Part shown: one piece after another, positions 1-64,000 of the stretch | Position numbering within the stretch: position 1 is the stretch's first letter | Layout: each line of letters opens with the position of its first letter | DNA from: a virus | Taxonomy: Duplodnaviria; Caudoviricetes | DNA: 64,000 nt | Reading direction: 5' to 3' (one strand) | Virus record (IMG/VR): IMGVR_UViG_3300013936_000011 | Coordinates: 82,601-146,600 of that record | The notes under the pieces: model-generated | Seen by the model: the letters and a program-made list of their open reading frames with translations, nothing else | What the model was told of the DNA's origin: nothing | Databases searched by the model: none | Made by a program: the position numbers and the translations under genes

Positions 1-636
1 AGATTTACAATACGTAGACTATTAAATACAGGCGATAACATAACTTATAGAATAACTAGTACTTACTACAGTTATGATCATATAAATAGTTTACTTGATT
101 CTATAGATGTAGACTATGAAGAATTCAAAACTGCAATAGATAGTTTTGGTACAAAACTTGATGAGCTTGAAGCTAGCTTTGGTAGTTCAATAATGAATAT
201 GCAAACTACTATAAATCAAATAGCTGGTAATCTATCACAAGATCAAGATACATACCTAACAGTAAACAGTGTAATAAAAGAATCACAAATCAATGCTGAA
301 TTCTCAGCTAGAGTCCCACAAACACTTAATTTTATTAATGCTTCAATAAAGAGTGATGGAACAACTAAGTCTTATACAGTAGGTAGCTTAAATAATGATA
401 CTTACAATATAAGAGAAAAGGACTATGTACAACTTATACATAGAATGAAAGAGGGTACAGAGTTCTTAAAAGATAGATTCTTAATTCGTGATGAAAACTA
501 TACTCTAGAAGATGTCGTTGTAAATAATAGCTATTCTGTTACACAGCTTACGATATCAGATAATTACATTGGTAATATAAGTGACGGAGATGAACTTATA
601 ATAACAGGAATAAGATTCGGAAGGGAAGGTAGATAG
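1..636 (+). CDS. 3' part of a putative virion structural protein (5'-truncated)
   Basis: Frame 1 is open from base 1 through the listed ATG at 193 to the stop at 636, so the gene starts upstream of the window; structural context. Confidence 0.75.
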   Translation, partial: RFTIRRLLNTGDNITYRITSTYYSYDHINSLLDSIDVDYEEFKTAIDSFGTKLDELEASFGSSIMNMQTTINQIAGNLSQDQDTYLTVNSVIKESQINAEFSARVPQTLNFINASIKSDGTTKSYTVGSLNNDTYNIREKDYVQLIHRMKEGTEFLKDRFLIRDENYTLEDVVVNNSYSVTQLTISDNYIGNISDGDELIITGIRFGREGR

Positions 637-638
637 TT

Positions 639-1067
639 ATGACAGTTAATATAACTTGGTTCATCAATGAAGATGATGCTTTTGAACCAATTAATACATA
701 TACTGCAGACGGAGCATATACTCCAGGTGATTACTTAGAAAAGGTTATTAGAATTTATAACAATTACAACGGTGCTACTGATATAGATTCTGCAGTTAAC
801 GCTAAATTAGTTGTAGCATTCAAATCATATGAAGACAATTTTTTATTAAATTTATTCCAAGTATCTATCGATGGTGTGAATTATTTTCCTCTTACAATCA
901 ATATAGATAGAGGCGAATATGAATTAGGTACTTTAACTGGCTACGCTAATAATGGAGGCAGTGATTCTTATAACTGCAAGACTATTTATATTAAGATCGG
1001 CCCTATTCCTGACAATATAAAAAGTAGTCTCAAATCGGTAATATTTTATTTAGAATATGACAAATAA
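639..1067 (+). CDS. Hypothetical, probably structural beta-sandwich protein
   Basis: 142-aa ORF with RBS (GGAAGG), tightly coupled to its neighbours. Confidence 0.7.
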   Translation: MTVNITWFINEDDAFEPINTYTADGAYTPGDYLEKVIRIYNNYNGATDIDSAVNAKLVVAFKSYEDNFLLNLFQVSIDGVNYFPLTINIDRGEYELGTLTGYANNGGSDSYNCKTIYIKIGPIPDNIKSSLKSVIFYLEYDK

Positions 1068-1084
1068 GAAAGGAGACATATTAC

Positions 1085-2479
1085 ATGCTAACAAAAACTC
1101 AAACCCTTGCCGCTATTCAAAAATCATTAATCAAATACAATGACTTAGTGGCTAATCAAATTGATTCCAAAATAAGCGCTCATAATACTTTAGCTTCTGC
1201 TACTGCAAACGGACATATGTCATCAGGTATGGTGACTAAGTTAAACAGTATAGCAGACGGAGCTGAAGTAAACCAAAACGCTATATCAAAAATTAAAATA
1301 GGCGATGATACTGTAACTGCTGCTGGTAAAGAATCTACTGCTACTTTTAAAGGTAGTAACGGTATATCTGTATCATTTGATAAAGATAATGCTATAGAAA
1401 TATCTGGAGCAGATGCTGTTGGTGCTGCTAATAAAGTTTCGTCAGATTTATCGTCTTACAAAACTACTGTTGCAAACACTTACATGCCTAAGTCAGGTGG
1501 CACTTTTACTGGTATTATCACATTATCTGGCGCTCCTACATCTAACTTACATGCTGCTACTAAAAAGTATGTAGACGATAAAGTTACTGGATTAAGTATA
1601 GGAGATTACATGCCTAAATCAGGTGGAACATTCACAGGAACTGTTACACTATCTGGAGCTCCTACTACAGATTTACAAGCAGCAACTAAGAAATATGTAG
1701 ACGATGCTGCTGCTGCAGCTGCTGCTAAAGTTGTTGATTCGGCTCCTGATACATTAAATACTTTAAACCTATTAGCTGAAGCTTTAGGCGATGACCCTAA
1801 ATTTGCTACTACAATAGCTACTCAAATAGGTACTAAAGTAGATAAAGTAGACGGTAAAGGATTATCAACTAATGACTATACTACAGATGAAAAGAATAAA
1901 TTAAAAGGTATAGCATCTGGTGCAGAAGTCAATCAAAATGCATTTGCTACTATAGCTGTTAAAGTAGGAACAACTACTACTAATGTAGAAGCTGACGCTA
2001 AACAAGATGTATTAACATTAACACAAGGAGATAACGTAACATTAACTCCTAATGCTACTAATGATACAATAACTATATCTGCAAAAGATACTACATATCC
2101 TGAAGCAACTACAAGCGCACACGGTTTAATGAGTACTGGTGATAAAGACAAATTAAATAAAATAGCTGCAGGTGCAGAAGTTAACCAAAACGCATTTTCA
2201 ACTGTTAAGGTAGGAAATACTAGCATAGCTTCTGGTGGTAAAACAGCTACATTAACATTGGCAGCTGGTTCTAATGTTACTTTGACTCCAGATGCAACTG
2301 GTAAAAAAGTAACAATAGCTGCTACAGACACTACTTATCCTGAAGCCTCACAATCAGCTCATGGTCTAATGAGTGCAAGTGATAAAACTAAATTAGACAG
2401 TATAGTAGCTGAAGCAGATGTTTCTGATGAAGAAATAACTTCTATGATAGCTAATGTTCAAACTGCTATAAATGCATAA
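1085..2479 (+). CDS. Fibre shaft protein with MLTKxQT N-terminus
   Basis: Fibre repeats YMPKSGGTFTG..LSGAPT..L.AATKKYVD x2, APDTLNTL..LAEALGDDPKF, KVDKVDGKGLSTNDYT, GAEVNQNAF x3, HGLMS..DK.KL; RBS AAGGAG. Confidence 0.85.
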   Translation: MLTKTQTLAAIQKSLIKYNDLVANQIDSKISAHNTLASATANGHMSSGMVTKLNSIADGAEVNQNAISKIKIGDDTVTAAGKESTATFKGSNGISVSFDKDNAIEISGADAVGAANKVSSDLSSYKTTVANTYMPKSGGTFTGIITLSGAPTSNLHAATKKYVDDKVTGLSIGDYMPKSGGTFTGTVTLSGAPTTDLQAATKKYVDDAAAAAAAKVVDSAPDTLNTLNLLAEALGDDPKFATTIATQIGTKVDKVDGKGLSTNDYTTDEKNKLKGIASGAEVNQNAFATIAVKVGTTTTNVEADAKQDVLTLTQGDNVTLTPNATNDTITISAKDTTYPEATTSAHGLMSTGDKDKLNKIAAGAEVNQNAFSTVKVGNTSIASGGKTATLTLAAGSNVTLTPDATGKKVTIAATDTTYPEASQSAHGLMSASDKTKLDSIVAEADVSDEEITSMIANVQTAINA

Positions 2480-2499
2480 TAGAAAATAGAATAAATAGA

Positions 2500-2541
2500 A
2501 TATAGGCACAAAAATTTTTATATTCTTGTGCCTATATTTTT
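2500..2541 (+). terminator. Intrinsic terminator
   Basis: ATATAGGCACAA / TTGTGCCTATAT stem followed by a T run. Confidence 0.75.
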
Positions 2542-2589
2542 AATAAAAATAATATATTAATTATTATAATGAAAGGAGATAACGATTGA

Positions 2590-4296
2590 ATGCTTACTAA
2601 AACTCAAACAATGAATGCTATTCAAAAATCGTTAATAGCATATAAAACGAATGTGTTAGATAATTTATATACTAATCAAAATGCATTCTCTAATGTAAAG
2701 GTTGGCAATACTACTATTGCTGCTGATTCAGCTACTGATACATTAACATTAACTGCTGGAAATAATATAACTTTGACTCCTAATGCAACTGATGATAGTG
2801 TTTCTATAGCTGCTAAGGATACTACTTATACAACTAGTTCTCCTATATCACTATCTGGAACTACTATCTCTCACGCTACATCTGGAGCATCAGCTGGTAG
2901 TTATGGAGATAGTACTAATCAAACTCCTGCTTATGGAGCAACATTTAAAGTGCCATATTTAACAATAAATAATACTGGACATGTAACAGGTATATCTGAA
3001 CATACAGTAAAAATACCTGCTTCAAATAATACAGATACTAAAATGAATGTAACTCTTAACACTACTACTAAGGCTTATCTTGTAGGTGTTTCTACAACTC
3101 CTACTACAACAGCTAAAGCTTTAACTGGTATAGCAGATACAGGCGTTTATCTTGATACTACTGCTGGTAGTTTAACAGCAACTACTTTCAATGGAGCTCT
3201 TAGCGGTAATGCTACTAGTGCAGATAAAGTTAATAATCAATTAAATATTGTATTAAAAGCAATACAAGGAGGAGCAAGAACATCATATGATGGATCTTCT
3301 GTTCAAACAGTTCTTATAAATCCATCAAGTATAGGCGCAGCATTTGAAAGTCATACACATAGCCAATATGTAAACCCAAATTCATATGGCTATATATTTA
3401 TAGGTGATGATGAAAACATTAGTGCTACTGGCACAGATGATGTAATAGCTTTTAAACCTGGAGATGGTATAAATATCAGTTTTGGGACTTCAGATGTTGC
3501 AACATCTTCAGTATTAATTGCTAATGCTGGTGTTAGAAGTATATCTTCAGGTAGTACTAATGGTACTATATCAGTTAATACAGGCGGTACAACAGCAGAT
3601 GTAGCAGTAAAAGGATTAGGAACTGCAGCATATACAGCATCAACAGCTTATGCATCTTCAAGCCATACACATAAATATGCAGGTTCATCATCAGCAGGTG
3701 GTACTGCAACAGAAGCTGCTAAGACAACTGGTACACTTACTATACAAGGTAATGGTATAAGTATTAATACATTTAATGGTTCTGCAAATAAAACAGTAAA
3801 TATTACACCAGCTAATATAGGTGCTGCTACTAGCAGTCATACCCATAGTGGATATGCATCTTCTACTCATGCTCATGGACTACTTAACAGTGATTTTACG
3901 AAAGAAGTAAATGGTTCTACTGGAGGATGGGAATTAATAAATAGCACTAATACTGGTTATTTATTAACATCACTAAGAGGTGGTAATTCTGTTCCAGATT
4001 GGTTTAACTCACCATATGGTTCAGGTATCATATTTGGTGGTTCTGATACAAAGGGTGTATTGTCAATGTCTTATACTTCACCTTCAATAACATTTGCAGG
4101 CGGTGCATCATCTCCTTCTTGGAATTTAAAAATAACTGGTTCAAACAATAAAACATATAATCTTAATGATTATGCAACAAACGATGTAATCTTAACTCTA
4201 CAAGGTTATGTAAGCACTTTACAAAGCGATGTAAGTACTTTAAAAACTCAAATGGGAGATGTAGAAAGTATATTACAAGAAATTAACGGAGAATAG
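2590..4296 (+). CDS. Fibre protein with MLTKxQT N-terminus
   Basis: Thr/Ser/Gly-rich; NQNAFS repeat shared with the upstream gene; several SHTH motifs; C-terminal coiled coil ending GDVESILQEINGE. Confidence 0.85.
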   Translation: MLTKTQTMNAIQKSLIAYKTNVLDNLYTNQNAFSNVKVGNTTIAADSATDTLTLTAGNNITLTPNATDDSVSIAAKDTTYTTSSPISLSGTTISHATSGASAGSYGDSTNQTPAYGATFKVPYLTINNTGHVTGISEHTVKIPASNNTDTKMNVTLNTTTKAYLVGVSTTPTTTAKALTGIADTGVYLDTTAGSLTATTFNGALSGNATSADKVNNQLNIVLKAIQGGARTSYDGSSVQTVLINPSSIGAAFESHTHSQYVNPNSYGYIFIGDDENISATGTDDVIAFKPGDGINISFGTSDVATSSVLIANAGVRSISSGSTNGTISVNTGGTTADVAVKGLGTAAYTASTAYASSSHTHKYAGSSSAGGTATEAAKTTGTLTIQGNGISINTFNGSANKTVNITPANIGAATSSHTHSGYASSTHAHGLLNSDFTKEVNGSTGGWELINSTNTGYLLTSLRGGNSVPDWFNSPYGSGIIFGGSDTKGVLSMSYTSPSITFAGGASSPSWNLKITGSNNKTYNLNDYATNDVILTLQGYVSTLQSDVSTLKTQMGDVESILQEINGE

Positions 4297-4310
4297 GAAA
4301 GGGTGATAAA

Positions 4311-5456
4311 ATGGCAATATCAGATGAATTAGATTTAACGTTACAAACAAAAGAAGGTCTTAAAGGAGTTATAGAAGATAACGGTCAGACTGCTCCTACC
4401 AAGTTCTCGCAATATCCTGCAGTACTTGATAATATAATAGATAATATGAGAAGCCAATTAAAAATAGCGGATTTTATAATTATCAATGATGATACAACTC
4501 TAGCATCATTAAATAGTTTCTTTGAATTTTTACCTTCTGTTCCAGCAGGTTCTACAACTACTACACAAGCTACGGCTGAAGTAACAACATCAAACTTAAA
4601 CGTAAGAGCTTCTGGTTCTTCTAGTGGTAGTTATGTAGGACTATTGGTTAAAGGAGATGTTGTTAATGTATATGGCACAGCATCTTCAGGATGGTATAAA
4701 ATAAATCAATGGCGTAGTAGCTCTACTGGTGCATTAACAAATCATGGAAGTAGTTATGCTTATATATCTAACAGTTCATCTTATGTAACATATTATCCTT
4801 CTACTACAATATCTAATAAGAAACAAATAGATATAAGTAGTACAGATGGTACTTCTGTACAACAAAAATGTAATTACGTATTAGCTGAAACTAAAGGCTG
4901 GGAAGTATTATTTGACGAAACTTATAAACCAGGAACAGGTTCTTCTGGAGCTTCAACTACAACAGAAAGAACTACTGATTATTCATTTAATAACTGCTAT
5001 ACAGATAACTATTCTTCAAGCAGTTATGGTAGTAAAGTTGCTACAAATACTTCAACAGTAAGACAAGGTTATTATTCTGGATACTATTATTATAAAGGTA
5101 ATTTCAGATTTACAAGTTCTAGACTTTCTGAAATTAAGAGTGTCTTAAATAATTCAACTGTAAAATCTGTTCAAATATATGTACAAAGAGCAAATACTAC
5201 ACATGGTACGTCTGGCTCAGCTACATTAAAACTATATGCATGTAACAGTTCAGGTTCATATTCTGATGTTTTAGTAGATGGCTCAAGTACATTAGCTAGA
5301 GGCGGAGGCAAATGGATAACATTAAGTAGTGATGTAGTTAATGGATTCAAGACTGGTAAATATGATCACTTCAAAGCATATTATCCTTCTACTAGTTTAT
5401 CATATTATATAGTATTTGCATTAAATGCTAAATTGAGAATAACTTATACAGCATAA
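4311..5456 (+). CDS. Putative fibre tip/receptor-binding protein with SH3b domain
   Basis: TSNLNVRASGS...LVKGDVVNVYG...GWYKI matches the SH3b signature; C-terminal Tyr/Ser-rich beta domain ending LRITY. Confidence 0.7.
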   Translation: MAISDELDLTLQTKEGLKGVIEDNGQTAPTKFSQYPAVLDNIIDNMRSQLKIADFIIINDDTTLASLNSFFEFLPSVPAGSTTTTQATAEVTTSNLNVRASGSSSGSYVGLLVKGDVVNVYGTASSGWYKINQWRSSSTGALTNHGSSYAYISNSSSYVTYYPSTTISNKKQIDISSTDGTSVQQKCNYVLAETKGWEVLFDETYKPGTGSSGASTTTERTTDYSFNNCYTDNYSSSSYGSKVATNTSTVRQGYYSGYYYYKGNFRFTSSRLSEIKSVLNNSTVKSVQIYVQRANTTHGTSGSATLKLYACNSSGSYSDVLVDGSSTLARGGGKWITLSSDVVNGFKTGKYDHFKAYYPSTSLSYYIVFALNAKLRITYTA

Positions 5457-5473
5457 TTTTATAAGTATCATAT

Positions 5474-5503
5474 AAAAGGGTCGATCAACAATCGGCCTTT
5501 TTT
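5474..5503 (+). terminator. Intrinsic terminator
   Basis: AAAAGGGTCGAT-caaca-ATCGGCCTTTTTT hairpin with G:U pairs and a T tract. Confidence 0.8.
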
Positions 5504-5506
5504 ATT

Positions 5507-5513
5507 GGTAATA
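5507..5513 (+). promoter_or_regulatory. Putative late promoter motif GGTAATA
   Basis: One of six intergenic RGTAATA copies upstream of structural/lysis operons. Confidence 0.6.
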
Positions 5514-5543
5514 ATATTATAGTTAATGAAAGGGTGTGTTATT

Positions 5544-6077
5544 ATGGCCGATATTAATCAAAAAGATTGGGATAAAATAAAGGACGTTATAGTATCACCT
5601 TATTATAATGACGGATATGGTCGTTATGATTTAAGCCTTGAAGAAGTAGCTCGTGGCCTACAAGCTATGGGTTATGATCTAAATGGAGGCGGTGGTAGTA
5701 CTAATCCAGATGAATCTCAAGCAGATACATCTAATTATAAATTAGAATTATTAAGCACTAATGGAACACAGATTACAGACGAAGGCTTTTACACTACATT
5801 ATATGTTAAGTTATATAAAGACAATAAAGATGTTACAGATATAACGAGTGAATCTAATTTTAAATGGACCAGATTTTCTGGTAATTCTGAAACTGATAAA
5901 TTAAAAGATGCTGCATGGAATTTACGTTATGCAGCAGGTGCAAAAGAAATATTAGTTACCAGAGAAGACGTAAACAGAAGAGCATTATTCCAATGTCAAT
6001 ATGTTCAATACGAAGATGAAGTAACATGGGTAAAAAATGCATACTCTACTTACGTTGATTCAATAACAAAAAATTAA
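5544..6077 (+). CDS. Tail/baseplate minor protein
   Basis: Start moved to ATG 5544 after the AAAGGGTG RBS; contains a LSTNG...TTL...Y...DVT...FKWTR.S...D..WN domain, also seen at the N-terminus of 7675 and in 6092. Confidence 0.7.
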   Translation: MADINQKDWDKIKDVIVSPYYNDGYGRYDLSLEEVARGLQAMGYDLNGGGGSTNPDESQADTSNYKLELLSTNGTQITDEGFYTTLYVKLYKDNKDVTDITSESNFKWTRFSGNSETDKLKDAAWNLRYAAGAKEILVTREDVNRRALFQCQYVQYEDEVTWVKNAYSTYVDSITKN

Positions 6078-6091
6078 AAGAGGTGATATAA

Positions 6092-7657
6092 ATGGCAAAC
6101 AACAATTATGCAGCTAAAGCTACTGCACAGATTACTATCGTCGATACTACAGATGCGTCTTATCTATCAGGTGGGTTATCAATAGTTAGCGGTAGTAGAA
6201 ATCAAATATATGTTCCTACAGCTACAGGAGATAGTGCATATTCTCCTAACTGGAAATTTAATAATCTTGTTATTAGACCATTTTTAACTGCTTCTAACAT
6301 AAAGAAAGCTGATGGAACAACATATTATAATCCTGATTTATTTTCGCCTGAAGAATATCCTTCATTTACTACTGGTACTTTTACGAATATTATAAGTGAT
6401 ATACATTGGTATCGTAGAGATAATGCAGGAGTAGAAACTGAAATAGTTTCTGGAACAGAAGGTTATAGCTTTAATTGGGATTACAGTATAAATAACGAAA
6501 CTGTTACTATAAATGACAAGAGACAATTAGTTATTAATGAAAATGTATTGTCTCCTAATACTAGTATGGACATTATATGTAAATTCTCTTATAACGATCC
6601 ATATGCTAATATGTCAATTGGACAACAATTTAGTATTAATATTTCAAACATAGCAGCAGGGACTGGTACTTCTAAAGTTCATATAGAAGCTGTTAATGGA
6701 AATACGATATATAACGATAGCCCTGAGTATATACAATTAGAGGCTAGCTTCTATTATAATGGAGATGCTATAGAGTTAGCATCAGAAATAGCAAATGCAG
6801 AAAGTACTACATCTGTTTTATGGTATATAAGAGATATAAAGACAAATACATGTTGGAGATTACTTGATGCAACTCAACAAGATTATATTAACGAAAATTC
6901 TGAAACAGGAAATAAATTATACGAAGTTTGCGAATATGAACAAGTAACAGGTTCAGATAGCACTATCACTACTGAATTATCTCCTGTTAAGAATTCTAAA
7001 GGCGGAACAGTACTTAAAGTGTATCCAGATTTAATAGCTGGTTCTGATGTTATTAAATGCGTAGTTACTTATAACAACGTACAATATAGTGAATTACAAG
7101 TTGTATATGACAATTCAGATCCTATAAGAATGTATATTCAATCAAGTACTGGAGATAAATTAAGTCGTGGTCAAGATAATGATAATACAATACTTAAACC
7201 TGTAATTATATATAAAGGTCAATTATTAGATGATACTAATACAGAAGACCTACAATTACTTAATAGCTTGTTTTCATATTTCTGGTATAAAGATGCTATC
7301 GATGGTTCTGTTACATGGAATGTATGGAATGAATATGACGGAGGTATAGCTACATTAAAAAGTCAAGTAGTGACTAACTCAAATGAAGGATTGACACTTA
7401 TGGAAGGAACTAGAGAATTATATGTTACTGCAGATGATATAGATAAGCAAAATAAATTCACGCTAGACTTGGTTGATAAAGTACAAGTAGCTGCTTCAAA
7501 TAGTAGAACTTATCTTATGACGAATCAATTAACTGAAGATCAAGTAATGACAGCTAGTTTAATAAATGAAAATGCAGGAATAAACGCTAACGATATGGAT
7601 GCTACATTAGCAACTGCATATGAAATACAAGCTTATACTCAAGAAGAAAACAAATAA
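6092..7657 (+). CDS. Tail/baseplate structural protein
   Basis: N-terminal A..QITIVDTTD...YSPNW..NNLVIRP motif typical of Firmicutes phage tail-associated proteins; Ig-like repeats. Confidence 0.7.
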   Translation: MANNNYAAKATAQITIVDTTDASYLSGGLSIVSGSRNQIYVPTATGDSAYSPNWKFNNLVIRPFLTASNIKKADGTTYYNPDLFSPEEYPSFTTGTFTNIISDIHWYRRDNAGVETEIVSGTEGYSFNWDYSINNETVTINDKRQLVINENVLSPNTSMDIICKFSYNDPYANMSIGQQFSINISNIAAGTGTSKVHIEAVNGNTIYNDSPEYIQLEASFYYNGDAIELASEIANAESTTSVLWYIRDIKTNTCWRLLDATQQDYINENSETGNKLYEVCEYEQVTGSDSTITTELSPVKNSKGGTVLKVYPDLIAGSDVIKCVVTYNNVQYSELQVVYDNSDPIRMYIQSSTGDKLSRGQDNDNTILKPVIIYKGQLLDDTNTEDLQLLNSLFSYFWYKDAIDGSVTWNVWNEYDGGIATLKSQVVTNSNEGLTLMEGTRELYVTADDIDKQNKFTLDLVDKVQVAASNSRTYLMTNQLTEDQVMTASLINENAGINANDMDATLATAYEIQAYTQEENK

Positions 7658-7674
7658 TATAGCGAGGTGATAAT

Positions 7675-10600
7675 ATGATATCTTATAAAGCACTTACACG
7701 TGCCAGCATCACCTTACAACTTATCGATGATATAGGACTATATGATTCAGAGATATTCTCTAGTAATGGTTTATTATTACAACCTTATGATCGAAGTACA
7801 ACTTTAACTGGAATTATATATAAGAATAATAGAGATATCACTTCTGAGATAAAAGATATTAGATGGACTATGTGGTCTCCCGACGCATCTAATTATGCTA
7901 CAGATGAAGAATGGAACGAAAACCATAAAGGCTCAAATGTAATAGAAGTAACTTCTGATGAAATTGATAGTAAATGCGTTATTCAATTCGAAGCTTATAA
8001 AAAGAATAAGATGAATGAAGATGAACTTATTGCATGTAGCCATATAACATTAGTAGATATTAATGACTTAATAGCCGTAACCGAAAAACCTGATAATCCT
8101 TATGATGGACAATTATGGGTTGATACTTCAACAGATCCTGCTACTATATGGGTTTATAAAAATGGTAAATGGAATAGAGTTGGAACAGTAGACGCAATAG
8201 TTAAGAACTTAATTAGAAACTCTGCTTTTACTACATTTACTAATAAATATTATGATGTAGTCGGTAGCACTGTTTTATCTTATACTCCTTCTGTATTTCA
8301 ACGAGGAAGTTATAACTGGTTAAAGTTACAATCAGATGTAGCTATTGATGCAGAGCGTGGTGTATCATATACAGTATTTGATGAAGATATCAAAACTAAT
8401 TCTGATTATAGTTTTCAGATGTTAGCATATGCTACGTCAGCAACATCTGCTGTAGACAATAGAATAAATGTAAGAATATGTTCTATCGATGAAAGTAATA
8501 CAGAGACTGCTTTATATGAATATAAAGATTTAGAAATAACAACTGATGTATGTAAGTTCTTTACATCTTTTAAAACTCTACCAAATACAAAGACTATTAA
8601 GATATATATAACTGGTCGTAATGGTTCAGTGTACGATTTTAATATTTCACATTTAGCTTTATATAATACTGCTAATGATTATCCATGGCAACCACATCCA
8701 GATGATGCTTCACTTATATTGGATCAAGAAACTGTATTTAATGCATTAACTAATAACGGCACAGTTAAAGGCTTATATTCTATTCGTGACCCTAAAACTG
8801 GACAATTACAAATATACTTTAATGCTAATTATATACAATCAGGTACAATAAAAGGTGATCGTATAGATGCTCGTAACTTAACTGTTATTCGCGATGACGG
8901 CATTAAGACTCTTGAAATAACAGACAAGGGAGAAGTTAATCTTATCGTTAATTCATTTAAGCTTTCTTCTACTGGACAAACAATAGAAGATTTTATACTT
9001 GATTCTATTGATTTAAATGATAGTGGACAACTTAAATATCTGTTAAAGCAAATACAAAAAGAGAGCTCTGAAGCTGATGCTATATATACTGAGTTATATA
9101 ATACAGATGAATTAAAAGATGCTACATATAGCAAAGAGACTGCTACAGATTTAGATTTATCTATGTATACTAATGAAGCTAGTAGCGGACAACAAAGAGC
9201 TCGTAGACGTTCTATTATTACTCCAGGTTCAGATACAGGTGAAGAAAAGCTGCCTTCATTTGTATTAGGACAGTCTAAACTTGGATATGCAGTTCTTGGA
9301 GAAACAGGTTCTGGCAATTTAAAAACTATATTATATAATGTTAAACGTTCATATAATGGCGATACAGATAGATTAATTGCTAAGATAGAAGAGAGAATAG
9401 CAGAGATTGAAAAAGGTGGTAAAGCTAAAACTCAGGCTATTGCTATTTATTCTAACGATGAAATAATAGAAGAATCTACACTAGAAGATTTATACACAGT
9501 CTATATTGATAAATATTCATTATTAAAAAGAGTATTTGTAATATGTCAAGACGCTGTAGGCATAGTTAGATTAACAGTGGTAACTGATAGATGGTCTAAA
9601 CTTGAAGTTGAAACTAACCAAATATTATCTGAAGTTGGAGAAGTTAAAAAGTATTATGCTGGACCAGAGGGCGAAGAACCTACTTTATTAGAAGCGATAG
9701 GCTCAATAGCATCTGAAAAGATAACTCCTGAAGCTATAGTAAATATAGTACAAAACGGAGTAGTTGATGTTGATAAGGATCCACAGAAAGTATCTGAAAT
9801 AATATCTCAAACTGTAATTAATCAAACTGCTAGTGATATAGACATGTCTGCAGAGAATCTAAAGCAAGGATTAAAATCTTCATTTGACTTAAGTATTAAC
9901 GGTATTAAATTAGGCACTAAGGATGCTGATGGAAATACTACGTTAATAGATATGCATGGTGATACTGTACAAATAGCAGCACCTCAAATAGATTTAAGCG
10001 GTTATGTAACATTTAGTAAATTCGGTGATGAGTTTAATAAGAATTTTACTACTAGTTTTGATAAAAGTTTCAATGATAGTTTTGGTAAGAAATTTGATGA
10101 TAGCTTTACAATTAATTTAAATAAAGCATTCAAAGGAGAGTTACCAGATATAACTACTATAAACGGTGGTTTAATTACTACTAATACTATTTTAGGTAAC
10201 GCATTAGTTACTAATACAATAACTACTGATAAATTAGCAGCTGATGTATTGACTGCTAATAATATTAAAACAGGTAATCTACAAGGAACTAATAGTAAAA
10301 GCTATTTCGATCTTGATAATGGTACGTTTAGATTGGCTAATGCTGATAAAACATTCCTTACTTTTGATGGAAGTAAATTAAGCTTTGGAGATGTTGCAGC
10401 TAGTGACTTAGGTATATTAGTAGATGATGTTACAGGAGTTTTACCTTCTTGGGTTAAAGACTGGAATGGTAGAACTGTTGAAATAGATAATGAAAATATA
10501 GTAGGGGTTCGTGCTTTTCTTGGACATAAAGAAGGAACTGAACTAACTGGTATAGGACTAGGTGTTGATTTAGGAACTAATACTGGCGAAGAAGAATTTA

Positions 10601-12627
10601 AGGGCAATGTTGATTCTGGTATCGTAGGTATGAGATTTGGTAAAAAAACATTCGAACTTAAACTTGACGGTACTTTTAAATTTGGTAATGATTCCAGATA
10701 CATATCTTTTGATGACGAAGGATTAAAAGTATCTGCTATCTATGGTGAAGAAATTAAAGCATATAATCTTGATGTATATAAACGTAGTAAAGATACTGAA
10801 GGCAATTATGTATATGATAACAAGAATAAGACTTTTAGTGTAGATGATGAAGGTAACATATCTATAAAGGCTAATAGCTTTAGTTTAACTCCAACGACTG
10901 CAAATCAACAACAATTAATCAATGGTTTAACAAATAGTTCTACAAATAGCGAAACCAATGGTTTATGGATTAATGATGGCAAATTGAATATCAATGCTGA
11001 TAATATAACTACTGGTAAAATGAGTGCTGGACGAGTAAATATAACTGACGGTTCATTCTTGATAGGAACAGAAGATAAACCTGTATTTTGGATTAAGAAT
11101 AATGATGAAGTAATAATCAAACCTAGTCAATTCTTATTAACAGATATAAATGGCAATACAGTTATAGAAGTAAATGAAAATAAGAAAGTAACTATGAATG
11201 CTAGCTATATAAATACTGGTTCTATAAATGGTAAATTTATAGAAGCTGAAACTATCGATGTTTCACATCTTGTAGCTGGTACAGGTGCAACTAATATTAA
11301 CAATATATTGGATCAAGGCGGTATAGCATGGTCTAGTAAATTTGGTAGTGAAACTTCAGCTACTGCAATAACAGATTGTAAATTAGGATACGATGTAGCT
11401 CAAAACATAACAGATAAATATTCTGTAGGAGGTATTGTTAATGCCGATGAGGTAAACGAAACAGCTTATATAGAAATAGATTTAGGAAATACATATAAAA
11501 TATCTTCTTCAACTATTTATTTTGATACTAGTGCTGCTCCTGATAGTGGTGTTACATATTACTATAAAATTAAATATTCATATAACGGAACTGATTGGTA
11601 TTACATTGTTGGTAATGAATATAGTTCATATCAATCTGGATGGGCTACAGGCATTTTACCTAATCAGATAGCTCCATTGACTAATAATTTTAATGCAGAA
11701 TCTGGTGTTGAATATATAAATGCTCGTTATATTAGATTATGCCTTGGCAATCTTGGAACTGATCCTATTAACATGAAAGTAATATCATGGCATTTATATA
11801 GTTCTGGTAGATCTACGATAATAGACAGCTCTGGTATTACTACAGGTGCAATCAAAGCCGAACAAATTGCAGCAAATAGTATTAGTACGGAACATATCGA
11901 TATACTTGATGATTCATTTACTTTTACAGATAATGATGGAAACACTGTATTCGCTATAACAGAAGTTAATGATAATACTACTGTTGAAATAAGACCAGAT
12001 ACGTTTATATTAAAAGACGATAGCGGTAATGTTGGTGTAAGTCTTAAAGATGGTAAACTAGATATTGATGCTAGCAATATTACAACTGGTAAGTTAAAAG
12101 CTGATTATATACAAGGCGGTACTTTAGACACTTCGGTTATAAAATCAGGCTCTATATCTGGAAATCAGATAGATGCTAGAGAATTAAAAGTAATCAGAGA
12201 TGGCGAAAATGGACAAGTAACTACTTTACAAATAACTAATAATGGTGCTATTTATGCCAATTATGAAGACTTTATGTTAGTATCCAGTGATGGAACTAAA
12301 AACGTAGGAGACTATACAGATGCTCTACGCGATGACATAGAAGAATATATTCGATTTAGTGGAGACACTATCACTCTTGGTAAAGAAATTATGGAAGATG
12401 GTACAGCTAATAAGTTTAAAGCTAAATTAAGTTCTACATCACTTGATTTCATGGAAAATGATGTAGCTGTAGCATCTATATCAAACAACAGAATGTTTAT
12501 TACTAATGCACAAGTTAAGAATGTTTTAACTATTGGTAATTCAGCATCTGGAAATAATGTCGGTGGGTTCTTCGATTGGACTCTAAGACAAAATGGACAT
12601 TTATCATTGAAATGGAGGGCTAATTAA
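7675..12627 (+). CDS. Large tail host-specificity/central fibre protein
   Basis: P..P.DGQLWVDTS motif; CBM-like domain from NLIRNS to WQPHPDD; coiled-coil region; repeated (I)NA..I.TG.I beta-helix motifs; discoidin-like domain (YIEIDLG...YSYNGTDW...ARYIRL); C-terminal YIRF...ITLG...VASISNNRMFITNA...NGHLSLKW. Confidence 0.8.
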   Translation: MISYKALTRASITLQLIDDIGLYDSEIFSSNGLLLQPYDRSTTLTGIIYKNNRDITSEIKDIRWTMWSPDASNYATDEEWNENHKGSNVIEVTSDEIDSKCVIQFEAYKKNKMNEDELIACSHITLVDINDLIAVTEKPDNPYDGQLWVDTSTDPATIWVYKNGKWNRVGTVDAIVKNLIRNSAFTTFTNKYYDVVGSTVLSYTPSVFQRGSYNWLKLQSDVAIDAERGVSYTVFDEDIKTNSDYSFQMLAYATSATSAVDNRINVRICSIDESNTETALYEYKDLEITTDVCKFFTSFKTLPNTKTIKIYITGRNGSVYDFNISHLALYNTANDYPWQPHPDDASLILDQETVFNALTNNGTVKGLYSIRDPKTGQLQIYFNANYIQSGTIKGDRIDARNLTVIRDDGIKTLEITDKGEVNLIVNSFKLSSTGQTIEDFILDSIDLNDSGQLKYLLKQIQKESSEADAIYTELYNTDELKDATYSKETATDLDLSMYTNEASSGQQRARRRSIITPGSDTGEEKLPSFVLGQSKLGYAVLGETGSGNLKTILYNVKRSYNGDTDRLIAKIEERIAEIEKGGKAKTQAIAIYSNDEIIEESTLEDLYTVYIDKYSLLKRVFVICQDAVGIVRLTVVTDRWSKLEVETNQILSEVGEVKKYYAGPEGEEPTLLEAIGSIASEKITPEAIVNIVQNGVVDVDKDPQKVSEIISQTVINQTASDIDMSAENLKQGLKSSFDLSINGIKLGTKDADGNTTLIDMHGDTVQIAAPQIDLSGYVTFSKFGDEFNKNFTTSFDKSFNDSFGKKFDDSFTINLNKAFKGELPDITTINGGLITTNTILGNALVTNTITTDKLAADVLTANNIKTGNLQGTNSKSYFDLDNGTFRLANADKTFLTFDGSKLSFGDVAASDLGILVDDVTGVLPSWVKDWNGRTVEIDNENIVGVRAFLGHKEGTELTGIGLGVDLGTNTGEEEFKGNVDSGIVGMRFGKKTFELKLDGTFKFGNDSRYISFDDEGLKVSAIYGEEIKAYNLDVYKRSKDTEGNYVYDNKNKTFSVDDEGNISIKANSFSLTPTTANQQQLINGLTNSSTNSETNGLWINDGKLNINADNITTGKMSAGRVNITDGSFLIGTEDKPVFWIKNNDEVIIKPSQFLLTDINGNTVIEVNENKKVTMNASYINTGSINGKFIEAETIDVSHLVAGTGATNINNILDQGGIAWSSKFGSETSATAITDCKLGYDVAQNITDKYSVGGIVNADEVNETAYIEIDLGNTYKISSSTIYFDTSAAPDSGVTYYYKIKYSYNGTDWYYIVGNEYSSYQSGWATGILPNQIAPLTNNFNAESGVEYINARYIRLCLGNLGTDPINMKVISWHLYSSGRSTIIDSSGITTGAIKAEQIAANSISTEHIDILDDSFTFTDNDGNTVFAITEVNDNTTVEIRPDTFILKDDSGNVGVSLKDGKLDIDASNITTGKLKADYIQGGTLDTSVIKSGSISGNQIDARELKVIRDGENGQVTTLQITNNGAIYANYEDFMLVSSDGTKNVGDYTDALRDDIEEYIRFSGDTITLGKEIMEDGTANKFKAKLSSTSLDFMENDVAVASISNNRMFITNAQVKNVLTIGNSASGNNVGGFFDWTLRQNGHLSLKWRAN

Positions 12628-15032
12628 TGAGTACATCATGCAAATTGACGGTAACAGAAACTAGCGTCGACCAAGCGAATAATAAGAGTACTATATCAGT
12701 AAAGCTTACTGCAACAACTACTGGACAATCGCACAATAATTATACATCAGGATCCTATTTCCCTAAAGGCACTATCACTGTAAATGGTACTTCGTATAGC
12801 ATAGGACGTACATTGCCATATAACTCTACTGTTACTTTATATAATAAATCTCACACTATAACACATAACTCTGACGGGAGTAAGAGCGTAACTGTTAAAT
12901 ATAGTTTCAATACACATATATATGATGGAACATTAACAGGCAGTAAGACTTTAAAACTAACAGATATATCGATAGATAAAAAATCGACACCAACTGCTAG
13001 CTCAAGTAGTGTTTATATTGGCAGTTCTATAACTATAGATATGAATCCATATATGAGTTCATACACTCATTCAATAAGCTATAAATTTAATGGTGGCACT
13101 ACAAATATGACTAGTGGACTTAGTGCAACAAGTGGAATTAAGGACTCATGTACATTCACACCTCCATCAAGTTTATTGAATTATATGGACCCGGATTCTA
13201 CATCAGCTAATGCAGTGTTTACTGTAAATACTTATAAATCTAGTGGAACATTAATTGGTTCAAGTACATTTACGGTTGCAGTTAAAACATCTGCTACTTC
13301 TTATCCTCCTGTTATGGGAAGCATTTCTGCTTCTGTATATAATAATGGTTCACCGTTTAGTAATATATATGTTAAAAATTATAATGGCGTTAAATTATCT
13401 TTTAGCGCCACTGCTCAGCAAAATGCTGGTATTGTTTCTTATAAAATAACAGGTGGTGGAGTCAATACCACAGTTACTAGCAATACATATACAATACCTA
13501 AATTAATATCATCAGGTAGCATAACTTATACTGTTACTGCTACTGATACTAGAGGTGCTACTTGTTCTGGTAGCGTTAAAATAACAGTTAATACATATTC
13601 TCCTCCTTCTATAAATAACGTAACTACTGTACGTTGCGACCAAAATGGCACTCCGGCGGATGACGGAAAATATATTAAAGCAGATGTATCTGCTACGTAC
13701 AGCAATATAGGAAACAATCAAAGTGGTTCTATAATAGTCAAAATACAATATGCATCAAACGGTGGAAGCTATAATTCAGGAAATAATTTAACTGTTAGTA
13801 AAAGTTCTGGTACTGCTATGGCTACAGGAATAATTGGCGGAAGTCTTAGCGATGGATCTTATAATGTTTTATACACTATAACTGATGCATATAATAAACA
13901 AACAACTTATGAAGATATACTAAGTACTATGTTCTATGTTCTAGATATAAATTCTGGCGGAACAAGTGTTGGTATAGGTGCAGCAGCTAGTGATGCTAAT
14001 CACGTATTAACTATAGGGATGGAGCAGATAGTTTTCCCTAATACTACTTCTTTAGATTTAGGTGTTAGTGGACTCGATTTTGCTTCTGATACATTCCAAA
14101 TAACAAGTAAAGACACTACATTAAATAACACTTCTTTAGCATTAAACAATACTTCTTTAACGTTAAAGAATAAAAACACAACTTTAAATAGCACTGTCAG
14201 CATGACATTAGATGCAACTACTTTGAATTTAGATTCTACTGCTATGAATATAAATTCAACTAGTGTAACTTCAAGTGCTGAATTTTTAGAATATACGAAA
14301 TCTTTGACTATAACTTCAAGCGGTATAACTATAAATAATAATGGCATTAATGATATACAGTTTAATTCTGATTATGTACGTATAAAAGAAGGCGCAACGT
14401 TAGCTGCAGTTGGTTGGGCAAGTAGCGGATCTACTTCAACTAATAGTTTTAATTTAGGACGTATATATTGCGAAAGCGGAATTGATATGCCAAATAATAT
14501 AGCTTACAGATGTATCAATAGTACAGATGCAATACTGCCTTGTATGTTTATAAACGCTTCTAATTATTGTTTCTTAAGTCATAACGATTTAACTGGTACA
14601 GTTTTGCGTGGCAAGACTGTTAAGTTATCAAGTGCTTCAGGTACTACCGTAACTTCAGACGAAAGGGTTAAGAAGGATTTCAAAACACTTGAAGGATATG
14701 AAGATTTCTTTATGAGTTTAAAGCCTATAGCATATAAATATCTGACAGGAACTAGTGACAGATATCATGTAGGATTTAAAGCACAAGACGTTAAAAGTTC
14801 ATTAGAAAATAATAAGCTTACTACTCAAGACTTTGGAGGTTATGTTGAGACAGATCCTGATACAGATTTTTATATGGAAACTTTAGGATATGATCCATTT
14901 GATGGAGGTAAAATGTGCGCATTATCTTATGAAGAGTTTGTAGGTTTGGCTGTATATATGATTCAAAAACAACATGACCAAATTGAAGAATTAAAAGATC
15001 GTGTTGCAGTATTAGAAAGAGGTGATAACTAA
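12627..15032 (+). CDS. Tail spike/minor tail protein (DUF859-like) with C-terminal peptidase S74 intramolecular chaperone
   Basis: N-terminal SVDQANNKS...ITHNSDGSKS; ATDTRG, YSPPSI, RCDQNGT motifs; C-terminal SDERVKKD...LKPIAYKY...HVGFKAQDV...LSYEEF plus coiled coil. Confidence 0.85.
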   Translation: MSTSCKLTVTETSVDQANNKSTISVKLTATTTGQSHNNYTSGSYFPKGTITVNGTSYSIGRTLPYNSTVTLYNKSHTITHNSDGSKSVTVKYSFNTHIYDGTLTGSKTLKLTDISIDKKSTPTASSSSVYIGSSITIDMNPYMSSYTHSISYKFNGGTTNMTSGLSATSGIKDSCTFTPPSSLLNYMDPDSTSANAVFTVNTYKSSGTLIGSSTFTVAVKTSATSYPPVMGSISASVYNNGSPFSNIYVKNYNGVKLSFSATAQQNAGIVSYKITGGGVNTTVTSNTYTIPKLISSGSITYTVTATDTRGATCSGSVKITVNTYSPPSINNVTTVRCDQNGTPADDGKYIKADVSATYSNIGNNQSGSIIVKIQYASNGGSYNSGNNLTVSKSSGTAMATGIIGGSLSDGSYNVLYTITDAYNKQTTYEDILSTMFYVLDINSGGTSVGIGAAASDANHVLTIGMEQIVFPNTTSLDLGVSGLDFASDTFQITSKDTTLNNTSLALNNTSLTLKNKNTTLNSTVSMTLDATTLNLDSTAMNINSTSVTSSAEFLEYTKSLTITSSGITINNNGINDIQFNSDYVRIKEGATLAAVGWASSGSTSTNSFNLGRIYCESGIDMPNNIAYRCINSTDAILPCMFINASNYCFLSHNDLTGTVLRGKTVKLSSASGTTVTSDERVKKDFKTLEGYEDFFMSLKPIAYKYLTGTSDRYHVGFKAQDVKSSLENNKLTTQDFGGYVETDPDTDFYMETLGYDPFDGGKMCALSYEEFVGLAVYMIQKQHDQIEELKDRVAVLERGDN

Positions 15033-15586
15033 TGACTGAGTATACTCTATCAGATTTTAAAAATCTTAATTTCGTCGACGGCAACATATTAAATGCTTAT
15101 GAGATGAATATTTTAAAACAATTCGTTTCTACTGCATATCAAGCAACTCTTACTCAATTAGCTGTCAATAACATTCATGTTGGACCAGAACCACCTACTC
15201 AAGAACAGTACGGTGAAAACTATAAAAACATGTTATGGATTGATACTAATGATAATGCTGATGCTGGTATTGACGATTCTACAATGGGAATTATATCTGA
15301 TTTAACAGATACAGTACAAAACCTAAGTAAACAACTAGAAGAGTTACAAAGACAACTTGCATTGATAATTGCAGGTGGTGGAGGCACAGGACCTATCAGC
15401 AAGCTCAATGATTGTCTTGAATTGGAAGACGGAAGTTTATTCACGCTTGAAGATGGTAGCTTCTTGAAACTTGAATTTGCCTCTAAACCTGATGACGATA
15501 AAGATTTATCTTTTGAAGGTTGCGGTTTAGCTTTAGAAGATGGATCAATAATGATTACAGAAGATGGTTATATTTTATTGCTTTAA
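15032..15586 (+). CDS. Small fibre adaptor-like protein
   Basis: 184 aa built of short motifs: F.DG.IL.A.EMN, GPEPP...LWIDT, coiled coil, GGGG, and two LEDGS...EDG..L.L motifs. Confidence 0.7.
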   Translation: MTEYTLSDFKNLNFVDGNILNAYEMNILKQFVSTAYQATLTQLAVNNIHVGPEPPTQEQYGENYKNMLWIDTNDNADAGIDDSTMGIISDLTDTVQNLSKQLEELQRQLALIIAGGGGTGPISKLNDCLELEDGSLFTLEDGSFLKLEFASKPDDDKDLSFEGCGLALEDGSIMITEDGYILLL

Positions 15587-15611
15587 TCATTATTTTAAAT
15601 GCTAAAGGACA

Positions 15612-15618
15612 AGTAATA
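15612..15618 (+). promoter_or_regulatory. Putative late promoter motif AGTAATA (internal, no terminator seen upstream)
   Basis: Same motif and similar distance to the RBS as the other copies. Confidence 0.5.
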
Positions 15619-15641
15619 TTTTTAAGAATGGAGGCGATATA

Positions 15642-18197
15642 ATGGCAACTGAAACTAAAAAATTAAGTGCGTTAACAGAAGTAATTACTGTTAATGATAA
15701 TGACTATTTGCTTATCGTACAAAACGGTGATAGCAAAAAAGTACAAGCTAGTAAGCTACAAGGTGCCAAGAATTTAAGCGAAAAATATGTTGATTTAGTA
15801 TCAACTGATAATACTGATAAGAAATTTAGAATGATATTAAGAGACGATGGTGAACCTATCGTTTATCCAATGGAAGTATTTACTGCTGAAGGTTGGAAAC
15901 AAGGTGACAATTTAAACGTGCCTTTTAAAACTGCAGCTGGCTCAGGTATGGCAAAAGTAGCAACTGCTGATATAGAAACTTTATTTATAAATCAAATGTA
16001 TGGTGGAGGTACAGGTACTGCAGGTACTGTAGAAACTTCTGTTAGCCATAGCTTTGTTGAATTATACAATAATAGTGAAGTAGACATAAATCTTAAAGGA
16101 TTATATTTAAACTATAAAGCTAAATCAGGTACATGGCAATCATTACCTTTAAGAGGTATAATACCAGCTCACTGTTCTTTCTTAGTAAGAGGCGGAGCTC
16201 ATTATAATATAAATAGCGACTTAGTAAGACTTAAAATAAAAGATTATGATCAAAGCTGGGATATACAATTTTCTGATGAAGGTTTTTCTATGTATCTATC
16301 AATAGGAGAATGCGCTGAAGAAACTCCTGTTAAATTCACTAAAAGTAGTACAGATAATAAAATAATATCAGCTAATCAACAATGGGTTGATGTAATAGGA
16401 GCTGGCGGGTTAACTAGTGAACAAACAGTCCCTCTATATGATGGAGAACAGTTTATTATGGGTATGAGTAGAAATACTGCTGTACGTAGAAAAACATTTT
16501 TTAATAATAGTACTAGTTTATCTAATTGCGAAATAATTGATTACAAAACATGTAACGTTGATGCGTACAGACCTAGATGTACAAGAGATGGAGTCTGGAA
16601 AGAAAATGTAAGTGAAACACAAATAAAAAGCGATATACCTAATATAGTAAATATGAGTTTTGGTAAAGATGAATTTACTAGAACATTTACTTGGCAATCA
16701 ACAGATTTCGATAAAGGCTTTTTAAAATATAAAAAAGAAGGAGACAAAGAATGGACTAAAGTAGAAGCTGAATCTGATGTTATAAGCCAATATGACAAAC
16801 AAGTGCAAGTTCATCATGTTATAATAAGAAACTTAACTCCTGGTACTTATTATTACAAAGTAGGTACTACAGGATACTACAGTGATGAAGAAGCATTCGA
16901 CGTTAAAGATTATTCTACAGATGGTTTTAAATTTTTATGGACTACAGACCAACAAGGATGGAATGGATTCGAATATGATATGTGGGACGAAGCATTTAAA
17001 GGTATTAAATACTATGAATATACTGATGGTGTTCCTAACTTTGATTTTCATATGAATACAGGAGATATGTCACAAAATGGTAACAGATATTTTGAATGGA
17101 AATACTATTTTGATTATGCTGACGATACTGTTAAGAATATGCCTCATGTATGTACTATAGGAAACAATGACCTTGTTGAAAAGAAATACGGTTATGTATT
17201 TGATTACTATAATACATTAGATGATGCTCCAAGATTAGCAGATGTGAGTCCATACGATAAATTTGCTACAACTGGATATGGTTCTCCAGCTGAAGAAAGA
17301 AATGAAAAGATGGTATCAACTTGCAGCTATACTCTTGGTGGATTCTGTCACTTCATAAATCTTAATTCTAATACTGAATATATGTATGAAGGATTAAATA
17401 CAGATCAATTCTTAACTAAAGAATGCGCATTCCTAGAAAAAGACTTACAAGAAGTAGCAGCTAAGCGTGCTAGTGGAGAAATAAAATGGGTTATAATCTA
17501 TATGCATCTTTCTCCTATGACAATAGTTAGAACAAAGAGATTACAAAGATTCATACCTATAATTGAAAAGTATAAAGTAGATCTTGTTTTATGCGGACAT
17601 AACCATACTTATTCTAGAAGTATACCTGTATATAGCGGATATATGGGAGACATAGCATATGATGGTAAAGGTAAATACACTACATCTCCTTATAACGATT
17701 ATGTAACTAAAGTATCAACAGGTTCAAGTGAGTTATTATTAGTAGACGAAACTCAAAGCGATGGTTCTGATATTAATAGAAAACCTGATAAAGTTAATGG
17801 TACACATTATATTATGCTTCAAGCTGCTGGATATAAACTTAGCGGTAAAGAAAAAGCAATAATATTCTCTGAAAGTCAAATAGATGCTAAACACATGTCA
17901 CGTAATTGGGAAGAAGATCCTAACGGTGCTACTACAGTACTTAGACCATGGTGGTATAGCTATGCAGGTAAATTACCTGTTCAACCTACATATGCAATGC
18001 TTAATGTTACTCCAGAACAAATAGAATATACTGGTTATTATTTTACAGACTTATCTGTTAAGGATCCAGACACAGGACTTGTTATACAACCTAAGTTTGA
18101 TTCTACTAAAAACGGTAGAGCTCAATTCGATCATCTTGTTATCACATATGCAGAAAGACATCCTAGCGAAACTGAATCTGATAACACTACAGAATAG
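15642..18197 (+). CDS. Lamin-tail-domain + FN3 + purple-acid-phosphatase-like metallophosphoesterase, probably virion-associated
   Basis: LTD signature INQMYGGG...SFVELYN...INLKGLYL; PAP N-terminal FN3 (HHVIIRNLTPGTYYYKVG); motifs TDQQ, TGDM, GNND, MH, LCGHNHTY; fibre-type N-terminus KKLSALT...DYLLIVQNG. Confidence 0.8.
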   Translation: MATETKKLSALTEVITVNDNDYLLIVQNGDSKKVQASKLQGAKNLSEKYVDLVSTDNTDKKFRMILRDDGEPIVYPMEVFTAEGWKQGDNLNVPFKTAAGSGMAKVATADIETLFINQMYGGGTGTAGTVETSVSHSFVELYNNSEVDINLKGLYLNYKAKSGTWQSLPLRGIIPAHCSFLVRGGAHYNINSDLVRLKIKDYDQSWDIQFSDEGFSMYLSIGECAEETPVKFTKSSTDNKIISANQQWVDVIGAGGLTSEQTVPLYDGEQFIMGMSRNTAVRRKTFFNNSTSLSNCEIIDYKTCNVDAYRPRCTRDGVWKENVSETQIKSDIPNIVNMSFGKDEFTRTFTWQSTDFDKGFLKYKKEGDKEWTKVEAESDVISQYDKQVQVHHVIIRNLTPGTYYYKVGTTGYYSDEEAFDVKDYSTDGFKFLWTTDQQGWNGFEYDMWDEAFKGIKYYEYTDGVPNFDFHMNTGDMSQNGNRYFEWKYYFDYADDTVKNMPHVCTIGNNDLVEKKYGYVFDYYNTLDDAPRLADVSPYDKFATTGYGSPAEERNEKMVSTCSYTLGGFCHFINLNSNTEYMYEGLNTDQFLTKECAFLEKDLQEVAAKRASGEIKWVIIYMHLSPMTIVRTKRLQRFIPIIEKYKVDLVLCGHNHTYSRSIPVYSGYMGDIAYDGKGKYTTSPYNDYVTKVSTGSSELLLVDETQSDGSDINRKPDKVNGTHYIMLQAAGYKLSGKEKAIIFSESQIDAKHMSRNWEEDPNGATTVLRPWWYSYAGKLPVQPTYAMLNVTPEQIEYTGYYFTDLSVKDPDTGLVIQPKFDSTKNGRAQFDHLVITYAERHPSETESDNTTE

Positions 18198-18208
18198 GAG
18201 TGATGTAA

Positions 18209-21200
18209 ATGTCTATTAAATACCATAACGACAAGACTGGCAAATGGGAAATCATCGCTTCTAACAAAGCTTCTGATATAGCGATTAATGATAATGAAAG
18301 TAATTTTGATTCTAATAATGTAGAAGGAGCTTTAAAGGAAGTTGGTGGATTAGCAAAAGCCAATAATATAAAATTAAGTGAAATAGACGGAAGAGTACAA
18401 TACATAGAAGAACATGGAACTACAGGGGGCGGCGGTAGCGGAGGCGGCGCCCTTCCTACTATAACTTCAGAATATAGTGCTACTATAATAGATGCCAATG
18501 AAGAACAAATAATAAAAATATTCTTTTCTTCTCCTAATCTAGGAAGCGGTACTTGTTATATAGTATGTAATGATATAGAATTATTAACCGTTCCAGTTGA
18601 CCAAGGATATAATAATATAACTATACCAGCTCTTGGTAGCGGTACATTTAAATTATCTTTATATGTAAAAGACAGAGCTGGATTATTATCTAATACTTTA
18701 AACTGGAATTTAACAGCAGGTGGATTAACTGCTACTTTAACTATGAATACTAGTCTAGACTATTCAATTACTGATAGAATTCTTATGACTTATAATGTTG
18801 AATATTCATTAGATGATGAGATAACAATGTATTTAACAGTTGATTATGATGATTATACAGTCATTTGTTCTAAAGGATATAACAGTTATAATTTGACAGG
18901 CCTAGGAGTTGGGATACATAAAGTATCATTCTATCTTAAAGCTGGACCATATTCTACAAAAACTCAAACATTTAATGTTGTAGTAGTTAATACAGAAGAC
19001 TTATATGTATCTTCTACTACTGATTCAAAATTAAGTATGGAAGAGGGAGATCCATTATCTATTAACTATCGTATATCTAAAAAGAGTGCTGAATATTTTG
19101 ATGTACAGATTACTGTAGACGATAAATTAGTATCACAAAGACAAAGTATAGTTGGTAACTATTATTATAACAATAATACATTGCCAATAGGTACCCATGT
19201 AATTAAGATATCTGTCACTTCAGAAAGTGGCGAATCTTCAGAACTTGTATTTAATGTTGAAATAACTGCAGGTTCTTATATTAGAAAACAAATAGTTACT
19301 GGTGGGCTAATTGCTAACTGGGATGCTACAGGTTTATCTAATCAAGATGCTAATAAAACTAAATGGGTAGATAAAGTAAGTGGTATAGAAGGTGAATTAT
19401 ACAACTTTAACTATTCATCTAATGGATGGATAACTGATAATGATACTAACGAAACATATCTAGCATGCAATGGTAACACGTACGTTAAAATACCATATGC
19501 TCCTTTTGCAAATAATGTTACAACAGGATTTACTATAGATATATTATTTAGAACTAGAGACGTCGGAGATATAGATGCTCGTGTTCTTGATATAACAGAC
19601 ACACTTGCTCCTTACAAAGGAGTTTATATAGATACACAAAATGCTCATTTAATATCTGCTATTCATGATATTAATTCAGCTGTTGGTGATGACGAATGGA
19701 CACGTGTAACGTATGTAATAGATAGACTTAATAAGTTTGGTAAAATATATATCAATGCAATATTAAGTTCAGCATTTTATTTAACAGATGATTCTAGTGG
19801 TAGTTCTATTAGATATGAAGATTTTATGCATAATGAGTATATCTATTTAAATAGTTTTAAAGGTACAGGACACTATGGTTCTTGTGAGATAAGATGTTTA
19901 AGACTATACGAAAGAGAACTTAATGATGAAGAAGTACTACAAAATCATATAGCCGATATAGTAAATACAGCTGAACAAAAAGCAAAATATGATTTCAACT
20001 ATAATAACAATGGCATTCCTAAGATGTATTTCTGGGGAGATACTACTGAAATGTCATTAACACAAAAGAAAACTATGCGTATAAAATACGTATCTCCTAA
20101 TAATGAAGAATACGGCGAAAGCTTTGATTATCCTTATTGCAAAGTATACTGGCAAGGTACATCTTCACTTACTTATGTAAGAAAGAATTATAATATAGAA
20201 TTGTTTGATGAAGACCAGAGAGCAATAAAATATACTCCTTTTAAAACTGGTAAAGCAGAAAATGTTCTATGTTTAAAAGTTAACTACATGGAAAGTTCAA
20301 ACGTAAATAACGTAGGACTTGCTGAGTTTGCTAATAACGGATTATATTCTAAGAAGAATCCTGCACAAGAATTGGATCCAGATGTGAGACAAACTATAAC
20401 AGGTTTCCCTATCTTAGTATATATCAATGATGAATGTATGGGACTATATGATTTCAACTTAGATAGATATAGTACTAACTCATTCGGATATGACCTAATC
20501 GATGAAACATTAGCATATGAAGTTTCAGCTAATACAGATGCTACAGCTGGTGCATTTAATAAATGGACTTCTGCTAGTGGACAAGGTAAAATAGATTATT
20601 ATGCTTCAGACTTTGAAGTAATTTATCCACCTTCTAAGATGAATGGTAATGATGATTATGCAGATTTAATAACTTTAATAGAATTTGTTAGTGATGCAGA
20701 TGATGAGTATTTTAAAGCTAAGTTTGATGAATTCTTTGACAGGGAATCTGTATTTAGATATTTATTATTTGTATTAGTATTTGGTATGGTCGATTCACTT
20801 GGTAAGAACATGAAGCTCGTTACTTTCGATAGAAAGAAATGGTACATACAATTATACGACTTAGATACAGCTATGGGTCTTGACAATACTGGTGCTTTAA
20901 CATTTGATGTTGATATAGAAATAGAAAAAGGTACATTCAATACTTCTACATCTCAATTATGGACTAAAATATTAAGAGTATTTGAAGCAGAATTAAAACA
21001 AGAATATGCTAGTATGAGAAACGAACAGTTCACTCTTAAAAACATAATGCATTATATATATGATGAACAAATGTCTAAGATACCTGAAGTTTATTATAAT
21101 GAAGCTGCACAAGTTAGATATTTAGACTTTGGCGGTAAATTCTTATATGCATTACACGGTAGTAGAGAATATCAAATCAAAAGATGGATTAGAGAAAGAT

Positions 21201-24200
21201 TATTATATGTAGATACATTATTAGGTTACGATGCTTCTACAGCTGACTATATTACTGTCAGAGGAGATATGGATGGTTTTGTACATCTTGATATACAAAC
21301 TTATTCTCCTATGTATTTAACAGTTAAATGGAGAGATCAAGCCAATAATTCAGGTAGCCAAATACTTAAGATTAAACGTGGAGAGACTATAAGATTTGAA
21401 AAAGAACTTCATGCAACAGACCAAGAAATTCTTATATATGGTGGTCAACACTTAAAGAGTATTGGTGACGTATCCAATACAAGCCCTAAACATTTATTAT
21501 TATCAGCGGCACCTAATCTTATAGATTTACGATGTACTGCAGATACCTTATTCAACGTTTCACTTAGTACTTGTAAAATGATGCAAACAGTAGATTTGCA
21601 TGATTGTAGTAGACTTGGTGTAGACGCAAGTAATGCTGTTCTTGATTTATCTGGTTGTGAAAACTTAAGAACTGTAGATATACGTGGTACTAAAATCACA
21701 TCAGTAACTACTTCAATTAAAGGTGGTAACTTAGAGTCTATTTATTATCCTTATTCTATACAAGCTATAGAATTGTATAATCAAACTAATCTATTAACTC
21801 TTTCATTGCCTACAAGCGTAGTTTTTAATGAAAGACCTGATCATGAATTAAATAAACTACCTTCTAAACTGTCTACATTTATAATTAATAATTGTCCTAA
21901 CTTAAAGACAATACGACATGAAGAAAGCGAATATGAATACTATAAAGACAATATGTTCTTGCCTTTATTCTATGCCAATAATATAGAAATAACAAATTCA
22001 TTTAATAATCTTGATACATTTGATTTCTCATATTGTATGAATCTAAAGAGCTTAAAATTAAGCAATCTGGATGGATTAAAGACATTAAGATTAAATAATT
22101 TAGTTTATAATGATAGTTCATATAGTAAACTATCTGAAGTTGATTTCTCTAAACTAGATAATCTAGAAACATTAGAAATGAAAGTAACAGATGAATCTAT
22201 AGGAGAATATACAGCTAAGCCTGCATTTGCTCAAAACACAACTTTAGATTTAAGTAAATGTACTAATTTAAAAAATATATTATGTAATTATGCTATACAT
22301 GGTTTATCAGAATTAAGACTTCCTACTAGCATAGACAAGCTAGTATTTGATAATACTTTTGATAAAACATATTCAGATATCAATAAGATTTACATATCTA
22401 GTACAGTAGGAGCTACGAATACTATTGATTTATTTGGTTCTAAATTACATGAGTTTAATATAAAAACTATAAATAAAATAAAAGCAATAACTAATCTTTA
22501 TCTATATGCTTATCATAAAGAAGATGTAGACGTAAATAAATACAGAGACAATATAGAAATACCAAATGCAACAGTACAAGGTGTATATGATTTTACGAAT
22601 TATGCAGATTCTGATTTCTCTAATTTATTTAAAGATAAGGATTTGACTAATATAAAATTAGTTAGTTCAGAATATTTACCATTAGTAGTTAATCTTGAAA
22701 GCTGTTTTGAAAGATCTACTGTAAGTTCAGATACAGGACTTGCTACTTTTTTTACTAAGCTTACTGGCGTTACAAATATTAAGAACTTATTTAAGAATTC
22801 TGTAGGATTAACTAATGGTGTATCAATGGATACTAGTAAAGTAATTAATGCATATGGAGCATATTACGGATGTAGCGACTTAGTATCTGTTCCAGAATAT
22901 AATCTAGAAAGTGCTATCGACATATCATACATGTTCTATAAATGCTCATCTTTAGCCGATATATTCACATTCAATGTTCCTAAATGTATATCTGCTAATT
23001 ATACATTCTATGATTGTAAGAGTTTAGTCGAATTAATGTTTAGCTCAGATAATAAAATATCTTCTGCTACACATATGTGTGATAATTGTTCTAGTCTTGA
23101 AAGAGTTACATTGTTTAATACAGCTACATTAGCTTATATGTCTTATATGTTCTATCAATGTAAAATGCTTAGTGCTTATCCTGATATAGATACTACTGCA
23201 TTAAAAGATGTTAACTATACATTCTATAACTGTATCGCTATGCAAGGTACACCTGATGGTACAGGTTTATGGAATAACAGTAATATCAAAAACTATTCAT
23301 TATGTTTTGCAGGATGTATAAACTTAACTAACTTCTATACAGAAATACCTGTTGAATGGGGTGGAGGTATGGAAGAAATAGGTGTTAACGACCTTGAATT
23401 CTCTATTATACCTACTACAAATCAAACAGATGTTATAGGAGATTACTTACCAACATTCTACTCTACATATAATCATAATATGGTTAATCAATGTTCTAGT
23501 GCATGGACAGAACATGTTGCTAAAACATCTATTAAATTAAAAGAACCTATAGCAGTAACTGCTGGTGAAACATATAATTTAACTCAAACAACTTACGGAA
23601 CTATAAGAGTAGTTGCTTGTGACGCTAGCGGAAATATAAGAACAGATATTGTTAGAAACTCATATTTCCAAAATAAAGAGTTTACGGTACCAGCTGGAGT
23701 AGATTATATAAACGTAATTTACAGCTCATATGGCGATAAGTATATAGCAAGAACTGCTAACTTAAGTATACTTAAAAAGGATGCACAAAATGTAGAAAGC
23801 GGATATACGAATATAATAATAACTAAGACAGACGGTACAATAACAGAAAGTCTAAAGACTACAATTAATGAAGTATCTAAAGTGTATATTAAGTTTAATT
23901 CAGATACTACTTATATAAGCTTTAGAAACCACGACTTCTTACAATCTGTATCTTCTATAGATTTAAGTAATTGTCCAGTATGTGACTATATGTTCTTAAA
24001 CTGTCCTAATTTAGTTAGCGTAGGTAGCTTAACTACTGAAGGCGTATTAAGCATGGATAGTATGTTCTATGGTTGTACAAAACTATCTGAAATATCTTCA
24101 ATAGATTTATCAACTTGTATTAACATATCTAGAATGTTCTACGGCTGTACTAAATTAACAGATTTATCTTCTATAGATTTAAGTAAGATATTATACATAG

Positions 24201-26719
24201 AAGAAGCATTCACTAATTGTGTTTCTTTGGCCGAAATAAATATTAGAAATCTAGTTAATGTTCTCAGCCTTTATAAAACATTCTATGGATGTACAGCTTT
24301 AACAAGCATACCAGAATTAAATATATCTAATTGTGATTCATTAGAATATGCATTCTATAATTGTAAGAACCTTACAAGAATAGCAAGTATAAATACTGAT
24401 ACGTTAAAATATATGAGCTATGCTTTTTATAACTGTAATTCCTTACAAAATATTCCTACATTTGATACTTCTAAAGTAACTAATATGGATTATAGCTTCT
24501 ACGGTTGTGAAACTATAGCTTCAATACCAGCATTTAGTACATCTAATGTTTTAACAATGAACTATACATTTGCTAAATGTACTTCATTAATAGAAATACC
24601 TATATTTGATTATATTGGATTGGTAGCAGTACAAAATACATTTGAAAATTGTCAATCATTAACTTCAATAACAATGGCTAATACTAATAATCTAACATCT
24701 ATACCTAATATGTTTTACAACTGTTTAGCATTAGCTTCTATAGATGGTTTGGATACAGCAAATGTAACAGATATGTCTTATGCATTTTATAATTGTGCAT
24801 CTTTAGCAAGAATGGAATTAAACGTAAAATCCGTAACTTCTATGGCTTATGCGTTCTATGGATGTACTAAGTTAAAAGCTATAGTATTTACTGATAATTC
24901 TACAACTACAGCATGTACAACATTACTTCATGCTTTTGATGGTTGTCAATCACTTGAAAGCATAAGTTCATTAGATACTTCAGTTTGTGAAGATATAACA
25001 TACATATTTAATAACTGTCTAGTATTAAATGCAATAGGTTTAGCTTCTTGGGATATTTCTAAGATAACAAGCTTAAATCATTCATTTACTAATTGCAAAG
25101 CTTTATCTAAACAAAAAGAAACTGAAGGAGCAGACCCAGCTGATTTAAATGCATTATTATCTTGGGATGTAAGTAAGATAGTATCATTTAATAGTACATT
25201 TAAAGGTTGGGATTGTACTAACTTAGATCTTAGTAATTGGACTACTAGTGCAGCTACTAGAATGGATTATATGTTCGAAGACTGTAAGAATCTTCAAACT
25301 ATAATTGGAATAGATGCATTCGTAATGAATACTGTAACATCTATAACTTGTATGTTTAGAGGATGTAGTAGTATGACTTCTCTAAATCTTAATACTTGGA
25401 ATACAACATTATTAGAAGATGCTTCAAATGCATTTGAAAGTTGTTCATCTCTTGAAACACTTGAAATAGGAAATTGGAACGCTTCTAATATACAAAGCTT
25501 ATATTGTTTCTTATCTGATTGTACAGCTTTAAAACAATTAGATATAAGTAGTTGGGAGTTAACATCTATAACTAATCTGGAAAGAATGTGTTATGCTTGT
25601 GAATCTATGACTGATTTTAATATAAATACTACTTATATAAAAGATAATGTAATAAGTTCTATGTCATATATGTTGTATCAATGTACTAGTTTAAATAATA
25701 TACCAACAGACTTTTATATAAAAGGAGCTGCTAATTATGTATTTGCTTTATGTTCTGCTTTAACATATATAAAAAATGTATATGTATTAAATTCAACATC
25801 ATCATATCAATTGTTCAGAGGATGCTCTGCATTAGACACAGTCGATAAAATAGTATTTACTAATTGTAATAATATATCTAATTTATTTATGGGATGTTCA
25901 TCTTTAACTACCATCAATACATTCACTGTAACTAATACTGCAGGTAATACAAATATGCAGAATGTTTTTAATGATTGTGCTAAATTGACTACTTTAAATA
26001 ATAGTAGCATAGATTCTAGTGTTTACACTTTATACTATTGCTTCAATGGATGTATTGCATTAACAGATTTAGATCTTACTAATTGGAATATAACAAATTG
26101 TGAAAACTTAGCATATACATTTAATAACTGTCAAGCACTTAAAACAATAACAGTTGGAGCTAACTGGAATACATCTAAGGTTAAAAACTTTAACTCAACA
26201 TTCTCTGGATGTTTAGAACTTTTAGTTGTACCAGCTCTTGATTTAAGCTCAGCTACTGATATGACAGGAATGTGTAATGGATGTAAGAAGATGACAAAAA
26301 TAGATGGTATGGAAACTACAACATACAATTCTAGTAAAGTAATAAATATACAATACGCATTTTATGATTGTCAAAATCTATTATACTTACCAGTATTAAC
26401 TACAACTTCTGTATCTAATGCAAGTTATACATTCTTTAACTGTATTAGTATGACAGGCGAACCACTAAGTGGATCATACTGGAACAGTTCTATTTCATCT
26501 TATTCATATTGTTTCTATAATTGTAAAGCATTAGACAATTATGCTGCTATACCTGATAGATGGAAAGGAATAGGTATGACAACTTATGGATTAAGAATGG
26601 CTCGTGCAGTTGTTCCTCAAAATACTGATGAAGTAGTTGTATTACAAGCAGAAATATTAGAAAAGCAAAACGAATTAAACATGCTTATTAATCAAATGAA
26701 TTCACTATTAAGTGAATAG
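18209..26719 (+). CDS. Giant multidomain protein: Ig-like, LamG-like, CotH-like kinase, LRR and two DUF285/BspA-like repeat arrays
   Basis: LamG-like (GFTIDILF...WTRVTYV...IYINA...LRLYERELNDEEV); CotH-like QGTSS..Y.RKNY, LKVNYMESS, GLYDF, DSLGKNM, YDLDTAMG; LRR (LDLSGCENL); dozens of M..MFY.C..L repeats. Confidence 0.8.
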   Translation: MSIKYHNDKTGKWEIIASNKASDIAINDNESNFDSNNVEGALKEVGGLAKANNIKLSEIDGRVQYIEEHGTTGGGGSGGGALPTITSEYSATIIDANEEQIIKIFFSSPNLGSGTCYIVCNDIELLTVPVDQGYNNITIPALGSGTFKLSLYVKDRAGLLSNTLNWNLTAGGLTATLTMNTSLDYSITDRILMTYNVEYSLDDEITMYLTVDYDDYTVICSKGYNSYNLTGLGVGIHKVSFYLKAGPYSTKTQTFNVVVVNTEDLYVSSTTDSKLSMEEGDPLSINYRISKKSAEYFDVQITVDDKLVSQRQSIVGNYYYNNNTLPIGTHVIKISVTSESGESSELVFNVEITAGSYIRKQIVTGGLIANWDATGLSNQDANKTKWVDKVSGIEGELYNFNYSSNGWITDNDTNETYLACNGNTYVKIPYAPFANNVTTGFTIDILFRTRDVGDIDARVLDITDTLAPYKGVYIDTQNAHLISAIHDINSAVGDDEWTRVTYVIDRLNKFGKIYINAILSSAFYLTDDSSGSSIRYEDFMHNEYIYLNSFKGTGHYGSCEIRCLRLYERELNDEEVLQNHIADIVNTAEQKAKYDFNYNNNGIPKMYFWGDTTEMSLTQKKTMRIKYVSPNNEEYGESFDYPYCKVYWQGTSSLTYVRKNYNIELFDEDQRAIKYTPFKTGKAENVLCLKVNYMESSNVNNVGLAEFANNGLYSKKNPAQELDPDVRQTITGFPILVYINDECMGLYDFNLDRYSTNSFGYDLIDETLAYEVSANTDATAGAFNKWTSASGQGKIDYYASDFEVIYPPSKMNGNDDYADLITLIEFVSDADDEYFKAKFDEFFDRESVFRYLLFVLVFGMVDSLGKNMKLVTFDRKKWYIQLYDLDTAMGLDNTGALTFDVDIEIEKGTFNTSTSQLWTKILRVFEAELKQEYASMRNEQFTLKNIMHYIYDEQMSKIPEVYYNEAAQVRYLDFGGKFLYALHGSREYQIKRWIRERLLYVDTLLGYDASTADYITVRGDMDGFVHLDIQTYSPMYLTVKWRDQANNSGSQILKIKRGETIRFEKELHATDQEILIYGGQHLKSIGDVSNTSPKHLLLSAAPNLIDLRCTADTLFNVSLSTCKMMQTVDLHDCSRLGVDASNAVLDLSGCENLRTVDIRGTKITSVTTSIKGGNLESIYYPYSIQAIELYNQTNLLTLSLPTSVVFNERPDHELNKLPSKLSTFIINNCPNLKTIRHEESEYEYYKDNMFLPLFYANNIEITNSFNNLDTFDFSYCMNLKSLKLSNLDGLKTLRLNNLVYNDSSYSKLSEVDFSKLDNLETLEMKVTDESIGEYTAKPAFAQNTTLDLSKCTNLKNILCNYAIHGLSELRLPTSIDKLVFDNTFDKTYSDINKIYISSTVGATNTIDLFGSKLHEFNIKTINKIKAITNLYLYAYHKEDVDVNKYRDNIEIPNATVQGVYDFTNYADSDFSNLFKDKDLTNIKLVSSEYLPLVVNLESCFERSTVSSDTGLATFFTKLTGVTNIKNLFKNSVGLTNGVSMDTSKVINAYGAYYGCSDLVSVPEYNLESAIDISYMFYKCSSLADIFTFNVPKCISANYTFYDCKSLVELMFSSDNKISSATHMCDNCSSLERVTLFNTATLAYMSYMFYQCKMLSAYPDIDTTALKDVNYTFYNCIAMQGTPDGTGLWNNSNIKNYSLCFAGCINLTNFYTEIPVEWGGGMEEIGVNDLEFSIIPTTNQTDVIGDYLPTFYSTYNHNMVNQCSSAWTEHVAKTSIKLKEPIAVTAGETYNLTQTTYGTIRVVACDASGNIRTDIVRNSYFQNKEFTVPAGVDYINVIYSSYGDKYIARTANLSILKKDAQNVESGYTNIIITKTDGTITESLKTTINEVSKVYIKFNSDTTYISFRNHDFLQSVSSIDLSNCPVCDYMFLNCPNLVSVGSLTTEGVLSMDSMFYGCTKLSEISSIDLSTCINISRMFYGCTKLTDLSSIDLSKILYIEEAFTNCVSLAEINIRNLVNVLSLYKTFYGCTALTSIPELNISNCDSLEYAFYNCKNLTRIASINTDTLKYMSYAFYNCNSLQNIPTFDTSKVTNMDYSFYGCETIASIPAFSTSNVLTMNYTFAKCTSLIEIPIFDYIGLVAVQNTFENCQSLTSITMANTNNLTSIPNMFYNCLALASIDGLDTANVTDMSYAFYNCASLARMELNVKSVTSMAYAFYGCTKLKAIVFTDNSTTTACTTLLHAFDGCQSLESISSLDTSVCEDITYIFNNCLVLNAIGLASWDISKITSLNHSFTNCKALSKQKETEGADPADLNALLSWDVSKIVSFNSTFKGWDCTNLDLSNWTTSAATRMDYMFEDCKNLQTIIGIDAFVMNTVTSITCMFRGCSSMTSLNLNTWNTTLLEDASNAFESCSSLETLEIGNWNASNIQSLYCFLSDCTALKQLDISSWELTSITNLERMCYACESMTDFNINTTYIKDNVISSMSYMLYQCTSLNNIPTDFYIKGAANYVFALCSALTYIKNVYVLNSTSSYQLFRGCSALDTVDKIVFTNCNNISNLFMGCSSLTTINTFTVTNTAGNTNMQNVFNDCAKLTTLNNSSIDSSVYTLYYCFNGCIALTDLDLTNWNITNCENLAYTFNNCQALKTITVGANWNTSKVKNFNSTFSGCLELLVVPALDLSSATDMTGMCNGCKKMTKIDGMETTTYNSSKVINIQYAFYDCQNLLYLPVLTTTSVSNASYTFFNCISMTGEPLSGSYWNSSISSYSYCFYNCKALDNYAAIPDRWKGIGMTTYGLRMARAVVPQNTDEVVVLQAEILEKQNELNMLINQMNSLLSE

Positions 26720-26733
26720 AAAGGAGTGATATC

Positions 26734-29700
26734 ATGGCAGCTATAACAATGACAGAAACTTCTGATAGTCCTTACTTAGGTAAGAGTCATGTGTTCAGCA
26801 AATCATATAATAGTGACAAGTCAAAAGAGACTTTTACATGGAAATGTTGGCCTCAAGAAGTTCCTTATAGTTATACTTATTATGGTAAAAGTTACTCTGG
26901 ATATTACACAGGCGGAACTAGTTCTAAGCCTGGTGGTATATTAAGAGGAAGCGAGCTTACCAGATATACTCGTAGAGGTATATTCGAAGGAATAAGAATA
27001 CATCAAATAAAATGGAGAAAAAATGGTGGTACTTGGAAAACTAAAGGCTACAGTGAAATTTCAAATGAAAGCGATGCAACAGTTTCAGTATCAACTGCTA
27101 CAAATGGAGATAAATTTGAGATACAAGTTACTTACGAACTATGTACAATGGGATTCCCTCACAGGAATTTCCCATTCTTCTGGTTCTGTGCTAAAGGTAG
27201 TACATATTACGTAGGAGGTAATGGTAAATCAATTAAATATACTAAACCTAATAGTGATCCTGGACGTTCATATTCTAAAGTTTCGAATACAGCATGGGAA
27301 AAAGTAAGACTTGATTGGGGAGATCCTCGTGATCCCTCAGTTAAGACTGCTGATAAAACTTTAGCTGGATGGAGTTATAAGAATGGTAAAGCTAAGACTC
27401 GTATATACAATGAGTTAGGTGATGGTGCAGATAAGACTGCATACAGTCCAACTTACACTTACGAATATCAAACTCATTATCCTCAACTACATGGTTTAGG
27501 ATGGAAATCTGAAGCAGGTAACGATTATCAATATGCTAGAAAGTCTGCTTACTGGACTTATCGTAGAACATTTACTTACTCTGTTACTAGTAGCGATATA
27601 AAAGAAGCTCCAGACCCTGTTGAAGCACCTAATAAACCTGAAATAACTGTAGTACCTAACCACTGTAGTACAGATTTAAGAGGTGAAGAAGGTACAGTTA
27701 AAGTTAAATATACTCATCCTTCTAATCATGATGGTGCAATACTTTTATATGCATATCAGTTTAACGAAAAAACTGGAGACTTTATACAAAAAAGAGTAGG
27801 CGGCGGCTTTATTGAAGTGGACGCTAATGAAATATATCAATATACTGTTAACTTTAAAGATTTAGGATTCGCTAGAAGTAGAGAAATACGTTATATGGCA
27901 GTAGCTAAAGTAGACGATCTTTATTACAATGATACAAAACGAAAAACTACAGCATCGTTAATAGATGCTAACGATACTTATTCAGAAAGATTAACTAAAT
28001 GGAACGTATATGCTAAAGGTCATTATTTCAACGAAGAACCTGTAGTAGAAGAAATACATTTGAAAGAAAGTTTAGATTATACTAAGAAAGCTACTTTATA
28101 TTGGGATAGACCTATAGATCCTGATGGAGATAAAGTTCATTATAGTTTATGCATAGCTAGACCTGGTTCTGAATGGGAAAATGATTCACTTGATACATTC
28201 TACGGAGGAAATTACGGTGGAGTAAATGGAGATGTATTATACAGTTATAGAATAGATAATATAACAAGTACAACTTATGATTTAGATACTACATCTTTTC
28301 CTTACTTAGAAGACTTAAAAGTTTGGCTAGTTTCTTATGATGATTATATCAATAGTTACTACTATGCTTCTAGACCTATTGAATTTAAAAAGGTCCAATC
28401 ACCATATGTCAAAATAGAATGCGAAGAAATTCGTTCAGGAGAAATAAATCCTACTAATCACGATGATATGATAGATGGCACTAGAGGTAAGGTCAAATTA
28501 ACATATTACCATGAAAAATGTGTTGGCGGTACTGTAGATTTAGAAATTTATCAACCAACAGATTATGAAGGTACTAATGGATATAGAAAAGCTGTAATAA
28601 AAAACGTAGCATCATTTACTGGTAGCAATGGACTTAACGGAGAAACAAAAGAATATATAGTTGACTTTAAACAATATTCTGCTTTAGATAGAAGTAAAGA
28701 TATTAATTATTTCGTAAAAGCTACTGATACAAACGGAACTAAGTCATGGCTAACTGGTGATGATAAATGGGAAAATACAGTACGTGGTCATTACTATAAT
28801 GATGAACCAGCTCCTGTATATCCAGCTTTAGATATAGACCATTCAGAAAACAGAAAAGACTACGCTCATTTAATTTGGGATCAACCTATTGACCCTGATT
28901 ATGATTCTAAATTATGGTATGCTATATATCTTGCTACAGGAGATTCTAGTAAAGATACTAATTCAAAAGAGTTTGGTAAGCAAAAGACTAAAATGTCATA
29001 TTATAAAGTTTACTACACAACTGCTACTGAATACTATATTGACATAACAGACTTTACATCTTCAACAGGAGATTTATCTGTATGGATAGAATCTCATGAC
29101 CAAAAATGGAATAACTATTATCATTATGGTACTCCTAAACAATTCCAAAATACAGCTACAGCACCTAATAAACCATATATAGTTTGCTATAATATGTACG
29201 ACGAACTTGATGGGTTAAAATGTTCTGAACAAGGTGAAGTATATATTTATTATAGTCATGATCAAGGTTGGAGCGGATATGTTAAATTATATGCTATGGG
29301 TAAATATAAAGACGGTTCTTTTAGAGTTGCTAATGTATTTGAAAAACAACTTGGCAAAGAAGAAGTTCTTATACAAGACGGATCACCATACGATTTCGTA
29401 GTTGATTTTAGAAAGGTATTTGGTAACGAATGGACTAACAGAGATTGCGAAGTTCATTATTATGCAACAGCACGTACTGCTAATAGAGATTTGGTAGACG
29501 CAGCTTCTTCTGAAGGTGATATAGATTGGGTACCAACAGTTGCAAATAGTTCAGCTAAATTCAATAGTTGGGACGGAGCTCATTACTATAACGATGAACC
29601 TTCTGATATGTCAAGTGGTTCTCCAGCTAAACTAACATTAGGATTAGATGATGCTAACTCTGATATATTCACTAAGGTACGTTTAAAATGGTCAACTGCT

Positions 29701-32700
29701 ACAGATGTTGCAGGAGATATAGTAAGATATGAAGTTTACCTTAAACCAGAACATAAAATATATACAGTAAATGATGAGATAAGATACTTTAATAATCCTG
29801 ACCCAGATGCTGATGAAGCTATACGTTGTGATCTATTAGGAATAACTAATAATACTTTCTTAGATTTTGACATGACAGGATATGAAGTTGAAGGCGAAAC
29901 ATATACAGCTTTCATAAGAGCTGTTGATGGATGGCACAACAGTTACTACTATGATAGTAATAAACTTGTATTTACTAAGAAAGAATACAGCAGACCTAAG
30001 ACTAAAATAAATATAGAAAATGCTCATGGTGAATTTGGTAAAGCTCAACTTATTTATACTCATCCAGATTCTAAGTTAACTGGTGAAGATGCAACTGACA
30101 GAGGTTCATGTGATGGTAAGGTTTGGGTATATGCTTACATTGATGGTTATGAATCTAGACCAATTAATATATCTAGTTTATTTGGAGATGTCGTAACTAA
30201 AGAAGATAAAGACGACGACGTTGATTACATAATCATGACTCCAGACCAAACTATAGATAAGACAATAGATTTCCGTGAAATAGTAAGACTTGGTAAAGAA
30301 CAAAACATAGCTATATCACAATACAGAAGCAATTACATAACATACTATGCAATAGCTAAAGATGTTAATCCTGGTATTTATTCTATAGATACAGCTCCTG
30401 ATGATATAGGTTCTTATGAACGTGAAGAATACTTGTCTCAAACAATAAATGGTATTCAATACTTCTATACTCATTACTTTAATGAAGAACCTCCACAACC
30501 TGTACCTTATACTGGTTCTCCATTAACTGAGGCAGATAGAGCAGTATTTGGATTTAACTATACTATAATACAAATAGAACCTATTAGTGACCCTGACAGA
30601 GATCCTATGCATTACTACATCTATATAGATACTCCTAATAGTATGGGTGATGCAGAGCATACAACTAAAGTATATAAAGAAGTGGCTAATGTTAATACAA
30701 GAGATGTAGTCATAGAAACTACAGATCGTGTTTATAATAGATGTTACAGAATAGATCCTATCTATGAAAAAACTGGTGATGAAGTAAATGTAAACAATAT
30801 ATTATATTATAACGTTTATAAACTTACTGGAGATGATTTTAATAGCAGTAGTTCTTGGACATATATAAGTAAGTCTGATACTCCTTCATTAAAGATAGAC
30901 TATATAGCTGACAATTATCCTTTATCTAAATGGGTAGACGAAGCTAATGGTTTAAGTCAAAGTGATGGAGCTGGATTATTTACTTACTGGGTAGAATCTA
31001 GAGATGATTATGAAAATAGTTATTACAGATCATCTGATTCTATGATTGTAGATAGAATACAACATAAGAAACCTAATAAACCTGAGCTTACAGTTACACC
31101 AGCGCATGGAGAACGAGGAGAAATAAGTATTAAATATAAACATCCAGAACAATTAGATTCGTTAATCTATCTATACGCTTACTTTACAGATAGTAAAGGT
31201 GTTAAGCATACTGGTTTAGTAGATGTTATAGATGTGAGCTATACAGATGAAGAAAAGAATGACTATTATCTTAATAGAGTTCCTATAGTAAAAGAAGTTG
31301 AATATACTGTAGAATTTACTAAAGAAGTGCATGATCATACTAAGTTCTTTGAACGTTCTACTGCTATAAGTTATTATGCAGTGGCTGCAGATAAGATAGT
31401 AGGATACATATCTGAGTTAAAAGATAATACTAGTGCTTCAATTGATGATTTTAATCCAGATAGTATAGCAGAAGCTGATAGACGTGATGGACATTACTTC
31501 AATGAAGAACCTGAAATATCTAGTCCATACTATTTATTTACAGAAAAGATAGCAGCAGATGAAGGTGATTCTATATTTGAAAAAGGTGTATTAGATAATT
31601 TAGTAGTAGAAGAAACTCCATTCGATACTATGACTTTATTATGGGAAATGCCAGTAACAGCTACAGATAATAAAGATATAGACGGAGATATTATAGATTA
31701 TTACTTCTACATGTATTGTCCTTCTACAACTCTAGAAACTAAAAATAAAGATGAAGAAAAACCTGACCATGTATTCTATGGTAATTATACTGAATCAGAT
31801 TCATACGGCGGTAACGATATTATGCAACCTGATAATGGAGATGCAGGTGACTTAGATGAATTTAGTGATAATGGACAAGAACCTGAATATGTAAAAGGCG
31901 TAGTTGAATATAACTATTTAGTAACTGTTCCTCATGAAAAAATAATAGGTCAAACAGTATCAGATAAGAACGGTAAGACTTGGTTCTATTATACTTTCGA
32001 CTTATCACTATATCAAGAAGACGGAAATGTTACTATATGGATAGAAACAAGAGATAGATATGAAAACAGCTATTACAGAAGCGGTTATTCATTAACATTA
32101 AAGAGAGGTCATAAAGCTAAACCTGTACAAACAGCATATCCTAATAACGTTAACAACGTAGTATATTGTAAGCGTCCTAGAATCTTAATAGAATTAGCAG
32201 AAGATGATTTAAGACAAGAAGTAATTGTTACTTGGAAGAATGTTGAATATTCTAATAAGGATTATAATCAACGTCAATTCTTCTCTAGTATTCCTAAAGT
32301 AACAAAAGGAGATCCAGGTTTAAATACAACAGGTGAAAATGATTGCTACGTTATATTTAGACCACCTGTAGCTTATACAGAAATAAGTGGCAGCAAAGTT
32401 CAATATAGTATTAAAGTTAATAATACTTGTACAACTTCTGAGTCTCGTTACTTCTCATACATGTATTATAAATTTGGCTATAATTTAACCGAAGATACAT
32501 TCATTCCTATTAAAGCTGTTCATGTTAATGAATTCAGAAAAGCTGCTCAACGTGTTATAGATGCTTATGGTAAGAGTTATGAGGACCCTGGCGAATATCA
32601 ATTAAAAGACAGAGCAGTAGTTATTAAACAAGTAGTAGATAATGAAGACTATAATGAAATAGCTAAACCATTAATGAATCTTAACAACTTCTTAAACACA

Positions 32701-32967
32701 TGTGACAAATGCGATAACGATATGCAAGATATAACTGATGATGTTGGAAACGATGATGAACAATTTGTAGATATGGCACAAGATTATGAAGTAATCGGTC
32801 CTTATTTCGAAGGAGATAACACTGAGTTCACAGTTCCAGATAATGTAATAATGGATGTAGATTATCATATCAATGAATTACTTAAGATAATCAATAGTCA
32901 AGATTATTACATGACATCTGATTTTATAGATTGGAAAATCTTATTATATATTCTTCAAAACATGTAA
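26734..32967 (+). CDS. Large virion protein with five tandem FN3/Ig-like double-domain repeats
   Basis: Five copies of HY[FY]N[DE]EP...W..P.D.DGD...Y...D...NSYY, alternating with KP.I....GE.G.V...Y.H units. Confidence 0.7.
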   Translation: MAAITMTETSDSPYLGKSHVFSKSYNSDKSKETFTWKCWPQEVPYSYTYYGKSYSGYYTGGTSSKPGGILRGSELTRYTRRGIFEGIRIHQIKWRKNGGTWKTKGYSEISNESDATVSVSTATNGDKFEIQVTYELCTMGFPHRNFPFFWFCAKGSTYYVGGNGKSIKYTKPNSDPGRSYSKVSNTAWEKVRLDWGDPRDPSVKTADKTLAGWSYKNGKAKTRIYNELGDGADKTAYSPTYTYEYQTHYPQLHGLGWKSEAGNDYQYARKSAYWTYRRTFTYSVTSSDIKEAPDPVEAPNKPEITVVPNHCSTDLRGEEGTVKVKYTHPSNHDGAILLYAYQFNEKTGDFIQKRVGGGFIEVDANEIYQYTVNFKDLGFARSREIRYMAVAKVDDLYYNDTKRKTTASLIDANDTYSERLTKWNVYAKGHYFNEEPVVEEIHLKESLDYTKKATLYWDRPIDPDGDKVHYSLCIARPGSEWENDSLDTFYGGNYGGVNGDVLYSYRIDNITSTTYDLDTTSFPYLEDLKVWLVSYDDYINSYYYASRPIEFKKVQSPYVKIECEEIRSGEINPTNHDDMIDGTRGKVKLTYYHEKCVGGTVDLEIYQPTDYEGTNGYRKAVIKNVASFTGSNGLNGETKEYIVDFKQYSALDRSKDINYFVKATDTNGTKSWLTGDDKWENTVRGHYYNDEPAPVYPALDIDHSENRKDYAHLIWDQPIDPDYDSKLWYAIYLATGDSSKDTNSKEFGKQKTKMSYYKVYYTTATEYYIDITDFTSSTGDLSVWIESHDQKWNNYYHYGTPKQFQNTATAPNKPYIVCYNMYDELDGLKCSEQGEVYIYYSHDQGWSGYVKLYAMGKYKDGSFRVANVFEKQLGKEEVLIQDGSPYDFVVDFRKVFGNEWTNRDCEVHYYATARTANRDLVDAASSEGDIDWVPTVANSSAKFNSWDGAHYYNDEPSDMSSGSPAKLTLGLDDANSDIFTKVRLKWSTATDVAGDIVRYEVYLKPEHKIYTVNDEIRYFNNPDPDADEAIRCDLLGITNNTFLDFDMTGYEVEGETYTAFIRAVDGWHNSYYYDSNKLVFTKKEYSRPKTKINIENAHGEFGKAQLIYTHPDSKLTGEDATDRGSCDGKVWVYAYIDGYESRPINISSLFGDVVTKEDKDDDVDYIIMTPDQTIDKTIDFREIVRLGKEQNIAISQYRSNYITYYAIAKDVNPGIYSIDTAPDDIGSYEREEYLSQTINGIQYFYTHYFNEEPPQPVPYTGSPLTEADRAVFGFNYTIIQIEPISDPDRDPMHYYIYIDTPNSMGDAEHTTKVYKEVANVNTRDVVIETTDRVYNRCYRIDPIYEKTGDEVNVNNILYYNVYKLTGDDFNSSSSWTYISKSDTPSLKIDYIADNYPLSKWVDEANGLSQSDGAGLFTYWVESRDDYENSYYRSSDSMIVDRIQHKKPNKPELTVTPAHGERGEISIKYKHPEQLDSLIYLYAYFTDSKGVKHTGLVDVIDVSYTDEEKNDYYLNRVPIVKEVEYTVEFTKEVHDHTKFFERSTAISYYAVAADKIVGYISELKDNTSASIDDFNPDSIAEADRRDGHYFNEEPEISSPYYLFTEKIAADEGDSIFEKGVLDNLVVEETPFDTMTLLWEMPVTATDNKDIDGDIIDYYFYMYCPSTTLETKNKDEEKPDHVFYGNYTESDSYGGNDIMQPDNGDAGDLDEFSDNGQEPEYVKGVVEYNYLVTVPHEKIIGQTVSDKNGKTWFYYTFDLSLYQEDGNVTIWIETRDRYENSYYRSGYSLTLKRGHKAKPVQTAYPNNVNNVVYCKRPRILIELAEDDLRQEVIVTWKNVEYSNKDYNQRQFFSSIPKVTKGDPGLNTTGENDCYVIFRPPVAYTEISGSKVQYSIKVNNTCTTSESRYFSYMYYKFGYNLTEDTFIPIKAVHVNEFRKAAQRVIDAYGKSYEDPGEYQLKDRAVVIKQVVDNEDYNEIAKPLMNLNNFLNTCDKCDNDMQDITDDVGNDDEQFVDMAQDYEVIGPYFEGDNTEFTVPDNVIMDVDYHINELLKIINSQDYYMTSDFIDWKILLYILQNM

Positions 32968-32973
32968 TAAATT

Positions 32974-33001
32974 GAGCCAGGGGATATTTCCCTGGCTTTT
33001 T
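32974..33001 (+). terminator. Intrinsic terminator
   Basis: AGCCAGGG...CCCTGGCT stem followed by a T tract. Confidence 0.85.
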
Positions 33002-33003
33002 AT

Positions 33004-33010
33004 AGTAATA
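33004..33010 (+). promoter_or_regulatory. Putative late promoter motif AGTAATA
   Basis: Lies immediately after the terminator and before the RBS of 33045. Confidence 0.6.
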
Positions 33011-33044
33011 TTTATATGATAAAAAAATGAGGCAGGTGAAAAGA

Positions 33045-36000
33045 ATGGCTAGAAAATTTAATGCAGGTAGACAAGGCGAGTATCTAATGAACTCTCAATT
33101 GTTTGATGTATATAATGCTCTTAAATATATCAATTATAAAAATGTCACACCTACTCAAGATAAGCAAGCTGAAATACCAGATGGTGCTTTATGGGTAGAC
33201 ACTAGTCAAGGAACTAACATTTTAAAAAGATATGTAGCAGCATCACGTGATTGGATACCTATGTTTGAAGGATACTTTCAACCTTTGCCTATAACAGAAA
33301 ATCCTGTTAATCCTAGCGACGGACAAATCTGGATAGATCCTTCTGGAGTAATCAGATATTACGATAAACAAACTGCTAAGTGGAATGTAGCAGCAGCTAG
33401 ATCAGCAGCTAATGCAAATATATCTACAGCAGGTATACCTAATTTCTATATAACTCCAGAATTAAAATCATCATTTACAGATACTTATTCAGTTTCAAAT
33501 GTTAGTATAGGTAAATTATTTAGATATGATTCTCCAGAATCTGGTCGAGGATCTTATGTAGACGGTAGCCAATATGAAGATATAAATACTGTAGCAGTAT
33601 ATTATCCTAATAGTGCTAAATATGATTTAGCTTGGTGTAATGTTAACCCAGTAAGACTTAGTGGAAGTACTAAAAGACTTATAAAAGTAATAAATACAGA
33701 ACCTGGAGATGATCAGTACTTTGTAGAAACTACTACAACTAATACTGAGTTTTATGGTTTTAAAGAAGGAGACATTACTGGTACATTCTTAAGAAGTAGA
33801 GAATTAGTTTATGGCTCTGAAGATATAAGTAGCGAAAAGATGGCTAGTATAATAGCTTCAGATACTATCAGTGATTATGTAAGAGTCACAGGTGGAATTA
33901 AATTAATTAATAAAGGTAAGGATTACAAATATATATATGCTATCACTTATCATTTCGCAGATTCGGCTGAAAGAAATGACGGAGTTGTCTTATCAAATGG
34001 TACAACAATTGGTGAGATAAATGAAATAGAAGTTGGTGATATAAATGATAATAACCCTACATTATTCTTAGATGGTATATATCTTGAACAAAAAGATTAT
34101 TCATACGATAAAACAACTGGTATAATGAAATTTAATGGCGATGGAATTACTAATAGAATGTCTATGGTAGCAGTATCATTTACTCACACTCTATGTGAAT
34201 CTATAGGTGATGACGATATTATATTTAGCAATACTGAAATAGTAGATAACGATATAGTTATTAATAATTCTAGTGCATTAACAGATATAGATAGCTGGAC
34301 TACTCCAATAGCATTCGTATCTGGGGTTGCAGGTTTTGAACAAATAAGCGACCAAGTTACAATAGATAAAACGACTAATAGTATTACTGTTAAGGATTTC
34401 GGACCAGTTCTAGAAAATGAAAGCTATAGCATAATGTTAGTAGACATAGGTTCTGAGACTTATGATCATGGTACAGCAACTAAGAATGCTATTACAAGTG
34501 ATATTATAGTTTCAGATACAAGCGTGAAATATCTATTATTCATAGATGGTGTTTGTATGTCTCCTAAAGATCTTGTTATAAGTAATGGTCAAATAACTAT
34601 CTCTGGTGATTTATCTAATGATGTTGAATGGTTCTTAATAAGAATATCAAATACTGATACAGGTATTTATTTAATGTTCGATGAAGATGTATCATATTAT
34701 ACTACAATGATAACTGACCATAATAATAATACTATATATAATAATGCAGATATGGTTGTTGCATATTCTAAGAAACAAGGCTCTGAAACTTACGGTGTAT
34801 TAATAGATGATAAGTTTATTACAGATACTCCTGATGGCCTTACTAAATATGTAACAGGTCAAGTATTAAATATGGGTTATGAAGATGAATTAGGCGATAT
34901 TCAATATGCTTATCATATTTATAATAGCGACGGTACATATACATGGAAGAAATATGATGATGTATATGGAGAGAATAGTTACTTGGAAGTAGATGATATG
35001 GTTACTCAATATGCTACTGAAGGTTCATTATCTATAATGAGTAACAAGGGACTTGTAGGCTCTAATTTATACTATTATGCTTACACTTATGCAGATACAA
35101 TAGACGAACCTATTAGAATGGGTAGTAGAACATGTAAAATCAATTCATCAGAAGCTCCTGTCGTTGGTGATACTCAAGCTTTCTATACAAATAAGAATGA
35201 AGTATTTTTACATGGTAAAGGTTGTATAGCAGCATACGTTAATGGTATTATGCAAGAAGTCAGCGATACAACTACTATGGCTACATGTGAATTTATCATA
35301 CCTACAACTGTAGCTGATCCATATAAACAAAAATGGGGCAAACAAGAAGAGTTATATGCTATGTTTAAAGCATTTGATGATACAGTAACTCTTGGTAATC
35401 TTAAACAATTCATGGTCGACAATGGCGTTACATCTCTAGCAGCTTCAGAAGACGTTTACAATAAAATAAAAGTCTTACATGATGCAATAACAGAGTATGA
35501 ATCTGAAAATTCATTATGTTATATATTCGAAGAAATAGAAGCTGAAGAAAGTTATTCTGCTAATAGATTAACTGCAGATGCATCAATGAGATACGATATA
35601 TTCCCTAACACATATATATTTGAAAACTATTCTATAGGTGCGGGTACTATAAACGTATATCTTAACGGAGTATTCTTAGAAAAATCATGCTATTCAATAT
35701 TTGATGGAAACAAAATTATGATAAATAATATCGATACTGTAGGTGGTTCTGATCAATGGACTAAAGACGGAGACCATTATACAGATATGAAATACTACGA
35801 TGAATCTGATGGTACAGTTAAATGGATAGAATGTGACGAATGTGATTATGTAACTCTTGAGTTTAGACCTGATAATTCAGTTAAGAAAGTCACATATGAT
35901 GTAAAACAAATATCATATGATACGCAAAGTTTTGATACAGAAGATTATGAATTTCCAAGTTCTCTTAAGAACTCTAAGGACCTTATAAAAATATATATAA

Positions 36001-36185
36001 ACGGTATATTATATGACGGTACTTATGTTTTTAAAGACGGTGTATTATCATTAGATACTCCTGTATTAAATATGGATCCTATTGAATTATATTTCAACAG
36101 TCATCCTTACGAATATAAGATTTGGAAAAATAAAAATGGAGAATATATCGCTCCTAAAGATAGAGTAACTTTTGAATGGAGGTAA
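33045..36185 (+). CDS. Putative baseplate/tail structural protein
   Basis: Start at ATG 33045 after CAGGTG; DGALWVD and P.NP.DGQIWID motifs; repeated LF.DG / Y.NG beta domains. Confidence 0.65.
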   Translation: MARKFNAGRQGEYLMNSQLFDVYNALKYINYKNVTPTQDKQAEIPDGALWVDTSQGTNILKRYVAASRDWIPMFEGYFQPLPITENPVNPSDGQIWIDPSGVIRYYDKQTAKWNVAAARSAANANISTAGIPNFYITPELKSSFTDTYSVSNVSIGKLFRYDSPESGRGSYVDGSQYEDINTVAVYYPNSAKYDLAWCNVNPVRLSGSTKRLIKVINTEPGDDQYFVETTTTNTEFYGFKEGDITGTFLRSRELVYGSEDISSEKMASIIASDTISDYVRVTGGIKLINKGKDYKYIYAITYHFADSAERNDGVVLSNGTTIGEINEIEVGDINDNNPTLFLDGIYLEQKDYSYDKTTGIMKFNGDGITNRMSMVAVSFTHTLCESIGDDDIIFSNTEIVDNDIVINNSSALTDIDSWTTPIAFVSGVAGFEQISDQVTIDKTTNSITVKDFGPVLENESYSIMLVDIGSETYDHGTATKNAITSDIIVSDTSVKYLLFIDGVCMSPKDLVISNGQITISGDLSNDVEWFLIRISNTDTGIYLMFDEDVSYYTTMITDHNNNTIYNNADMVVAYSKKQGSETYGVLIDDKFITDTPDGLTKYVTGQVLNMGYEDELGDIQYAYHIYNSDGTYTWKKYDDVYGENSYLEVDDMVTQYATEGSLSIMSNKGLVGSNLYYYAYTYADTIDEPIRMGSRTCKINSSEAPVVGDTQAFYTNKNEVFLHGKGCIAAYVNGIMQEVSDTTTMATCEFIIPTTVADPYKQKWGKQEELYAMFKAFDDTVTLGNLKQFMVDNGVTSLAASEDVYNKIKVLHDAITEYESENSLCYIFEEIEAEESYSANRLTADASMRYDIFPNTYIFENYSIGAGTINVYLNGVFLEKSCYSIFDGNKIMINNIDTVGGSDQWTKDGDHYTDMKYYDESDGTVKWIECDECDYVTLEFRPDNSVKKVTYDVKQISYDTQSFDTEDYEFPSSLKNSKDLIKIYINGILYDGTYVFKDGVLSLDTPVLNMDPIELYFNSHPYEYKIWKNKNGEYIAPKDRVTFEWR

Positions 36186-36189
36186 GAAT

Positions 36190-38028
36190 ATGGCAAAAGG
36201 AAAAATTAGCTTAGGACAATTGCCAATGGATCAAATAGATGCTTACTTAAGTATAGTTTGTGGTTATACCAGAAAATCTGAAAAAGCTACTGATACAGAA
36301 CAAGTAGGTGGCATAGATGCTGAAAAAATAGCATTAGCAGCTCAAGATGATGAAGGCAATCTTATTGAAGACAGAAATACAGTTCAAAACGCTTTAAAAC
36401 TTGGCGGAATAGATGCCAACGAATATATAACTAAAGGCAATTCTCAAACAGTAATGAAAGATACTTACGCTGTATCTGATATAGTAAGTGATGAATTAAA
36501 ATCTAATCGTGATGAAATGTATCAGATGCAAGCTCAACTTGTAAAAGCAGGATTTGTAAAAGATACAGAACCTTATAATGGCTTTTATGATGCATTTAAA
36601 TCAGGAAATGAAAAATATATAAATGAAATAATAACTTCTATAAATAGTGGTTCTGGTAATACAGTAGCTGTTGCAGATGCACAAGAATTGTCTCCTAATG
36701 AATATATAGCAGTAGATAATAACGTAGCTAAAATAGATAGTATAACTGGACAAAATGTTGTACTTAACAATGCTATAGGTACTGCAGGAGATATATATAA
36801 GACAGCTGGTATTTATCATCAAGGCGAATTTGTATTCGGTACAGAAGATAAAAATAACTCTCAAGGAGAAACTACAAGAGCTGTAGTTAAAGATGGTAGC
36901 AATCGTAGAGTTGTTTATACTTTATCTGAATCTGTAACTGGATTTGGTACAGTATTACGTGAATGGGTATCTGTACAAGGTTCATTAGATAAAGTGCAAG
37001 TAAGCCTTGGATGTCTTGGTAGACCAGGTAGCATACAAATGAAAATATACAGAATAGATAATGAAGATGATTTAGTAAATGGATTATATCTATTAGGCGA
37101 AAGTGACTATTTAAGCAGTAGTACAATGTCTGCATCATTAAATAATGTAGAGTTTTCATTTAAAGATAGAGTTATTATAGAACCTGGATTCGATCATTTA
37201 ATATTATTAGAAGCACAAGGAATAAGTACTAACAATACTTATATCATAGGTGGATATACTGAACCAGATGCTAACAGTGCATTCTATACAGATGATGTAT
37301 ATATTCAATCTAATGACGGAACTCTTGCTCCTAATTATGGTATAAAGGCAGATATGTTCCTATGCTTATATTTAAAAGAAATAAAGACAAGCGCAATAAC
37401 TTATAATAAGAATGGTTTATATTCTTGCTATAAAGAAATGATGTATGATGATTTTACTAGATTACGTGTTCAAATGAAAGTAAATCGTGAAGGTATATAC
37501 ACTGTAGCAAGTAATAGTGTTGTTACTGCAGCTAATAGTGCTTTACTATTAGAAGGTGAAGATAATGGCGTATTTGCTAAAGATGATAAAATCGTTATAG
37601 GACAAAATATTTATACTATAAATACTAAGAACGCTGGAGATACTAGCATAACATTAACAGAAAATGCTTATACTCCTCATGGTGCTGATGTTTATAGAAT
37701 GGGTTATAAGGTCGTAGTAAAAGCTAGACATAAAACTATAGATTTAAATAACGTAACTAATCCTATTACATATAGTGAACCTAAGATAGTAGAAGTCCCA
37801 TTAAAAGCTATCATACCTGGCAAAGAACCAGATAAAGAAGACTTTTCAAGTGATAGATTAATATTCGAAGTTGACTTAAGAGACCAATTAGGAGATCTTG
37901 AAGCATTCAACTGCTTTGAAGTTCAAATCTATTGGAATAGCAATTTAGGTGCAAATAATATATCAGATAGCACTTGCGGTAAGATATTAGATTTAACAAT
38001 ATCAACTGATAAGAGTTATGCTCATTAA
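36190..38028 (+). CDS. Putative tail structural protein
   Basis: Start at ATG 36190 after GGAGGT; NALKLGGIDA.EY fibre motif; structural context. Confidence 0.65.
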   Translation: MAKGKISLGQLPMDQIDAYLSIVCGYTRKSEKATDTEQVGGIDAEKIALAAQDDEGNLIEDRNTVQNALKLGGIDANEYITKGNSQTVMKDTYAVSDIVSDELKSNRDEMYQMQAQLVKAGFVKDTEPYNGFYDAFKSGNEKYINEIITSINSGSGNTVAVADAQELSPNEYIAVDNNVAKIDSITGQNVVLNNAIGTAGDIYKTAGIYHQGEFVFGTEDKNNSQGETTRAVVKDGSNRRVVYTLSESVTGFGTVLREWVSVQGSLDKVQVSLGCLGRPGSIQMKIYRIDNEDDLVNGLYLLGESDYLSSSTMSASLNNVEFSFKDRVIIEPGFDHLILLEAQGISTNNTYIIGGYTEPDANSAFYTDDVYIQSNDGTLAPNYGIKADMFLCLYLKEIKTSAITYNKNGLYSCYKEMMYDDFTRLRVQMKVNREGIYTVASNSVVTAANSALLLEGEDNGVFAKDDKIVIGQNIYTINTKNAGDTSITLTENAYTPHGADVYRMGYKVVVKARHKTIDLNNVTNPITYSEPKIVEVPLKAIIPGKEPDKEDFSSDRLIFEVDLRDQLGDLEAFNCFEVQIYWNSNLGANNISDSTCGKILDLTISTDKSYAH

Positions 38029-38043
38029 TAGGAGGTGATATGT

Positions 38044-39558
38044 ATGGGAATGAAAAAGATAAGCGAAAACGTTGTAGCTTTAGGAAGATCACTTACACTT
38101 ATTAATGATCAAGTCAGAGATAATACGAATATACAAAAAGGTGCATTAAAGACTCAAACTACAGGTTCTACTTATACAGTCAATATACCTGTAGAAGAAA
38201 ATAATTCATATAAAGATGTAACTGTAAGTTATACTAGCGGATTAAAATATAAAGCTGATACTAACAAATACGTATCATTTGATGCTAAAGGTATACTAGA
38301 ACCATTAAGTATTGATGCTGAAGTAATGTTAGAAACTCATTCTATATATGCACGTTGTTTAAATACAGGATGCGTTATAACTGATAAGCTTGCTGAACAA
38401 GCAGTAACAACATCTAAAATAAAAGACGCTAACGTTACTACTGAAAAGATAAAAGACTTAGCAGTGACTACTCCTAAATTAGCTGAAGGCGCAGTAGTTA
38501 ACAGTAAGATAGCTGATAAGACTATAGTAGCATATGAAAAAATAGTTCCTAGCACTGTTACTACAGAATTATTAGTTGACTATTCAGTAACTAGTAGAAA
38601 AATCGCAGACGGTGCTGTTATTAACGAGAAACTTGGAACTCATGCTGTTACTACTGAGAAGATAGCTGATAAAACAATAACTAATACTAATATAGCAGAT
38701 AAGACTATACTTAGCTCTAATATAGCTGACGGAGCAATAGAAACAATAAACCTTAAAGACCTATCTGTTAGCACAGCTAAATTACAAGATGGTTCAGTTA
38801 CAACTCCTAAACTTGCAGATGGAGCAGTTACTTCAGAAAAGATAGCAGACAATACTATTACAGCAAACAATATAAAACAAGGTGCAATCAATAGTGAATG
38901 TATAGAAAATGAAACTATAATTACAGAAGATCTTCATGACGAATGCGTCACTCTAGAAAAACTTGCACCAGATGTATTTGGTAAAGTTAATGACGCAGTT
39001 ATATATGAAAACAGTAATCCTGATTATAAAATAAATTATGGCACAGCTCATAATCATATGGTACAAATAAAAAGAACTGTAGATGGCGAAAAACAAGATA
39101 CAGATTTATATGTATCAGGTCATATATATGCAGCTGGTAATATAGAAGGTGCTAGAGTTTATAATATGGCATATGCAGATATAGCCGAAGGTTATATACC
39201 AGGTGAAGAATTAGAACCAGGCGATATAGTAGAACTAAGAGAAAATGGTAAGGTTTATAAAGCTGGTATGCATAATGGATTTGCAGCAGCAACTGTCGGA
39301 GTAATAACTGACGAATATGCAGCATGTTATGGGGCAACAGAAGCTGAAATACTAAGCGGTGAAAAAGTTGCTGTAGCTTTAGTCGGTAAAGTACATGTTA
39401 AAGTAGATGGTTCTGCTTATATAGGTTCTGCAATTAGCGTATCAGATGTACCAGGAGCAGGTACTTTATATGAAGGAGGAATTGTTATAGGTAGAGCATT
39501 AGAAACTTCAAAGCAACGTGGAGTTCATAAAGTATTATGTCTAGTTCGACCTTGTTAA
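38044..39558 (+). CDS. Tail fibre with 10-residue AVT.EKIADG repeats and a C-terminal chaperone-like domain
   Basis: About 20 decapeptide repeats; C-terminal YADIAEGY...PGDIV...VGVIT...VALVGKVHVKV...IGRALE resembles the peptidase G2-type autocleaving chaperone; RBS GGAGGTG supports ATG 38044. Confidence 0.75.
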   Translation: MGMKKISENVVALGRSLTLINDQVRDNTNIQKGALKTQTTGSTYTVNIPVEENNSYKDVTVSYTSGLKYKADTNKYVSFDAKGILEPLSIDAEVMLETHSIYARCLNTGCVITDKLAEQAVTTSKIKDANVTTEKIKDLAVTTPKLAEGAVVNSKIADKTIVAYEKIVPSTVTTELLVDYSVTSRKIADGAVINEKLGTHAVTTEKIADKTITNTNIADKTILSSNIADGAIETINLKDLSVSTAKLQDGSVTTPKLADGAVTSEKIADNTITANNIKQGAINSECIENETIITEDLHDECVTLEKLAPDVFGKVNDAVIYENSNPDYKINYGTAHNHMVQIKRTVDGEKQDTDLYVSGHIYAAGNIEGARVYNMAYADIAEGYIPGEELEPGDIVELRENGKVYKAGMHNGFAAATVGVITDEYAACYGATEAEILSGEKVAVALVGKVHVKVDGSAYIGSAISVSDVPGAGTLYEGGIVIGRALETSKQRGVHKVLCLVRPC

Positions 39559-39575
39559 TATAGATACAGAATTAT

Positions 39576-39602
39576 AAGACGAGGATTTATCCTCGTCTTT
39601 TT
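39576..39602 (+). terminator. Intrinsic terminator
   Basis: AAGACGAGGAT / ATCCTCGTCTT perfect stem plus T tract. Confidence 0.85.
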
Positions 39603-39609
39603 GGTAATA
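39603..39609 (+). promoter_or_regulatory. Putative late promoter motif GGTAATA
   Basis: Abuts the terminator and precedes the AAGGAGG RBS. Confidence 0.6.
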
Positions 39610-39634
39610 AGAAAATAGATAAGGAGGTATGCAT

Positions 39635-41149
39635 ATGTTAAAAGATTCTATTGATTTTGACTATAACTTAGAACAAATAAATCAAGAAATTGATTCTGAA
39701 ATCCAGCTACAAGATGAAATCATGGACAGTGAAAAAATGAATAATACATTTTCTACTATAGAATCTAATCTTAATTCACTATACGAGAAAACACGTTATT
39801 TAGAAGACGCTATAGAATATGCTAAAACTTTTGCAGAGCTTAAGATAAATGAATATACTACAGATATAAATAGTATGATAAAGTCTATTGAAGATATAAG
39901 CAACATAAGTCGTAATCTAGGATATGTGCAATACGAAGTTCCATTCGTAGAAGGTGTAATAGATATTCCTGATAGAAACAAGGATTATAAAATCAAACCT
40001 TGTAAAGTACGTGAAAGCACAACTTCTGATAATAAGAAATGCGATATTATAACTCTTAACAATTACGTTAATCAAACATATAAAATAAATTCTGTAACTT
40101 CAAAATGCGATCAAGTTCCATTTGACAGTAATTTAGCTGATTTCGATGGCAGCAATAAATATACAACATTGTATCTGGAACAAAAACCTGTTGAAGGTGA
40201 TTTAGTGCAAACAATGACAGTAGCGCTTGCTGAACCGAGTGAGATTAATGAACTTGAAATAACTCCTGTAAATTGTTATATAGAAAACATAAGATACGTT
40301 TACGTAAATGGCATAGAGGAATATGCAGGAGATTTAATAACAGGAATAGAACCAGAGTCTCGTATAGTTACACATGTTAAATTTGATATGAGATGTAATA
40401 AATACAATACAATTACATACGAATTAGATAAAGAAGCTTTGTCTATGAATGCCTGGGACTTTGTTAGAAGCGCGGAATATCCTACTGTTGTTGCAGATAC
40501 TAAACTAGATACTGATATAATATTGTCTCGTACAGAAATTAATTCTAGTGGTAACACAGTTACTAAATCTTATAAAACAGCTAAACAAGTAGAGAAAGTA
40601 GATATGTATGTATATAATTTTGGGCTAGATTCATTAAAAGTTAACAGAGTAGAGCTATATGAAGATGGCTATTTCTTGTCAGATCCTATTAGCATAGGTG
40701 ACTTTTCATCTAATGAATATGTACAACTAGCTGTAGATGACAGTATAGTATCAGGATGCGGAGTAGAATATTATATTGTAGATGGGGATGTAGATAAAAG
40801 TATTGTACCTGTAGGCACTAAGATAATTACAGATGAAATGATATTCCCTGATACAGATTTGCGTTTCACAGTAGATGATGATTTACATAGTGATGGTTTA
40901 CGACAAATCAAGAAAGACGGATTAAATGTAAATATATCATTAGAAGATGCTAAGACTTCATATGATGGCAGATATTCTGCAGATTATCAACCTTTAAGTG
41001 AGTATTATAACTATACTCCTCTAAACAATACTATAAGGGTTAAAGCAATTATAAGAACTTATGGAGATCAAATAGATGCTATCCCTTATATTAAATCAAT
41101 ATCAGTTAATAAATATGGAGGGAATACATTATGGACAAATCTATATTAG
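39635..41149 (+). CDS. Putative baseplate/structural protein
   Basis: Acidic; N-terminal coiled coil then beta domains ending PYIKSI; ATG 39635 has the better RBS spacing. Confidence 0.6.
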   Translation: MLKDSIDFDYNLEQINQEIDSEIQLQDEIMDSEKMNNTFSTIESNLNSLYEKTRYLEDAIEYAKTFAELKINEYTTDINSMIKSIEDISNISRNLGYVQYEVPFVEGVIDIPDRNKDYKIKPCKVRESTTSDNKKCDIITLNNYVNQTYKINSVTSKCDQVPFDSNLADFDGSNKYTTLYLEQKPVEGDLVQTMTVALAEPSEINELEITPVNCYIENIRYVYVNGIEEYAGDLITGIEPESRIVTHVKFDMRCNKYNTITYELDKEALSMNAWDFVRSAEYPTVVADTKLDTDIILSRTEINSSGNTVTKSYKTAKQVEKVDMYVYNFGLDSLKVNRVELYEDGYFLSDPISIGDFSSNEYVQLAVDDSIVSGCGVEYYIVDGDVDKSIVPVGTKIITDEMIFPDTDLRFTVDDDLHSDGLRQIKKDGLNVNISLEDAKTSYDGRYSADYQPLSEYYNYTPLNNTIRVKAIIRTYGDQIDAIPYIKSISVNKYGGNTLWTNLY

Positions 41150-42483
41150 ACGAAAAAAGATCACTTCTTTTATCAGACTACACTCCTAAATATGAACAAT
41201 TATATATTCATCCCGAAGAAGGAGAAGATTTTAGAATTAATACTGCTTTACAAGATATTAAAAGCGATATAGATAAAATAGATAATCTATTAATAGATAA
41301 AGGTAATGCAGTTTCTACTCTATTGTCAGATACTATTACTAGACTAGATTTAGTTAAAGATAAAATACTGGCTGAAAAAGAACGTATACAAGATATTAAA
41401 ATGCTATGCAATAAATACACAGACTTTGATAAAGTCATTACTATAAACGATAAGAATTCAACTGGACAATATAGTTATACTGATAATTCATTCTTATCTT
41501 ATATTAAGAGCTATAAGAAAAATACATTATATATTAACGATGTAGTAGGCAATGGAAACGAAGGAAATCCATATGTATATCTTAATGGCACATACGTACA
41601 GTATTCTATAAATACTGCTGATAGAAAATCTTTATCTGATAACTCTATTAATTCTTATTGGGAGTATCAGAGAATAACAGCTTCAACTACTGAACAATAT
41701 TTAATACATGATTTCTATACAGATAGTGAAGAAGCTAAATGCACTATAACTATGAGCTCATCAACTAAAATGAATGAACTACAAATAATGACTCCGATAG
41801 ATAGCACAAAGGTAATAGGACTTCAATATTCTAATGATGGAGTAAATTATACAGCAGCAACTATACCAGACATAACATTTGATAAATTAGATAGCTATGA
41901 AAACACAGGATACATATATGGTTCTAGTTTAATATCTGTACCTAACTGTTATTTCGTTAAGCTAACATTACAATCTAATAGTTCTAATAACGATACTATT
42001 GCATATGAGCGTACTATGTTTAAAGACGAAACATTTAATGAAGATGAAGTAAATGATACTAAGACTGAAACTACTTTTATTCAAAGTGCTAAACGTCATG
42101 TAATTAAGATAAATGATTTATATTCTTATTCTAATCAATATATCAATACTTCTTATTTTACAACAGATAATCTAGTAGATGGTACAGATGATGTATATGC
42201 TGTTAGTGTATTCGCTAACGTATATATACCTTCACAATTATCAGATGATAGCGTAGAGTTTACACTAACTGTAAATGGTATAGATTATGAAGTACAACCA
42301 ATTAATAGTGAGTTAGACGGCGTAAAGGTTATACGTTATTCTAAAGGCAAATCAAAAACAGAATATACTGAACTTACTGATGAAGTTATCAATTCAGTAA
42401 TATTAACTGTTAAGATAAAATCTGCTAAGAACCTAACTCCATATATCAATAACGTAAAAGTATTATTAGGAGGTGAAGTATAA
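41131..42483 (+). CDS. Putative baseplate/structural protein
   Basis: Same architecture as the upstream gene (coiled coil + beta domains, ends TPYINNV). Confidence 0.6.
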   Translation: MDKSILDEKRSLLLSDYTPKYEQLYIHPEEGEDFRINTALQDIKSDIDKIDNLLIDKGNAVSTLLSDTITRLDLVKDKILAEKERIQDIKMLCNKYTDFDKVITINDKNSTGQYSYTDNSFLSYIKSYKKNTLYINDVVGNGNEGNPYVYLNGTYVQYSINTADRKSLSDNSINSYWEYQRITASTTEQYLIHDFYTDSEEAKCTITMSSSTKMNELQIMTPIDSTKVIGLQYSNDGVNYTAATIPDITFDKLDSYENTGYIYGSSLISVPNCYFVKLTLQSNSSNNDTIAYERTMFKDETFNEDEVNDTKTETTFIQSAKRHVIKINDLYSYSNQYINTSYFTTDNLVDGTDDVYAVSVFANVYIPSQLSDDSVEFTLTVNGIDYEVQPINSELDGVKVIRYSKGKSKTEYTELTDEVINSVILTVKIKSAKNLTPYINNVKVLLGGEV

Positions 42484-43709
42484 TGGCAATAGAAGTAAAA
42501 GACGCTGACTTATATAAAGATATGATGTTAAAACTTCAATACTATAAAGAAGAAGTAATTAAATCATTTATACGACAAGGATATTATCCTTCTAATGATG
42601 AAATAGTAGCTGCACTAGAAGATATAGATTATCGCAGTGCATTATTTGAAACATATATGTCTAAAGAAGGCTCTCTGTTTAACACCAAAGAAATCAATTA
42701 TATGTTTGAATGTATCTATAAAGACTTAGAAATATTATACAGTGTTTTACAAGATATACTTATTAAAGATTATAACGATCTTAGATTATATATAGAAACA
42801 CACATTGCTGACTTAGAAAGTACAGCTAAAGAGCTCGAAGCACGCTGTAATGAAGAGATGGCTCGTACAGTATTTGGTAATACTATATTCTTCAGAGCAG
42901 GTAACTGGAATATATCTACTGATGATGAATATACAATAGTAGATTTTGGAGAATTGAATTTAATTCAAGGTTCTGAGATAGCATTGTTTGCAGACGTAGA
43001 AAATATAGAAGCGAATAAAGTATCTTTTAAATTAACAGCTACTAACGATGAACAAAACAAATATTCTTTCGATGCTTTGCCTTATAACTATAATGACAAT
43101 ACTTACACAGTTCCAGGAGAAATGGGATGCAATAAATACAAAATGGTATTATCAGCTGGAACAATAGTTAATGGTAACATAAGTGTCAATCTAGCTACTG
43201 ATCCTGTTAATGATTATAAAATACTTGGCGGCGTTGATAAAATGCAAGTAACTTATAAGGATAACTCTACTACTATAATAAGAGATTTTGCTTATGATAC
43301 TAATCAATTCATAGCAGAGAAGGCTTGCTATATACAATTCTATTATATAGATGGGGATTTATTAGAATATAATTTTAATCAAAAGCCTAATCATTGTAAT
43401 TTCTCTATAGTAGACGGCTATGTATCTTCTGACGTTAAAATAAGAAAGGTATTTCTAGATGTTCCTGCAGGCTTTGCATGTTATTTCAAAAAGTCAAATG
43501 ACAAAGGAGAAATTTGGGCCGTGGCTGAAGATGGCATACCAAATACACCTAATACTTTACTCTATACAGGTAATAGAGATATAGAAGATTTTGAGATAAG
43601 AGAATATGTCAAGAGCAATCTAATAAATTATAATTTTAAGATGTATATAAAATCAATAAAGGATGTAGCAAAACTTATTAACAGCGTATGTATTAAACAA
43701 TTAGATTAG
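42483..43709 (+). CDS. Putative structural protein
   Basis: 408 aa, translationally coupled; helical N-terminus plus beta domain. Confidence 0.6.
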   Translation: MAIEVKDADLYKDMMLKLQYYKEEVIKSFIRQGYYPSNDEIVAALEDIDYRSALFETYMSKEGSLFNTKEINYMFECIYKDLEILYSVLQDILIKDYNDLRLYIETHIADLESTAKELEARCNEEMARTVFGNTIFFRAGNWNISTDDEYTIVDFGELNLIQGSEIALFADVENIEANKVSFKLTATNDEQNKYSFDALPYNYNDNTYTVPGEMGCNKYKMVLSAGTIVNGNISVNLATDPVNDYKILGGVDKMQVTYKDNSTTIIRDFAYDTNQFIAEKACYIQFYYIDGDLLEYNFNQKPNHCNFSIVDGYVSSDVKIRKVFLDVPAGFACYFKKSNDKGEIWAVAEDGIPNTPNTLLYTGNRDIEDFEIREYVKSNLINYNFKMYIKSIKDVAKLINSVCIKQLD

Positions 43710-43723
43710 AAAGGAGGACTCAT

Positions 43724-43960
43724 ATGATATTTTATAATTTTAGATATAGAGGACCATATGAATACGATAAATACGTCTTAAATGTTCTTCAATATAGCAA
43801 TATGGTTAATGATTTTATACATGATATTAATAATACTGCTACATGGAAGACCTTGTATGATTTAAACAATGAAGTTAATGACATATATAATAAAACAATT
43901 GGAGATGGTGGAAGATCTGATATGATATACGAAACACTAATCCTTAATAGAGGTGATTAA
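43724..43960 (+). CDS. Small hypothetical structural protein
   Basis: Strong RBS AAGGAGG; N-terminal NFRYRGPYE..K motif. Confidence 0.6.
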   Translation: MIFYNFRYRGPYEYDKYVLNVLQYSNMVNDFIHDINNTATWKTLYDLNNEVNDIYNKTIGDGGRSDMIYETLILNRGD

Positions 43961-43962
43961 TA

Positions 43963-45075
43963 GTGATAAATAAAATGAGTTCACAAGAACTAAATCAAAT
44001 ATTTGAAGATGTAAAGAAAAAACAAGATGAAGCTTTAATACTTATTCAGAACATGAAAAATGATATAAATAAAAAGCTTATGATAAAAAATTATGCCGAC
44101 GAGTTTATAGACCAGAAACTAGATAGTATTAATGCTGGTGTAGTATCTAATCAAAACATAGTTAATTTCACATCTAATGAATTAGCTGGTATATATAATA
44201 AATATGGTTGCATGGTTCATCCTAAATTCAAGAATGATCCTGTCGATATATTTAATTTAAAGGTAGCATCAGGTACTATATCAAACATAATGTTTAAACA
44301 GTCTATGACTTGTAAGGTAAATGATATTGAAAATGAGGAATATATCAATTTATTAAAATCTGATTCTTTAATAGATAAAGAAATAGTATTTGATGAATTG
44401 AATATAGATACAATAACTATATCATACGAGCTTGATAATTCATTAGCTCTTGGTACTTCAAGATTTAATGTTATAGAAATAGATCCATATATAAAAGGAG
44501 CATATAGCCTTACTTCTTTAGAATGTTATGCACTTGACACTACAGGTAATTTATCTAGTACACCAATTACTACAGTTCAAGGATTTGACAATATTGGTAA
44601 AACTAGAATCATACTTGACAAGAAAGTAAAATTCTCTAAAGTCGTTATGACTTTCAAAATCAATTTCTCTACAGAAGTAAATAACATATCTGTGTATCCT
44701 TTCGGTTTAAAACATATATACTTTATGGAAGCTGATTTCCTAGCAGACACTTCTTTTGTAATAGTTCCTATAATAGCTGATGACTTTATTGAATATATCT
44801 ACAATGATATAGTTTTATATACTGCTAATGGTAAGTTTAAAACTACATGTGATATGTACGACATAGAACTTTATACTAATTATTCTAATAATACATTAAC
44901 TGGTAGAGTTTATACTTCATCAGAAGCTTCTATTAATAGAATATCTAAGAACACTAATAAATTGTATGCTAAAATTCCTCTTGTTAAGAAGAACGTCGCG
45001 AACGACGATAAAGAATACTTAAGCTTAAACGGTATTGAATTTAACTTCATAGTTAATGAAGAAATTATCTTATAA
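43963..45075 (+). CDS. Putative structural protein
   Basis: 370 aa, GTG start with GAGGTG RBS; coiled coil plus beta domain. Confidence 0.6.
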   Translation: MINKMSSQELNQIFEDVKKKQDEALILIQNMKNDINKKLMIKNYADEFIDQKLDSINAGVVSNQNIVNFTSNELAGIYNKYGCMVHPKFKNDPVDIFNLKVASGTISNIMFKQSMTCKVNDIENEEYINLLKSDSLIDKEIVFDELNIDTITISYELDNSLALGTSRFNVIEIDPYIKGAYSLTSLECYALDTTGNLSSTPITTVQGFDNIGKTRIILDKKVKFSKVVMTFKINFSTEVNNISVYPFGLKHIYFMEADFLADTSFVIVPIIADDFIEYIYNDIVLYTANGKFKTTCDMYDIELYTNYSNNTLTGRVYTSSEASINRISKNTNKLYAKIPLVKKNVANDDKEYLSLNGIEFNFIVNEEIIL

Positions 45076-45086
45076 GGAGTGATACA

Positions 45087-46358
45087 ATGCTTACAAAGAA
45101 ACAGACTTTAGATACAATTAAAAAGACATTAAGCTTATATAAAACCAATGTCTTAGATAATGTTTATGCAAAAACAGAATATGTAGATTCTAAAGCTTTG
45201 CCAATAATACTTATAAATGACGAGAATAAAACTGGTTCTGCTTTATTCCCATTATTACCTGAACATAATTTAGTATTCATTGCAGGAGATGCTCAAATAC
45301 CAGATAGTAATGGAGACATTACAACAATATACGGTCTATGTTATTCAGATTTACAAGATGATGGAAGTAAATTAATTACTGAATATAGAACTGGTAAAGC
45401 TGCTAAAATAAATTCTAACGGCATATTAGAATCTTTTGAGTATATTGATACGAACGTAAAATCAATCGTTTCTAATATAAAAGGCGGAGAAACAAATAAA
45501 TTATTAGCTAAAAATAGTGATACGGATTTTGATTATAAATGGGTCGATATGCCTTCAATCGAAACATTGCCTGTTAATTATGATAAAAATTGTGCTACAA
45601 ATGTTGCTGAATTAAAAGCTCATACTATTTATGTAGCACCAAAAGATGCTGATTTTTTATATTTAGGATACGAAAAACTTAGCGGCTCTTTTAGTGGATT
45701 TTTTCTTTCAATCAATCCTCATGGTAAATTTATTTATACTGGTTATAAAGATGATAGTAGAATTGAAGTTATGATAGAAGGAACTTGTTATACAGCTTAT
45801 TTTAAAACTGATACTGAAGACGCTCATACTGAAAAAACAGTATATTATTTAACTAAAAATAATAATATAGGTTTTACTCCAACATTGGATTATGAACCTG
45901 CTACTAAAAAGTACGTAGATAATGCTAAAGCTTCAATAACTGTTCCTACTAAGACTTCAGAGCTAACTAATGATAGTAATTTCTTGACTGAACATCAATC
46001 ATTAGATGGATACGCTAAAACTACAGATCTTCATACTCATGACAATAAAGAAGTATTAGATACAATAACAGCAGAAAAAGTAGCACAATGGGATAGCAAT
46101 ACTGGTTCAAGTGGTGGCTCTACATCTGGCATAAATATAGTAACTATATCTCAATCTGATTATGACGCATTAGAAACAAAAGATGCTAATACATTATATC
46201 TAATAACAACTACTAATGCAGGTGATATAGATACTTCAAGTAATGATATAACATTAAGTGATGATTTACCAGCAGGTACTTATACACTTAAATATGAAGA
46301 TGAAAACAATCAACCATTAGATGGTTTCGATGAAATAACAACATTGGAGGTGCAATAA
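45087..46358 (+). CDS. Fibre protein with MLTKxQT N-terminus
   Basis: GG.T..LLAKNS.TDFDYKW, PATKKYVD, VPTKTSELTNDS.F, HTHDNK.VLD and ISQSDYDALETKDANTLYLI fibre motifs. Confidence 0.8.
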   Translation: MLTKKQTLDTIKKTLSLYKTNVLDNVYAKTEYVDSKALPIILINDENKTGSALFPLLPEHNLVFIAGDAQIPDSNGDITTIYGLCYSDLQDDGSKLITEYRTGKAAKINSNGILESFEYIDTNVKSIVSNIKGGETNKLLAKNSDTDFDYKWVDMPSIETLPVNYDKNCATNVAELKAHTIYVAPKDADFLYLGYEKLSGSFSGFFLSINPHGKFIYTGYKDDSRIEVMIEGTCYTAYFKTDTEDAHTEKTVYYLTKNNNIGFTPTLDYEPATKKYVDNAKASITVPTKTSELTNDSNFLTEHQSLDGYAKTTDLHTHDNKEVLDTITAEKVAQWDSNTGSSGGSTSGINIVTISQSDYDALETKDANTLYLITTTNAGDIDTSSNDITLSDDLPAGTYTLKYEDENNQPLDGFDEITTLEVQ

Positions 46359-47797
46359 TGGCTACTTATTCAGACTTAATAAAACAAAACGTAGCTCCTT
46401 ATACAGCCAAAAAAATAGGAGTTTATGATTCAAACGGAGAAAGGGTCGGAGAAATATCATTAGGTGATTTTAAACCAGACTACGGGGAAAGATTATATAG
46501 ATTTGGTATATTATCTGACGTACATAACCAACAAGACCAAACTTCAGAAAGTACAGAAGATTTACAACATGCATTAGATTATTTTAACAACAAACAATCT
46601 GTTAGTTTTACTGTTATATGTGGAGATATATCTCAAAATGGTACAGCTACTGAATTTGCAATATATCAAAATAATGTAAATGCTAAATCTCCTGATACCC
46701 CTGTTTATACTACTACAGGAAATCATGATTGTGGTCAAGGAACTAGTGGATTATCATTAGATACATGGAAACAATATACTGGTAACCACGATAGATGTTT
46801 TGAAATAACACAAGGTACAGATCACTTCTTATTCTTTGGTATGAATAAATGGGACTTCGGAGATTCTGGTACTCCATATGTTACTACAGATATAGATTGG
46901 TTAGAAAGCAAATTACAAGAATATCAAAACGATAGATGTTTTATAATAACACATTTATTTTTCCCAAGTAGAGCTGGTAATTTAAACAGTATTTATCCTA
47001 GTGGTAACTGGCTTGGCGGTTCTCAATTAACTAGAATTCAAGGTTTATGCGATACTTATAAAAATACATACTGGTTTAGTGGTCATAGTCACTGGAAATG
47101 GTATTTACAAAAATATCAATCTAGAGCAAATGTGTATAGAAATAATTGTGGTTGGTGCGTACATATACCAAGTTGTGCAGTTCCTATTGATTCAGATGGT
47201 ACAACTAGAGTAGAAAAACCATTAGAATCAGAAGGGGCAATAATAGATGTTTATGCTGATTATATAGATATAAGAGGTATAAACTTTAAAACAGATAAAT
47301 ATATACCTATAGCTCAATATAGATTATATACAGATATAAATCATGATAGTGGAGGTTCTTCTGGTGGTGGCAGTGGTACTTCTAGTATACCTGATGGTTA
47401 TGTTGCAGCAACAGCAGATAACTTTACAGTAAGAACAGATACAGGTGCTACTACTACTCAATCTGCAGCAACTACTACTGATGATGGTTATATATCTGTA
47501 ACATTTACAGCAGGTTCTCAAAAATTCTGGGTACAAACAAGTAATATGACTTCATCTACTTCTAGAGTAGAAGTATATGTTGAAGATGTTATATACGATC
47601 CTGAACCTTCAACATCTAATAAGATGGGTCTAGGTTTCTACCAAAATGGTGGTTATTACGGAATAGAAACTGGTATAGAACCATATTACGATGCATCTGA
47701 AAATACTGCTGTACAATTTAACTCATCTGGTTCTAAATACAGTGGTACTTATCCAGTAACTATTAAGATGAAGAACTTAGCATTTAAATGTAGCTAG
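46358..47797 (+). CDS. Calcineurin-like metallophosphoesterase, probably fibre-associated
   Basis: Complete motif set SDVH, CGDI, GNHD, TH, SGHSH; Gly/Ser linker and C-terminal beta domain; coupled to the fibre gene. Confidence 0.85.
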   Translation: MATYSDLIKQNVAPYTAKKIGVYDSNGERVGEISLGDFKPDYGERLYRFGILSDVHNQQDQTSESTEDLQHALDYFNNKQSVSFTVICGDISQNGTATEFAIYQNNVNAKSPDTPVYTTTGNHDCGQGTSGLSLDTWKQYTGNHDRCFEITQGTDHFLFFGMNKWDFGDSGTPYVTTDIDWLESKLQEYQNDRCFIITHLFFPSRAGNLNSIYPSGNWLGGSQLTRIQGLCDTYKNTYWFSGHSHWKWYLQKYQSRANVYRNNCGWCVHIPSCAVPIDSDGTTRVEKPLESEGAIIDVYADYIDIRGINFKTDKYIPIAQYRLYTDINHDSGGSSGGGSGTSSIPDGYVAATADNFTVRTDTGATTTQSAATTTDDGYISVTFTAGSQKFWVQTSNMTSSTSRVEVYVEDVIYDPEPSTSNKMGLGFYQNGGYYGIETGIEPYYDASENTAVQFNSSGSKYSGTYPVTIKMKNLAFKCS

Positions 47798-47811
47798 GAG
47801 AGTGATGTTAT

Positions 47812-48288
47812 ATGGCAACAATAACTAAGACAGGTACTGCAACAGCTACACCTACTGCATCTAGTATAAGCTTTAGTGGTACAACACAAAGATCTGGTAC
47901 TATATCATGGACTACTCCTACTTTACCTGACAATGCTACAATATTATCTTGTACATTAACAGGTACAATGACAGGTTCATCATCTTATGGTTCAGTTACT
48001 CTTACAGTTAATGGAACTACTGTTACATCTGGTACAGCATTCAGTATAGATTTAGGTACCAAAGGTACAACAACTTCTGTAACTGCAACTGCAAAAGGTA
48101 GTAGTCGTTGGGGTTCAGGTACTGCTACTTTTAGTAACTTATTATATACAATTGAATATGAATATACCGAAACTGTAAAAGAGAAAAATAAAAAACGCAT
48201 GATAATAAACAATACTAATGTTAAAAAAATGTATTTTGGTGAAAATATTGTATATAAGGTTTATTTGGGAGATATACAAGTATTTTAA
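47812..48288 (+). CDS. Small Thr-rich fibre tip/decoration protein
   Basis: Beta-sandwich domain plus C-terminal VKKMYFG...VYKVYLGD.QVF motif. Confidence 0.65.
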   Translation: MATITKTGTATATPTASSISFSGTTQRSGTISWTTPTLPDNATILSCTLTGTMTGSSSYGSVTLTVNGTTVTSGTAFSIDLGTKGTTTSVTATAKGSSRWGSGTATFSNLLYTIEYEYTETVKEKNKKRMIINNTNVKKMYFGENIVYKVYLGDIQVF

Positions 48289-48307
48289 TATATAAGGGAG
48301 TGATGTA

Positions 48308-48550
48308 ATGCTTACAAAGACACAAACTCTAGACGCAATAAGAAAAGCGCTGATTTCATATAAAACAAATGTATTAGATACTATATATGCTAAAGCTTCA
48401 GACGTGCCTTCAATTGATGGATTAGTTAGTGAGACATCTCTTAATAATAGATTAAGCAATTTATCTGTCGTTACAATGACACAATCCCAATATAATGCAT
48501 TAGAGACAAAAGATTCTAATGTTTTATATCTAATAACTAATGATGAATAG
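48308..48550 (+). CDS. Minimal adaptor protein with MLTKxQT N-terminus
   Basis: 80 aa: MLTKTQT motif, short linker, and TQSQYNALETKDSNVLYLI motif. Confidence 0.75.
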   Translation: MLTKTQTLDAIRKALISYKTNVLDTIYAKASDVPSIDGLVSETSLNNRLSNLSVVTMTQSQYNALETKDSNVLYLITNDE

Positions 48551-48561
48551 GAGGTAAGTAA

Positions 48562-50088
48562 ATGACTGTATTAAAAGTAAAGCCTAGTGGGTATGATGCT
48601 GGTGGCTGGGACTCGAGTGATTATCCTATGGAGAATGCTTACGACGATGATTTAACTACAGTCGCCAGATGTACATTAAGAAGGAATAGAACTAGAAAAT
48701 GTACATATAATTTTACTCTTCCATCATTACCTGAAGGTTGTATTGTAAACGGTATTAAATTACATTTATTATTAAAATGTGCTAACAGTAACTCTTCTGG
48801 AGCGTGTTTTTTAACTATAAAACATAATGATTCGACTACGTTAAAGGAAATACATTTAGAATTTGTAAATGACGGAGTAGATTATGATTTAGAGTTAACA
48901 AAAGATCAATATGATAATTTAACGAGCATATCTTTTGAAGGTAAATATACAACTATAATGTTTACATGTTATGCATATATATTTGACATGTATATATCTG
49001 TTGATTATACTGATTTGACTCAGACAATGTTGTTAAGTGATAGTGAAGTATGGGTATGTGAGAACGAAACTCATACTATCACTGCACAAGCGTATCCTAT
49101 TACATCTGTTACATGGACTACAGATGATCCTAATATAATTGATCTTGTTCCGAGTAATAATGGATTTACATGTGATATTATTGGTAAAGTTCCTGGACAA
49201 TGTTATCTAACTGCGACTCATGCAGATAATTCAGAGTGTACTAAGCGAATATTAGTCGTTGTTAATCAGCTAACTGTAATATGTACTCCTACTATTAATA
49301 TAGGAGATAATGCATTAAAAACATTAGCTATAGGACCTAATGAAATAAAAAGAATATATCTAGGAGATAAACAATTGTTTACTGAGAAACAGGAAGTAGT
49401 GTATACTGATATTAAACACGATAATATACCTAAAGATTTCAGTATGAATTTATACACTAGATTAGTTCCAGATAAATACATAAGTGGTATACTGTGTCGT
49501 GTTTCTACATATATAGATACTGCAGGACATTTGGCAGGAGCCCTTAGAACTACCAATAATGCTTCTGGTATTACTGGTGGAGATAGTAGTGCATGTTATA
49601 GTTTTATACCAGTATATTCGGGTGAAGATATTATTATAGATATACCTAAAACTGATTACGGTATTGGACTAGTTGGATATGATGCTAACAAAGATTATTA
49701 CCAAACATGGTTTGGCCCAGATAATGGATGGGCAAACTATAAAAAATATACAGATGCAGATATAGAAAAATGGACTCATATGACTTGTCCTATTCCTCAA
49801 GAAGGAGTAAAATATATACGTTGGTGTATGGATTCAACTGATACTGACAAATATTATTTTAGACGATATAGTGTACAACCAATAGATTTAAAAGTATATC
49901 CTTTGAATAGTACAGAATCTAGTAAAATAATTTATACTTCTAGTGATGAAAACGTGGCAATAGTAAAAGACAATATGATAGTGGCAAAATCTGCTGGAAC
50001 TTGTGTGATAACAATTACATGTGGAAGTGTTTATTCTAAGATAAATTTGACAATAGTTGATAATAGTAGCGAATTTGCTACATACTGA
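48562..50088 (+). CDS. Ig-like (Big_2) domain protein, putative fibre tip/adhesin
   Basis: VTWTTDDPNII and YTSSDENVA.V...AKSAGTCVITIT Big_2 signatures; internal IG.N.IKRIYLGDKQLF motif. Confidence 0.7.
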   Translation: MTVLKVKPSGYDAGGWDSSDYPMENAYDDDLTTVARCTLRRNRTRKCTYNFTLPSLPEGCIVNGIKLHLLLKCANSNSSGACFLTIKHNDSTTLKEIHLEFVNDGVDYDLELTKDQYDNLTSISFEGKYTTIMFTCYAYIFDMYISVDYTDLTQTMLLSDSEVWVCENETHTITAQAYPITSVTWTTDDPNIIDLVPSNNGFTCDIIGKVPGQCYLTATHADNSECTKRILVVVNQLTVICTPTINIGDNALKTLAIGPNEIKRIYLGDKQLFTEKQEVVYTDIKHDNIPKDFSMNLYTRLVPDKYISGILCRVSTYIDTAGHLAGALRTTNNASGITGGDSSACYSFIPVYSGEDIIIDIPKTDYGIGLVGYDANKDYYQTWFGPDNGWANYKKYTDADIEKWTHMTCPIPQEGVKYIRWCMDSTDTDKYYFRRYSVQPIDLKVYPLNSTESSKIIYTSSDENVAIVKDNMIVAKSAGTCVITITCGSVYSKINLTIVDNSSEFATY

Positions 50089-50093
50089 TAATT

Positions 50094-50127
50094 AAAAAAA
50101 AGAGAGGTTATAAGTCCTCTCTTTTTT
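50094..50127 (+). terminator. Intrinsic terminator (possibly bidirectional)
   Basis: A-run-GAGAGG-ttataagt-CCTCTC-T6. Confidence 0.8.
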
Positions 50128-50154
50128 GCATATATTATAATATGTCAATATGAT
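50126..50154 (+). promoter_or_regulatory. Sigma-A-like promoter of the replication island
   Basis: TTGCAT (50126-50131), 17-nt spacer, TATGAT (50149-50154). Confidence 0.55.
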
Positions 50155-50208
50155 ATGAGTATATATGCAAGATGAATAATATTACTATAAAAGGGAGTTG
50201 GAATATTA

Positions 50209-50802
50209 ATGCCTATTAATGATTTAATGGACACATATGTTAGTATAGCATATGGTTACGAGATTTCGCAAGATATAAAGAAGAAGATATATAACTTCGT
50301 ATGTTATATGTTTGATAACGATTACAATTATGATTTTATTTTAAACTATTTATTAAAACATGGTACAGAAATAACTGATGAGTTATATGAAAACAGTTTG
50401 CTAAAACCAAATAAATTCTATTATCACAGTGAACTTAGAATAATGCCAGATACTTCAATATGGAATCCAAACATAAAGGAGATATCTAAAAAGTTCTATT
50501 TAGAAATGAGAACTCAATATTCTATCGAAGATTTATTAAGCTATTTTTATAGCATATTGTCAGTTCCTAACTCTTTAAGAAATCACAAAAGAGATAAAGG
50601 AGCATTAGAATCTTTACTAAAACAATATCATGTTGAAGGGATTGAAACTATCGATTTGATATTATTTGCAATAGATTATAATATAGATAATAAGGAAAGT
50701 ATATCTAGTCCATTTGATTTGAAAATAGATAGAGACTTATTAGCTAGAATAATCAGAATGATAGAATCTTCAGTATATAAAAAAGTAATATGGAGGGATT
50801 AA
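50209..50802 (+). CDS. Hypothetical protein of the replication module
   Basis: 197-aa helical protein, RBS AAGGGAG, coupled to the primase. Confidence 0.7.
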   Translation: MPINDLMDTYVSIAYGYEISQDIKKKIYNFVCYMFDNDYNYDFILNYLLKHGTEITDELYENSLLKPNKFYYHSELRIMPDTSIWNPNIKEISKKFYLEMRTQYSIEDLLSYFYSILSVPNSLRNHKRDKGALESLLKQYHVEGIETIDLILFAIDYNIDNKESISSPFDLKIDRDLLARIIRMIESSVYKKVIWRD

Positions 50803-50803
50803 A

Positions 50804-51838
50804 TTGAGTTGCAATATAATAGAAGTTGGTGGGAAAATAAATGATAATTTCAGCAGAAATTATTACATAGATAAGAAAGAATTAAATGAAGCGATAAAAA
50901 GATTTGATGGAGATACATATATGACTATATATTCTTATGAGTCTGAGGATATGGCTACAACTAATTTTGTAGCTCCATTCTATCTTGATTTAGACATAGA
51001 TGATATAGAAAATAATTACGATAAATTACTTATAGATTTGAAGATAGTATATAAAAAGCTATGCGATACATTTAAAATAGATAAATCAGATATACAATTA
51101 TATTTCTCTGGTTCAAAGGGCTTCCATATACTAATTAGTGATAAAGTATTTGGATTTGAGCCTAATCGTGATCTTAATAAGAAATTCAAGAAGGTAGCTT
51201 TATATATCAAAAGTTATACTATAACAAAATGTATCGATACTAAGATATACGATAACAGAAGACTATTTAGAGTACCTAATACAGTTAATACTAAGACAGG
51301 TCTTTATAAAGTATATCTTCCTTATAATAAGTTATTTAAAAAGCAACCCGATGGATGCACTAAAGCTATGACTTATGATGAGTTAAAGGAATATGCTTCA
51401 CAACCTAGAAATAAAAGAATTGCACTATACAAATATAATGAACAAGCACGTATAAAGTTTGATGAGCTTATTGAAACTATTGAACAACAAGAAAGAAAGA
51501 AAATAGATACTAAACTTGCTCAAGAATATATAAGAAAACGTAAACTTCTTCCATGTGTTGAATATATATTACAAAATGGTGCAACCAATGGTCAAAGAAA
51601 CAATACTACAGTTGCTTTGGCCAATAGTCTATTCCAAATAGGTGAGAGTCTTGAAGATGTGCGTGAGACTATTACCGAATGGAATATGACAAAGAATGAG
51701 GAGCCTTTACCTCAATCTGAAATTAATGCTACAGTGTTTAGTGCATATCAAAATTCTAGAAATAATATGTTCTATGGCTGTTCAGCATTTAAAGATTTAG
51801 ATGTGTGTGTAAAAGGCTGTTCTATTAATAAAAAATAA
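50804..51838 (+). CDS. Archaeo-eukaryotic-type primase (AEP) with PriCT/PriL-like C-terminal domain
   Basis: Motif I YLDLD, motif II FSGSKGFH, motif III IDTKIY...RLFRVPNT; GQRNNT...WN....PL..SE; TTG start after GGAGG. Confidence 0.85.
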   Translation: MSCNIIEVGGKINDNFSRNYYIDKKELNEAIKRFDGDTYMTIYSYESEDMATTNFVAPFYLDLDIDDIENNYDKLLIDLKIVYKKLCDTFKIDKSDIQLYFSGSKGFHILISDKVFGFEPNRDLNKKFKKVALYIKSYTITKCIDTKIYDNRRLFRVPNTVNTKTGLYKVYLPYNKLFKKQPDGCTKAMTYDELKEYASQPRNKRIALYKYNEQARIKFDELIETIEQQERKKIDTKLAQEYIRKRKLLPCVEYILQNGATNGQRNNTTVALANSLFQIGESLEDVRETITEWNMTKNEEPLPQSEINATVFSAYQNSRNNMFYGCSAFKDLDVCVKGCSINKK

Positions 51839-51886
51839 TTTTATATATAGATTATTAATTATAATCTTATGAAATGAGGGGATATA

Positions 51887-52963
51887 ATGAGAGAAGATAT
51901 AAAGAGCTTATTAGATGCTGATAAAGATTTAAGTATCGAAACAGTTGATGAATTAGACAATAAAATACTTGCTACCAATTTCTTTGAAAACATGGCAAAT
52001 GATATAGATGAATTCGATAAAGTTGCTTGGGAGAATAAAGCAGGATTTGATACTCCTAGCTTTCCAAGTTTTACTGAAGGATTAGAAGGTTGGAGCCCAG
52101 GATTTTATTGTTTTGCAGGTGCGGCTAACATGGGTAAGACAGCTATAATGTTAAATATAATGGAAGATTTATGTATGAATGCAGATAATAAATTATTCGG
52201 TGTATATTTCTCATTGGATGATTCTAAGAATAAAGTAATACCTAGAATAGTAGCAATGAGAGAATTATTACCTATTAATGTAGTAGCTAAGCCTGGACGT
52301 TTTAAACAAATGATAATAGACGGACATCCTGATTCTATTAATATAGCTACTCAATTAGATAGACGTGAAGAAGGACTTCAAAAGCTTAAATCAGAATCTA
52401 ATAGATTTGTAATATTCGATTCTCAAGAGATAAGAACTATAGATGATATATATGAGAAAGCAAGACAAATATATACATACGTAAAAGCTATAGATGAAGA
52501 AATGAATATTGTAATAGGAATAGATAGTTTAAAAGATATAGAAATACCAGACCTTAAACTTACTACTAACGAAAGAATAGACATGGTAGCTAAGAAGATA
52601 AAAGATTTATCTATAGAATTGAATTGTATAACTTTTGCTTCTATGCATTTAAGAAAATTAAATGGTAATCGTCGTCCTACAATGGATGATTTAAAAGATA
52701 GTAATACACTTGAATATGAATTAGATGCATGTTTTTTAGTTTATAATGATGTATCTAAGAACAAACAAGGAGCCAAAATATTCTATAGAGACAGCGAAGA
52801 TTCCGTAGACAAACAACCAGTTATAGAAATAGATTGGGGTAAAAATAAAATAAGTGCATATAAAGGAATTACATTCTGTAATTTTGCACCAGATTATTCT
52901 AAATGTATTGAATGTAGCGAAGATGCGGCTATGAGATATAACGCTTTAATATATGAAGTATAG
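51887..52963 (+). CDS. dnaB: DnaB-like (SF4) replicative helicase
   Basis: Walker A AGAANMGKT, YFSLDD, IDSL, H3/H4 region HLRK...RPTMDDLKDSNTLEYELD, KNK; adjacent to the primase. Confidence 0.85.
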   Translation: MREDIKSLLDADKDLSIETVDELDNKILATNFFENMANDIDEFDKVAWENKAGFDTPSFPSFTEGLEGWSPGFYCFAGAANMGKTAIMLNIMEDLCMNADNKLFGVYFSLDDSKNKVIPRIVAMRELLPINVVAKPGRFKQMIIDGHPDSINIATQLDRREEGLQKLKSESNRFVIFDSQEIRTIDDIYEKARQIYTYVKAIDEEMNIVIGIDSLKDIEIPDLKLTTNERIDMVAKKIKDLSIELNCITFASMHLRKLNGNRRPTMDDLKDSNTLEYELDACFLVYNDVSKNKQGAKIFYRDSEDSVDKQPVIEIDWGKNKISAYKGITFCNFAPDYSKCIECSEDAAMRYNALIYEV

Positions 52964-52985
52964 AATTATTTTCTATACTTTTTTT
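52956..52985 (+). terminator. Intrinsic terminator overlapping the helicase stop
   Basis: AAGTATAGAA / TTCTATACTT stem plus T tract. Confidence 0.7.
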
Positions 52986-53011
52986 ATGTCAATATAAGAC
53001 TTTAAGCTACA

Positions 53012-53018
53012 GGTAATA
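53012..53018 (+). promoter_or_regulatory. Putative late promoter motif GGTAATA
   Basis: Upstream of the fibre-chain operon. Confidence 0.6.
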
Positions 53019-53053
53019 AAAATATAGTCAAGTATAAGAAAGGAGAAATGAAA

Positions 53054-53527
53054 ATGGCTAGACAACAAATAGCAAAGATTACTTTATATGGTAATACAGT
53101 TAGTTGGATGGATCCATATAATTGTATATATCTTACTACTCATAAAGCTGGTAAATTAGAGGCAGTAGTATATGATGATATGGATTTAAACTCTATTAGA
53201 GAAGGTATAGCAAAACGCTTAATTAAAGTTATAGAAGGCGAAATACCTGAACCATCAACAGGCGGAGATGCATCTGTAGATGAAAAGACTTTAAATGAAT
53301 TAATAAGCAAAAAAGTTCAAGACGCTATAGCTAGTGGTGTAGATTTATCAAACTATGCTACAACATCTGAATTAGCAGATGCTATAACAAACTTAATAGG
53401 TGGAGCAGACGAAAGTTCTGATACATTAAAAGAATTAGCTGATTTATTAGCTAAGAAAGCTGATAAAGAAGAAATAGTAGCTATAGAAGAAGCTACTGTG
53501 GAAGAAACAAAAGACTTATATAAATAA
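53054..53527 (+). CDS. Putative fibre anchor protein
   Basis: Globular N-terminus, then VDLSNYAT and LIGGA.E..DTLKELA fibre motifs; acidic C-terminal helix; ATG 53054 fits the RBS. Confidence 0.65.
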   Translation: MARQQIAKITLYGNTVSWMDPYNCIYLTTHKAGKLEAVVYDDMDLNSIREGIAKRLIKVIEGEIPEPSTGGDASVDEKTLNELISKKVQDAIASGVDLSNYATTSELADAITNLIGGADESSDTLKELADLLAKKADKEEIVAIEEATVEETKDLYK

Positions 53528-53542
53528 AGGAGTGAATAATTA

Positions 53543-54913
53543 ATGGCAAAACATATAACACTTGAAGGATTACAAGCAGTACTTCAATTAGTTAAACAAG
53601 ATGTTCAAGCTGTTGATGCTAAAGTCGATGGAATACAAGTTCCTTCTGTTGAAGGTTTAGCTACAGAAGATTTCGTTAATCAAAAGATAGCTACTGTACT
53701 TGGAGCAGACGATTTAGCTGAAGATCTTGACTCTTTAAAAGAAGTAATAGATGTATTAACTAAAGACGGCGCAGATATAGTTGCTTTACAAGAAGCTATA
53801 AATAAAAAAGTTGACGCTGAAGACGGTAAAGGGCTGATATCTTTAGACGAAATAACTAGATTAGCAGATGTAAAGAATTATGATGATACAGATGTTAAAA
53901 ACAGATTAACTGCTCTTGAAGGCATAGATCATAGCAAATATTTAACAGAACATCAAGATATAACTGGATTAGCTACTAAAGAAGAAGTACAAGCTAAAGC
54001 TGATGCTACTGCACTTGATGGTAAAGTAGACAAAGCTGAAGGTAAATCATTAATAGCTGATACTGAAATAGCTAGACTTGCTGAAGTTAAAAACTATGAT
54101 GATACAGAAGTAAAAGCATTAATAGAAGCTAAAGCAGATAAAGAACATACTCATGATGCATCTGCAGTAGTATTTGCAGATAAAACTACATTACAAGCTA
54201 AACTTGATGATGGTTCACTTAAAGGAGCTCAAGGCGACCCTGGTGAAAAAGGTGACGCATTTACTTATGCTGACTTTACTACTGAACAATTAGCTGCTTT
54301 AAAAGGTGAACAAGGTGCTGAAGGTGTAGGTATAGATACTGTTACTATAGAGTATGTAGACAATGTACCTCATGTTAAAGTTAAATATGACGATGTAGAT
54401 GCTACAGTGCAAGATGCTGGTGCATTAGATTTAACTCAAATAAAAGAATATACTGAATTAAAAGCATTAGTAAATAAAATACAATCTCAAGTTAACAGTA
54501 CTAATCCATGGGGCGATTGTGTATGGGTAGATGCTGAATATGCGCAACCTACTATAGGATCATTTATACCATCTCCTAAATTAAGAGCAGAAAATGATGC
54601 AGATGAAATGGCTCTTGCTGATAGACTTGAAGCTGGTGCATACGAATTATACGTTGTAGCTACTACTGATATGAAAGATTATGATCGTCGTTATGATTGT
54701 ATGATACCAATGGATGGTTTAAGAGAAGGTCAAGGTGGTCAAGTAGTTCAAAAACGTAGTGATGATGCAGCATGGACAAGATTATTAGGTCAATGTCCAG
54801 CTTGGGTTAAAAACAATGTTAACTGGGCTTTCAATGACACTAAGAATAAAGAAGTAGAATTAAATTGCTCTCCTGATACTACTTGCATATTTGTATTAGT
54901 AAGAAGATTCTAA
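53543..54913 (+). CDS. Fibre protein with short collagen-like segment
   Basis: KVD...GK.LI...EI.RLA.VKNYDDT x2; KGAQGDPGEKGDAFTYADFT.EQLAALKG; globular C-terminus. Confidence 0.75.
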   Translation: MAKHITLEGLQAVLQLVKQDVQAVDAKVDGIQVPSVEGLATEDFVNQKIATVLGADDLAEDLDSLKEVIDVLTKDGADIVALQEAINKKVDAEDGKGLISLDEITRLADVKNYDDTDVKNRLTALEGIDHSKYLTEHQDITGLATKEEVQAKADATALDGKVDKAEGKSLIADTEIARLAEVKNYDDTEVKALIEAKADKEHTHDASAVVFADKTTLQAKLDDGSLKGAQGDPGEKGDAFTYADFTTEQLAALKGEQGAEGVGIDTVTIEYVDNVPHVKVKYDDVDATVQDAGALDLTQIKEYTELKALVNKIQSQVNSTNPWGDCVWVDAEYAQPTIGSFIPSPKLRAENDADEMALADRLEAGAYELYVVATTDMKDYDRRYDCMIPMDGLREGQGGQVVQKRSDDAAWTRLLGQCPAWVKNNVNWAFNDTKNKEVELNCSPDTTCIFVLVRRF

Positions 54914-54931
54914 TTAAAGGAAGTGATGTAA

Positions 54932-55387
54932 ATGGCTTTAACTGATGAACAAAAAGTACTACAGGCTGATATATTAGCAGAAAAAACTGATTCCGATACC
55001 AATCCTAACATGACTTATTCTACTAGCGCTGCAAAAAATAAAGCCTTAAATCCAGATACTTTCTCTGGTAATAATTCTAAAGTAGTAAACGCTATAAATT
55101 TAACTTATAAACAAGCTGAAAAAGCTATAACTACAGTTGATAATTTTAGTACTAAAGTAAATGAAGTTTTATTAGACGTTGGTAGTACAAATGGTCTTGC
55201 TAAATTAGAGCAACTAAGAACAGATATGGGACAACAAACTTTAATAGAAGGCCTTATAGATTTATATGAAAATAAATTACCTACATATACAACAACAGAC
55301 TCAATAGAATATGCAACATCTGAAGAACTAGTAAATATGTATAACTCTATAGATGTTAAGTCATCTACTGACAATACACAAGAATAA
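54932..55387 (+). CDS. Putative fibre anchor/segment protein
   Basis: K.VVNAIN fibre motif; C-terminal YATSEELVNMY. Confidence 0.65.
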   Translation: MALTDEQKVLQADILAEKTDSDTNPNMTYSTSAAKNKALNPDTFSGNNSKVVNAINLTYKQAEKAITTVDNFSTKVNEVLLDVGSTNGLAKLEQLRTDMGQQTLIEGLIDLYENKLPTYTTTDSIEYATSEELVNMYNSIDVKSSTDNTQE

Positions 55388-55402
55388 GGTGGTGAATAAA
55401 TC

Positions 55403-55735
55403 ATGTCTAATAAAGTAGTAACTACCGATGCCTTAAGCGAAGTCCTTAGTATAATTAAGAAAGATATTAATACCAATTCTACTAACATTTCTACTATTCA
55501 AGAATCTCTGAATACTGTACAAACAGGGTTAACAGAAATTAAACAAATAATAAAAGACTCTGGTGTGACTGCTTCTTCTGATTGGAATGATATAACTAAT
55601 AAACCAGACTTCGCAGATACTCTTTCATTGAATGATAACAAATTAAAATTATTAGGTAATAAGACTAGTGAAATGTCTTCTGTAGATATAACTACTACAG
55701 ATGATATAAATAATATTTTAAATAGTATAGAATAG
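55403..55735 (+). CDS. Short coiled-coil fibre segment
   Basis: Coiled coil, WNDITNKP fibre motif, terminal motifs at both ends. Confidence 0.7.
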   Translation: MSNKVVTTDALSEVLSIIKKDINTNSTNISTIQESLNTVQTGLTEIKQIIKDSGVTASSDWNDITNKPDFADTLSLNDNKLKLLGNKTSEMSSVDITTTDDINNILNSIE

Positions 55736-55750
55736 GAAAGGAGATTAAAC

Positions 55751-57208
55751 ATGGCTGATTTTAATAAAAAGTTAGTTGATCAAGCTGCATTGGAAGCCTT
55801 AGCTAAAGGTCTTAATGACAAATCTAAAGCTGCTGTCGAAGCAGAAAAAGCTAGAGCTCAAGAAGCTGAACAAGCAGCTAAAGATGCTGCTGATGCTGCT
55901 AAAAGTACTGCTGATAGCGCTGCAGCTGATTTAGTTAATGTTAAAAAAGATATAGCAGATTTAACTTCTACCGATAGTGGTGCAGTTAAACAAGCTAAAG
56001 ACTATACTGATGCTGAAGTTAAAAAAGTTTCAGATATAGTAGGTAAAGCTGCTGTTCCTGGCGAAGGTGATGCTGAAGGTACTCCTGCCACTGGTTTAGT
56101 TGCAAGAGTTGATTCTGCTGACAGTAAAATTGCTGGTTTAGAAACAGCTAATGAAGATGAAGAAAAAAGAATAGCTGCACTAGAAACTAAAGTAGGTGCT
56201 GCTAAAGTAGAAGGCGAAGAAGCTCAAGCTGCTACTGGTCTATTTGCAGAAGTAGATAGATTAGATAAAAAAATAGATGACTTATCTATACCTAGCGTAG
56301 ATGGTTTAGCTACTACAGAATATGTTGACGGTAAAGTAAGTGATTTAATAGGTGGAGCTGATGAAGCTTACAATACATTAAAGAAATTAGAAGACGAGTT
56401 AAAAGATGGTGATAACACTGTATCTGGACTTGTTACTCAAATAGCTGAAAAAGCTGATAAAGATCATAATCATGACGATGTATATGCTAAAATAGACCAT
56501 AATCATGATGATGTATATGCTGCAAAAGAACATACGCATTCAACTGCAGATGTTAAATATACTAACGAACAATATCCAGAAATGGAATCTGTTGCTGATG
56601 CATTAGATCAATTACTATATGTTACACCTACTGTTAAAACATTCTCTTCAACTCCTGCATTTGGTGATTATGAAATAGGTTCAACTGTTTCTAATCCTAA
56701 ATTTACATGGACTTATAATAAAGCTATAACTAACCAAAACTTAAAAGCTGGTGGAACTACTATAGCTTTAGATGACCCAGCAGTTAGAGAATACGCTTAT
56801 ACAGGAGATATAACAGCTAATACTACGTTTACTGTATCTGGTAATGATAATAAATTAAAAGCATGTTCAAAAACTGGTTCATTCAACTTCAAACATAAAA
56901 GATATTTTGGTGTTGCAGAAGTACCAGCTGAATACGACAGTGCTTTTGTATTAGGTTTATCTGGTAAAGAATTCTGTACAAACAGACAAAAAGGATCATT
57001 TAGTTTAACTGCAGGAGCTGGAAAATATATGTTCTATTGCTTCCCTGCAAGTTATGGAACTCCTACTTTTAATGTAGGTGGATTCGATGGTGGCTTTGAG
57101 TTGGCGGCTACTATAGATTTTACTAATGCTAGTGGTAATACTACTTCATTTGTAATCTATAAATCAGAAAACGCTAATCTAGGAACTCAAAGTATAATAG
57201 TTAAATAA
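55751..57208 (+). CDS. Coiled-coil fibre protein
   Basis: EKARA..AE, ATGL.A, LIGGA.EAYNTLK and HNHDDVY x2 motifs; C-terminal beta domain. Confidence 0.75.
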   Translation: MADFNKKLVDQAALEALAKGLNDKSKAAVEAEKARAQEAEQAAKDAADAAKSTADSAAADLVNVKKDIADLTSTDSGAVKQAKDYTDAEVKKVSDIVGKAAVPGEGDAEGTPATGLVARVDSADSKIAGLETANEDEEKRIAALETKVGAAKVEGEEAQAATGLFAEVDRLDKKIDDLSIPSVDGLATTEYVDGKVSDLIGGADEAYNTLKKLEDELKDGDNTVSGLVTQIAEKADKDHNHDDVYAKIDHNHDDVYAAKEHTHSTADVKYTNEQYPEMESVADALDQLLYVTPTVKTFSSTPAFGDYEIGSTVSNPKFTWTYNKAITNQNLKAGGTTIALDDPAVREYAYTGDITANTTFTVSGNDNKLKACSKTGSFNFKHKRYFGVAEVPAEYDSAFVLGLSGKEFCTNRQKGSFSLTAGAGKYMFYCFPASYGTPTFNVGGFDGGFELAATIDFTNASGNTTSFVIYKSENANLGTQSIIVK

Positions 57209-57222
57209 GGAGGTGGACTTAA

Positions 57223-58374
57223 ATGGCAATTACATTAATTAGTAATATCAAACAAGCTAATAACGGTACATTCTGGCTTGTAGATAGTAATGATATACGT
57301 GGTGGTTTATACCATGTTGATAGTGTAGCAGAAATGAATGTCCTACCTACTGATAACTTAAAAGAAGGTATGTTGTGCTACGTTGCTGCTGAAGAAAAAT
57401 TCTATCAATACAAAAAAGACGCAGACGGACAACTTAAATTCGATGTATGGAAAGTTGGATTCGATAAAGAAGAAACTTTCACAGAATTAAGCAATAAAAC
57501 TATAATCAATTCTATTATAGCAAATTCAGATACATTAACTAACTTACAAAAACAAGTTGATGCCATTACAGGTACGGGTGAAGGTGGCGACGCTACTACT
57601 ATAGCAGGATTAAATGCTCAATTAGCATCATTAAAAACTACTGTAGGTAAAGCAACTGAAGGCGATACTGCTGCAACTGGCTTATTTGCTAGAATAGAAG
57701 CATTAGAAAAACAATTAACTGCTCATACTCATGAAATAGCAGATGTAACTGGTTTACAAACTGCATTAGATGATAAAGCAGTTAAAAGCGATTTTGATGC
57801 ATTAAAAGAATTAGTTGGTACATTACCAGAAACTGCTACTGCAAGTAACGTTGTTGGTTATGTAGATGAAAAAGTAGCTGCTTTAGTTGATGGGGCTCCT
57901 GAAACTCTAGATACTTTAAAAGAATTAGCAGATGCGCTAAATAATCAACCAGATGCTATAGCTGCTTTAACAAACTCAATAAGTCAAAAAGCTGATGCTT
58001 CTGCATTAGAAGCTTTACAACAAACTGTTGAAAAAAATAAAGGCGTATCAGATACAGTTAGTACTAAAGTAGATGCTTTAGATGCTATATTAAATGGATT
58101 TGGTGGAGCTGATGAACCTGCTACAGTTAAAGATTCTTTAGAAGAATTAAAAACTACATTAGCTACTAAGGTTGATCAAAACACTGTTAACACTTCAATA
58201 GCTAATGCTGTAAATAAATTTGCTTTATCTGGCTCAGAAGACGATAGCAATTTAACTATATCACTTGATTTCGGTGATGGCGAAGGTGCCGTTCAACTTG
58301 GTAAAGTTGATATACCAGTCATTACTGTAAGTGAAGTACAAACAATAATAGATAATTTAGATAAAACTGTATAA
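57223..58374 (+). CDS. Coiled-coil fibre protein
   Basis: N-terminal IKQ.NN..F.LVD..DI.GG...LKEGMLCYV; HTHEIADVTGLQ.ALD; LVDGAPETLDTLKELADAL. Confidence 0.75.
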   Translation: MAITLISNIKQANNGTFWLVDSNDIRGGLYHVDSVAEMNVLPTDNLKEGMLCYVAAEEKFYQYKKDADGQLKFDVWKVGFDKEETFTELSNKTIINSIIANSDTLTNLQKQVDAITGTGEGGDATTIAGLNAQLASLKTTVGKATEGDTAATGLFARIEALEKQLTAHTHEIADVTGLQTALDDKAVKSDFDALKELVGTLPETATASNVVGYVDEKVAALVDGAPETLDTLKELADALNNQPDAIAALTNSISQKADASALEALQQTVEKNKGVSDTVSTKVDALDAILNGFGGADEPATVKDSLEELKTTLATKVDQNTVNTSIANAVNKFALSGSEDDSNLTISLDFGDGEGAVQLGKVDIPVITVSEVQTIIDNLDKTV

Positions 58375-58391
58375 GGATGGTGCAAATATAA

Positions 58392-60140
58392 ATGGCTAAA
58401 AAAAGATTAATAACATATGAACAATTAAATACCTTATCTAAAGGTATTTATGCTAAACTTCATGACGAAATAAATACCGTAGCAAGTGGCGTAAATGTAG
58501 CTAACAGTAATATAACAGCAGTAACTGAAAGAATGACCACTGCAGAAGGTAAACTAGACACTATACAAGGCGACGGTGCTGGTTCTATATCTAAAGCATT
58601 ACAAGATGCTAAAGATTATGCAGATGGTCAAGATACAACATTACATACTACTATAACTGGTGAAATAGGCGACGCTAAAGCTGCTTTACAAGCAGAAATA
58701 GATAAAAAAGCTGCTCAAGCAGATATGACTACTGCATTAGCTGCTAAAGCAGACGCTGCAGACTTAACAACTGAACAAAGCAGAGCTCAAGATGCTGAAG
58801 GAGCTTTAGCTGGTAGATTAGATGTAATCGAAGGCGAAGATACTGTTGAAGGTTCTATTAAAAAAGCTGTAGCTGATCATAAAAAATATGCTGACGATAC
58901 TTTCGCTACTAAAGGTGCTTTAAACACTGTATCTGAAAAAGTTACTACTGCTGAAGGTAACATAGAAGCATTAAAAACAGCTGTAGGTACAGACGAAAAA
59001 GGTAATTTAAAATCTGTAGCTAGTCAAATATCTGATGTTAATTCAGCTGCTGAAGCACTTGAAGGTAGAGTTGCTGCTAATGAAACTGCTATAGGTAATA
59101 TACAAAAAGATTACTTAAAAGCAGCAGACAAAACTGAATTAGCAGGAAACATAACTGAAGCTAAAACTGCTGCAGATAATGCACAAGCTGACGCTACTGT
59201 TGCTAAAGATAAAATAGAAGCTTTCATGAAAGCTGCTGACGTTCAAGAAGGCGCTATAGATACATTAAAAGAAATCCAAGACTATATAACTAGTGACGGT
59301 GCAGCTGCTAAACAAATGACTAGTGACATAGCTGCAAGAGTTAAACAAACAGATTACGATACTGAAGTACAAAAATTAGAAGCTGCTGATTCAGCTTTAG
59401 CTGATAGAGCTACTGCTCTTGAAGGTTTAGTTGGTAAAGAAGCAGGAGATGATACTGAAGCTACAGGACTTGTTAAAAAAGTTGCTGACAATGCTTCTGG
59501 TGTATCTAGTAACAAAGCTGCTATAGCTAGCTTACAAAAAGCTATGGGTACTGTAACTGAAGTTGCTTCTTCAACAGCTGTTAAAGCAGTAGAAGATAGA
59601 GTACAAAAAACTGAAAGTGCTATAGGTACTAAAGCTGCTGGTGAAACTCCTGCTACTGGATTATATAAAGAAATAGCTGACGAAGTTACTAGAGCTACAG
59701 GTGTAGAAGATGGATTAAGAACAGATGTAGACGCTCTTAAAACTACAGTAGGTACTGATGCTAAAGGTCTTGTTAAAGACGTTAAAGATTTACAAGCTAC
59801 TGTAAATACACTAGAAGGTTCTAATCATAGTCATGACAATAAAGAAGAATTAGATAAATTCCAAGATGGAGACAAAGCTAAATTAGATAATGCTGTTGCT
59901 AAAGTAACTGGAGATGCTTCAGTAGCTGGTACAATAGCAGAAGCTAAAAAAGCTGGTGACGATGCTAAGGCTGCAGTTGATGCATTAACTATAACTACTG
60001 CTGATGTAGCTGCAGAAGATGGTACTGTTACAGGTGTTACTGTTGCTTTAGGTAATGGTAAAACTGCTCAAATAGACTATCCATACGAAATAGTTGCAGA
60101 CAGTGAAATACAAGCTATAATAGCTGACTTAGCTAAATAG
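58392..60140 (+). CDS. Long Ala-rich coiled-coil fibre protein
   Basis: GSI.KA..DAK.YAD, IDTLKEIQ.YI, ATGL and HSHDNKE.LD motifs. Confidence 0.8.
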   Translation: MAKKRLITYEQLNTLSKGIYAKLHDEINTVASGVNVANSNITAVTERMTTAEGKLDTIQGDGAGSISKALQDAKDYADGQDTTLHTTITGEIGDAKAALQAEIDKKAAQADMTTALAAKADAADLTTEQSRAQDAEGALAGRLDVIEGEDTVEGSIKKAVADHKKYADDTFATKGALNTVSEKVTTAEGNIEALKTAVGTDEKGNLKSVASQISDVNSAAEALEGRVAANETAIGNIQKDYLKAADKTELAGNITEAKTAADNAQADATVAKDKIEAFMKAADVQEGAIDTLKEIQDYITSDGAAAKQMTSDIAARVKQTDYDTEVQKLEAADSALADRATALEGLVGKEAGDDTEATGLVKKVADNASGVSSNKAAIASLQKAMGTVTEVASSTAVKAVEDRVQKTESAIGTKAAGETPATGLYKEIADEVTRATGVEDGLRTDVDALKTTVGTDAKGLVKDVKDLQATVNTLEGSNHSHDNKEELDKFQDGDKAKLDNAVAKVTGDASVAGTIAEAKKAGDDAKAAVDALTITTADVAAEDGTVTGVTVALGNGKTAQIDYPYEIVADSEIQAIIADLAK

Positions 60141-60157
60141 ATAAAAAATATTTTATT

Positions 60158-60189
60158 AAGCCTTGGTATATTTGTACTAAGGCTTTTTT
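60158..60189 (+). terminator. Intrinsic terminator
   Basis: AAGCCTTGGTA / TACTAAGGCTT stem plus T tract. Confidence 0.8.
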
Positions 60190-60194
60190 GTTTT

Positions 60195-60201
60195 GGTAAT
60201 A
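60195..60201 (+). promoter_or_regulatory. Putative late promoter motif GGTAATA
   Basis: After the terminator, heading the lysis region. Confidence 0.6.
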
Positions 60202-60238
60202 GTTAAATGAAAGGGACAAGAATTGGAGGTGATGCAAA

Positions 60239-60493
60239 TTGATCTATAAACTAGTTGAATCTAAAGATGGCGAGTTTCTATTAGATGGTAAAAGATATAC
60301 AGTACAAGAAACCATAGATATAGATTTAGAAGGTACTAAGTATAATCCAATAGACGTAATTGGAAAGATTAAAGGAGAAACTGGTAAGTATTATAAAGTT
60401 AATAACAAAGTTTATTATTGCATAGCTCCTAGAAAGAACGCAGTTAAAAGATTAGATTTGTACACTGAAAATTTTTATTTAGCTATAATGTAG
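60239..60493 (+). CDS. Hypothetical protein
   Basis: TTG start with strong GGAGGTG RBS; 84 aa. Confidence 0.7.
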   Translation: MIYKLVESKDGEFLLDGKRYTVQETIDIDLEGTKYNPIDVIGKIKGETGKYYKVNNKVYYCIAPRKNAVKRLDLYTENFYLAIM

Positions 60494-60546
60494 ACTGTTC
60501 ATCGTCTAACATTATAAATACTAACCAGGAAAGGAGTGAGAAGTCA

Positions 60547-61173
60547 ATGGCTAGAAAGAAAGATGAAAGATCAATAGTAAGAGAGATGCAAAATGCTCTT
60601 GATGAAAAAGATCTTCGCGAACTTCAAAATGTTAAATTAAAAAAAGAAAAAGAAGTCGCTGAAGAAATAGCTGATATAACTACTAAAGCTAACAAAGAAT
60701 TAGTTGATAGTATCAGAGATATTAATGATAAAGCTAGCGTGCTTGGTGTTAATGTAAACTTTAATAGACCTAATTGTCCTAATTACAATAACATGAAAGA
60801 ATGTGGTACTTGTGCTAATTTCTTTGATTGTTATCAACACAGACAAAGACCAACTTATGAACCAATGGTTGAAAAAGTTGTTAAAGAACCTAAAAAAGAA
60901 GTTGTTGATCCAGATGTTCACCCAGTTGGTTGTCATTGCGAAAGATGTTGTCCTAATCCAAATCCTACATGGTTTGAACAACATAGAAACGGCTTATTAG
61001 CCGCAGCTTTATGCATGATTATGATAGTATTAGCTATAGGTTGGTCTCCAAGCGGAGCAACATTCCAAGCTATACAAGAAAATTATGTTAACTTACTAGT
61101 TGATTTCTTCAAGATGGCACTTTTAGGTGGTGCTGGATTTATAATGTTTAATATTTTCAGAACTAAAAAGTAG
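60547..61173 (+). CDS. Membrane protein with coiled coil, two Cys/His clusters and two C-terminal TM helices
   Basis: C-x8-CGTC-x5-C and HPVGCHCERCC clusters; two hydrophobic segments near the C-terminus. Confidence 0.75.
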   Translation: MARKKDERSIVREMQNALDEKDLRELQNVKLKKEKEVAEEIADITTKANKELVDSIRDINDKASVLGVNVNFNRPNCPNYNNMKECGTCANFFDCYQHRQRPTYEPMVEKVVKEPKKEVVDPDVHPVGCHCERCCPNPNPTWFEQHRNGLLAAALCMIMIVLAIGWSPSGATFQAIQENYVNLLVDFFKMALLGGAGFIMFNIFRTKK

Positions 61174-61184
61174 AGTGATGCTAT

Positions 61185-62060
61185 ATGAAAAAAATAATTG
61201 CATTGCTATTAGTATCATTGATGGTATGTGTGCCTAATATTTCTTATTGCGCACCTGTCGATATTATATTTGATATTATAAATAGAGAGCATAGTACTAA
61301 TAGCTCAAGAGCAATGGAGTTGTTATATAGTTTCAAAAAATCCGCAAAGGCAAATAAAGATAATAAAGAGCCTAAAGATGTGAAGATAATCAAAAACGAA
61401 AAAGAGCTTAATGAAGCTAACTTACAGAAAGGGAAAATTCAAGGAACTCTTATCGGTATTGATGTATCTAAATGGAATGGTAATATAAATTGGAAACAAG
61501 TTAAAGAAGCTGGAATTCAATTTGCTGTTATCAGAGCAGGATATGGGTATACAAAAGATAAGAAATTTAAACGTAATATAGAAGGTGCAATAAAAAACGA
61601 TATTTATATAGGTATTTATTGGTTCAGTTATGCATACACAGTAGACATGGCAATTAAAGAAGCTAAAGTATGTGCTGATATAATTAAGCCTTATAAAAAT
61701 GAGATTGATTTGCCAGTATATTTTGATTATGAATATGATAGTGTAGATTATGCTCATAAGAGAGGCAAATCTATTACTAAAACATTGACTACAAATATGG
61801 CAGATGCTTTCTGTTCTACAATAACGAGTTATGGATACGAAGCTGGTATATATACTAACTTAGACTTCTCTAATAATTATTTCAGAAAATCAATGTTAGA
61901 AAAATGGCAAATATGGATAGCTCAATGGACTAGAACTAATACTTATAAGAAAACTGATTATTCAATGTGGCAATATAGCGCTAAAGGCTATGTTAAGGGT
62001 ATAAAAGGTTATGTAGATATGGATTATTTCTACGGTGATAAATATGAGAAGAAAAACTAA
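61185..62060 (+). CDS. GH25 muramidase with signal peptide
   Basis: GIDVSKWNG.INW..VK, IRAGYG, YWFSYA, FDYEY, WIAQW, WQYS..G.V.GI...VDMD; N-terminal MKK + hydrophobic stretch. Confidence 0.9.
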   Translation: MKKIIALLLVSLMVCVPNISYCAPVDIIFDIINREHSTNSSRAMELLYSFKKSAKANKDNKEPKDVKIIKNEKELNEANLQKGKIQGTLIGIDVSKWNGNINWKQVKEAGIQFAVIRAGYGYTKDKKFKRNIEGAIKNDIYIGIYWFSYAYTVDMAIKEAKVCADIIKPYKNEIDLPVYFDYEYDSVDYAHKRGKSITKTLTTNMADAFCSTITSYGYEAGIYTNLDFSNNYFRKSMLEKWQIWIAQWTRTNTYKKTDYSMWQYSAKGYVKGIKGYVDMDYFYGDKYEKKN

Positions 62061-62787
62061 AAAGTTATTAGTATTGTTTCTTGCATTTGCATTAATATTC
62101 TTAACAGGAGCTTCAGTAAACGCTTATGACATAGCAACAGAGGCTACAACTGATGTATCTCAATCCAGACAATTTTTGAAAGACCGCAACGCTAGTGATA
62201 AAATGCTAGATAATTTAGATTTTATCTATGATTATTGTAAGAAGATAGGAATAGATCCTACTATAGTTGTTGCAATATCTAGTATAGAAACAGGATATGG
62301 GAAATCTCATTTATTCGTTAGTTATAATAACCCAGGCGGTATAAAAGCAAGGGGCGGCTGGGAAAAATTCGATACAGTAGAAGATGGCTATAGATATATG
62401 ATTAGACTATTAGCTACATATGCTGGTCTTATAAATAAAGATTCATGGCTATACGGTAAAGCTACTACCACACAACAATTAGGAAATTATTATTGGGTAG
62501 AAAACGGCTGTGACCATGGATATCACAATCAATTAACTCGCCAAATTAAAACTATACAATCTTATAAAGTTAAAAAAACAAAAACTAAAACTATAAAAAA
62601 AGAATCTTTAGAATTAAAAAACTCAAAAGAAACTGGTAATAAAAATGCTATAGATATAATAGACAATATAATAAATAGAAAAGAACATTCTCATAATAAT
62701 GCTCTACAAGAAATACTTAACAGAAGTAACAATCATAAGAAGAATGGTAGTTCTTTAGATTTAATCTATAATAGTCTAAAAAAATAG
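62044..62787 (+). CDS. Glucosaminidase (GH73/lysozyme-like) with signal peptide
   Basis: GIDP..VVAIS.IETGYGKS...NNPGGIK...F.TVEDG; signal peptide ending VNA; ATG 62044 after GGTGA. Confidence 0.8.
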   Translation: MRRKTKKLLVLFLAFALIFLTGASVNAYDIATEATTDVSQSRQFLKDRNASDKMLDNLDFIYDYCKKIGIDPTIVVAISSIETGYGKSHLFVSYNNPGGIKARGGWEKFDTVEDGYRYMIRLLATYAGLINKDSWLYGKATTTQQLGNYYWVENGCDHGYHNQLTRQIKTIQSYKVKKTKTKTIKKESLELKNSKETGNKNAIDIIDNIINRKEHSHNNALQEILNRSNNHKKNGSSLDLIYNSLKK

Positions 62788-62798
62788 AGGTGACAGAC

Positions 62799-63053
62799 AT
62801 GAAGGAATTTTTAGATAAACATACTAAATTAAAAAGTCCATATTTCTGGCTAAGTGTTGTGGCATTAATATTTAGTGCTAGTGGCGTTGATTTCAATCAA
62901 TTAACTAGCTGGCAATTATTAGGTCAAGCATTAGTAAGTATATTAAATAATCCAGTATCTATAGTAGCAGTAATAACTGCATTCTTAGGAATATGGAATG
63001 ATAACAGTACTAAAGGTTTAGATAATGTGACTAACAAAAAAGGTGGTGAATAG
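62799..63053 (+). CDS. Holin (phi LC3-like family)
   Basis: KLKSPYFW...NP..I...LGI..D.STKGL.D with two TM segments; ATG 62799 follows GAGGTG. Confidence 0.85.
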   Translation: MKEFLDKHTKLKSPYFWLSVVALIFSASGVDFNQLTSWQLLGQALVSILNNPVSIVAVITAFLGIWNDNSTKGLDNVTNKKGGE

Positions 63054-63054
63054 T

Positions 63055-63099
63055 ATGGCATGTAAAAAAGGCGGAAAGAAAAAGAAAGGCGGTAAATAA
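63055..63099 (+). CDS. 14-aa Lys/Gly peptide MACKKGGKKKKGGK
   Basis: ATG one base after the holin stop, with an AGGTGGTG RBS; below the ORF-track size cutoff. Confidence 0.6.
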   Translation: MACKKGGKKKKGGK

Positions 63100-63124
63100 A
63101 TATAAAGAAAGGAAGCGACAATTA

Positions 63125-64000
63125 ATGACAGTTAAGAAACCAACTATGGTTAATAAAACACCAGCTAAAATTAGTAAATATATCGCTGGTGGTACAAGAT
63201 CTAGAACAACTAAGATAGCCTGGCATTATACAGGTCTACATGATGTTAAAGGTATTAACACCATTAATAATTGGTTCAATTCTATAAATAGAGGCGAACA
63301 AGGAAATAGATACGCTTCAGCTCATTTTGTTATGGACTTAGACGGTACTATATATGAATATGTACCAATGAGTAGAATAGCATGGACAACTAATAGCGCG
63401 AATTATTACAGTATAGGTATAGAATGTGCTACTACTGGAACTAATGACCACTATTCAGACAAAGAATATGTATCAATGGTTAAACTTGGAGCATGGCTTG
63501 CTCAATACTATGGACTAGATCCACGTACAGATTTTATAAGACATACAGATGTTGTTGGTAGAGCTTATAAGATATGTCCTAAATATTTTGTTGACCATGA
63601 AGATAAATGGAATCAATTTAAACTAGATTGTTACAATTACTTAAAAGGTAAATTAACTGAAAAGAATATACGTAACTGCACTAACGGTAAAGGCAATAGC
63701 ATAGTATCATCAGGAGGAGGAGCAACTACATCACAACCAAGCGTTAAAGAAACTGCTTGTAATGAAGTAGGCTACGTTAACGTACCTGATTCTACATTAA
63801 ATGTAAGAAAAGGCCCTGGTACTGCTTATGATAAATTAGGTTCATTAAAAGATGATACTAAGGTAGAGATAAAAGCTATATGCGATAACGGATGGTGTAA
63901 GATAGTATACGACGGAGGTTATGGATATGTTAAAGAATCATATCTAGACGGTATTGAAGAAGTTCAATCTGTCAGAAAAATGATAAAGAATATATCAGAT
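63125..64000 (+). CDS. Endolysin: N-acetylmuramoyl-L-alanine amidase (Amidase_2) + SH3b, 3'-truncated
   Basis: Hand translation gives KIAWHYTG, ASAHFV..LDG.IY, SIGIEC, IRH.DV....K.CP, then LNVRKGPGT.Y...GW.KI...GYGYV; absent from the ORF track because it runs off the window. Confidence 0.9.
   Translation, partial: MTVKKPTMVNKTPAKISKYIAGGTRSRTTKIAWHYTGLHDVKGINTINNWFNSINRGEQGNRYASAHFVMDLDGTIYEYVPMSRIAWTTNSANYYSIGIECATTGTNDHYSDKEYVSMVKLGAWLAQYYGLDPRTDFIRHTDVVGRAYKICPKYFVDHEDKWNQFKLDCYNYLKGKLTEKNIRNCTNGKGNSIVSSGGGATTSQPSVKETACNEVGYVNVPDSTLNVRKGPGTAYDKLGSLKDDTKVEIKAICDNGWCKIVYDGGYGYVKESYLDGIEEVQSVRKMIKNISD

What the first reader, a model, noticed from the sequence alone, without database searches (positions are those of the whole stretch)
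1085..60140. Candidate plug-and-socket code: fibre genes joined by recurring paired terminal motifs
Seen in sequence: a short motif at the end of one protein is followed by a characteristic motif at the start of the next. Pair A is a C-terminal [TS]xx[ED]hxxhh helix (VSDEEITSMIANV 1085; ATVEETKDLY 53054; ATSEELVNMY 54932; TTTDDINNILNSI 55403; ITVSEVQTIIDNL 57223; VADSEIQAIIADL 58392) followed by an N-terminal amphipathic helix (HITLEGLQAVL 53543; VVTTDALSEVL 55403; LVDQAALEALAKGL 55751; LITYEQLNTLSKGI 58392; MLTKTQT..AIQKSL 2590). Pair B is QS.Y.ALETKD.N.LYLI (45087, 48308) with K.hYLGD.Q.F (47812, 48562). Pair C is GDVESILQEINGE (2590) then ISDEL..TLQTK..LK.VIE (4311), seen once. Inference: these are orthogonal docking modules that chain separately encoded trimeric segments into long or branched appendages, with gene order largely reflecting assembly order. 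I know of no description of this as a unified code.
Basis: partly seen in the sequence, partly recalled or inferred. Interest (0 to 1): 0.9.

Follow-up and report, generated by a model that had tools for sequence, protein, structure and literature searches.

The report
Helix snap-joints between phage fibre segments
An uncultured human-gut jumbo phage encodes its fibres as separate anchor, extender and tip proteins that are probably clipped together end to end by a short end-helix packing onto the start-helix of the next protein; this is a new variant of a known way of building phage fibres, not the many-channel orthogonal "code" first proposed.

Summary
The quoted motifs exist in the named genes (the finding's coordinates are gene starts). 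Only Pair A behaves as described. In the operon 53048-60140, four gene junctions join a C-terminal N-capped short helix ("plug") to an N-terminal amphipathic helix ("socket").

Docking at these junctions is supported:
- The same fibre is one gene in relatives L026/L027/L040, two genes here and three in L032, with the motif pair at each break.
- A second fused form (P0091) spans the g54932/g55403 joint.
- The 110-aa adaptor g55403 (socket + plug) is missing in L026-type phages and has 71 stand-alone homologues with near-invariant ends.
- A 3+3-chain model puts the interface on the two motifs: score 0.76, best of 3 controls 0.34 (mark reached by 58 of 80 solved complexes and 2 of 110 mismatched pairs).

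Not supported:
- Orthogonality. Plug and socket are one loose motif class, and one joint type serves two fibres.
- Pair B as terminal pairs. Its "plug" is Pfam PF24243 and its "socket" is C-terminal or mid-protein.
- Generality. There were 0 plug-to-socket pairs among 196 gene pairs in unrelated phage loci, and a held-out regex test failed.

Pair C, seen once here, recurs in four diverged relatives. This scan has flagged similar plug-and-socket patterns in at least eight other genomes. Verdict: new variant of a known kind.

The parts
53048..53527 (+). Fibre 1 anchor (159 aa): N-terminal globular domain, short stalk, C-terminal plug (residues ~147-158, nt 53486-53524)
   Evidence: The plug core E-A-T-x-E-E-x-x-x-x-Y is invariant across lineages (A5). 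The N-domain is a paralogue of the gene after the major head protein. Interface residues 144-158.
53543..54913 (+). Fibre 1 distal segment (456 aa): N-terminal socket helix (residues 1-21, nt 53543-53605), repeats, globular tip
   Evidence: Interface residues 1-18. Its tip resembles the C-terminus of the single-gene form in L026.
54932..55387 (+). Fibre 2 anchor (151 aa) with plug at residues 127-139 (nt 55310-55348)
   Evidence: A4. Fused to the adaptor's C-terminal half in P0089 and P0091.
55403..55735 (+). Fibre 2 adaptor/extender (110 aa): socket (residues 4-22), coiled-coil stalk, three beta-strands, plug helix (residues 96-110)
   Evidence: 71 stand-alone homologues with near-invariant ends and a heptad indel. 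AF2 with alignment: H8-52, three strands, H99-109, pLDDT 70.8. Absent in L026-type relatives.
55751..57208 (+). Fibre 2 distal segment (485 aa): socket (residues 7-25), repeats, globular tip
   Evidence: 49% identical to L026 12471-13733, which follows the anchor directly there.
57223..58374 (+). Fibre 3 anchor (383 aa): globular N-domain, stalk, plug (residues 367-383, nt 58321-58371)
   Evidence: The N-domain is 74% identical to the L026 185-aa anchor.
58392..60140 (+). Fibre 3 extender (582 aa): socket (residues 5-24), long Ala-rich stalk, terminal plug (residues 568-582) with no partner gene downstream
   Evidence: Its plug resembles that of the L026 185-aa anchor. A terminator follows.
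60158..60185 (+). Intrinsic terminator closing the fibre operon
   Evidence: 12-bp stem plus a T run; the only + strand terminator call in 52900-60600.
1085..2479 (+). MLTK-type fibre protein (464 aa) with N-terminal socket-class helix and C-terminal plug (nt 2420-2458)
2590..4296 (+). MLTK-type fibre protein (568 aa) ending in the Pair C tag (last 14 residues, nt 4252-4293)
   Evidence: The tag is conserved before g4311 homologues in L056, L060, L061 and L062.
4311..5456 (+). Tip protein (381 aa) with the Pair C N-terminal motif (nt 4311-4385) and an SH3_3 domain
   Evidence: Pfam SH3_3 E=6.2e-08. N-terminal motif conserved at 45-94% identity in relatives.
45087..46358 (+). MLTK-type protein (423 aa) with an internal PF24243 domain (residues 350-374, nt 46134-46208)
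47812..48288 (+). 158-aa protein ending in the Y-L-G-D beta-strand motif (nt 48253-48285)
   Evidence: The homologue in L061 ends with three such repeats and follows a protein ending in PF24243.
48308..48550 (+). 80-aa protein made of the MLTK N-terminus plus a C-terminal PF24243 domain
   Evidence: Pfam E=8.3e-13.
48562..50088 (+). 508-aa protein with the Y-L-G-D motif mid-chain (residue 263, nt 49348-49380)
   Evidence: A homologue follows a protein ending in PF24243 in L060.

Best explanation
The operon 53048-60140 of this roughly 260-kb human-gut jumbo myophage encodes three segmented, presumably trimeric fibres. They are an anchor plus tip (g53048+g53543), an anchor plus extender plus tip (g54932+g55403+g55751), and an anchor plus extender (g57223+g58392).

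Each proximal segment ends in a short helix of 10-17 residues, started in most cases by an S/T-x-x-E/D capping box. Each distal segment starts, at residues 4-8, with the amphipathic helix that opens its coiled-coil stalk. In the assembled fibre the three end-helices pack in parallel against the three start-helices, probably as a six-helix bundle, so the segments are joined non-covalently in gene order.

Extenders carry a socket at one end and a plug at the other, so they can be inserted or lost in evolution, and joints can be fused into one chain. The same logic probably applies to g2590>g4311 (Pair C).

Shown here: the motif positions, their adjacency, the fused and split relatives, and conservation of the ends. 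Predicted only: the physical contact. Inferred: the trimeric state, the six-helix bundle, and presence in the virion.

The four MLTK N-termini belong to the same helix class. They are more likely a shared attachment peptide for alternative receptor-binding proteins than partners of an adjacent plug.
For: 1. Fibre 1 is ONE gene of 271 aa in L026/L027/L040: its residues 4-100 match g53048 and 129-270 match g53543. It is TWO genes here and THREE in L032/L043/L044 (113 + 123/104 + 181 aa), with plug and socket at each break. L025 has only a 104-aa anchor, with no plug and no partner gene.
2. P0091 (252 aa) matches g54932 residues 1-116 (41% identity, E=4e-23) and ends with g55403 residues 61-110 (42% identity, E=6e-12). 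It is a natural fusion across the joint.
3. The adaptor g55403 is absent in L026-type phages, where the anchor is followed directly by the tip protein. It has 71 stand-alone homologues of 103-110 aa. Socket and plug positions are nearly invariant, and there is a 7-residue indel in the stalk. P0079 is a 171-aa version with both ends.
4. Complex model of g53048 residues 90-159 x3 with g53543 residues 1-90 x3: score 0.76, best of 3 controls 0.34. The mark was reached by 58 of 80 solved complexes and 2 of 110 mismatched pairs. The runs agree in 100% of contacts and the partner pLDDT is at least 75. The counts hold only roughly, because my own alignments and a 3+3 layout were used. The interface is g53048 residues 144-158 with g53543 residues 1-18, in parallel register.
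5. 13 sockets from three lineages align without gaps in the core. A socket matrix trained only on relatives ranks g53543 first and g58392 third of about 47,000 positions.
6. MLTK starts share 56-75% DNA identity, and about half of the identical residues use different codons, so selection acts on the protein.
7. The Pair C ends are kept in L056, L060/L061 and L062 at 45-66% identity. L062's upstream protein shares only the tag.
Against: - The motifs carry little information.
- My tuned plug and socket regexes cross-hit each other and an internal repeat of g53048.
- The tuned regexes found 0 joints in held-out family loci (35 pairs) and 0 in 196 gene pairs of unrelated phage loci.
- One complex control, with chain 1 replaced, still scored 0.34. 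Only one joint was modelled.
- The L026 match to g53543 is weak (24% identity, E=0.001).
- g58392 ends in a plug with no partner gene, and three MLTK sockets have no upstream plug.
- No data show that these proteins are in the virion, or that they are trimers.
Confidence: 0.65

Rival explanations
1. Orthogonal multi-channel docking code. Pairs A, B and C, and subtypes of A, are mutually exclusive connectors that specify a unique, possibly branched assembly. Orphan MLTK sockets cap the free plug of g58392.
For: There are visibly different plug flavours. The L026 anchor of the g54932 family carries a plug like that of g55403 and is followed by the g55751-type tip. Overall plug-socket covariation is r=0.41, p=0.02. 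Pair C is distinct and conserved. There is one free plug and three orphan sockets.
Against: Covariation disappears without the two L032 joints (r=-0.10, p=0.70). The clearest joint type is shared by fibre 1 and fibre 2 of this phage, and is used twice in series in L032 with nearly identical plugs. That predicts cross-compatibility, not exclusivity. Pair B motifs are not at the claimed ends. No non-cognate pair could be modelled.
Confidence: 0.12
2. No specific docking. The motifs are generic unit boundaries of this fibre type (a capping box plus an amphipathic helix). Genes simply break between units, and each protein attaches to the particle on its own.
For: The motif class is loose and occurs internally. 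Regex tests do not generalise. Plug and socket look alike.
Against: Anchors have no tip, and distal proteins have no domain other than the N-terminal helix to attach by. Fused forms join exactly these partners. The model interface is confined to the motifs and beats the controls. A plug is absent where there is no partner (L025).
Confidence: 0.15
3. The conserved ends are mainly recombination linkers: short DNA homologies that let phages swap fibre cassettes.
For: Module number and content vary between lineages. The block g45087-g48562 is missing in L040. Shared N-termini sit on unrelated bodies.
Against: DNA identity at the four MLTK starts is only 56-75%, with many synonymous differences. 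Junction spacers differ. This rival can coexist with docking.
Confidence: 0.08

Closest known systems
Phage T4 long tail fibre, gp34-gp35-gp36-gp37 (as summarised in PMC12143355 and PMC9603124)
   Same: One fibre is built from several separately encoded proteins, from neighbouring genes, joined end to end, with the receptor-binding tip last.
   Different: No sequence relation was found. Here the joints are short terminal helices, there is no sign of a monomeric knee protein, the segments are much smaller (110-580 aa), and the number of segments varies between close relatives.
Pseudomonas phage Pa193: tape-measure C-terminal helices with the tail-tip N-terminus, a six-helix bundle (PMC11456595)
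   Same: Three C-terminal amphipathic helices of one trimer pack with the N-terminal helices of the next trimeric protein. This is the geometry the model suggests here.
   Different: Different proteins and place (tail lumen, not fibre). The resemblance is mechanistic only. The bundle here is predicted, not solved.
Anchor-branch receptor-binding systems of Klebsiella and other phages (PMC6872550, PMC10253068, PMC9700779)
   Same: Several receptor-binding proteins share a short conserved N-terminal peptide that docks them to another fibre protein. This is the best analogue for the four MLTK N-termini.
   Different: Those systems dock onto globular domains (T4 gp10-like and similar). No such domain was detected here by Pfam.
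Pfam PF24243 Phage_tail_C, 'phage tail tip domain'; C-terminus of Bxb1 tail collar fibre gp4 (PDB 9d93)
   Same: Pair B's first motif is this family (E=1.2e-10 and 8.3e-13). In 9d93 it is likewise the last roughly 30 residues of a fibre.
   Different: It is a known domain, not a new plug. Its partner in this phage is not established.

Membership tests
Pfam PF24243 (Phage_tail_C) | Score above the curated cut-off of 23.7 bits | tested here: met
   g45087 scores 41.0 bits and g48308 scores 47.9 bits.
T4-type multi-protein long tail fibre | Consecutive genes encode consecutive segments of one fibre | tested here: met
   Fused and split forms of the same fibre in relatives.
T4-type multi-protein long tail fibre | Sequence homology to gp34, gp35, gp36 or gp37 | tested here: not met
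   No such Pfam or PHROG assignment; only generic tail-fibre repeat families.
T4-type multi-protein long tail fibre | Physical end-to-end binding of the segments | tested here: inconclusive
   Only a model: score 0.76, best control 0.34 (58 of 80 solved complexes and 2 of 110 mismatched pairs reach the mark).
Anchor-branch RBP systems | Conserved N-terminal peptide shared by several RBPs | tested here: met
   Four MLTK proteins share about 30 residues, with 12 invariant columns.
Anchor-branch RBP systems | Globular docking domain (T4 gp10-like) on the anchor protein | tested here: not met
   No such domain in Pfam scans of 20 window proteins.
Six-helix-bundle C-to-N joint (Pa193 TMP/tail-tip type) | Three C-terminal helices packed with three N-terminal helices | tested here: inconclusive
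   The predicted interface is limited to both terminal helices, in parallel register. The adaptor's ends are predicted helical. No solved structure exists.
Helix capping box (S/T-x-x-E/D) | S/T at N-cap and E/D at N3, followed by an amphipathic helix | tested here: met
   Present in 5 of 6 window plugs (g58392 has Ala at the cap). It is also common elsewhere: 80 regex hits.

The most novel reading that the evidence does not exclude
The helical joint is a reusable, partly promiscuous connector. Because one joint type serves two fibres, and extenders carry the same plug as the anchors, particles could carry fibres of variable length and mixed tips. The free plug on g58392 could also accept any of the orphan MLTK-headed proteins (g1085, g45087, g48308), giving a branched or exchangeable multi-receptor apparatus. 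Fibre 1, whose anchor domain is a paralogue of the gene next to the major head protein, would then be a segmented head fibre.
Probability: 0.2. Interest if true: 0.75.

Novelty: new variant of a known kind. Interest (0 to 1): 0.5.

Why it matters
Fibres decide which bacteria a phage can infect, and how multi-fibre jumbo phages assemble them is largely unknown. A joint of about 15 + 20 residues would explain two things: how these gut phages add, drop or swap fibre segments, and why their fibre regions break into many small genes that annotation pipelines leave unnamed. It would also offer a small natural connector for building chimeric fibres in laboratory phages. The principle of segmented fibres with terminal docking is established, so the value lies in the specific, testable joint and the natural fused and split series that defines it.

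Tried and rejected
Only one job exists, so no second joint and no non-cognate pair could be modelled.
- Single-sequence AF2 of the fused L026 protein was useless (pLDDT 35).
- Foldseek of the adaptor model against the PDB gave nothing at E<=0.001.
- The search for longer forms of g55403 in the 90% clusters found none, which the tool calls weak evidence.
- The exhaustive profile search gave two internal 'hits' (P0077, P0094) that are only the generic N-Y-N-D-L-T-N-K-P repeat, not fusions.
- A crude plug matrix trained on relatives recovered only g54932 and g1085 among the top hits.
- The tuned regexes did not generalise.
- Megablast against cultured phages found no match. The genome-contig scan found no prophage relative.
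- No paper cites PF24243. The Bxb1 structure paper is not in the library, so the role of the gp4 C-terminus could not be read.
- The 'chain-like fibres' of podophage A1002 are dimers strung on a rope protein, not an analogue.
- PDB sequence hits to 80alpha FibU and Bxb1 gp4 cover only a generic fibre repeat.


Full report
CONTEXT. The window is the last 64 kb of a 146.6-kb contig. It is 31% GC, and nearly all genes are on one strand. It holds baseplate and fibre genes (PHROG tail families) and two giant proteins. A primase and a DnaB-type helicase lie at 50804-52963. A seven-gene fibre operon spans 53048-60140 and is closed by a terminator at 60158-60185. A lysis block follows, with GH25, glucosaminidase and amidase+SH3 enzymes, which points to a Gram-positive host. 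Relatives are human-gut metagenome contigs of 176-265 kb. No cultured phage or prophage relative was found.

OBSERVATION. The finding's coordinates are gene starts. Every quoted peptide is present. For Pair A, the six C-terminal peptides sit in the last 11-25 residues of their proteins, and the N-terminal helices begin at residues 4-8. Four junctions of the operon (53048>53543, 54932>55403, 55403>55751, 57223>58392) join a plug to a socket across 15-17 nt, and each downstream gene has its own ribosome-binding site. The proteins without a plug (g53543, g55751) end in globular domains, and the proteins without a socket (g53048, g54932, g57223) start with globular domains.

Gene order inside the operon is not significant by itself (P=0.086). 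My tuned regexes for plug and socket hit each other's targets and an internal repeat of g53048. So these are short and long versions of one motif class, a capping box followed by an amphipathic helix, not two signatures.

COMPARATIVE EVIDENCE. Anchoring on the helicase gene instead of on the fibres gave diverged relatives (66% identity).
- Fibre 1. In L026/L027/L040 it is a single 271-aa gene whose N-terminus matches g53048 and whose C-terminus matches g53543; the second match is weak, at 24% identity and E=0.001. In L032/L043/L044 it is three genes (113 aa; 123 or 104 aa; 181 aa), with a plug and a socket at both breaks. In L025 only a 104-aa anchor remains, with no plug and no partner.
- Fibre 2. 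It has two genes in L026-type phages and three here. The extra gene is the 110-aa g55403, which carries a socket at one end and a plug at the other. g55403 has 71 homologues of 103-110 aa at 65-97% identity. Their socket and plug positions are almost all invariant, and they differ by a clean 7-residue indel in the stalk. An exhaustive profile search found its beta-module plus plug at the extreme C-terminus of other proteins. One is P0079, a 171-aa adaptor with both ends. Two others are P0089 and P0091, which begin as g54932-family anchors (41% identity, E=4e-23) and end as the adaptor's C-terminal half (42% identity, E=6e-12). They are natural fusions across the g54932/g55403 joint.
- Conservation. 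The plug core of fibre 1 is invariant across lineages, and 13 sockets align without gaps in the core.

STRUCTURE PREDICTION. I modelled three copies of g53048 residues 90-159 with three copies of g53543 residues 1-90. The score was 0.76 and the best of 3 controls 0.34. The mark was reached by 58 of 80 solved complexes and 2 of 110 mismatched pairs. The runs agree in 100% of contacts and the partner pLDDT is at least 75. The counts apply only roughly, because my own shallow alignments and a 3+3 layout were used. The confident interface is g53048 residues 144-158 with g53543 residues 1-18, which is exactly the plug and the socket. The closest pairs run in parallel register, as expected for an in-line joint. 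The adaptor, modelled with its alignment (pLDDT 70.8), has a long N-terminal helix (8-52), three strands and a C-terminal helix (99-109). This supports binding but does not show it.

WHAT IS NOT SUPPORTED.
- Orthogonality. Plug-to-plug and socket-to-socket similarity correlate over ten joints (r=0.41, p=0.02). This rests on one class (fibre 1 here, both L032 joints, and g54932>g55403). Without the two L032 joints, r=-0.10 and p=0.70. That class is used in two different fibres of this phage, and twice in series in L032 with nearly identical plugs. This suggests a generic connector.
- Generality. There were 0 plug-to-socket pairs in 196 gene pairs of unrelated phage loci and 0 in 35 held-out family pairs. 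By eye I saw another helical subtype in those family loci. That is a subjective reading and shows how elastic the motif class is.
- MLTK. The four N-termini are real (12 invariant columns), belong to the socket class, and are conserved at the protein level, not the DNA level. However, only g2590 follows a plug, and it does so across a 17-bp hairpin. A shared attachment peptide for alternative receptor-binding proteins is the simpler reading. The block g45087-g48562 is absent in L040.
- Pair B. The first motif is Pfam PF24243. It is also the C-terminus of the Bxb1 collar fibre gp4 in PDB 9d93. It is internal in g45087. The second motif is a beta-strand repeat at the C-terminal end of g47812 and mid-chain in g48562. 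Carriers of the two motifs are neighbours in relatives too (L060, L061), so some link is possible, but not the one described.

PAIR C. It is seen once in the window but recurs in relatives. In L056 (66% identity), L060/L061 (55-57%) and L062 (45%), the g4311 homologue keeps its N-terminal motif and the gene before it keeps the C-terminal tag. Most of these upstream proteins are homologous in their repeat bodies, so this is partly descent. L062's upstream protein shares only the tag. g4311 carries an SH3_3 domain, which fits a wall-binding tip.

COMPARISON WITH KNOWN SYSTEMS. Fibres made of several proteins joined end to end are textbook knowledge (T4 gp34-37; PMC12143355, PMC9603124). Shared N-terminal docking peptides are known from anchor-branch systems (PMC6872550, PMC10253068, PMC9700779). 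A joint of three C-terminal helices with the N-terminus of the next trimer has been solved for the Pa193 tape measure and tail tip (PMC11456595). I found no description of this particular joint or of its natural fused and split series. This scan has flagged plug-and-socket fibre patterns in at least eight other genomes. Those are unverified AI notes, used here as leads only.

VERDICT. The finding is a real and fairly well-supported helical snap-joint within one family of gut jumbo phages, and a new variant of a known kind. The broader 'orthogonal code' is not supported.

Noticed in passing
window 53048-53260; genome C1:31750-32247 (locus L053:4751-5245): The N-terminal 70 residues of g53048 are 37% identical (E=5e-11) to a 165-aa gene that directly follows the major head protein gene (phrog_3922, E=5.6e-23). 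Fibre 1 may therefore be a head fibre, not a tail fibre.
   Followed up: partly
window 45087-50088: This five-gene block holds two MLTK proteins, a metallophosphoesterase, and g47812 and g48562. It is absent in L040, where the g43963 homologue is followed directly by the g50209 homologue, and it differs in L038. It looks like a variable receptor-binding cassette.
   Followed up: partly
window 46358-47797 and 15642-18197: Two calcineurin-type metallophosphoesterases are encoded among fibre genes (Pfam E=3.2e-14 and 9.4e-09). The second also has purple-acid-phosphatase N-terminal and lamin-tail domains.
   Followed up: no
window 50804-52963: A primase (PriCT_1, DNA_primase_S) and a DnaB-like helicase lie between two fibre gene clusters. 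This is an unusual position for replication genes.
   Followed up: no
window 2499-2538: A 17-bp perfect hairpin lies in the 110-nt gap between g1085 and g2590. The scanner calls it terminator-like on the minus strand only.
   Followed up: no
window 61185-64000: Three different cell-wall hydrolases lie in a row: GH25 muramidase, glucosaminidase, and amidase_2 with SH3 domains. All follow two small membrane proteins.
   Followed up: no
L038:20-172 and L061:4653-5087: Proteins of the g47812 family end in three tandem copies of a 10-residue K-x-h-Y-h-G-N-x-x-h strand motif. The window copy has two.
   Followed up: no
protein P0095: This 193-aa database protein has an N-terminus unrelated to the anchor/adaptor family joined to the anchor/adaptor C-terminal part. 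By eye the N-terminus resembles an ATP-synthase gamma subunit, which I did not test. It is probably a chimeric assembly or gene call.
   Followed up: no
window 60239-60493: An 84-aa TTG-start ORF after the operon terminator is conserved in L001. It has no family hit and no socket, and it is unrelated to the 119-aa gene that follows the plug in L026.
   Followed up: partly

Follow-up and report, generated by a model that had tools for sequence, protein, structure and literature searches.

A shared N-terminal leader on separately encoded fibre proteins of a human-gut jumbo phage

In an uncultured jumbo phage from the human gut, four genes encode fibre-type proteins that open with the same leader and carry different payloads behind it. 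This leader motif is real, N-terminal, modular, selected at the protein level and bounded by naturally occurring split and fused forms. On balance we favour the view that it is an N-terminal docking helix, an 'address tag', with, as its likely partner, an acidic helix at the C-terminus of a proximal fibre segment, for example the tail of the protein encoded at 1085. A conserved N-terminal docking peptide is a known principle, and the leader described here is a version of it and not a novel type of system. All positions refer to the window, the 64,000-nucleotide stretch of DNA that was analysed, which belongs to a 146.6-kb contig.

Four genes share a conserved N-terminal leader

The motif MLTKxQT..I.K.L..Y is the common N-terminus of four plus-strand genes, which begin at 1085, 2590, 45087 and 48308 and are referred to as classes A to D. 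All four N-termini lie where a sequence-only reading of the window had placed them, and scanning all six frames of the entire contig for the motif returned exactly these four copies. When 99 ORFs were scored with a leader HMM, the four genes reached 54-65 bits and the next best 3.5 bits, a gap that places their likeness far beyond chance. Alignment of the N-termini, a check proposed in that reading, gives 11 invariant positions out of 28 (M1, L2, T3, K4, Q6, T7, I11, K13, L15, Y18 and V22) and a pairwise identity among the four paralogues of 12-20/28, which drops to 1-4/28 over the 28 residues that follow. Each gene is preceded by its own Shine-Dalgarno sequence (AAGGAG or AGGGAG), 7-9 nt 5' of the start; scans for sigma-70 promoters performed no better than shuffles.

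The two MLTK loci are 42.5 kb apart, in agreement with the earlier estimate of about 43 kb. Between paralogues, different codons are used for 35-75% of the identical leader residues, third positions vary most, and the longest exact nucleotide match between classes A and B inside the leader is 14 nt. This codon divergence bears out the earlier claim of conservation at the protein level, and selection therefore acts on the protein.

Genomic context of the leader proteins

The class A protein (464 aa; 1085-2479, plus strand; leader codons 1-28 at 1085-1168) is encoded directly 3' of baseplate wedge genes (gp25-like and Baseplate_J-like), and in all relatives a conserved 142-aa beta-sandwich protein, DUF11-like by its Atlas structure, lies directly 5' of it (639-1067, plus strand). 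Behind the leader it has a repeat-module fibre shaft and a conserved acidic C-terminal helix, and it gives tail-fibre matches in PHROGs (best 3e-20). Its earlier description as an extender stands: among relatives both ends, leader and acidic tail, are conserved and the shaft ranges from 80 to 469 aa. A 110-nt gap containing a terminator-like hairpin (17-bp stem, then a T-run; 2499-2538, unstranded) separates it from the class B protein (568 aa; 2590-4296, plus strand). Here the leader is joined straight to an NQNAF..TLTPNA..AKDTTY repeat, common to class A with 66% identity over 56 aa, which is followed by the fibre body.

Class C (423 aa; 45087-46358, plus strand) lies within its own conserved five-gene block and is composed of the leader, a removable N-domain of ~130 aa, a variable cassette, Phage_tail_C and a C-terminal module. 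Directly 5' of it in all relatives is a conserved 370-aa protein (43963-45075, plus strand) whose last 22 aa carry a net charge of -4. In the Atlas, these two conserved proteins 5' of classes A and C are described only as a 'hypothetical viral protein' and a DUF11-like sandwich. Class D is a mini-protein of 80 aa (48308-48550, plus strand) made up of the leader, a linker of ~20 aa and Phage_tail_C. This phage tail tip domain (PF24243, a 26-residue motif with a gathering threshold of 23.7 bits) was detected at residues 350-374 of class C (46134-46208; 1e-10, 41 bits) and at residues 52-77 of class D (48461-48538; 8e-13, 47.9 bits). Upstream of class D is a 158-aa beta protein (47812-48288, plus strand), a homologue of a 155-aa gene found in the same place in relatives (59/143 identical).

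The payloads do differ, as the sequence-only reading had said, but the SH3b, phosphoesterase and Ig-like domains it assigned to them are not in the MLTK proteins. Three of its four 'cargoes' are instead separate downstream ORFs with no covalent link to a leader: a 381-aa protein with an SH3_3 domain at residues 94-155 (4311-5456, plus strand; PF08239, 6e-8), formerly called the SH3b tip; a 479-aa calcineurin-like metallophosphoesterase whose start overlaps the class C stop (46358-47797, plus strand; PF00149, 3e-14); and a 508-aa protein with an Ig-like C-terminus and weak matches only, the last gene of the appendage block (48562-50088, plus strand). Fibre-type domains or repeats, together with placement in the tail/baseplate module, mark phage tail fibre or receptor-binding proteins here, and PDB sequence matches to a tail collar fibre (9d93) and to 80alpha FibU (6v8i) are further evidence of fibre type.

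The leader family in gut jumbo phages

The leader family comprises 130 proteins with 40 distinct leaders and is confined to ~260-kb gut jumbo phages. A set of 5.8 billion proteins contained 106 leader homologues, all of them on gut jumbo-phage contigs (up to 273 kb), and a representative search of 1.84 billion proteins yielded 33 clusters, 32 of which match from residue 1. Across the 40 distinct leaders M1, L2, K4 and L15 are invariant, T3 and I11 are each kept in 39 and Y18 in 38; conservation is strictest over the first seven, non-heptad residues. Class-specific leader residues are retained among orthologues, which are more alike than paralogues. P0105 and P0106, among the most divergent homologues, are both encoded on one 122-kb contig.

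Only four close relatives were found in IMG/VR, and the 263-kb relatives were sampled as two 20-kb loci each. Close relatives have three MLTK copies, the 80-aa gene being absent, against four here. A tblastn search of 50,697 phage records produced patchy fibre-repeat matches only and no cultured relative, and the PDB held no sequence match to the leader, returning generic fibre-repeat matches only. Similarity between 'extender' leaders and the MLTK leader is weak and without established statistical support.

The leader behaves as an exchangeable module

Payloads behind the leader measure 76-998 aa and include YadA-head repeats, Phage_fiber_2, a pectate-lyase fold and Phage_tail_C; PF05658, PF03406 and PF12708 domains were detected in the MLTK proteins of relatives. 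Comparing cassette content among relatives, which the earlier reading had also suggested, uncovered heavy exchange behind the leader and supports the view that it behaves as a self-contained N-terminal module, swapped among fibre-type proteins whose payloads differ. Residues 97-414 of P0122 share 62% identity with a 347-aa protein bearing a different leader. The leader is also the smallest unit to be conserved: P0103 has it with the class C N-domain absent. Mini-proteins of 76-93 aa (P0112, P0118, P0128, P0130, P0110 and the window's 48308) consist of the leader and a C-terminal connector alone.

Split and fused forms mark the boundaries of the module. Class C is a single gene of 612-667 aa in some relatives and a pair of 197 and 527 aa in others; exactly at the K-x-Y-V-D joint, the first piece gains an acidic C-tail and the second a basic leader. 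The L-G-G-D-Y codons of the split-form tail double as the ribosome-binding site of the next gene. In the relative L027, one 825-aa gene replaces classes A and B, with neither the A tail nor the B leader. This fusion is a singleton at ~10x coverage and fits a parallel arrangement of the two proteins as well as a serial one. Assembly collapse is an unlikely source of it; at the crossover, exact A/B identity extends over 20-21 nt at most. When natural fusions of an upstream protein to the class A body were sought, the A-B fusion P0013 alone emerged, and a fusion search with the class C N-domain found this domain inside proteins of other leader types and no socket fusion. Taken together, the same payload with different leaders, the split and covalent forms and the two-connector adaptors mark the leader and the tails as autonomous joints.

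Modelled leader helix and acidic tails

AlphaFold2 modelling of the 80-aa protein, from a single sequence and with moderate confidence, predicted one helix at residues 4-29 (pLDDT 56-65) and a hairpin at residues 53-77 (pLDDT about 80); the class C model reached a mean pLDDT of 32 only. A heptad a/d pattern (L8, I11, L15, Y18 and V22) can be read from the leader alignment.

Within the 99 ORFs, the acidic C-tail motif occurs at C-termini only. Tails have a net charge of -3 to -5 and leaders of +1 to +5. The class A tail (..EADVSDEEITSMIANVQTAINA; 2411-2476, plus strand; net charge -5) is a candidate socket for a downstream leader. The fibre protein encoded at 58392 ends in an acidic tail (..IVADSEIQAIIADLAK; 60072-60137, plus strand), which is followed by a terminator and no partner gene and is a candidate 'orphan' socket. 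No typical acidic tail was present in the upstream neighbours of classes A, C and D. Pfam and PHROGs searches of 29 neighbouring structural proteins detected no T4-gp10-like branching domain, a type of domain that usually needs HHpred or structure comparison.

A proposed docking helix and its alternatives

We propose that the leader is formed by the invariant cap M-L-T-K-x-Q-T and an amphipathic helix of ~25 residues, probably a trimeric coiled coil, and that it would anchor fibre modules, separately encoded and freely exchangeable, at a single class of attachment site on the very large fibre apparatus of a contractile-tailed jumbo phage. Class A would be the proximal extender, its acidic tail receiving the class B leader in the style of the T4 long fibre, and classes C and D may start or bridge further branches. 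Binding by the leader, the identity of its partner and the stoichiometry are what we infer here. More speculatively, and in our judgement with a low probability, the terminal helices of the clade could make up a typed plug-and-socket code with several types of leader and C-terminal connector, in which modules are fused, split, re-addressed or bridged by adaptors of 76-93 aa; several MLTK modules would then share one socket type, and competition or expression ratio, rather than a fixed architecture, would set tip composition.

The sequence-only reading had the four leaders compete for one socket, giving stochastic mixtures of tips and breadth of host range without invertases or diversity-generating retroelements. 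Such competition is suggested by residues 1-7, which are the same in classes A, B and D (class C deviates solely at residue 5, K for T), by the 18-20 of 28 leader residues common to classes B, C and D, and by the four leaders outnumbering the unpartnered acidic tails in the contig, those of 1085 and 58392. The variation between three and four copies would also be tolerable for a competing add-on. However, the class-specific leader residues that are stable among orthologues suggest separate fixed positions, which fit at least as well as competition, and class C belongs to its own block 42.5 kb away. The contig covers about 56% of a ~263-kb genome, so further sockets may lie outside it, and in known phages with several fibres these occupy separate sites at a fixed stoichiometry (PMC6872550, PMC10253068). 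We regard competition of all four leaders for a single socket as unlikely.

A somewhat poorer prospect is that the leader does no more than cap the N-terminus for trimerisation or folding, as a coiled-coil nucleus, with attachment to the virion through other parts. Fibre proteins commonly need terminal trimerisation elements, and the heptad pattern and the modelled helix would suit one. Positions 15-25, in the second half of the leader, moreover resemble a motif inside the shaft of the 1085 protein, and some of the conservation may accordingly be structural only. Yet it is the non-heptad first seven residues that are most strictly conserved, mini-proteins of leader and connector have no fibre to fold, the same payload occurs with other leaders, and in split and fused forms the leader is gained or lost jointly with the upstream tail.

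This joint gain and loss points to a structural joint and also counts against the leader being a signal read by a common assembly chaperone or targeting factor, with no permanent structural contact, a role that we consider improbable. Being short, invariant and strictly N-terminal on proteins that are otherwise unrelated, the peptide does resemble a targeting signal, and T4 internal proteins carry capsid-targeting sequences; but the payloads here are domains of external fibres, the leader does not co-vary with any candidate chaperone gene, and no protease-type cleavage motif follows it. Selection on DNA or RNA, with the leader sequence providing homology arms in cassette exchange or a signal for translation and the peptide incidental, is very improbable given the codon divergence and the 14-nt limit of exact A/B identity described above, although cassette exchange behind the leader is rampant and other junctions here are dual-coded with ribosome-binding sites.

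Comparison with known systems

Fibres set the host range of gut phages, and knowing the short element that attaches them makes fibres predictable and exchangeable. The clade offers a natural comparison set, with one payload under different leaders, covalent and split fibres, and adaptors with two connectors. If the docking-helix reading is true, the leader would also be a compact marker by which to annotate receptor-binding genes in metagenomes of jumbo phages.

The long tail fibre of T4 (gp34-gp35-gp36-gp37) is built from separately encoded segments, in gene order, through non-covalent end-to-end joints. To our knowledge these joints do not consist of short terminal helices that pair and recur, and no T4 leader is common to several alternative distal pieces. 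In enteric adenoviruses, long and short fibres share an N-terminal tail that binds the penton base and use the same kind of site, giving two types of tip on each virion. These are eukaryotic viruses of unrelated fold and sequence, and are a working analogue for the competition model only.

Multi-branched fibre networks occur in the Alcyoneusvirus phages RaK2 and PhiK64-1 and in CBA120 and other Ackermannviridae (PMC10253068, bioRxiv 10.1101/2024.03.21.586117). As in the present phage, large genomes encode many fibre proteins joined via conserved N-terminal modules; there, one protein anchors and the others hang on. The modules of those phages, unlike the leader, each fold into a domain of about 100 aa (D1/XD, beta-sandwich), and Pfam, PHROGs and PDB sequence searches found no relation of the window proteins to D1/XD-type modules.

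The closest precedents come from the Klebsiella phages KP32, KP34, Menlow and PhiK64-1 and from K1-5, K1E and SP6, whose secondary receptor-binding proteins carry conserved docking peptides at the N-terminus; these peptides have been experimentally validated and can be just 7-11 residues long (PMC6872550, PMC13352976). As here, the extreme N-terminal peptide is conserved and the remainder is swapped by horizontal transfer; in those phages the peptide serves to attach one more fibre or spike to the virion (PMC6872550, PMC13352976). The leader proteins likewise show the short conserved N-terminal peptide and divergent remainder of the Latka et al. model of branched receptor-binding proteins. In the Klebsiella and K1-5/K1E/SP6 systems, a T4-gp10-like branching domain on a primary fibre receives the peptide, and each position has a peptide of its own (PMC6872550, PMC13352976). 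In contrast, no gp10-like domain was detected here by Pfam or PHROGs, three or four paralogues per genome share one helical leader of ~28 residues, and a terminal helix probably acts as its partner. If this is true, a helix-to-helix mode of docking would join the gp10-domain/peptide mode of coliphages and Klebsiella phages.

A shared leader on four fibre-type genes

The window takes up the terminal 64 kb of one viral contig 146.6 kb long, with all relevant genes of 90 aa or more on the + strand. The four ORFs named by the sequence-only reading are present as described, also on the + strand and each behind a good ribosome-binding site: class A (1085-2479, 464 aa), class B (2590-4296, 568 aa), class C (45087-46358, 423 aa) and class D (48308-48550, 80 aa). 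Their first 28 residues, the MLTK leader, align without gaps and with 11 positions invariant; the likeness ends sharply past residue ~28-33. Paralogue comparison revealed differing codons at 35%-75% of the identical leader residues. This bears out the earlier claim of conservation at the protein level and argues that the paralogues are old and that the peptide is the target of selection. A six-frame scan of the 146.6 kb (~56% of the genome) found exactly four leader copies, and a leader HMM scored classes A-D at 54-65 bits versus at most 3.5 bits for all other ORFs.

The SH3b domain, metallophosphoesterase and Ig-like protein previously proposed as cargo of these leaders are instead encoded by separate downstream genes, at 4311, 46358 and 48562. 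Class A matches many tail-fibre PHROGs, and the 26-residue Phage_tail_C motif of Pfam is present in classes C and D. AlphaFold2 (AF2) predicts the class D protein as a single helix at residues 4-29 (pLDDT ~60) followed by a Phage_tail_C hairpin (pLDDT ~80). The hydrophobic leader positions 8, 11, 15, 18 and 22 match heptad spacing.

Genes for a gp25-like and a Baseplate_J-like protein lie upstream of the window; five unannotated structural genes follow, and then class A. A long AT-rich hairpin with a 17-bp stem and a T-run separates classes A and B (2499-2538) and may be a terminator or attenuator setting the A:B expression ratio. The stretch between the two MLTK loci holds more fibre and appendage genes. 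One encodes an 801-aa tail protein (12627-15032; DUF859, 7e-30) with a C-terminal Peptidase_S74 intramolecular-chaperone domain, a siphovirus-type tail-tip protein, yet the phage is contractile-tailed. Another encodes a 507-aa fibre without the leader (38035-39558; phrog_892, 3e-43), whose C-terminus is weakly Peptidase_G2-like. The class C stop overlaps the start of the metallophosphoesterase gene (45087-47797 for the pair). The C-terminal module of class C comprises Phage_tail_C and a further ~50 aa with the final residues ..FDEITTLEVQ. This module also forms the C-terminus of the homologue P0125 (998 aa) and may be a docking site for the metallophosphoesterase.

Evidence for the leader as an autonomous joint

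A profile of the four leaders matched 106 proteins in a set of 5.8 billion, from contigs of up to 273 kb. In 1.84 billion proteins it matched 33 representative clusters, the match beginning at residue 1 in 32. Pooled searches gave 130 proteins with 40 distinct leaders, all of which have M1, L2, K4 and L15; T3 and I11 are almost always kept, and Y18 occurs in 38. Behind these leaders stand payloads of 76-998 aa, among them YadA-head repeats, Phage_fiber_2, a pectate-lyase fold and Phage_tail_C.

Several lines of sequence comparison provide evidence that the leader acts as an autonomous joint. In class C of relatives the leader is kept while the whole remainder is exchanged; the variant P0103 keeps the leader and lacks the ~130-aa N-domain. 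P0122 joins an MLTK-type leader to a payload that shares 62% identity with a 347-aa protein bearing another leader. Some mini-proteins, 76-93 aa long, contain nothing but the leader and a C-terminal connector: P0112 is leader plus class A acidic tail, and the 80-aa class D of the window is leader plus Phage_tail_C. Class A orthologues keep ~54 N-terminal and ~25 C-terminal residues around a shaft that varies by whole repeat units, the shortest being 80 aa in total.

Split and fused gene forms add to this evidence. Among relatives class C is either a single gene of 612-667 aa or two genes of 197 and 527 aa; in the alignment the first piece gains an acidic C-tail and the second a basic leader, precisely at a K-x-Y-V-D joint. 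At split junctions the next gene takes its Shine-Dalgarno sequence from the L-G-G-D-Y codons of the preceding tail. Two junctions in the relative locus L007 (2497-2513 and 4065-4080) are dual-coded in this way, with the overlapping next fibre gene likely starting 8 nt downstream (GTG 2511, TTG 4078), which would couple translation of successive fibre segments. Conversely, locus L027 has one 825-aa gene (2146-4623) in place of classes A and B, between conserved 142-aa and 381-aa genes. It joins A residues 1-338 to B residues ~43-568, with the A tail and the B leader both absent. This fusion is a singleton at ~10x coverage; its crossover sits in a shared repeat where exact A/B identity is only 20-21 nt, and assembly collapse is therefore unlikely.

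The class C N-domain also occurs internally in the proteins P0131-P0141, behind other leader types (MAKDF.., MRNKD.., MSKVNL.., M(A/T)TNNAV..). The exception is P0140, in which it directly follows a diverged MLTK-like leader (MLNKDS..) at the N-terminus. Nearly all end in a ..EV..ML..LGGDYS tail.

Acidic tails and the proposed competition for a socket

Searched with a regular expression describing the acidic tail, 99 ORFs gave only three matches; each lies at a C-terminus, in the 1085, 54932 and 58392 proteins. Between 53048 and 60140 several fibre genes stand in a row, one gene ending in a short acidic helix and its successor beginning with an amphipathic leader; these leader helices are of several non-MLTK types (MAKH.., MSNK.., MADF.., MAKK..). 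The row is a separate fibre operon placed past primase and helicase genes. Its first gene (53048-53527) encodes a 159-aa protein that has a 165-aa paralogue (27% identity, 2e-13) ~104 kb upstream in the contig (genome 31750-32247). Behind the last tail, that of the 58392 protein, come a terminator (60158-60185) and no partner gene. Tails carry net charges of -3 to -5 versus +1 to +3 for MLTK leaders, a modest signal, the background standard deviation being ~3. Shifted by one residue, the 'extender' leaders look like MLTK positions 8-22, a likeness that is not statistically firm.

The most economical reading is that the MLTK leader is a putative docking leader, its probable partner being the acidic terminal helix of another fibre protein; classes A and B may be joined serially, the preferred arrangement, or in parallel. 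The sequence-only reading proposed that alternative tips compete for a common socket, giving mixed virions; in the present terms the leaders of B, C and D would compete for one tail. The invariant cap common to the leaders leans towards such competition, as does the fact that leaders outnumber free tails in the ~56% of the genome covered by the contig. However, class-specific leader residues are stably retained in orthologues of all four window genes, and class C lies in its own separate conserved gene block, both of which lean against pure competition. Classes A, B and C are present and class D absent in four close IMG/VR relatives, and a scan of full 263-kb relative contigs, labelled 'human gut metagenome' in ENA as fits a gut jumbo phage, gave the A/B and C loci only, 42.5 kb apart as in the window.

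Comparison with known docking systems

As a conserved N-terminal element, the putative docking leader is comparable to the peptides by which secondary receptor-binding proteins of Klebsiella and K1-5-type phages are attached to primary ones (PMC6872550), an interaction validated by experiment (PMC13352976). Unlike in those systems, no gp10-like domain was detected by Pfam and PHROGs in 29 neighbouring structural proteins. RaK2 and CBA120, with their N-terminal assembly modules (PMC10253068), offer a further parallel. In contrast to both groups, the MLTK leader is predicted to be helical, is common to three or four paralogues per genome, and has a terminal helix as its probable partner.

Follow-up and report, generated by a model that had tools for sequence, protein, structure and literature searches.

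Adapter and anchor-branch systems explain changes of host range by the swapping of enzyme heads and have been worked out mainly in coliphages and Klebsiella phages. In the phages K1-5, K1E and SP6 the adapter gp37 carries two tailspikes (Leiman 2007, as cited in PMC6872550), and in crAss001 cryo-EM places residues 1-26 of gp22 in the tail hub, with gp22 in turn carrying further fibre proteins (PMC10172136). The K1-5/SP6 adapter, with its tailspikes docked by short N-terminal peptides, appears to be the closest functional analogue of the locus described here, which may represent a candidate system of similar kind, unrelated in sequence, in uncultured gut or Clostridia-type phages.

The locus belongs to the virus record IMGVR_UViG_3300013936_000011, which is 146.6 kb long and 56% complete as estimated by CheckV. 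The stretch of DNA analysed, hereafter the window, comprises the final 64 kb (64,000 nucleotides) of this record. Its GC content is ~31%, every gene lies on the + strand and, as judged from the ORF listing, the record consists from ~15 kb onwards of a very long series of mostly virion-type genes. The gene under study encodes a protein of 184 aa and is embedded among clustered fibre genes. It is preceded by the genes for three tail proteins, of 521 aa, 1650 aa and 801 aa, the last with DUF859 and Peptidase_S74, and is followed by those for a phosphoesterase (hereafter PE) and a 2836-aa protein (hereafter the giant) that is matched by phrog_9915 (E 9e-131). The 184-aa gene is preceded by a good Shine-Dalgarno sequence and starts within a TAATG that also provides the stop codon of the 801-aa gene; a spacer of 55 nt with the promoter-like motif GTAATAT lies between it and the PE gene. 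The positions of these genes and of their segments are listed in Table 1.

Table 1. Genes and gene segments of the locus, numbered from the first letter of the window
Feature	Position	Strand	Remarks
801-aa DUF859 + Peptidase_S74 tail protein	12627..15032	+	TAATG-coupled to the 184-aa gene; candidate attachment partner of the 184-aa N-terminus
184-aa putative stalk/adaptor protein	15032..15586	+	net charge -23
Lineage-specific N-terminal region, residues 1-46	15032..15169	+	includes F.DG.IL.A..MN (residues 14-26)
Conserved beta-hairpin, IHVG...WIDT, residues 48-72	15173..15247	+	IHVG strand, PP loop, WIDT strand
Coiled coil, residues 87-114	15290..15373	+	about four heptads; hydrophobics spaced 3-4-3-4
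Gly run, residues 115-121	15374-15394	+	
LEDG double unit 1, residues 128-149	15413..15478	+	
LEDG double unit 2, residues 166-184	15527..15583	+	C-terminal
851-aa PE	15642..18197	+	LTD, Pur_ac_phosph_N, Metallophos (Pfam); putative fibre enzyme
PE leader, residues 1-43	15642-15770	+	conserved; alignment A6
2836-aa giant	18209..26719	+	CotH, DUF285, BspA-type LRRs / LRR_5 (Pfam)
Giant leader, first ~45 residues	about 18209-18343	+	conserved; alignment A7
Giant coiled coil ending in a Gly run	to about 18508	+	completes the first ~100 residues

The motifs which the initial annotation had listed for this ORF are present where it placed them, and their positions are invariant in 14 clusters of homologues with identities of 64-98%. 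Four EDG tripeptides did not arise in any of 20,000 shuffles of the protein (0/20,000). The two downstream enzymes open, as had also been noted, with non-catalytic leaders; these are kept in other phages (alignments A6 and A7), and a leader search of the 146.6-kb record found each of them on the PE or the giant alone. The description of the protein as made almost entirely of docking motifs is an interpretation rather than an observation. Modelling with AF2 gave a mean pLDDT of 48 for the 184-aa protein with 15 sequences and 58 with 47 sequences; in the latter model the best-modelled part is a pair of strands corresponding to the hairpin (pLDDT about 80). In it residues 82-114 form a single helix, and the LEDG region is rendered as short strands, at low confidence.

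Searches of Pfam, PHROG and NCBIfam returned no match for the 184-aa protein. Nothing meaningful was found in PDB by sequence, either for the family profile or for the two contiguous WxDT regions of neighbouring proteins; tblastn of the 184-aa protein and two distant relatives gave no match among the GenBank phages, ESM Atlas returned only unnamed clusters, below 0.9, and locus searches in viral_contigs with P0018, P0054 and A5 found nothing. Literature searches on the motif letters, on CotH with tail fibre and on gp352/gp353 of phage G yielded nothing useful. An exhaustive profile search of 1.8 billion representatives identified 45 proteins, about 40 of which are distant relatives of 115-786 residues. 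Common to these relatives is a module that begins with a strand ending in G, a Pro loop and a strand with an invariant W, usually within WIDT, and continues with an acidic linker, a heptad coiled coil stopping at a Gly/Pro-rich linker and 1-8 LEDG double units. G51, P55 and W69 do not vary among 25 sequences (alignment A2), nor do P55 and W69 among 47 (alignment A8). The 184-aa protein has the hairpin with its G, P and W, the coiled coil running up to the Gly/Pro linker and two LEDG units, and is thus a member of the family.

Relatives with the same partners have anything between 1 and 8 LEDG units. In one lineage (L044/L045) two units accompany a GH16 enzyme and the PE, and one unit accompanies the PE alone; a rule of one LEDG unit per docked enzyme was rejected, as it fails outside this lineage, including in the window. 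The charge of the module is strongly negative (-9 to -27) and that of the leaders is about +1 to -4; a pairing of the acidic module with basic leaders was likewise discarded, the leaders not being basic.

The module is preceded by N-termini that are unrelated to one another, with five types among the database relatives (alignment A2) and at least seven when the fetched loci are added. In about thirty viral contigs, one alternative N-terminus is also found at the head of fibre proteins, collagen-like ones among them, and an N-terminus related to it opens the window ORF 57223-58374. These swapped N-termini behave as interchangeable virion anchors, as far as can be judged from their sequences, and residues 1-46 of the 184-aa protein are presumed to be the anchor to the phage's own fibre or baseplate. 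The N-terminal motif of the window protein had been proposed as a docking code; it is lineage-specific, and the proposal does not hold in general.

The initial annotation had suggested a synteny survey, and this was performed on nine divergent lineages, namely those with retrievable context (the window with L002-4, L005, L042/47, L043, L049, L044-46/50, L051-56, L060 and L061), the loci being found via the PE as well as via the small proteins. Searched from either end, the order small protein, PE and CotH giant was observed in 9/9 lineages, on contigs of 45 to 205 kb. The PE orthologues show 29-76% pairwise identity between lineages, and the small gene directly adjoins the PE gene in every lineage except for one inserted gene in L044. 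In a siphophage contig of 48.8 kb (L005), the gene directly after the small relative encodes a PE orthologue of full length (33% identity, E 1e-132), and the next one an orthologue of the CotH giant (35% identity). The PE-based search provided eight more divergent loci, each with a giant orthologue after the PE (separated by inserted genes in L049); in seven of the eight a module protein of 173-241 aa lies directly upstream of the PE, the eighth being L044. Searches with other N-terminal types added three more lineages with the same three genes (L051-56, L060 and L061), among which L060 is a contig of a Clostridium sp. MAG. The additional gene of L044, positioned after the small gene and before the PE gene, encodes the GH16 enzyme with a PE-type leader, an arrangement that would fit a shared socket.

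The conservation of the individual segments was compared by pairwise BLAST across the nine lineages, in terms of the number of the 36 pairs with detectable similarity and the mean identity. The small-protein module (36/36 pairs, mean identity 32%), the PE body and the giant body (36/36 each, 44% each) are similar throughout, the giant leader is similar in 33/36 pairs (48%) and the PE leader in 29/36 (39%), while the N-terminus of the small protein is similar in only 8/36 (40%). In the window protein this N-terminus resembles none of those of the other eight lineages, whereas the remainder matches all of them. The N-terminus is thus swapped while the leaders are conserved. On the simplest reading of the sequences, the N-terminus of the small protein would be the sole part that adapts to the chassis of the host phage, and both enzymes would attach to something that travels with them.

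The module also occurs in fused form. In Bacillus phage G, gp353 is an orthologue of the giant, leader included (tblastn), and the gene before it encodes gp352 ('metallophosphoesterase'), which aligns with the window PE only from PE residue 44 and contains within its first ~197 residues the hairpin and coiled coil of the small protein. Residues 41-113 of the small protein were aligned by hhalign with gp352 residues 46-109 (E 2.6e-5), and hmmsearch with the small-protein profile detected gp352 (1.3e-8), gp88 of Bacteroides phage DAC22 (4.9e-14) and gp084 of the crAss-like IAS virus (1.1e-16). A separate small protein was not found in phage G. DAC22 gp88 and IAS virus gp084 are likewise stalk-PE fusions, and a giant-type leader opens the next gene in each case. 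A profile search found no PE leader in gp352, gp88 and gp084, and no LEDG units were seen when the three were read by eye; all three fused forms (3/3) have a linker with an Mtd_N-like motif where the LEDG units and the leader would be. Thus, the LEDG units and the PE leader occur together in 9/9 split forms and are both absent in 3/3 fused forms, which is the pattern expected of the two faces of a non-covalent joint. The pair gp352/gp353 of phage G lies among non-structural genes. Phage NatCom_3357 encodes a CotH giant with a different N-terminus, and neither the PE, the small protein, the module nor the leaders were found in this phage. In all the cases examined the giant leader co-occurs with the hairpin-coiled-coil module, split or fused.

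The 184-aa protein is best explained, in our estimate with a probability of about 0.55, as the detached stalk subunit of a two-piece PE fibre, which would hold the enzyme to the virion. Residues 1-46 would plug into the phage's own structure, possibly the DUF859/S74 protein, with whose gene the 184-aa gene is translationally coupled. The hairpin and the coiled coil would form a short, probably trimeric, stalk, and the C-terminal LEDG hairpin units would hold the PE via its 43-residue leader. The CotH/LRR giant probably joins the same assembly, since its leader was seen only together with the hairpin-coiled-coil module. What we infer from the sequences is trimerisation, presence in the virion and each of the physical contacts. 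The adaptor role put forward in the initial annotation is supported by the synteny and the fusions, and its pairing of LEDG with the phosphatase fits the joint absence of both elements in the fused forms; its assignment of LWIDT to the giant is a candidate contact.

LWIDT had been proposed to tether the giant. The WxDT motif is also present in two further proteins of this phage, of 1650 aa and 1052 aa, and is therefore a generic fibre element and no socket reserved for the giant; on account of the AF2 hairpin model, WIDT is taken to form one of the two strands of a structural hairpin at the coiled-coil base. The first residues of the giant show a weak match (E 0.88) to the short hairpin after WxDT in the contiguous 1650-aa protein. 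This likeness would fit a pairing between WIDT and the giant, and is only a lead.

A more specific form of the joint may be considered, in which the LEDG units and the ~43-residue leader are the halves of a split trimeric beta structure, a plug-and-socket joint that replaces the covalent Mtd_N-like linker, and the giant leader completes the WIDT hairpin in a similar manner. This suggestion is tentative, and we regard it as somewhat doubtful. If true, the split joint would allow phages of Clostridia-type hosts to exchange heads (phosphoesterase, GH16) on a portable stalk and, together with the pairing of the giant leader, would constitute a docking code for the assembly of fibres that has not been described before.

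Several observations were counted against the stalk reading. The acidic module is not accompanied by basic leaders, and the number of LEDG units does not track the partners in most lineages; the spacer before the PE has a promoter-like motif, the small gene being coupled upstream instead; the phage G pair is located among non-structural genes; and the AF2 monomer models are poor. In addition, gene fission is no proof of continued binding between the two pieces.

In an alternative, the stalk would have stayed on the virion after gene fission and the 184-aa protein would be a headless accessory fibre in its own right, whose distal knob, for instance a cation- or surface-binding tip, is formed by the LEDG units, while the PE and the giant attach elsewhere by means of their own leaders. 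In favour of such a fibre, all three proteins possess a fibre-type N-terminus of their own, the LEDG units vary freely in number, the PHROG matches of the giant leader point to a motif shared by many fibre families, and non-essential accessory fibres such as FibU of 80alpha (PMC7048315) are known. Against it stand the conservation of the leaders across unrelated chassis when only the N-terminus of the small protein changes, the finding that the leaders never occur apart from the module, and the joint disappearance of the LEDG units and the PE leader in 3/3 fused forms. An accessory fibre of this kind is thus considered unlikely.

Quite improbable, in our judgement, is a non-structural assembly chaperone that would act outside the virion and aid the trimerisation of the two large fibre enzymes. 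A small, very acidic protein with a coiled coil, always encoded beside two very large fibre proteins, has the general appearance of such a chaperone, but its swappable N-termini are of anchor type and are shared with true fibre proteins, and in three phage groups the module and the PE fibre share one polypeptide. Moreover, the gene lies upstream and not downstream of the supposed clients, and no match to the chaperone families (T4 gp57A, Tfa/Caudo_TAP) was obtained in Pfam, PHROG or NCBIfam. That the ORF or its motifs are due to chance or to a mis-called gene has practically no likelihood, as nothing beyond the absent database family name speaks for it, against homologues that keep invariant columns (14 close, about 40 distant), a ribosome binding site, the coupling and the conserved gene order.

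As the putative stalk of a two-piece fibre, the 184-aa protein can be compared with described systems. It resembles the gp37 adapter and the anchor-branch receptor-binding proteins (RBPs) of G7C and Klebsiella phages in being a small headless protein, here presumably trimeric, with an N-terminus that would fit the virion, in having two enzyme partners with conserved N-terminal peptides encoded alongside, and in the exchangeable heads. It differs from the gp37-type systems in that there is no sequence relation, the leaders have about 45 residues versus 7-11, and the hosts are Gram-positive or gut-associated. With respect to other N-terminal domains, no match to Phage_T7_tail or any other Pfam family was obtained at E <= 0.1 that would indicate a T7 gp17-like domain, a T4 gp10-like domain had no sequence match in Pfam or PDB, the AF2 model being too weak for a comparison of folds, and a BppU-like N-terminal Ig domain had no match in Pfam or PHROG. 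FibU and FibL of 80alpha (PMC7048315) likewise combine a modular N-terminal anchor with a coiled-coil/collagen stalk and are encoded among baseplate genes, but their N-terminal domain is of BppU type and they are not known to carry enzymes. The N-terminus of IAS virus gp084 resembles that of crAss001 gp22 (E 3e-4). The latter is a hub-docked primary fibre; unlike the 184-aa protein it has a tailspike-type body, and as a relative gp22 was rejected, having no significant match to the small-protein or leader profiles.

The fused proteins of IAS virus (gp084), DAC22 (gp88) and phage G (gp352) have the same hairpin, coiled coil and PE body, with a giant bearing the same leader encoded next, and IAS virus and DAC22 also share a small beta domain found in several of the small-protein N-termini. 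In these three phages the stalk and the enzyme form one polypeptide joined by the Mtd_N-like linker, whereas in the window they are the products of two genes, one with LEDG units and the other with a 43-residue leader. What is new is the separate putative stalk protein, together with the comparison of split and fused forms. The candidate stalk is tied to a widespread predicted pair of PE and CotH/LRR proteins, whose range includes crAss-like phages at one end and Bacillus phage G at the other. Comparing the split with the fused forms locates the stalk-enzyme joint, for which the LEDG units and the 43-residue leader would be a small peptide pair, and this joint may provide a handle on what both enzymes do on the particle.

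The WxDT motif of the small protein, the 184-aa putative adaptor, is also present in two further fibre proteins of the window phage, of 1650 and 1052 aa; in both, it is immediately followed by a short W-containing hairpin, which is absent from the small protein. An N-terminal peptide of the MLTK type is common to three fibre-like proteins (window 1085, 2590 and 45087) and is another type of anchor shared by several proteins of this phage. The 485-aa ORF of the window is homologous to the gene located directly upstream of the small gene in two related phages, L005 and L051 (41% and 31% identity, respectively), and in the window it precedes the gene of a 383-aa protein instead of the small gene. 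Since the N-terminus of the 383-aa protein is of the type found on the L051 small protein, the arrangement suggests that anchor and socket genes form pairs that move together to new sites.

In the related phage L061, the three-gene cassette of the small protein, PE (the Metallophos protein) and the giant (the CotH/BspA-LRR protein) is located after an Amidase_3/SH3 endolysin gene and small putative holin-like ORFs, and thus lies outside the main tail block, resembling a mobile add-on. The L044 cassette carries a gene for a GH16/Big_2 protein between the small gene and PE. Only a 79-codon remnant of this gene is retained in L046 (L046:5703-5942), and it is absent from L045 and L050, where the small proteins have one LEDG-like unit, not two.

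The PE gene is split into pieces by inserted ORFs in several related phages (L049, L051, L052 and L055), and the giant gene is likewise fragmented in L049. One ORF inserted in L049 is GIY-YIG-like in appearance, and paired-Cys motifs are present in several of the interrupting ORFs, which look like homing-endonuclease or intron insertions within the fibre-enzyme genes.

The heptamer GTAATAT, a candidate phage promoter element, occurs 44 times in the 146.6-kb record, and six of the copies precede an ORF start by no more than 60 nt, roughly four-fold above expectation; a single copy lies in the spacer from the small gene to the PE gene.

Coordinates of the features in the window and in loci of related phages
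Feature	Locus	Position
GH16 + Big_2 protein, 851 aa, PE-type leader (in PE itself, residues 1-43)	L044	3367-5922
WxDT region, 1650-aa protein	window	8113-8190
WxDT region, 1052-aa protein	window	33189-33260
Cassette site	L061	3499-6099
485-aa ORF	window	55751-57208
383-aa protein gene	window	57223-58374
GTAATAT copies	window	15613-15619 (spacer), 1038, 33005, 50785
Interrupted fibre-enzyme genes	L049	7411-9495, 11578-15070
Interrupted fibre-enzyme gene	L051	8938-10276
Interrupted fibre-enzyme gene	L052	8959-11750
Interrupted fibre-enzyme gene	L055	8959-11908

The N-terminal region of the giant (window 18209-18508) has a coiled coil of its own, terminated by a Tyr/Trp-Leu-x-Glu-His-Gly run closely similar to the coiled-coil end of the small protein in most lineages, and the small-protein profile weakly matches the same stretch of the giants of Bacteroides phage DAC22 and the crAss-like virus IAS (E 1.5e-5 and 1.6e-4, respectively).
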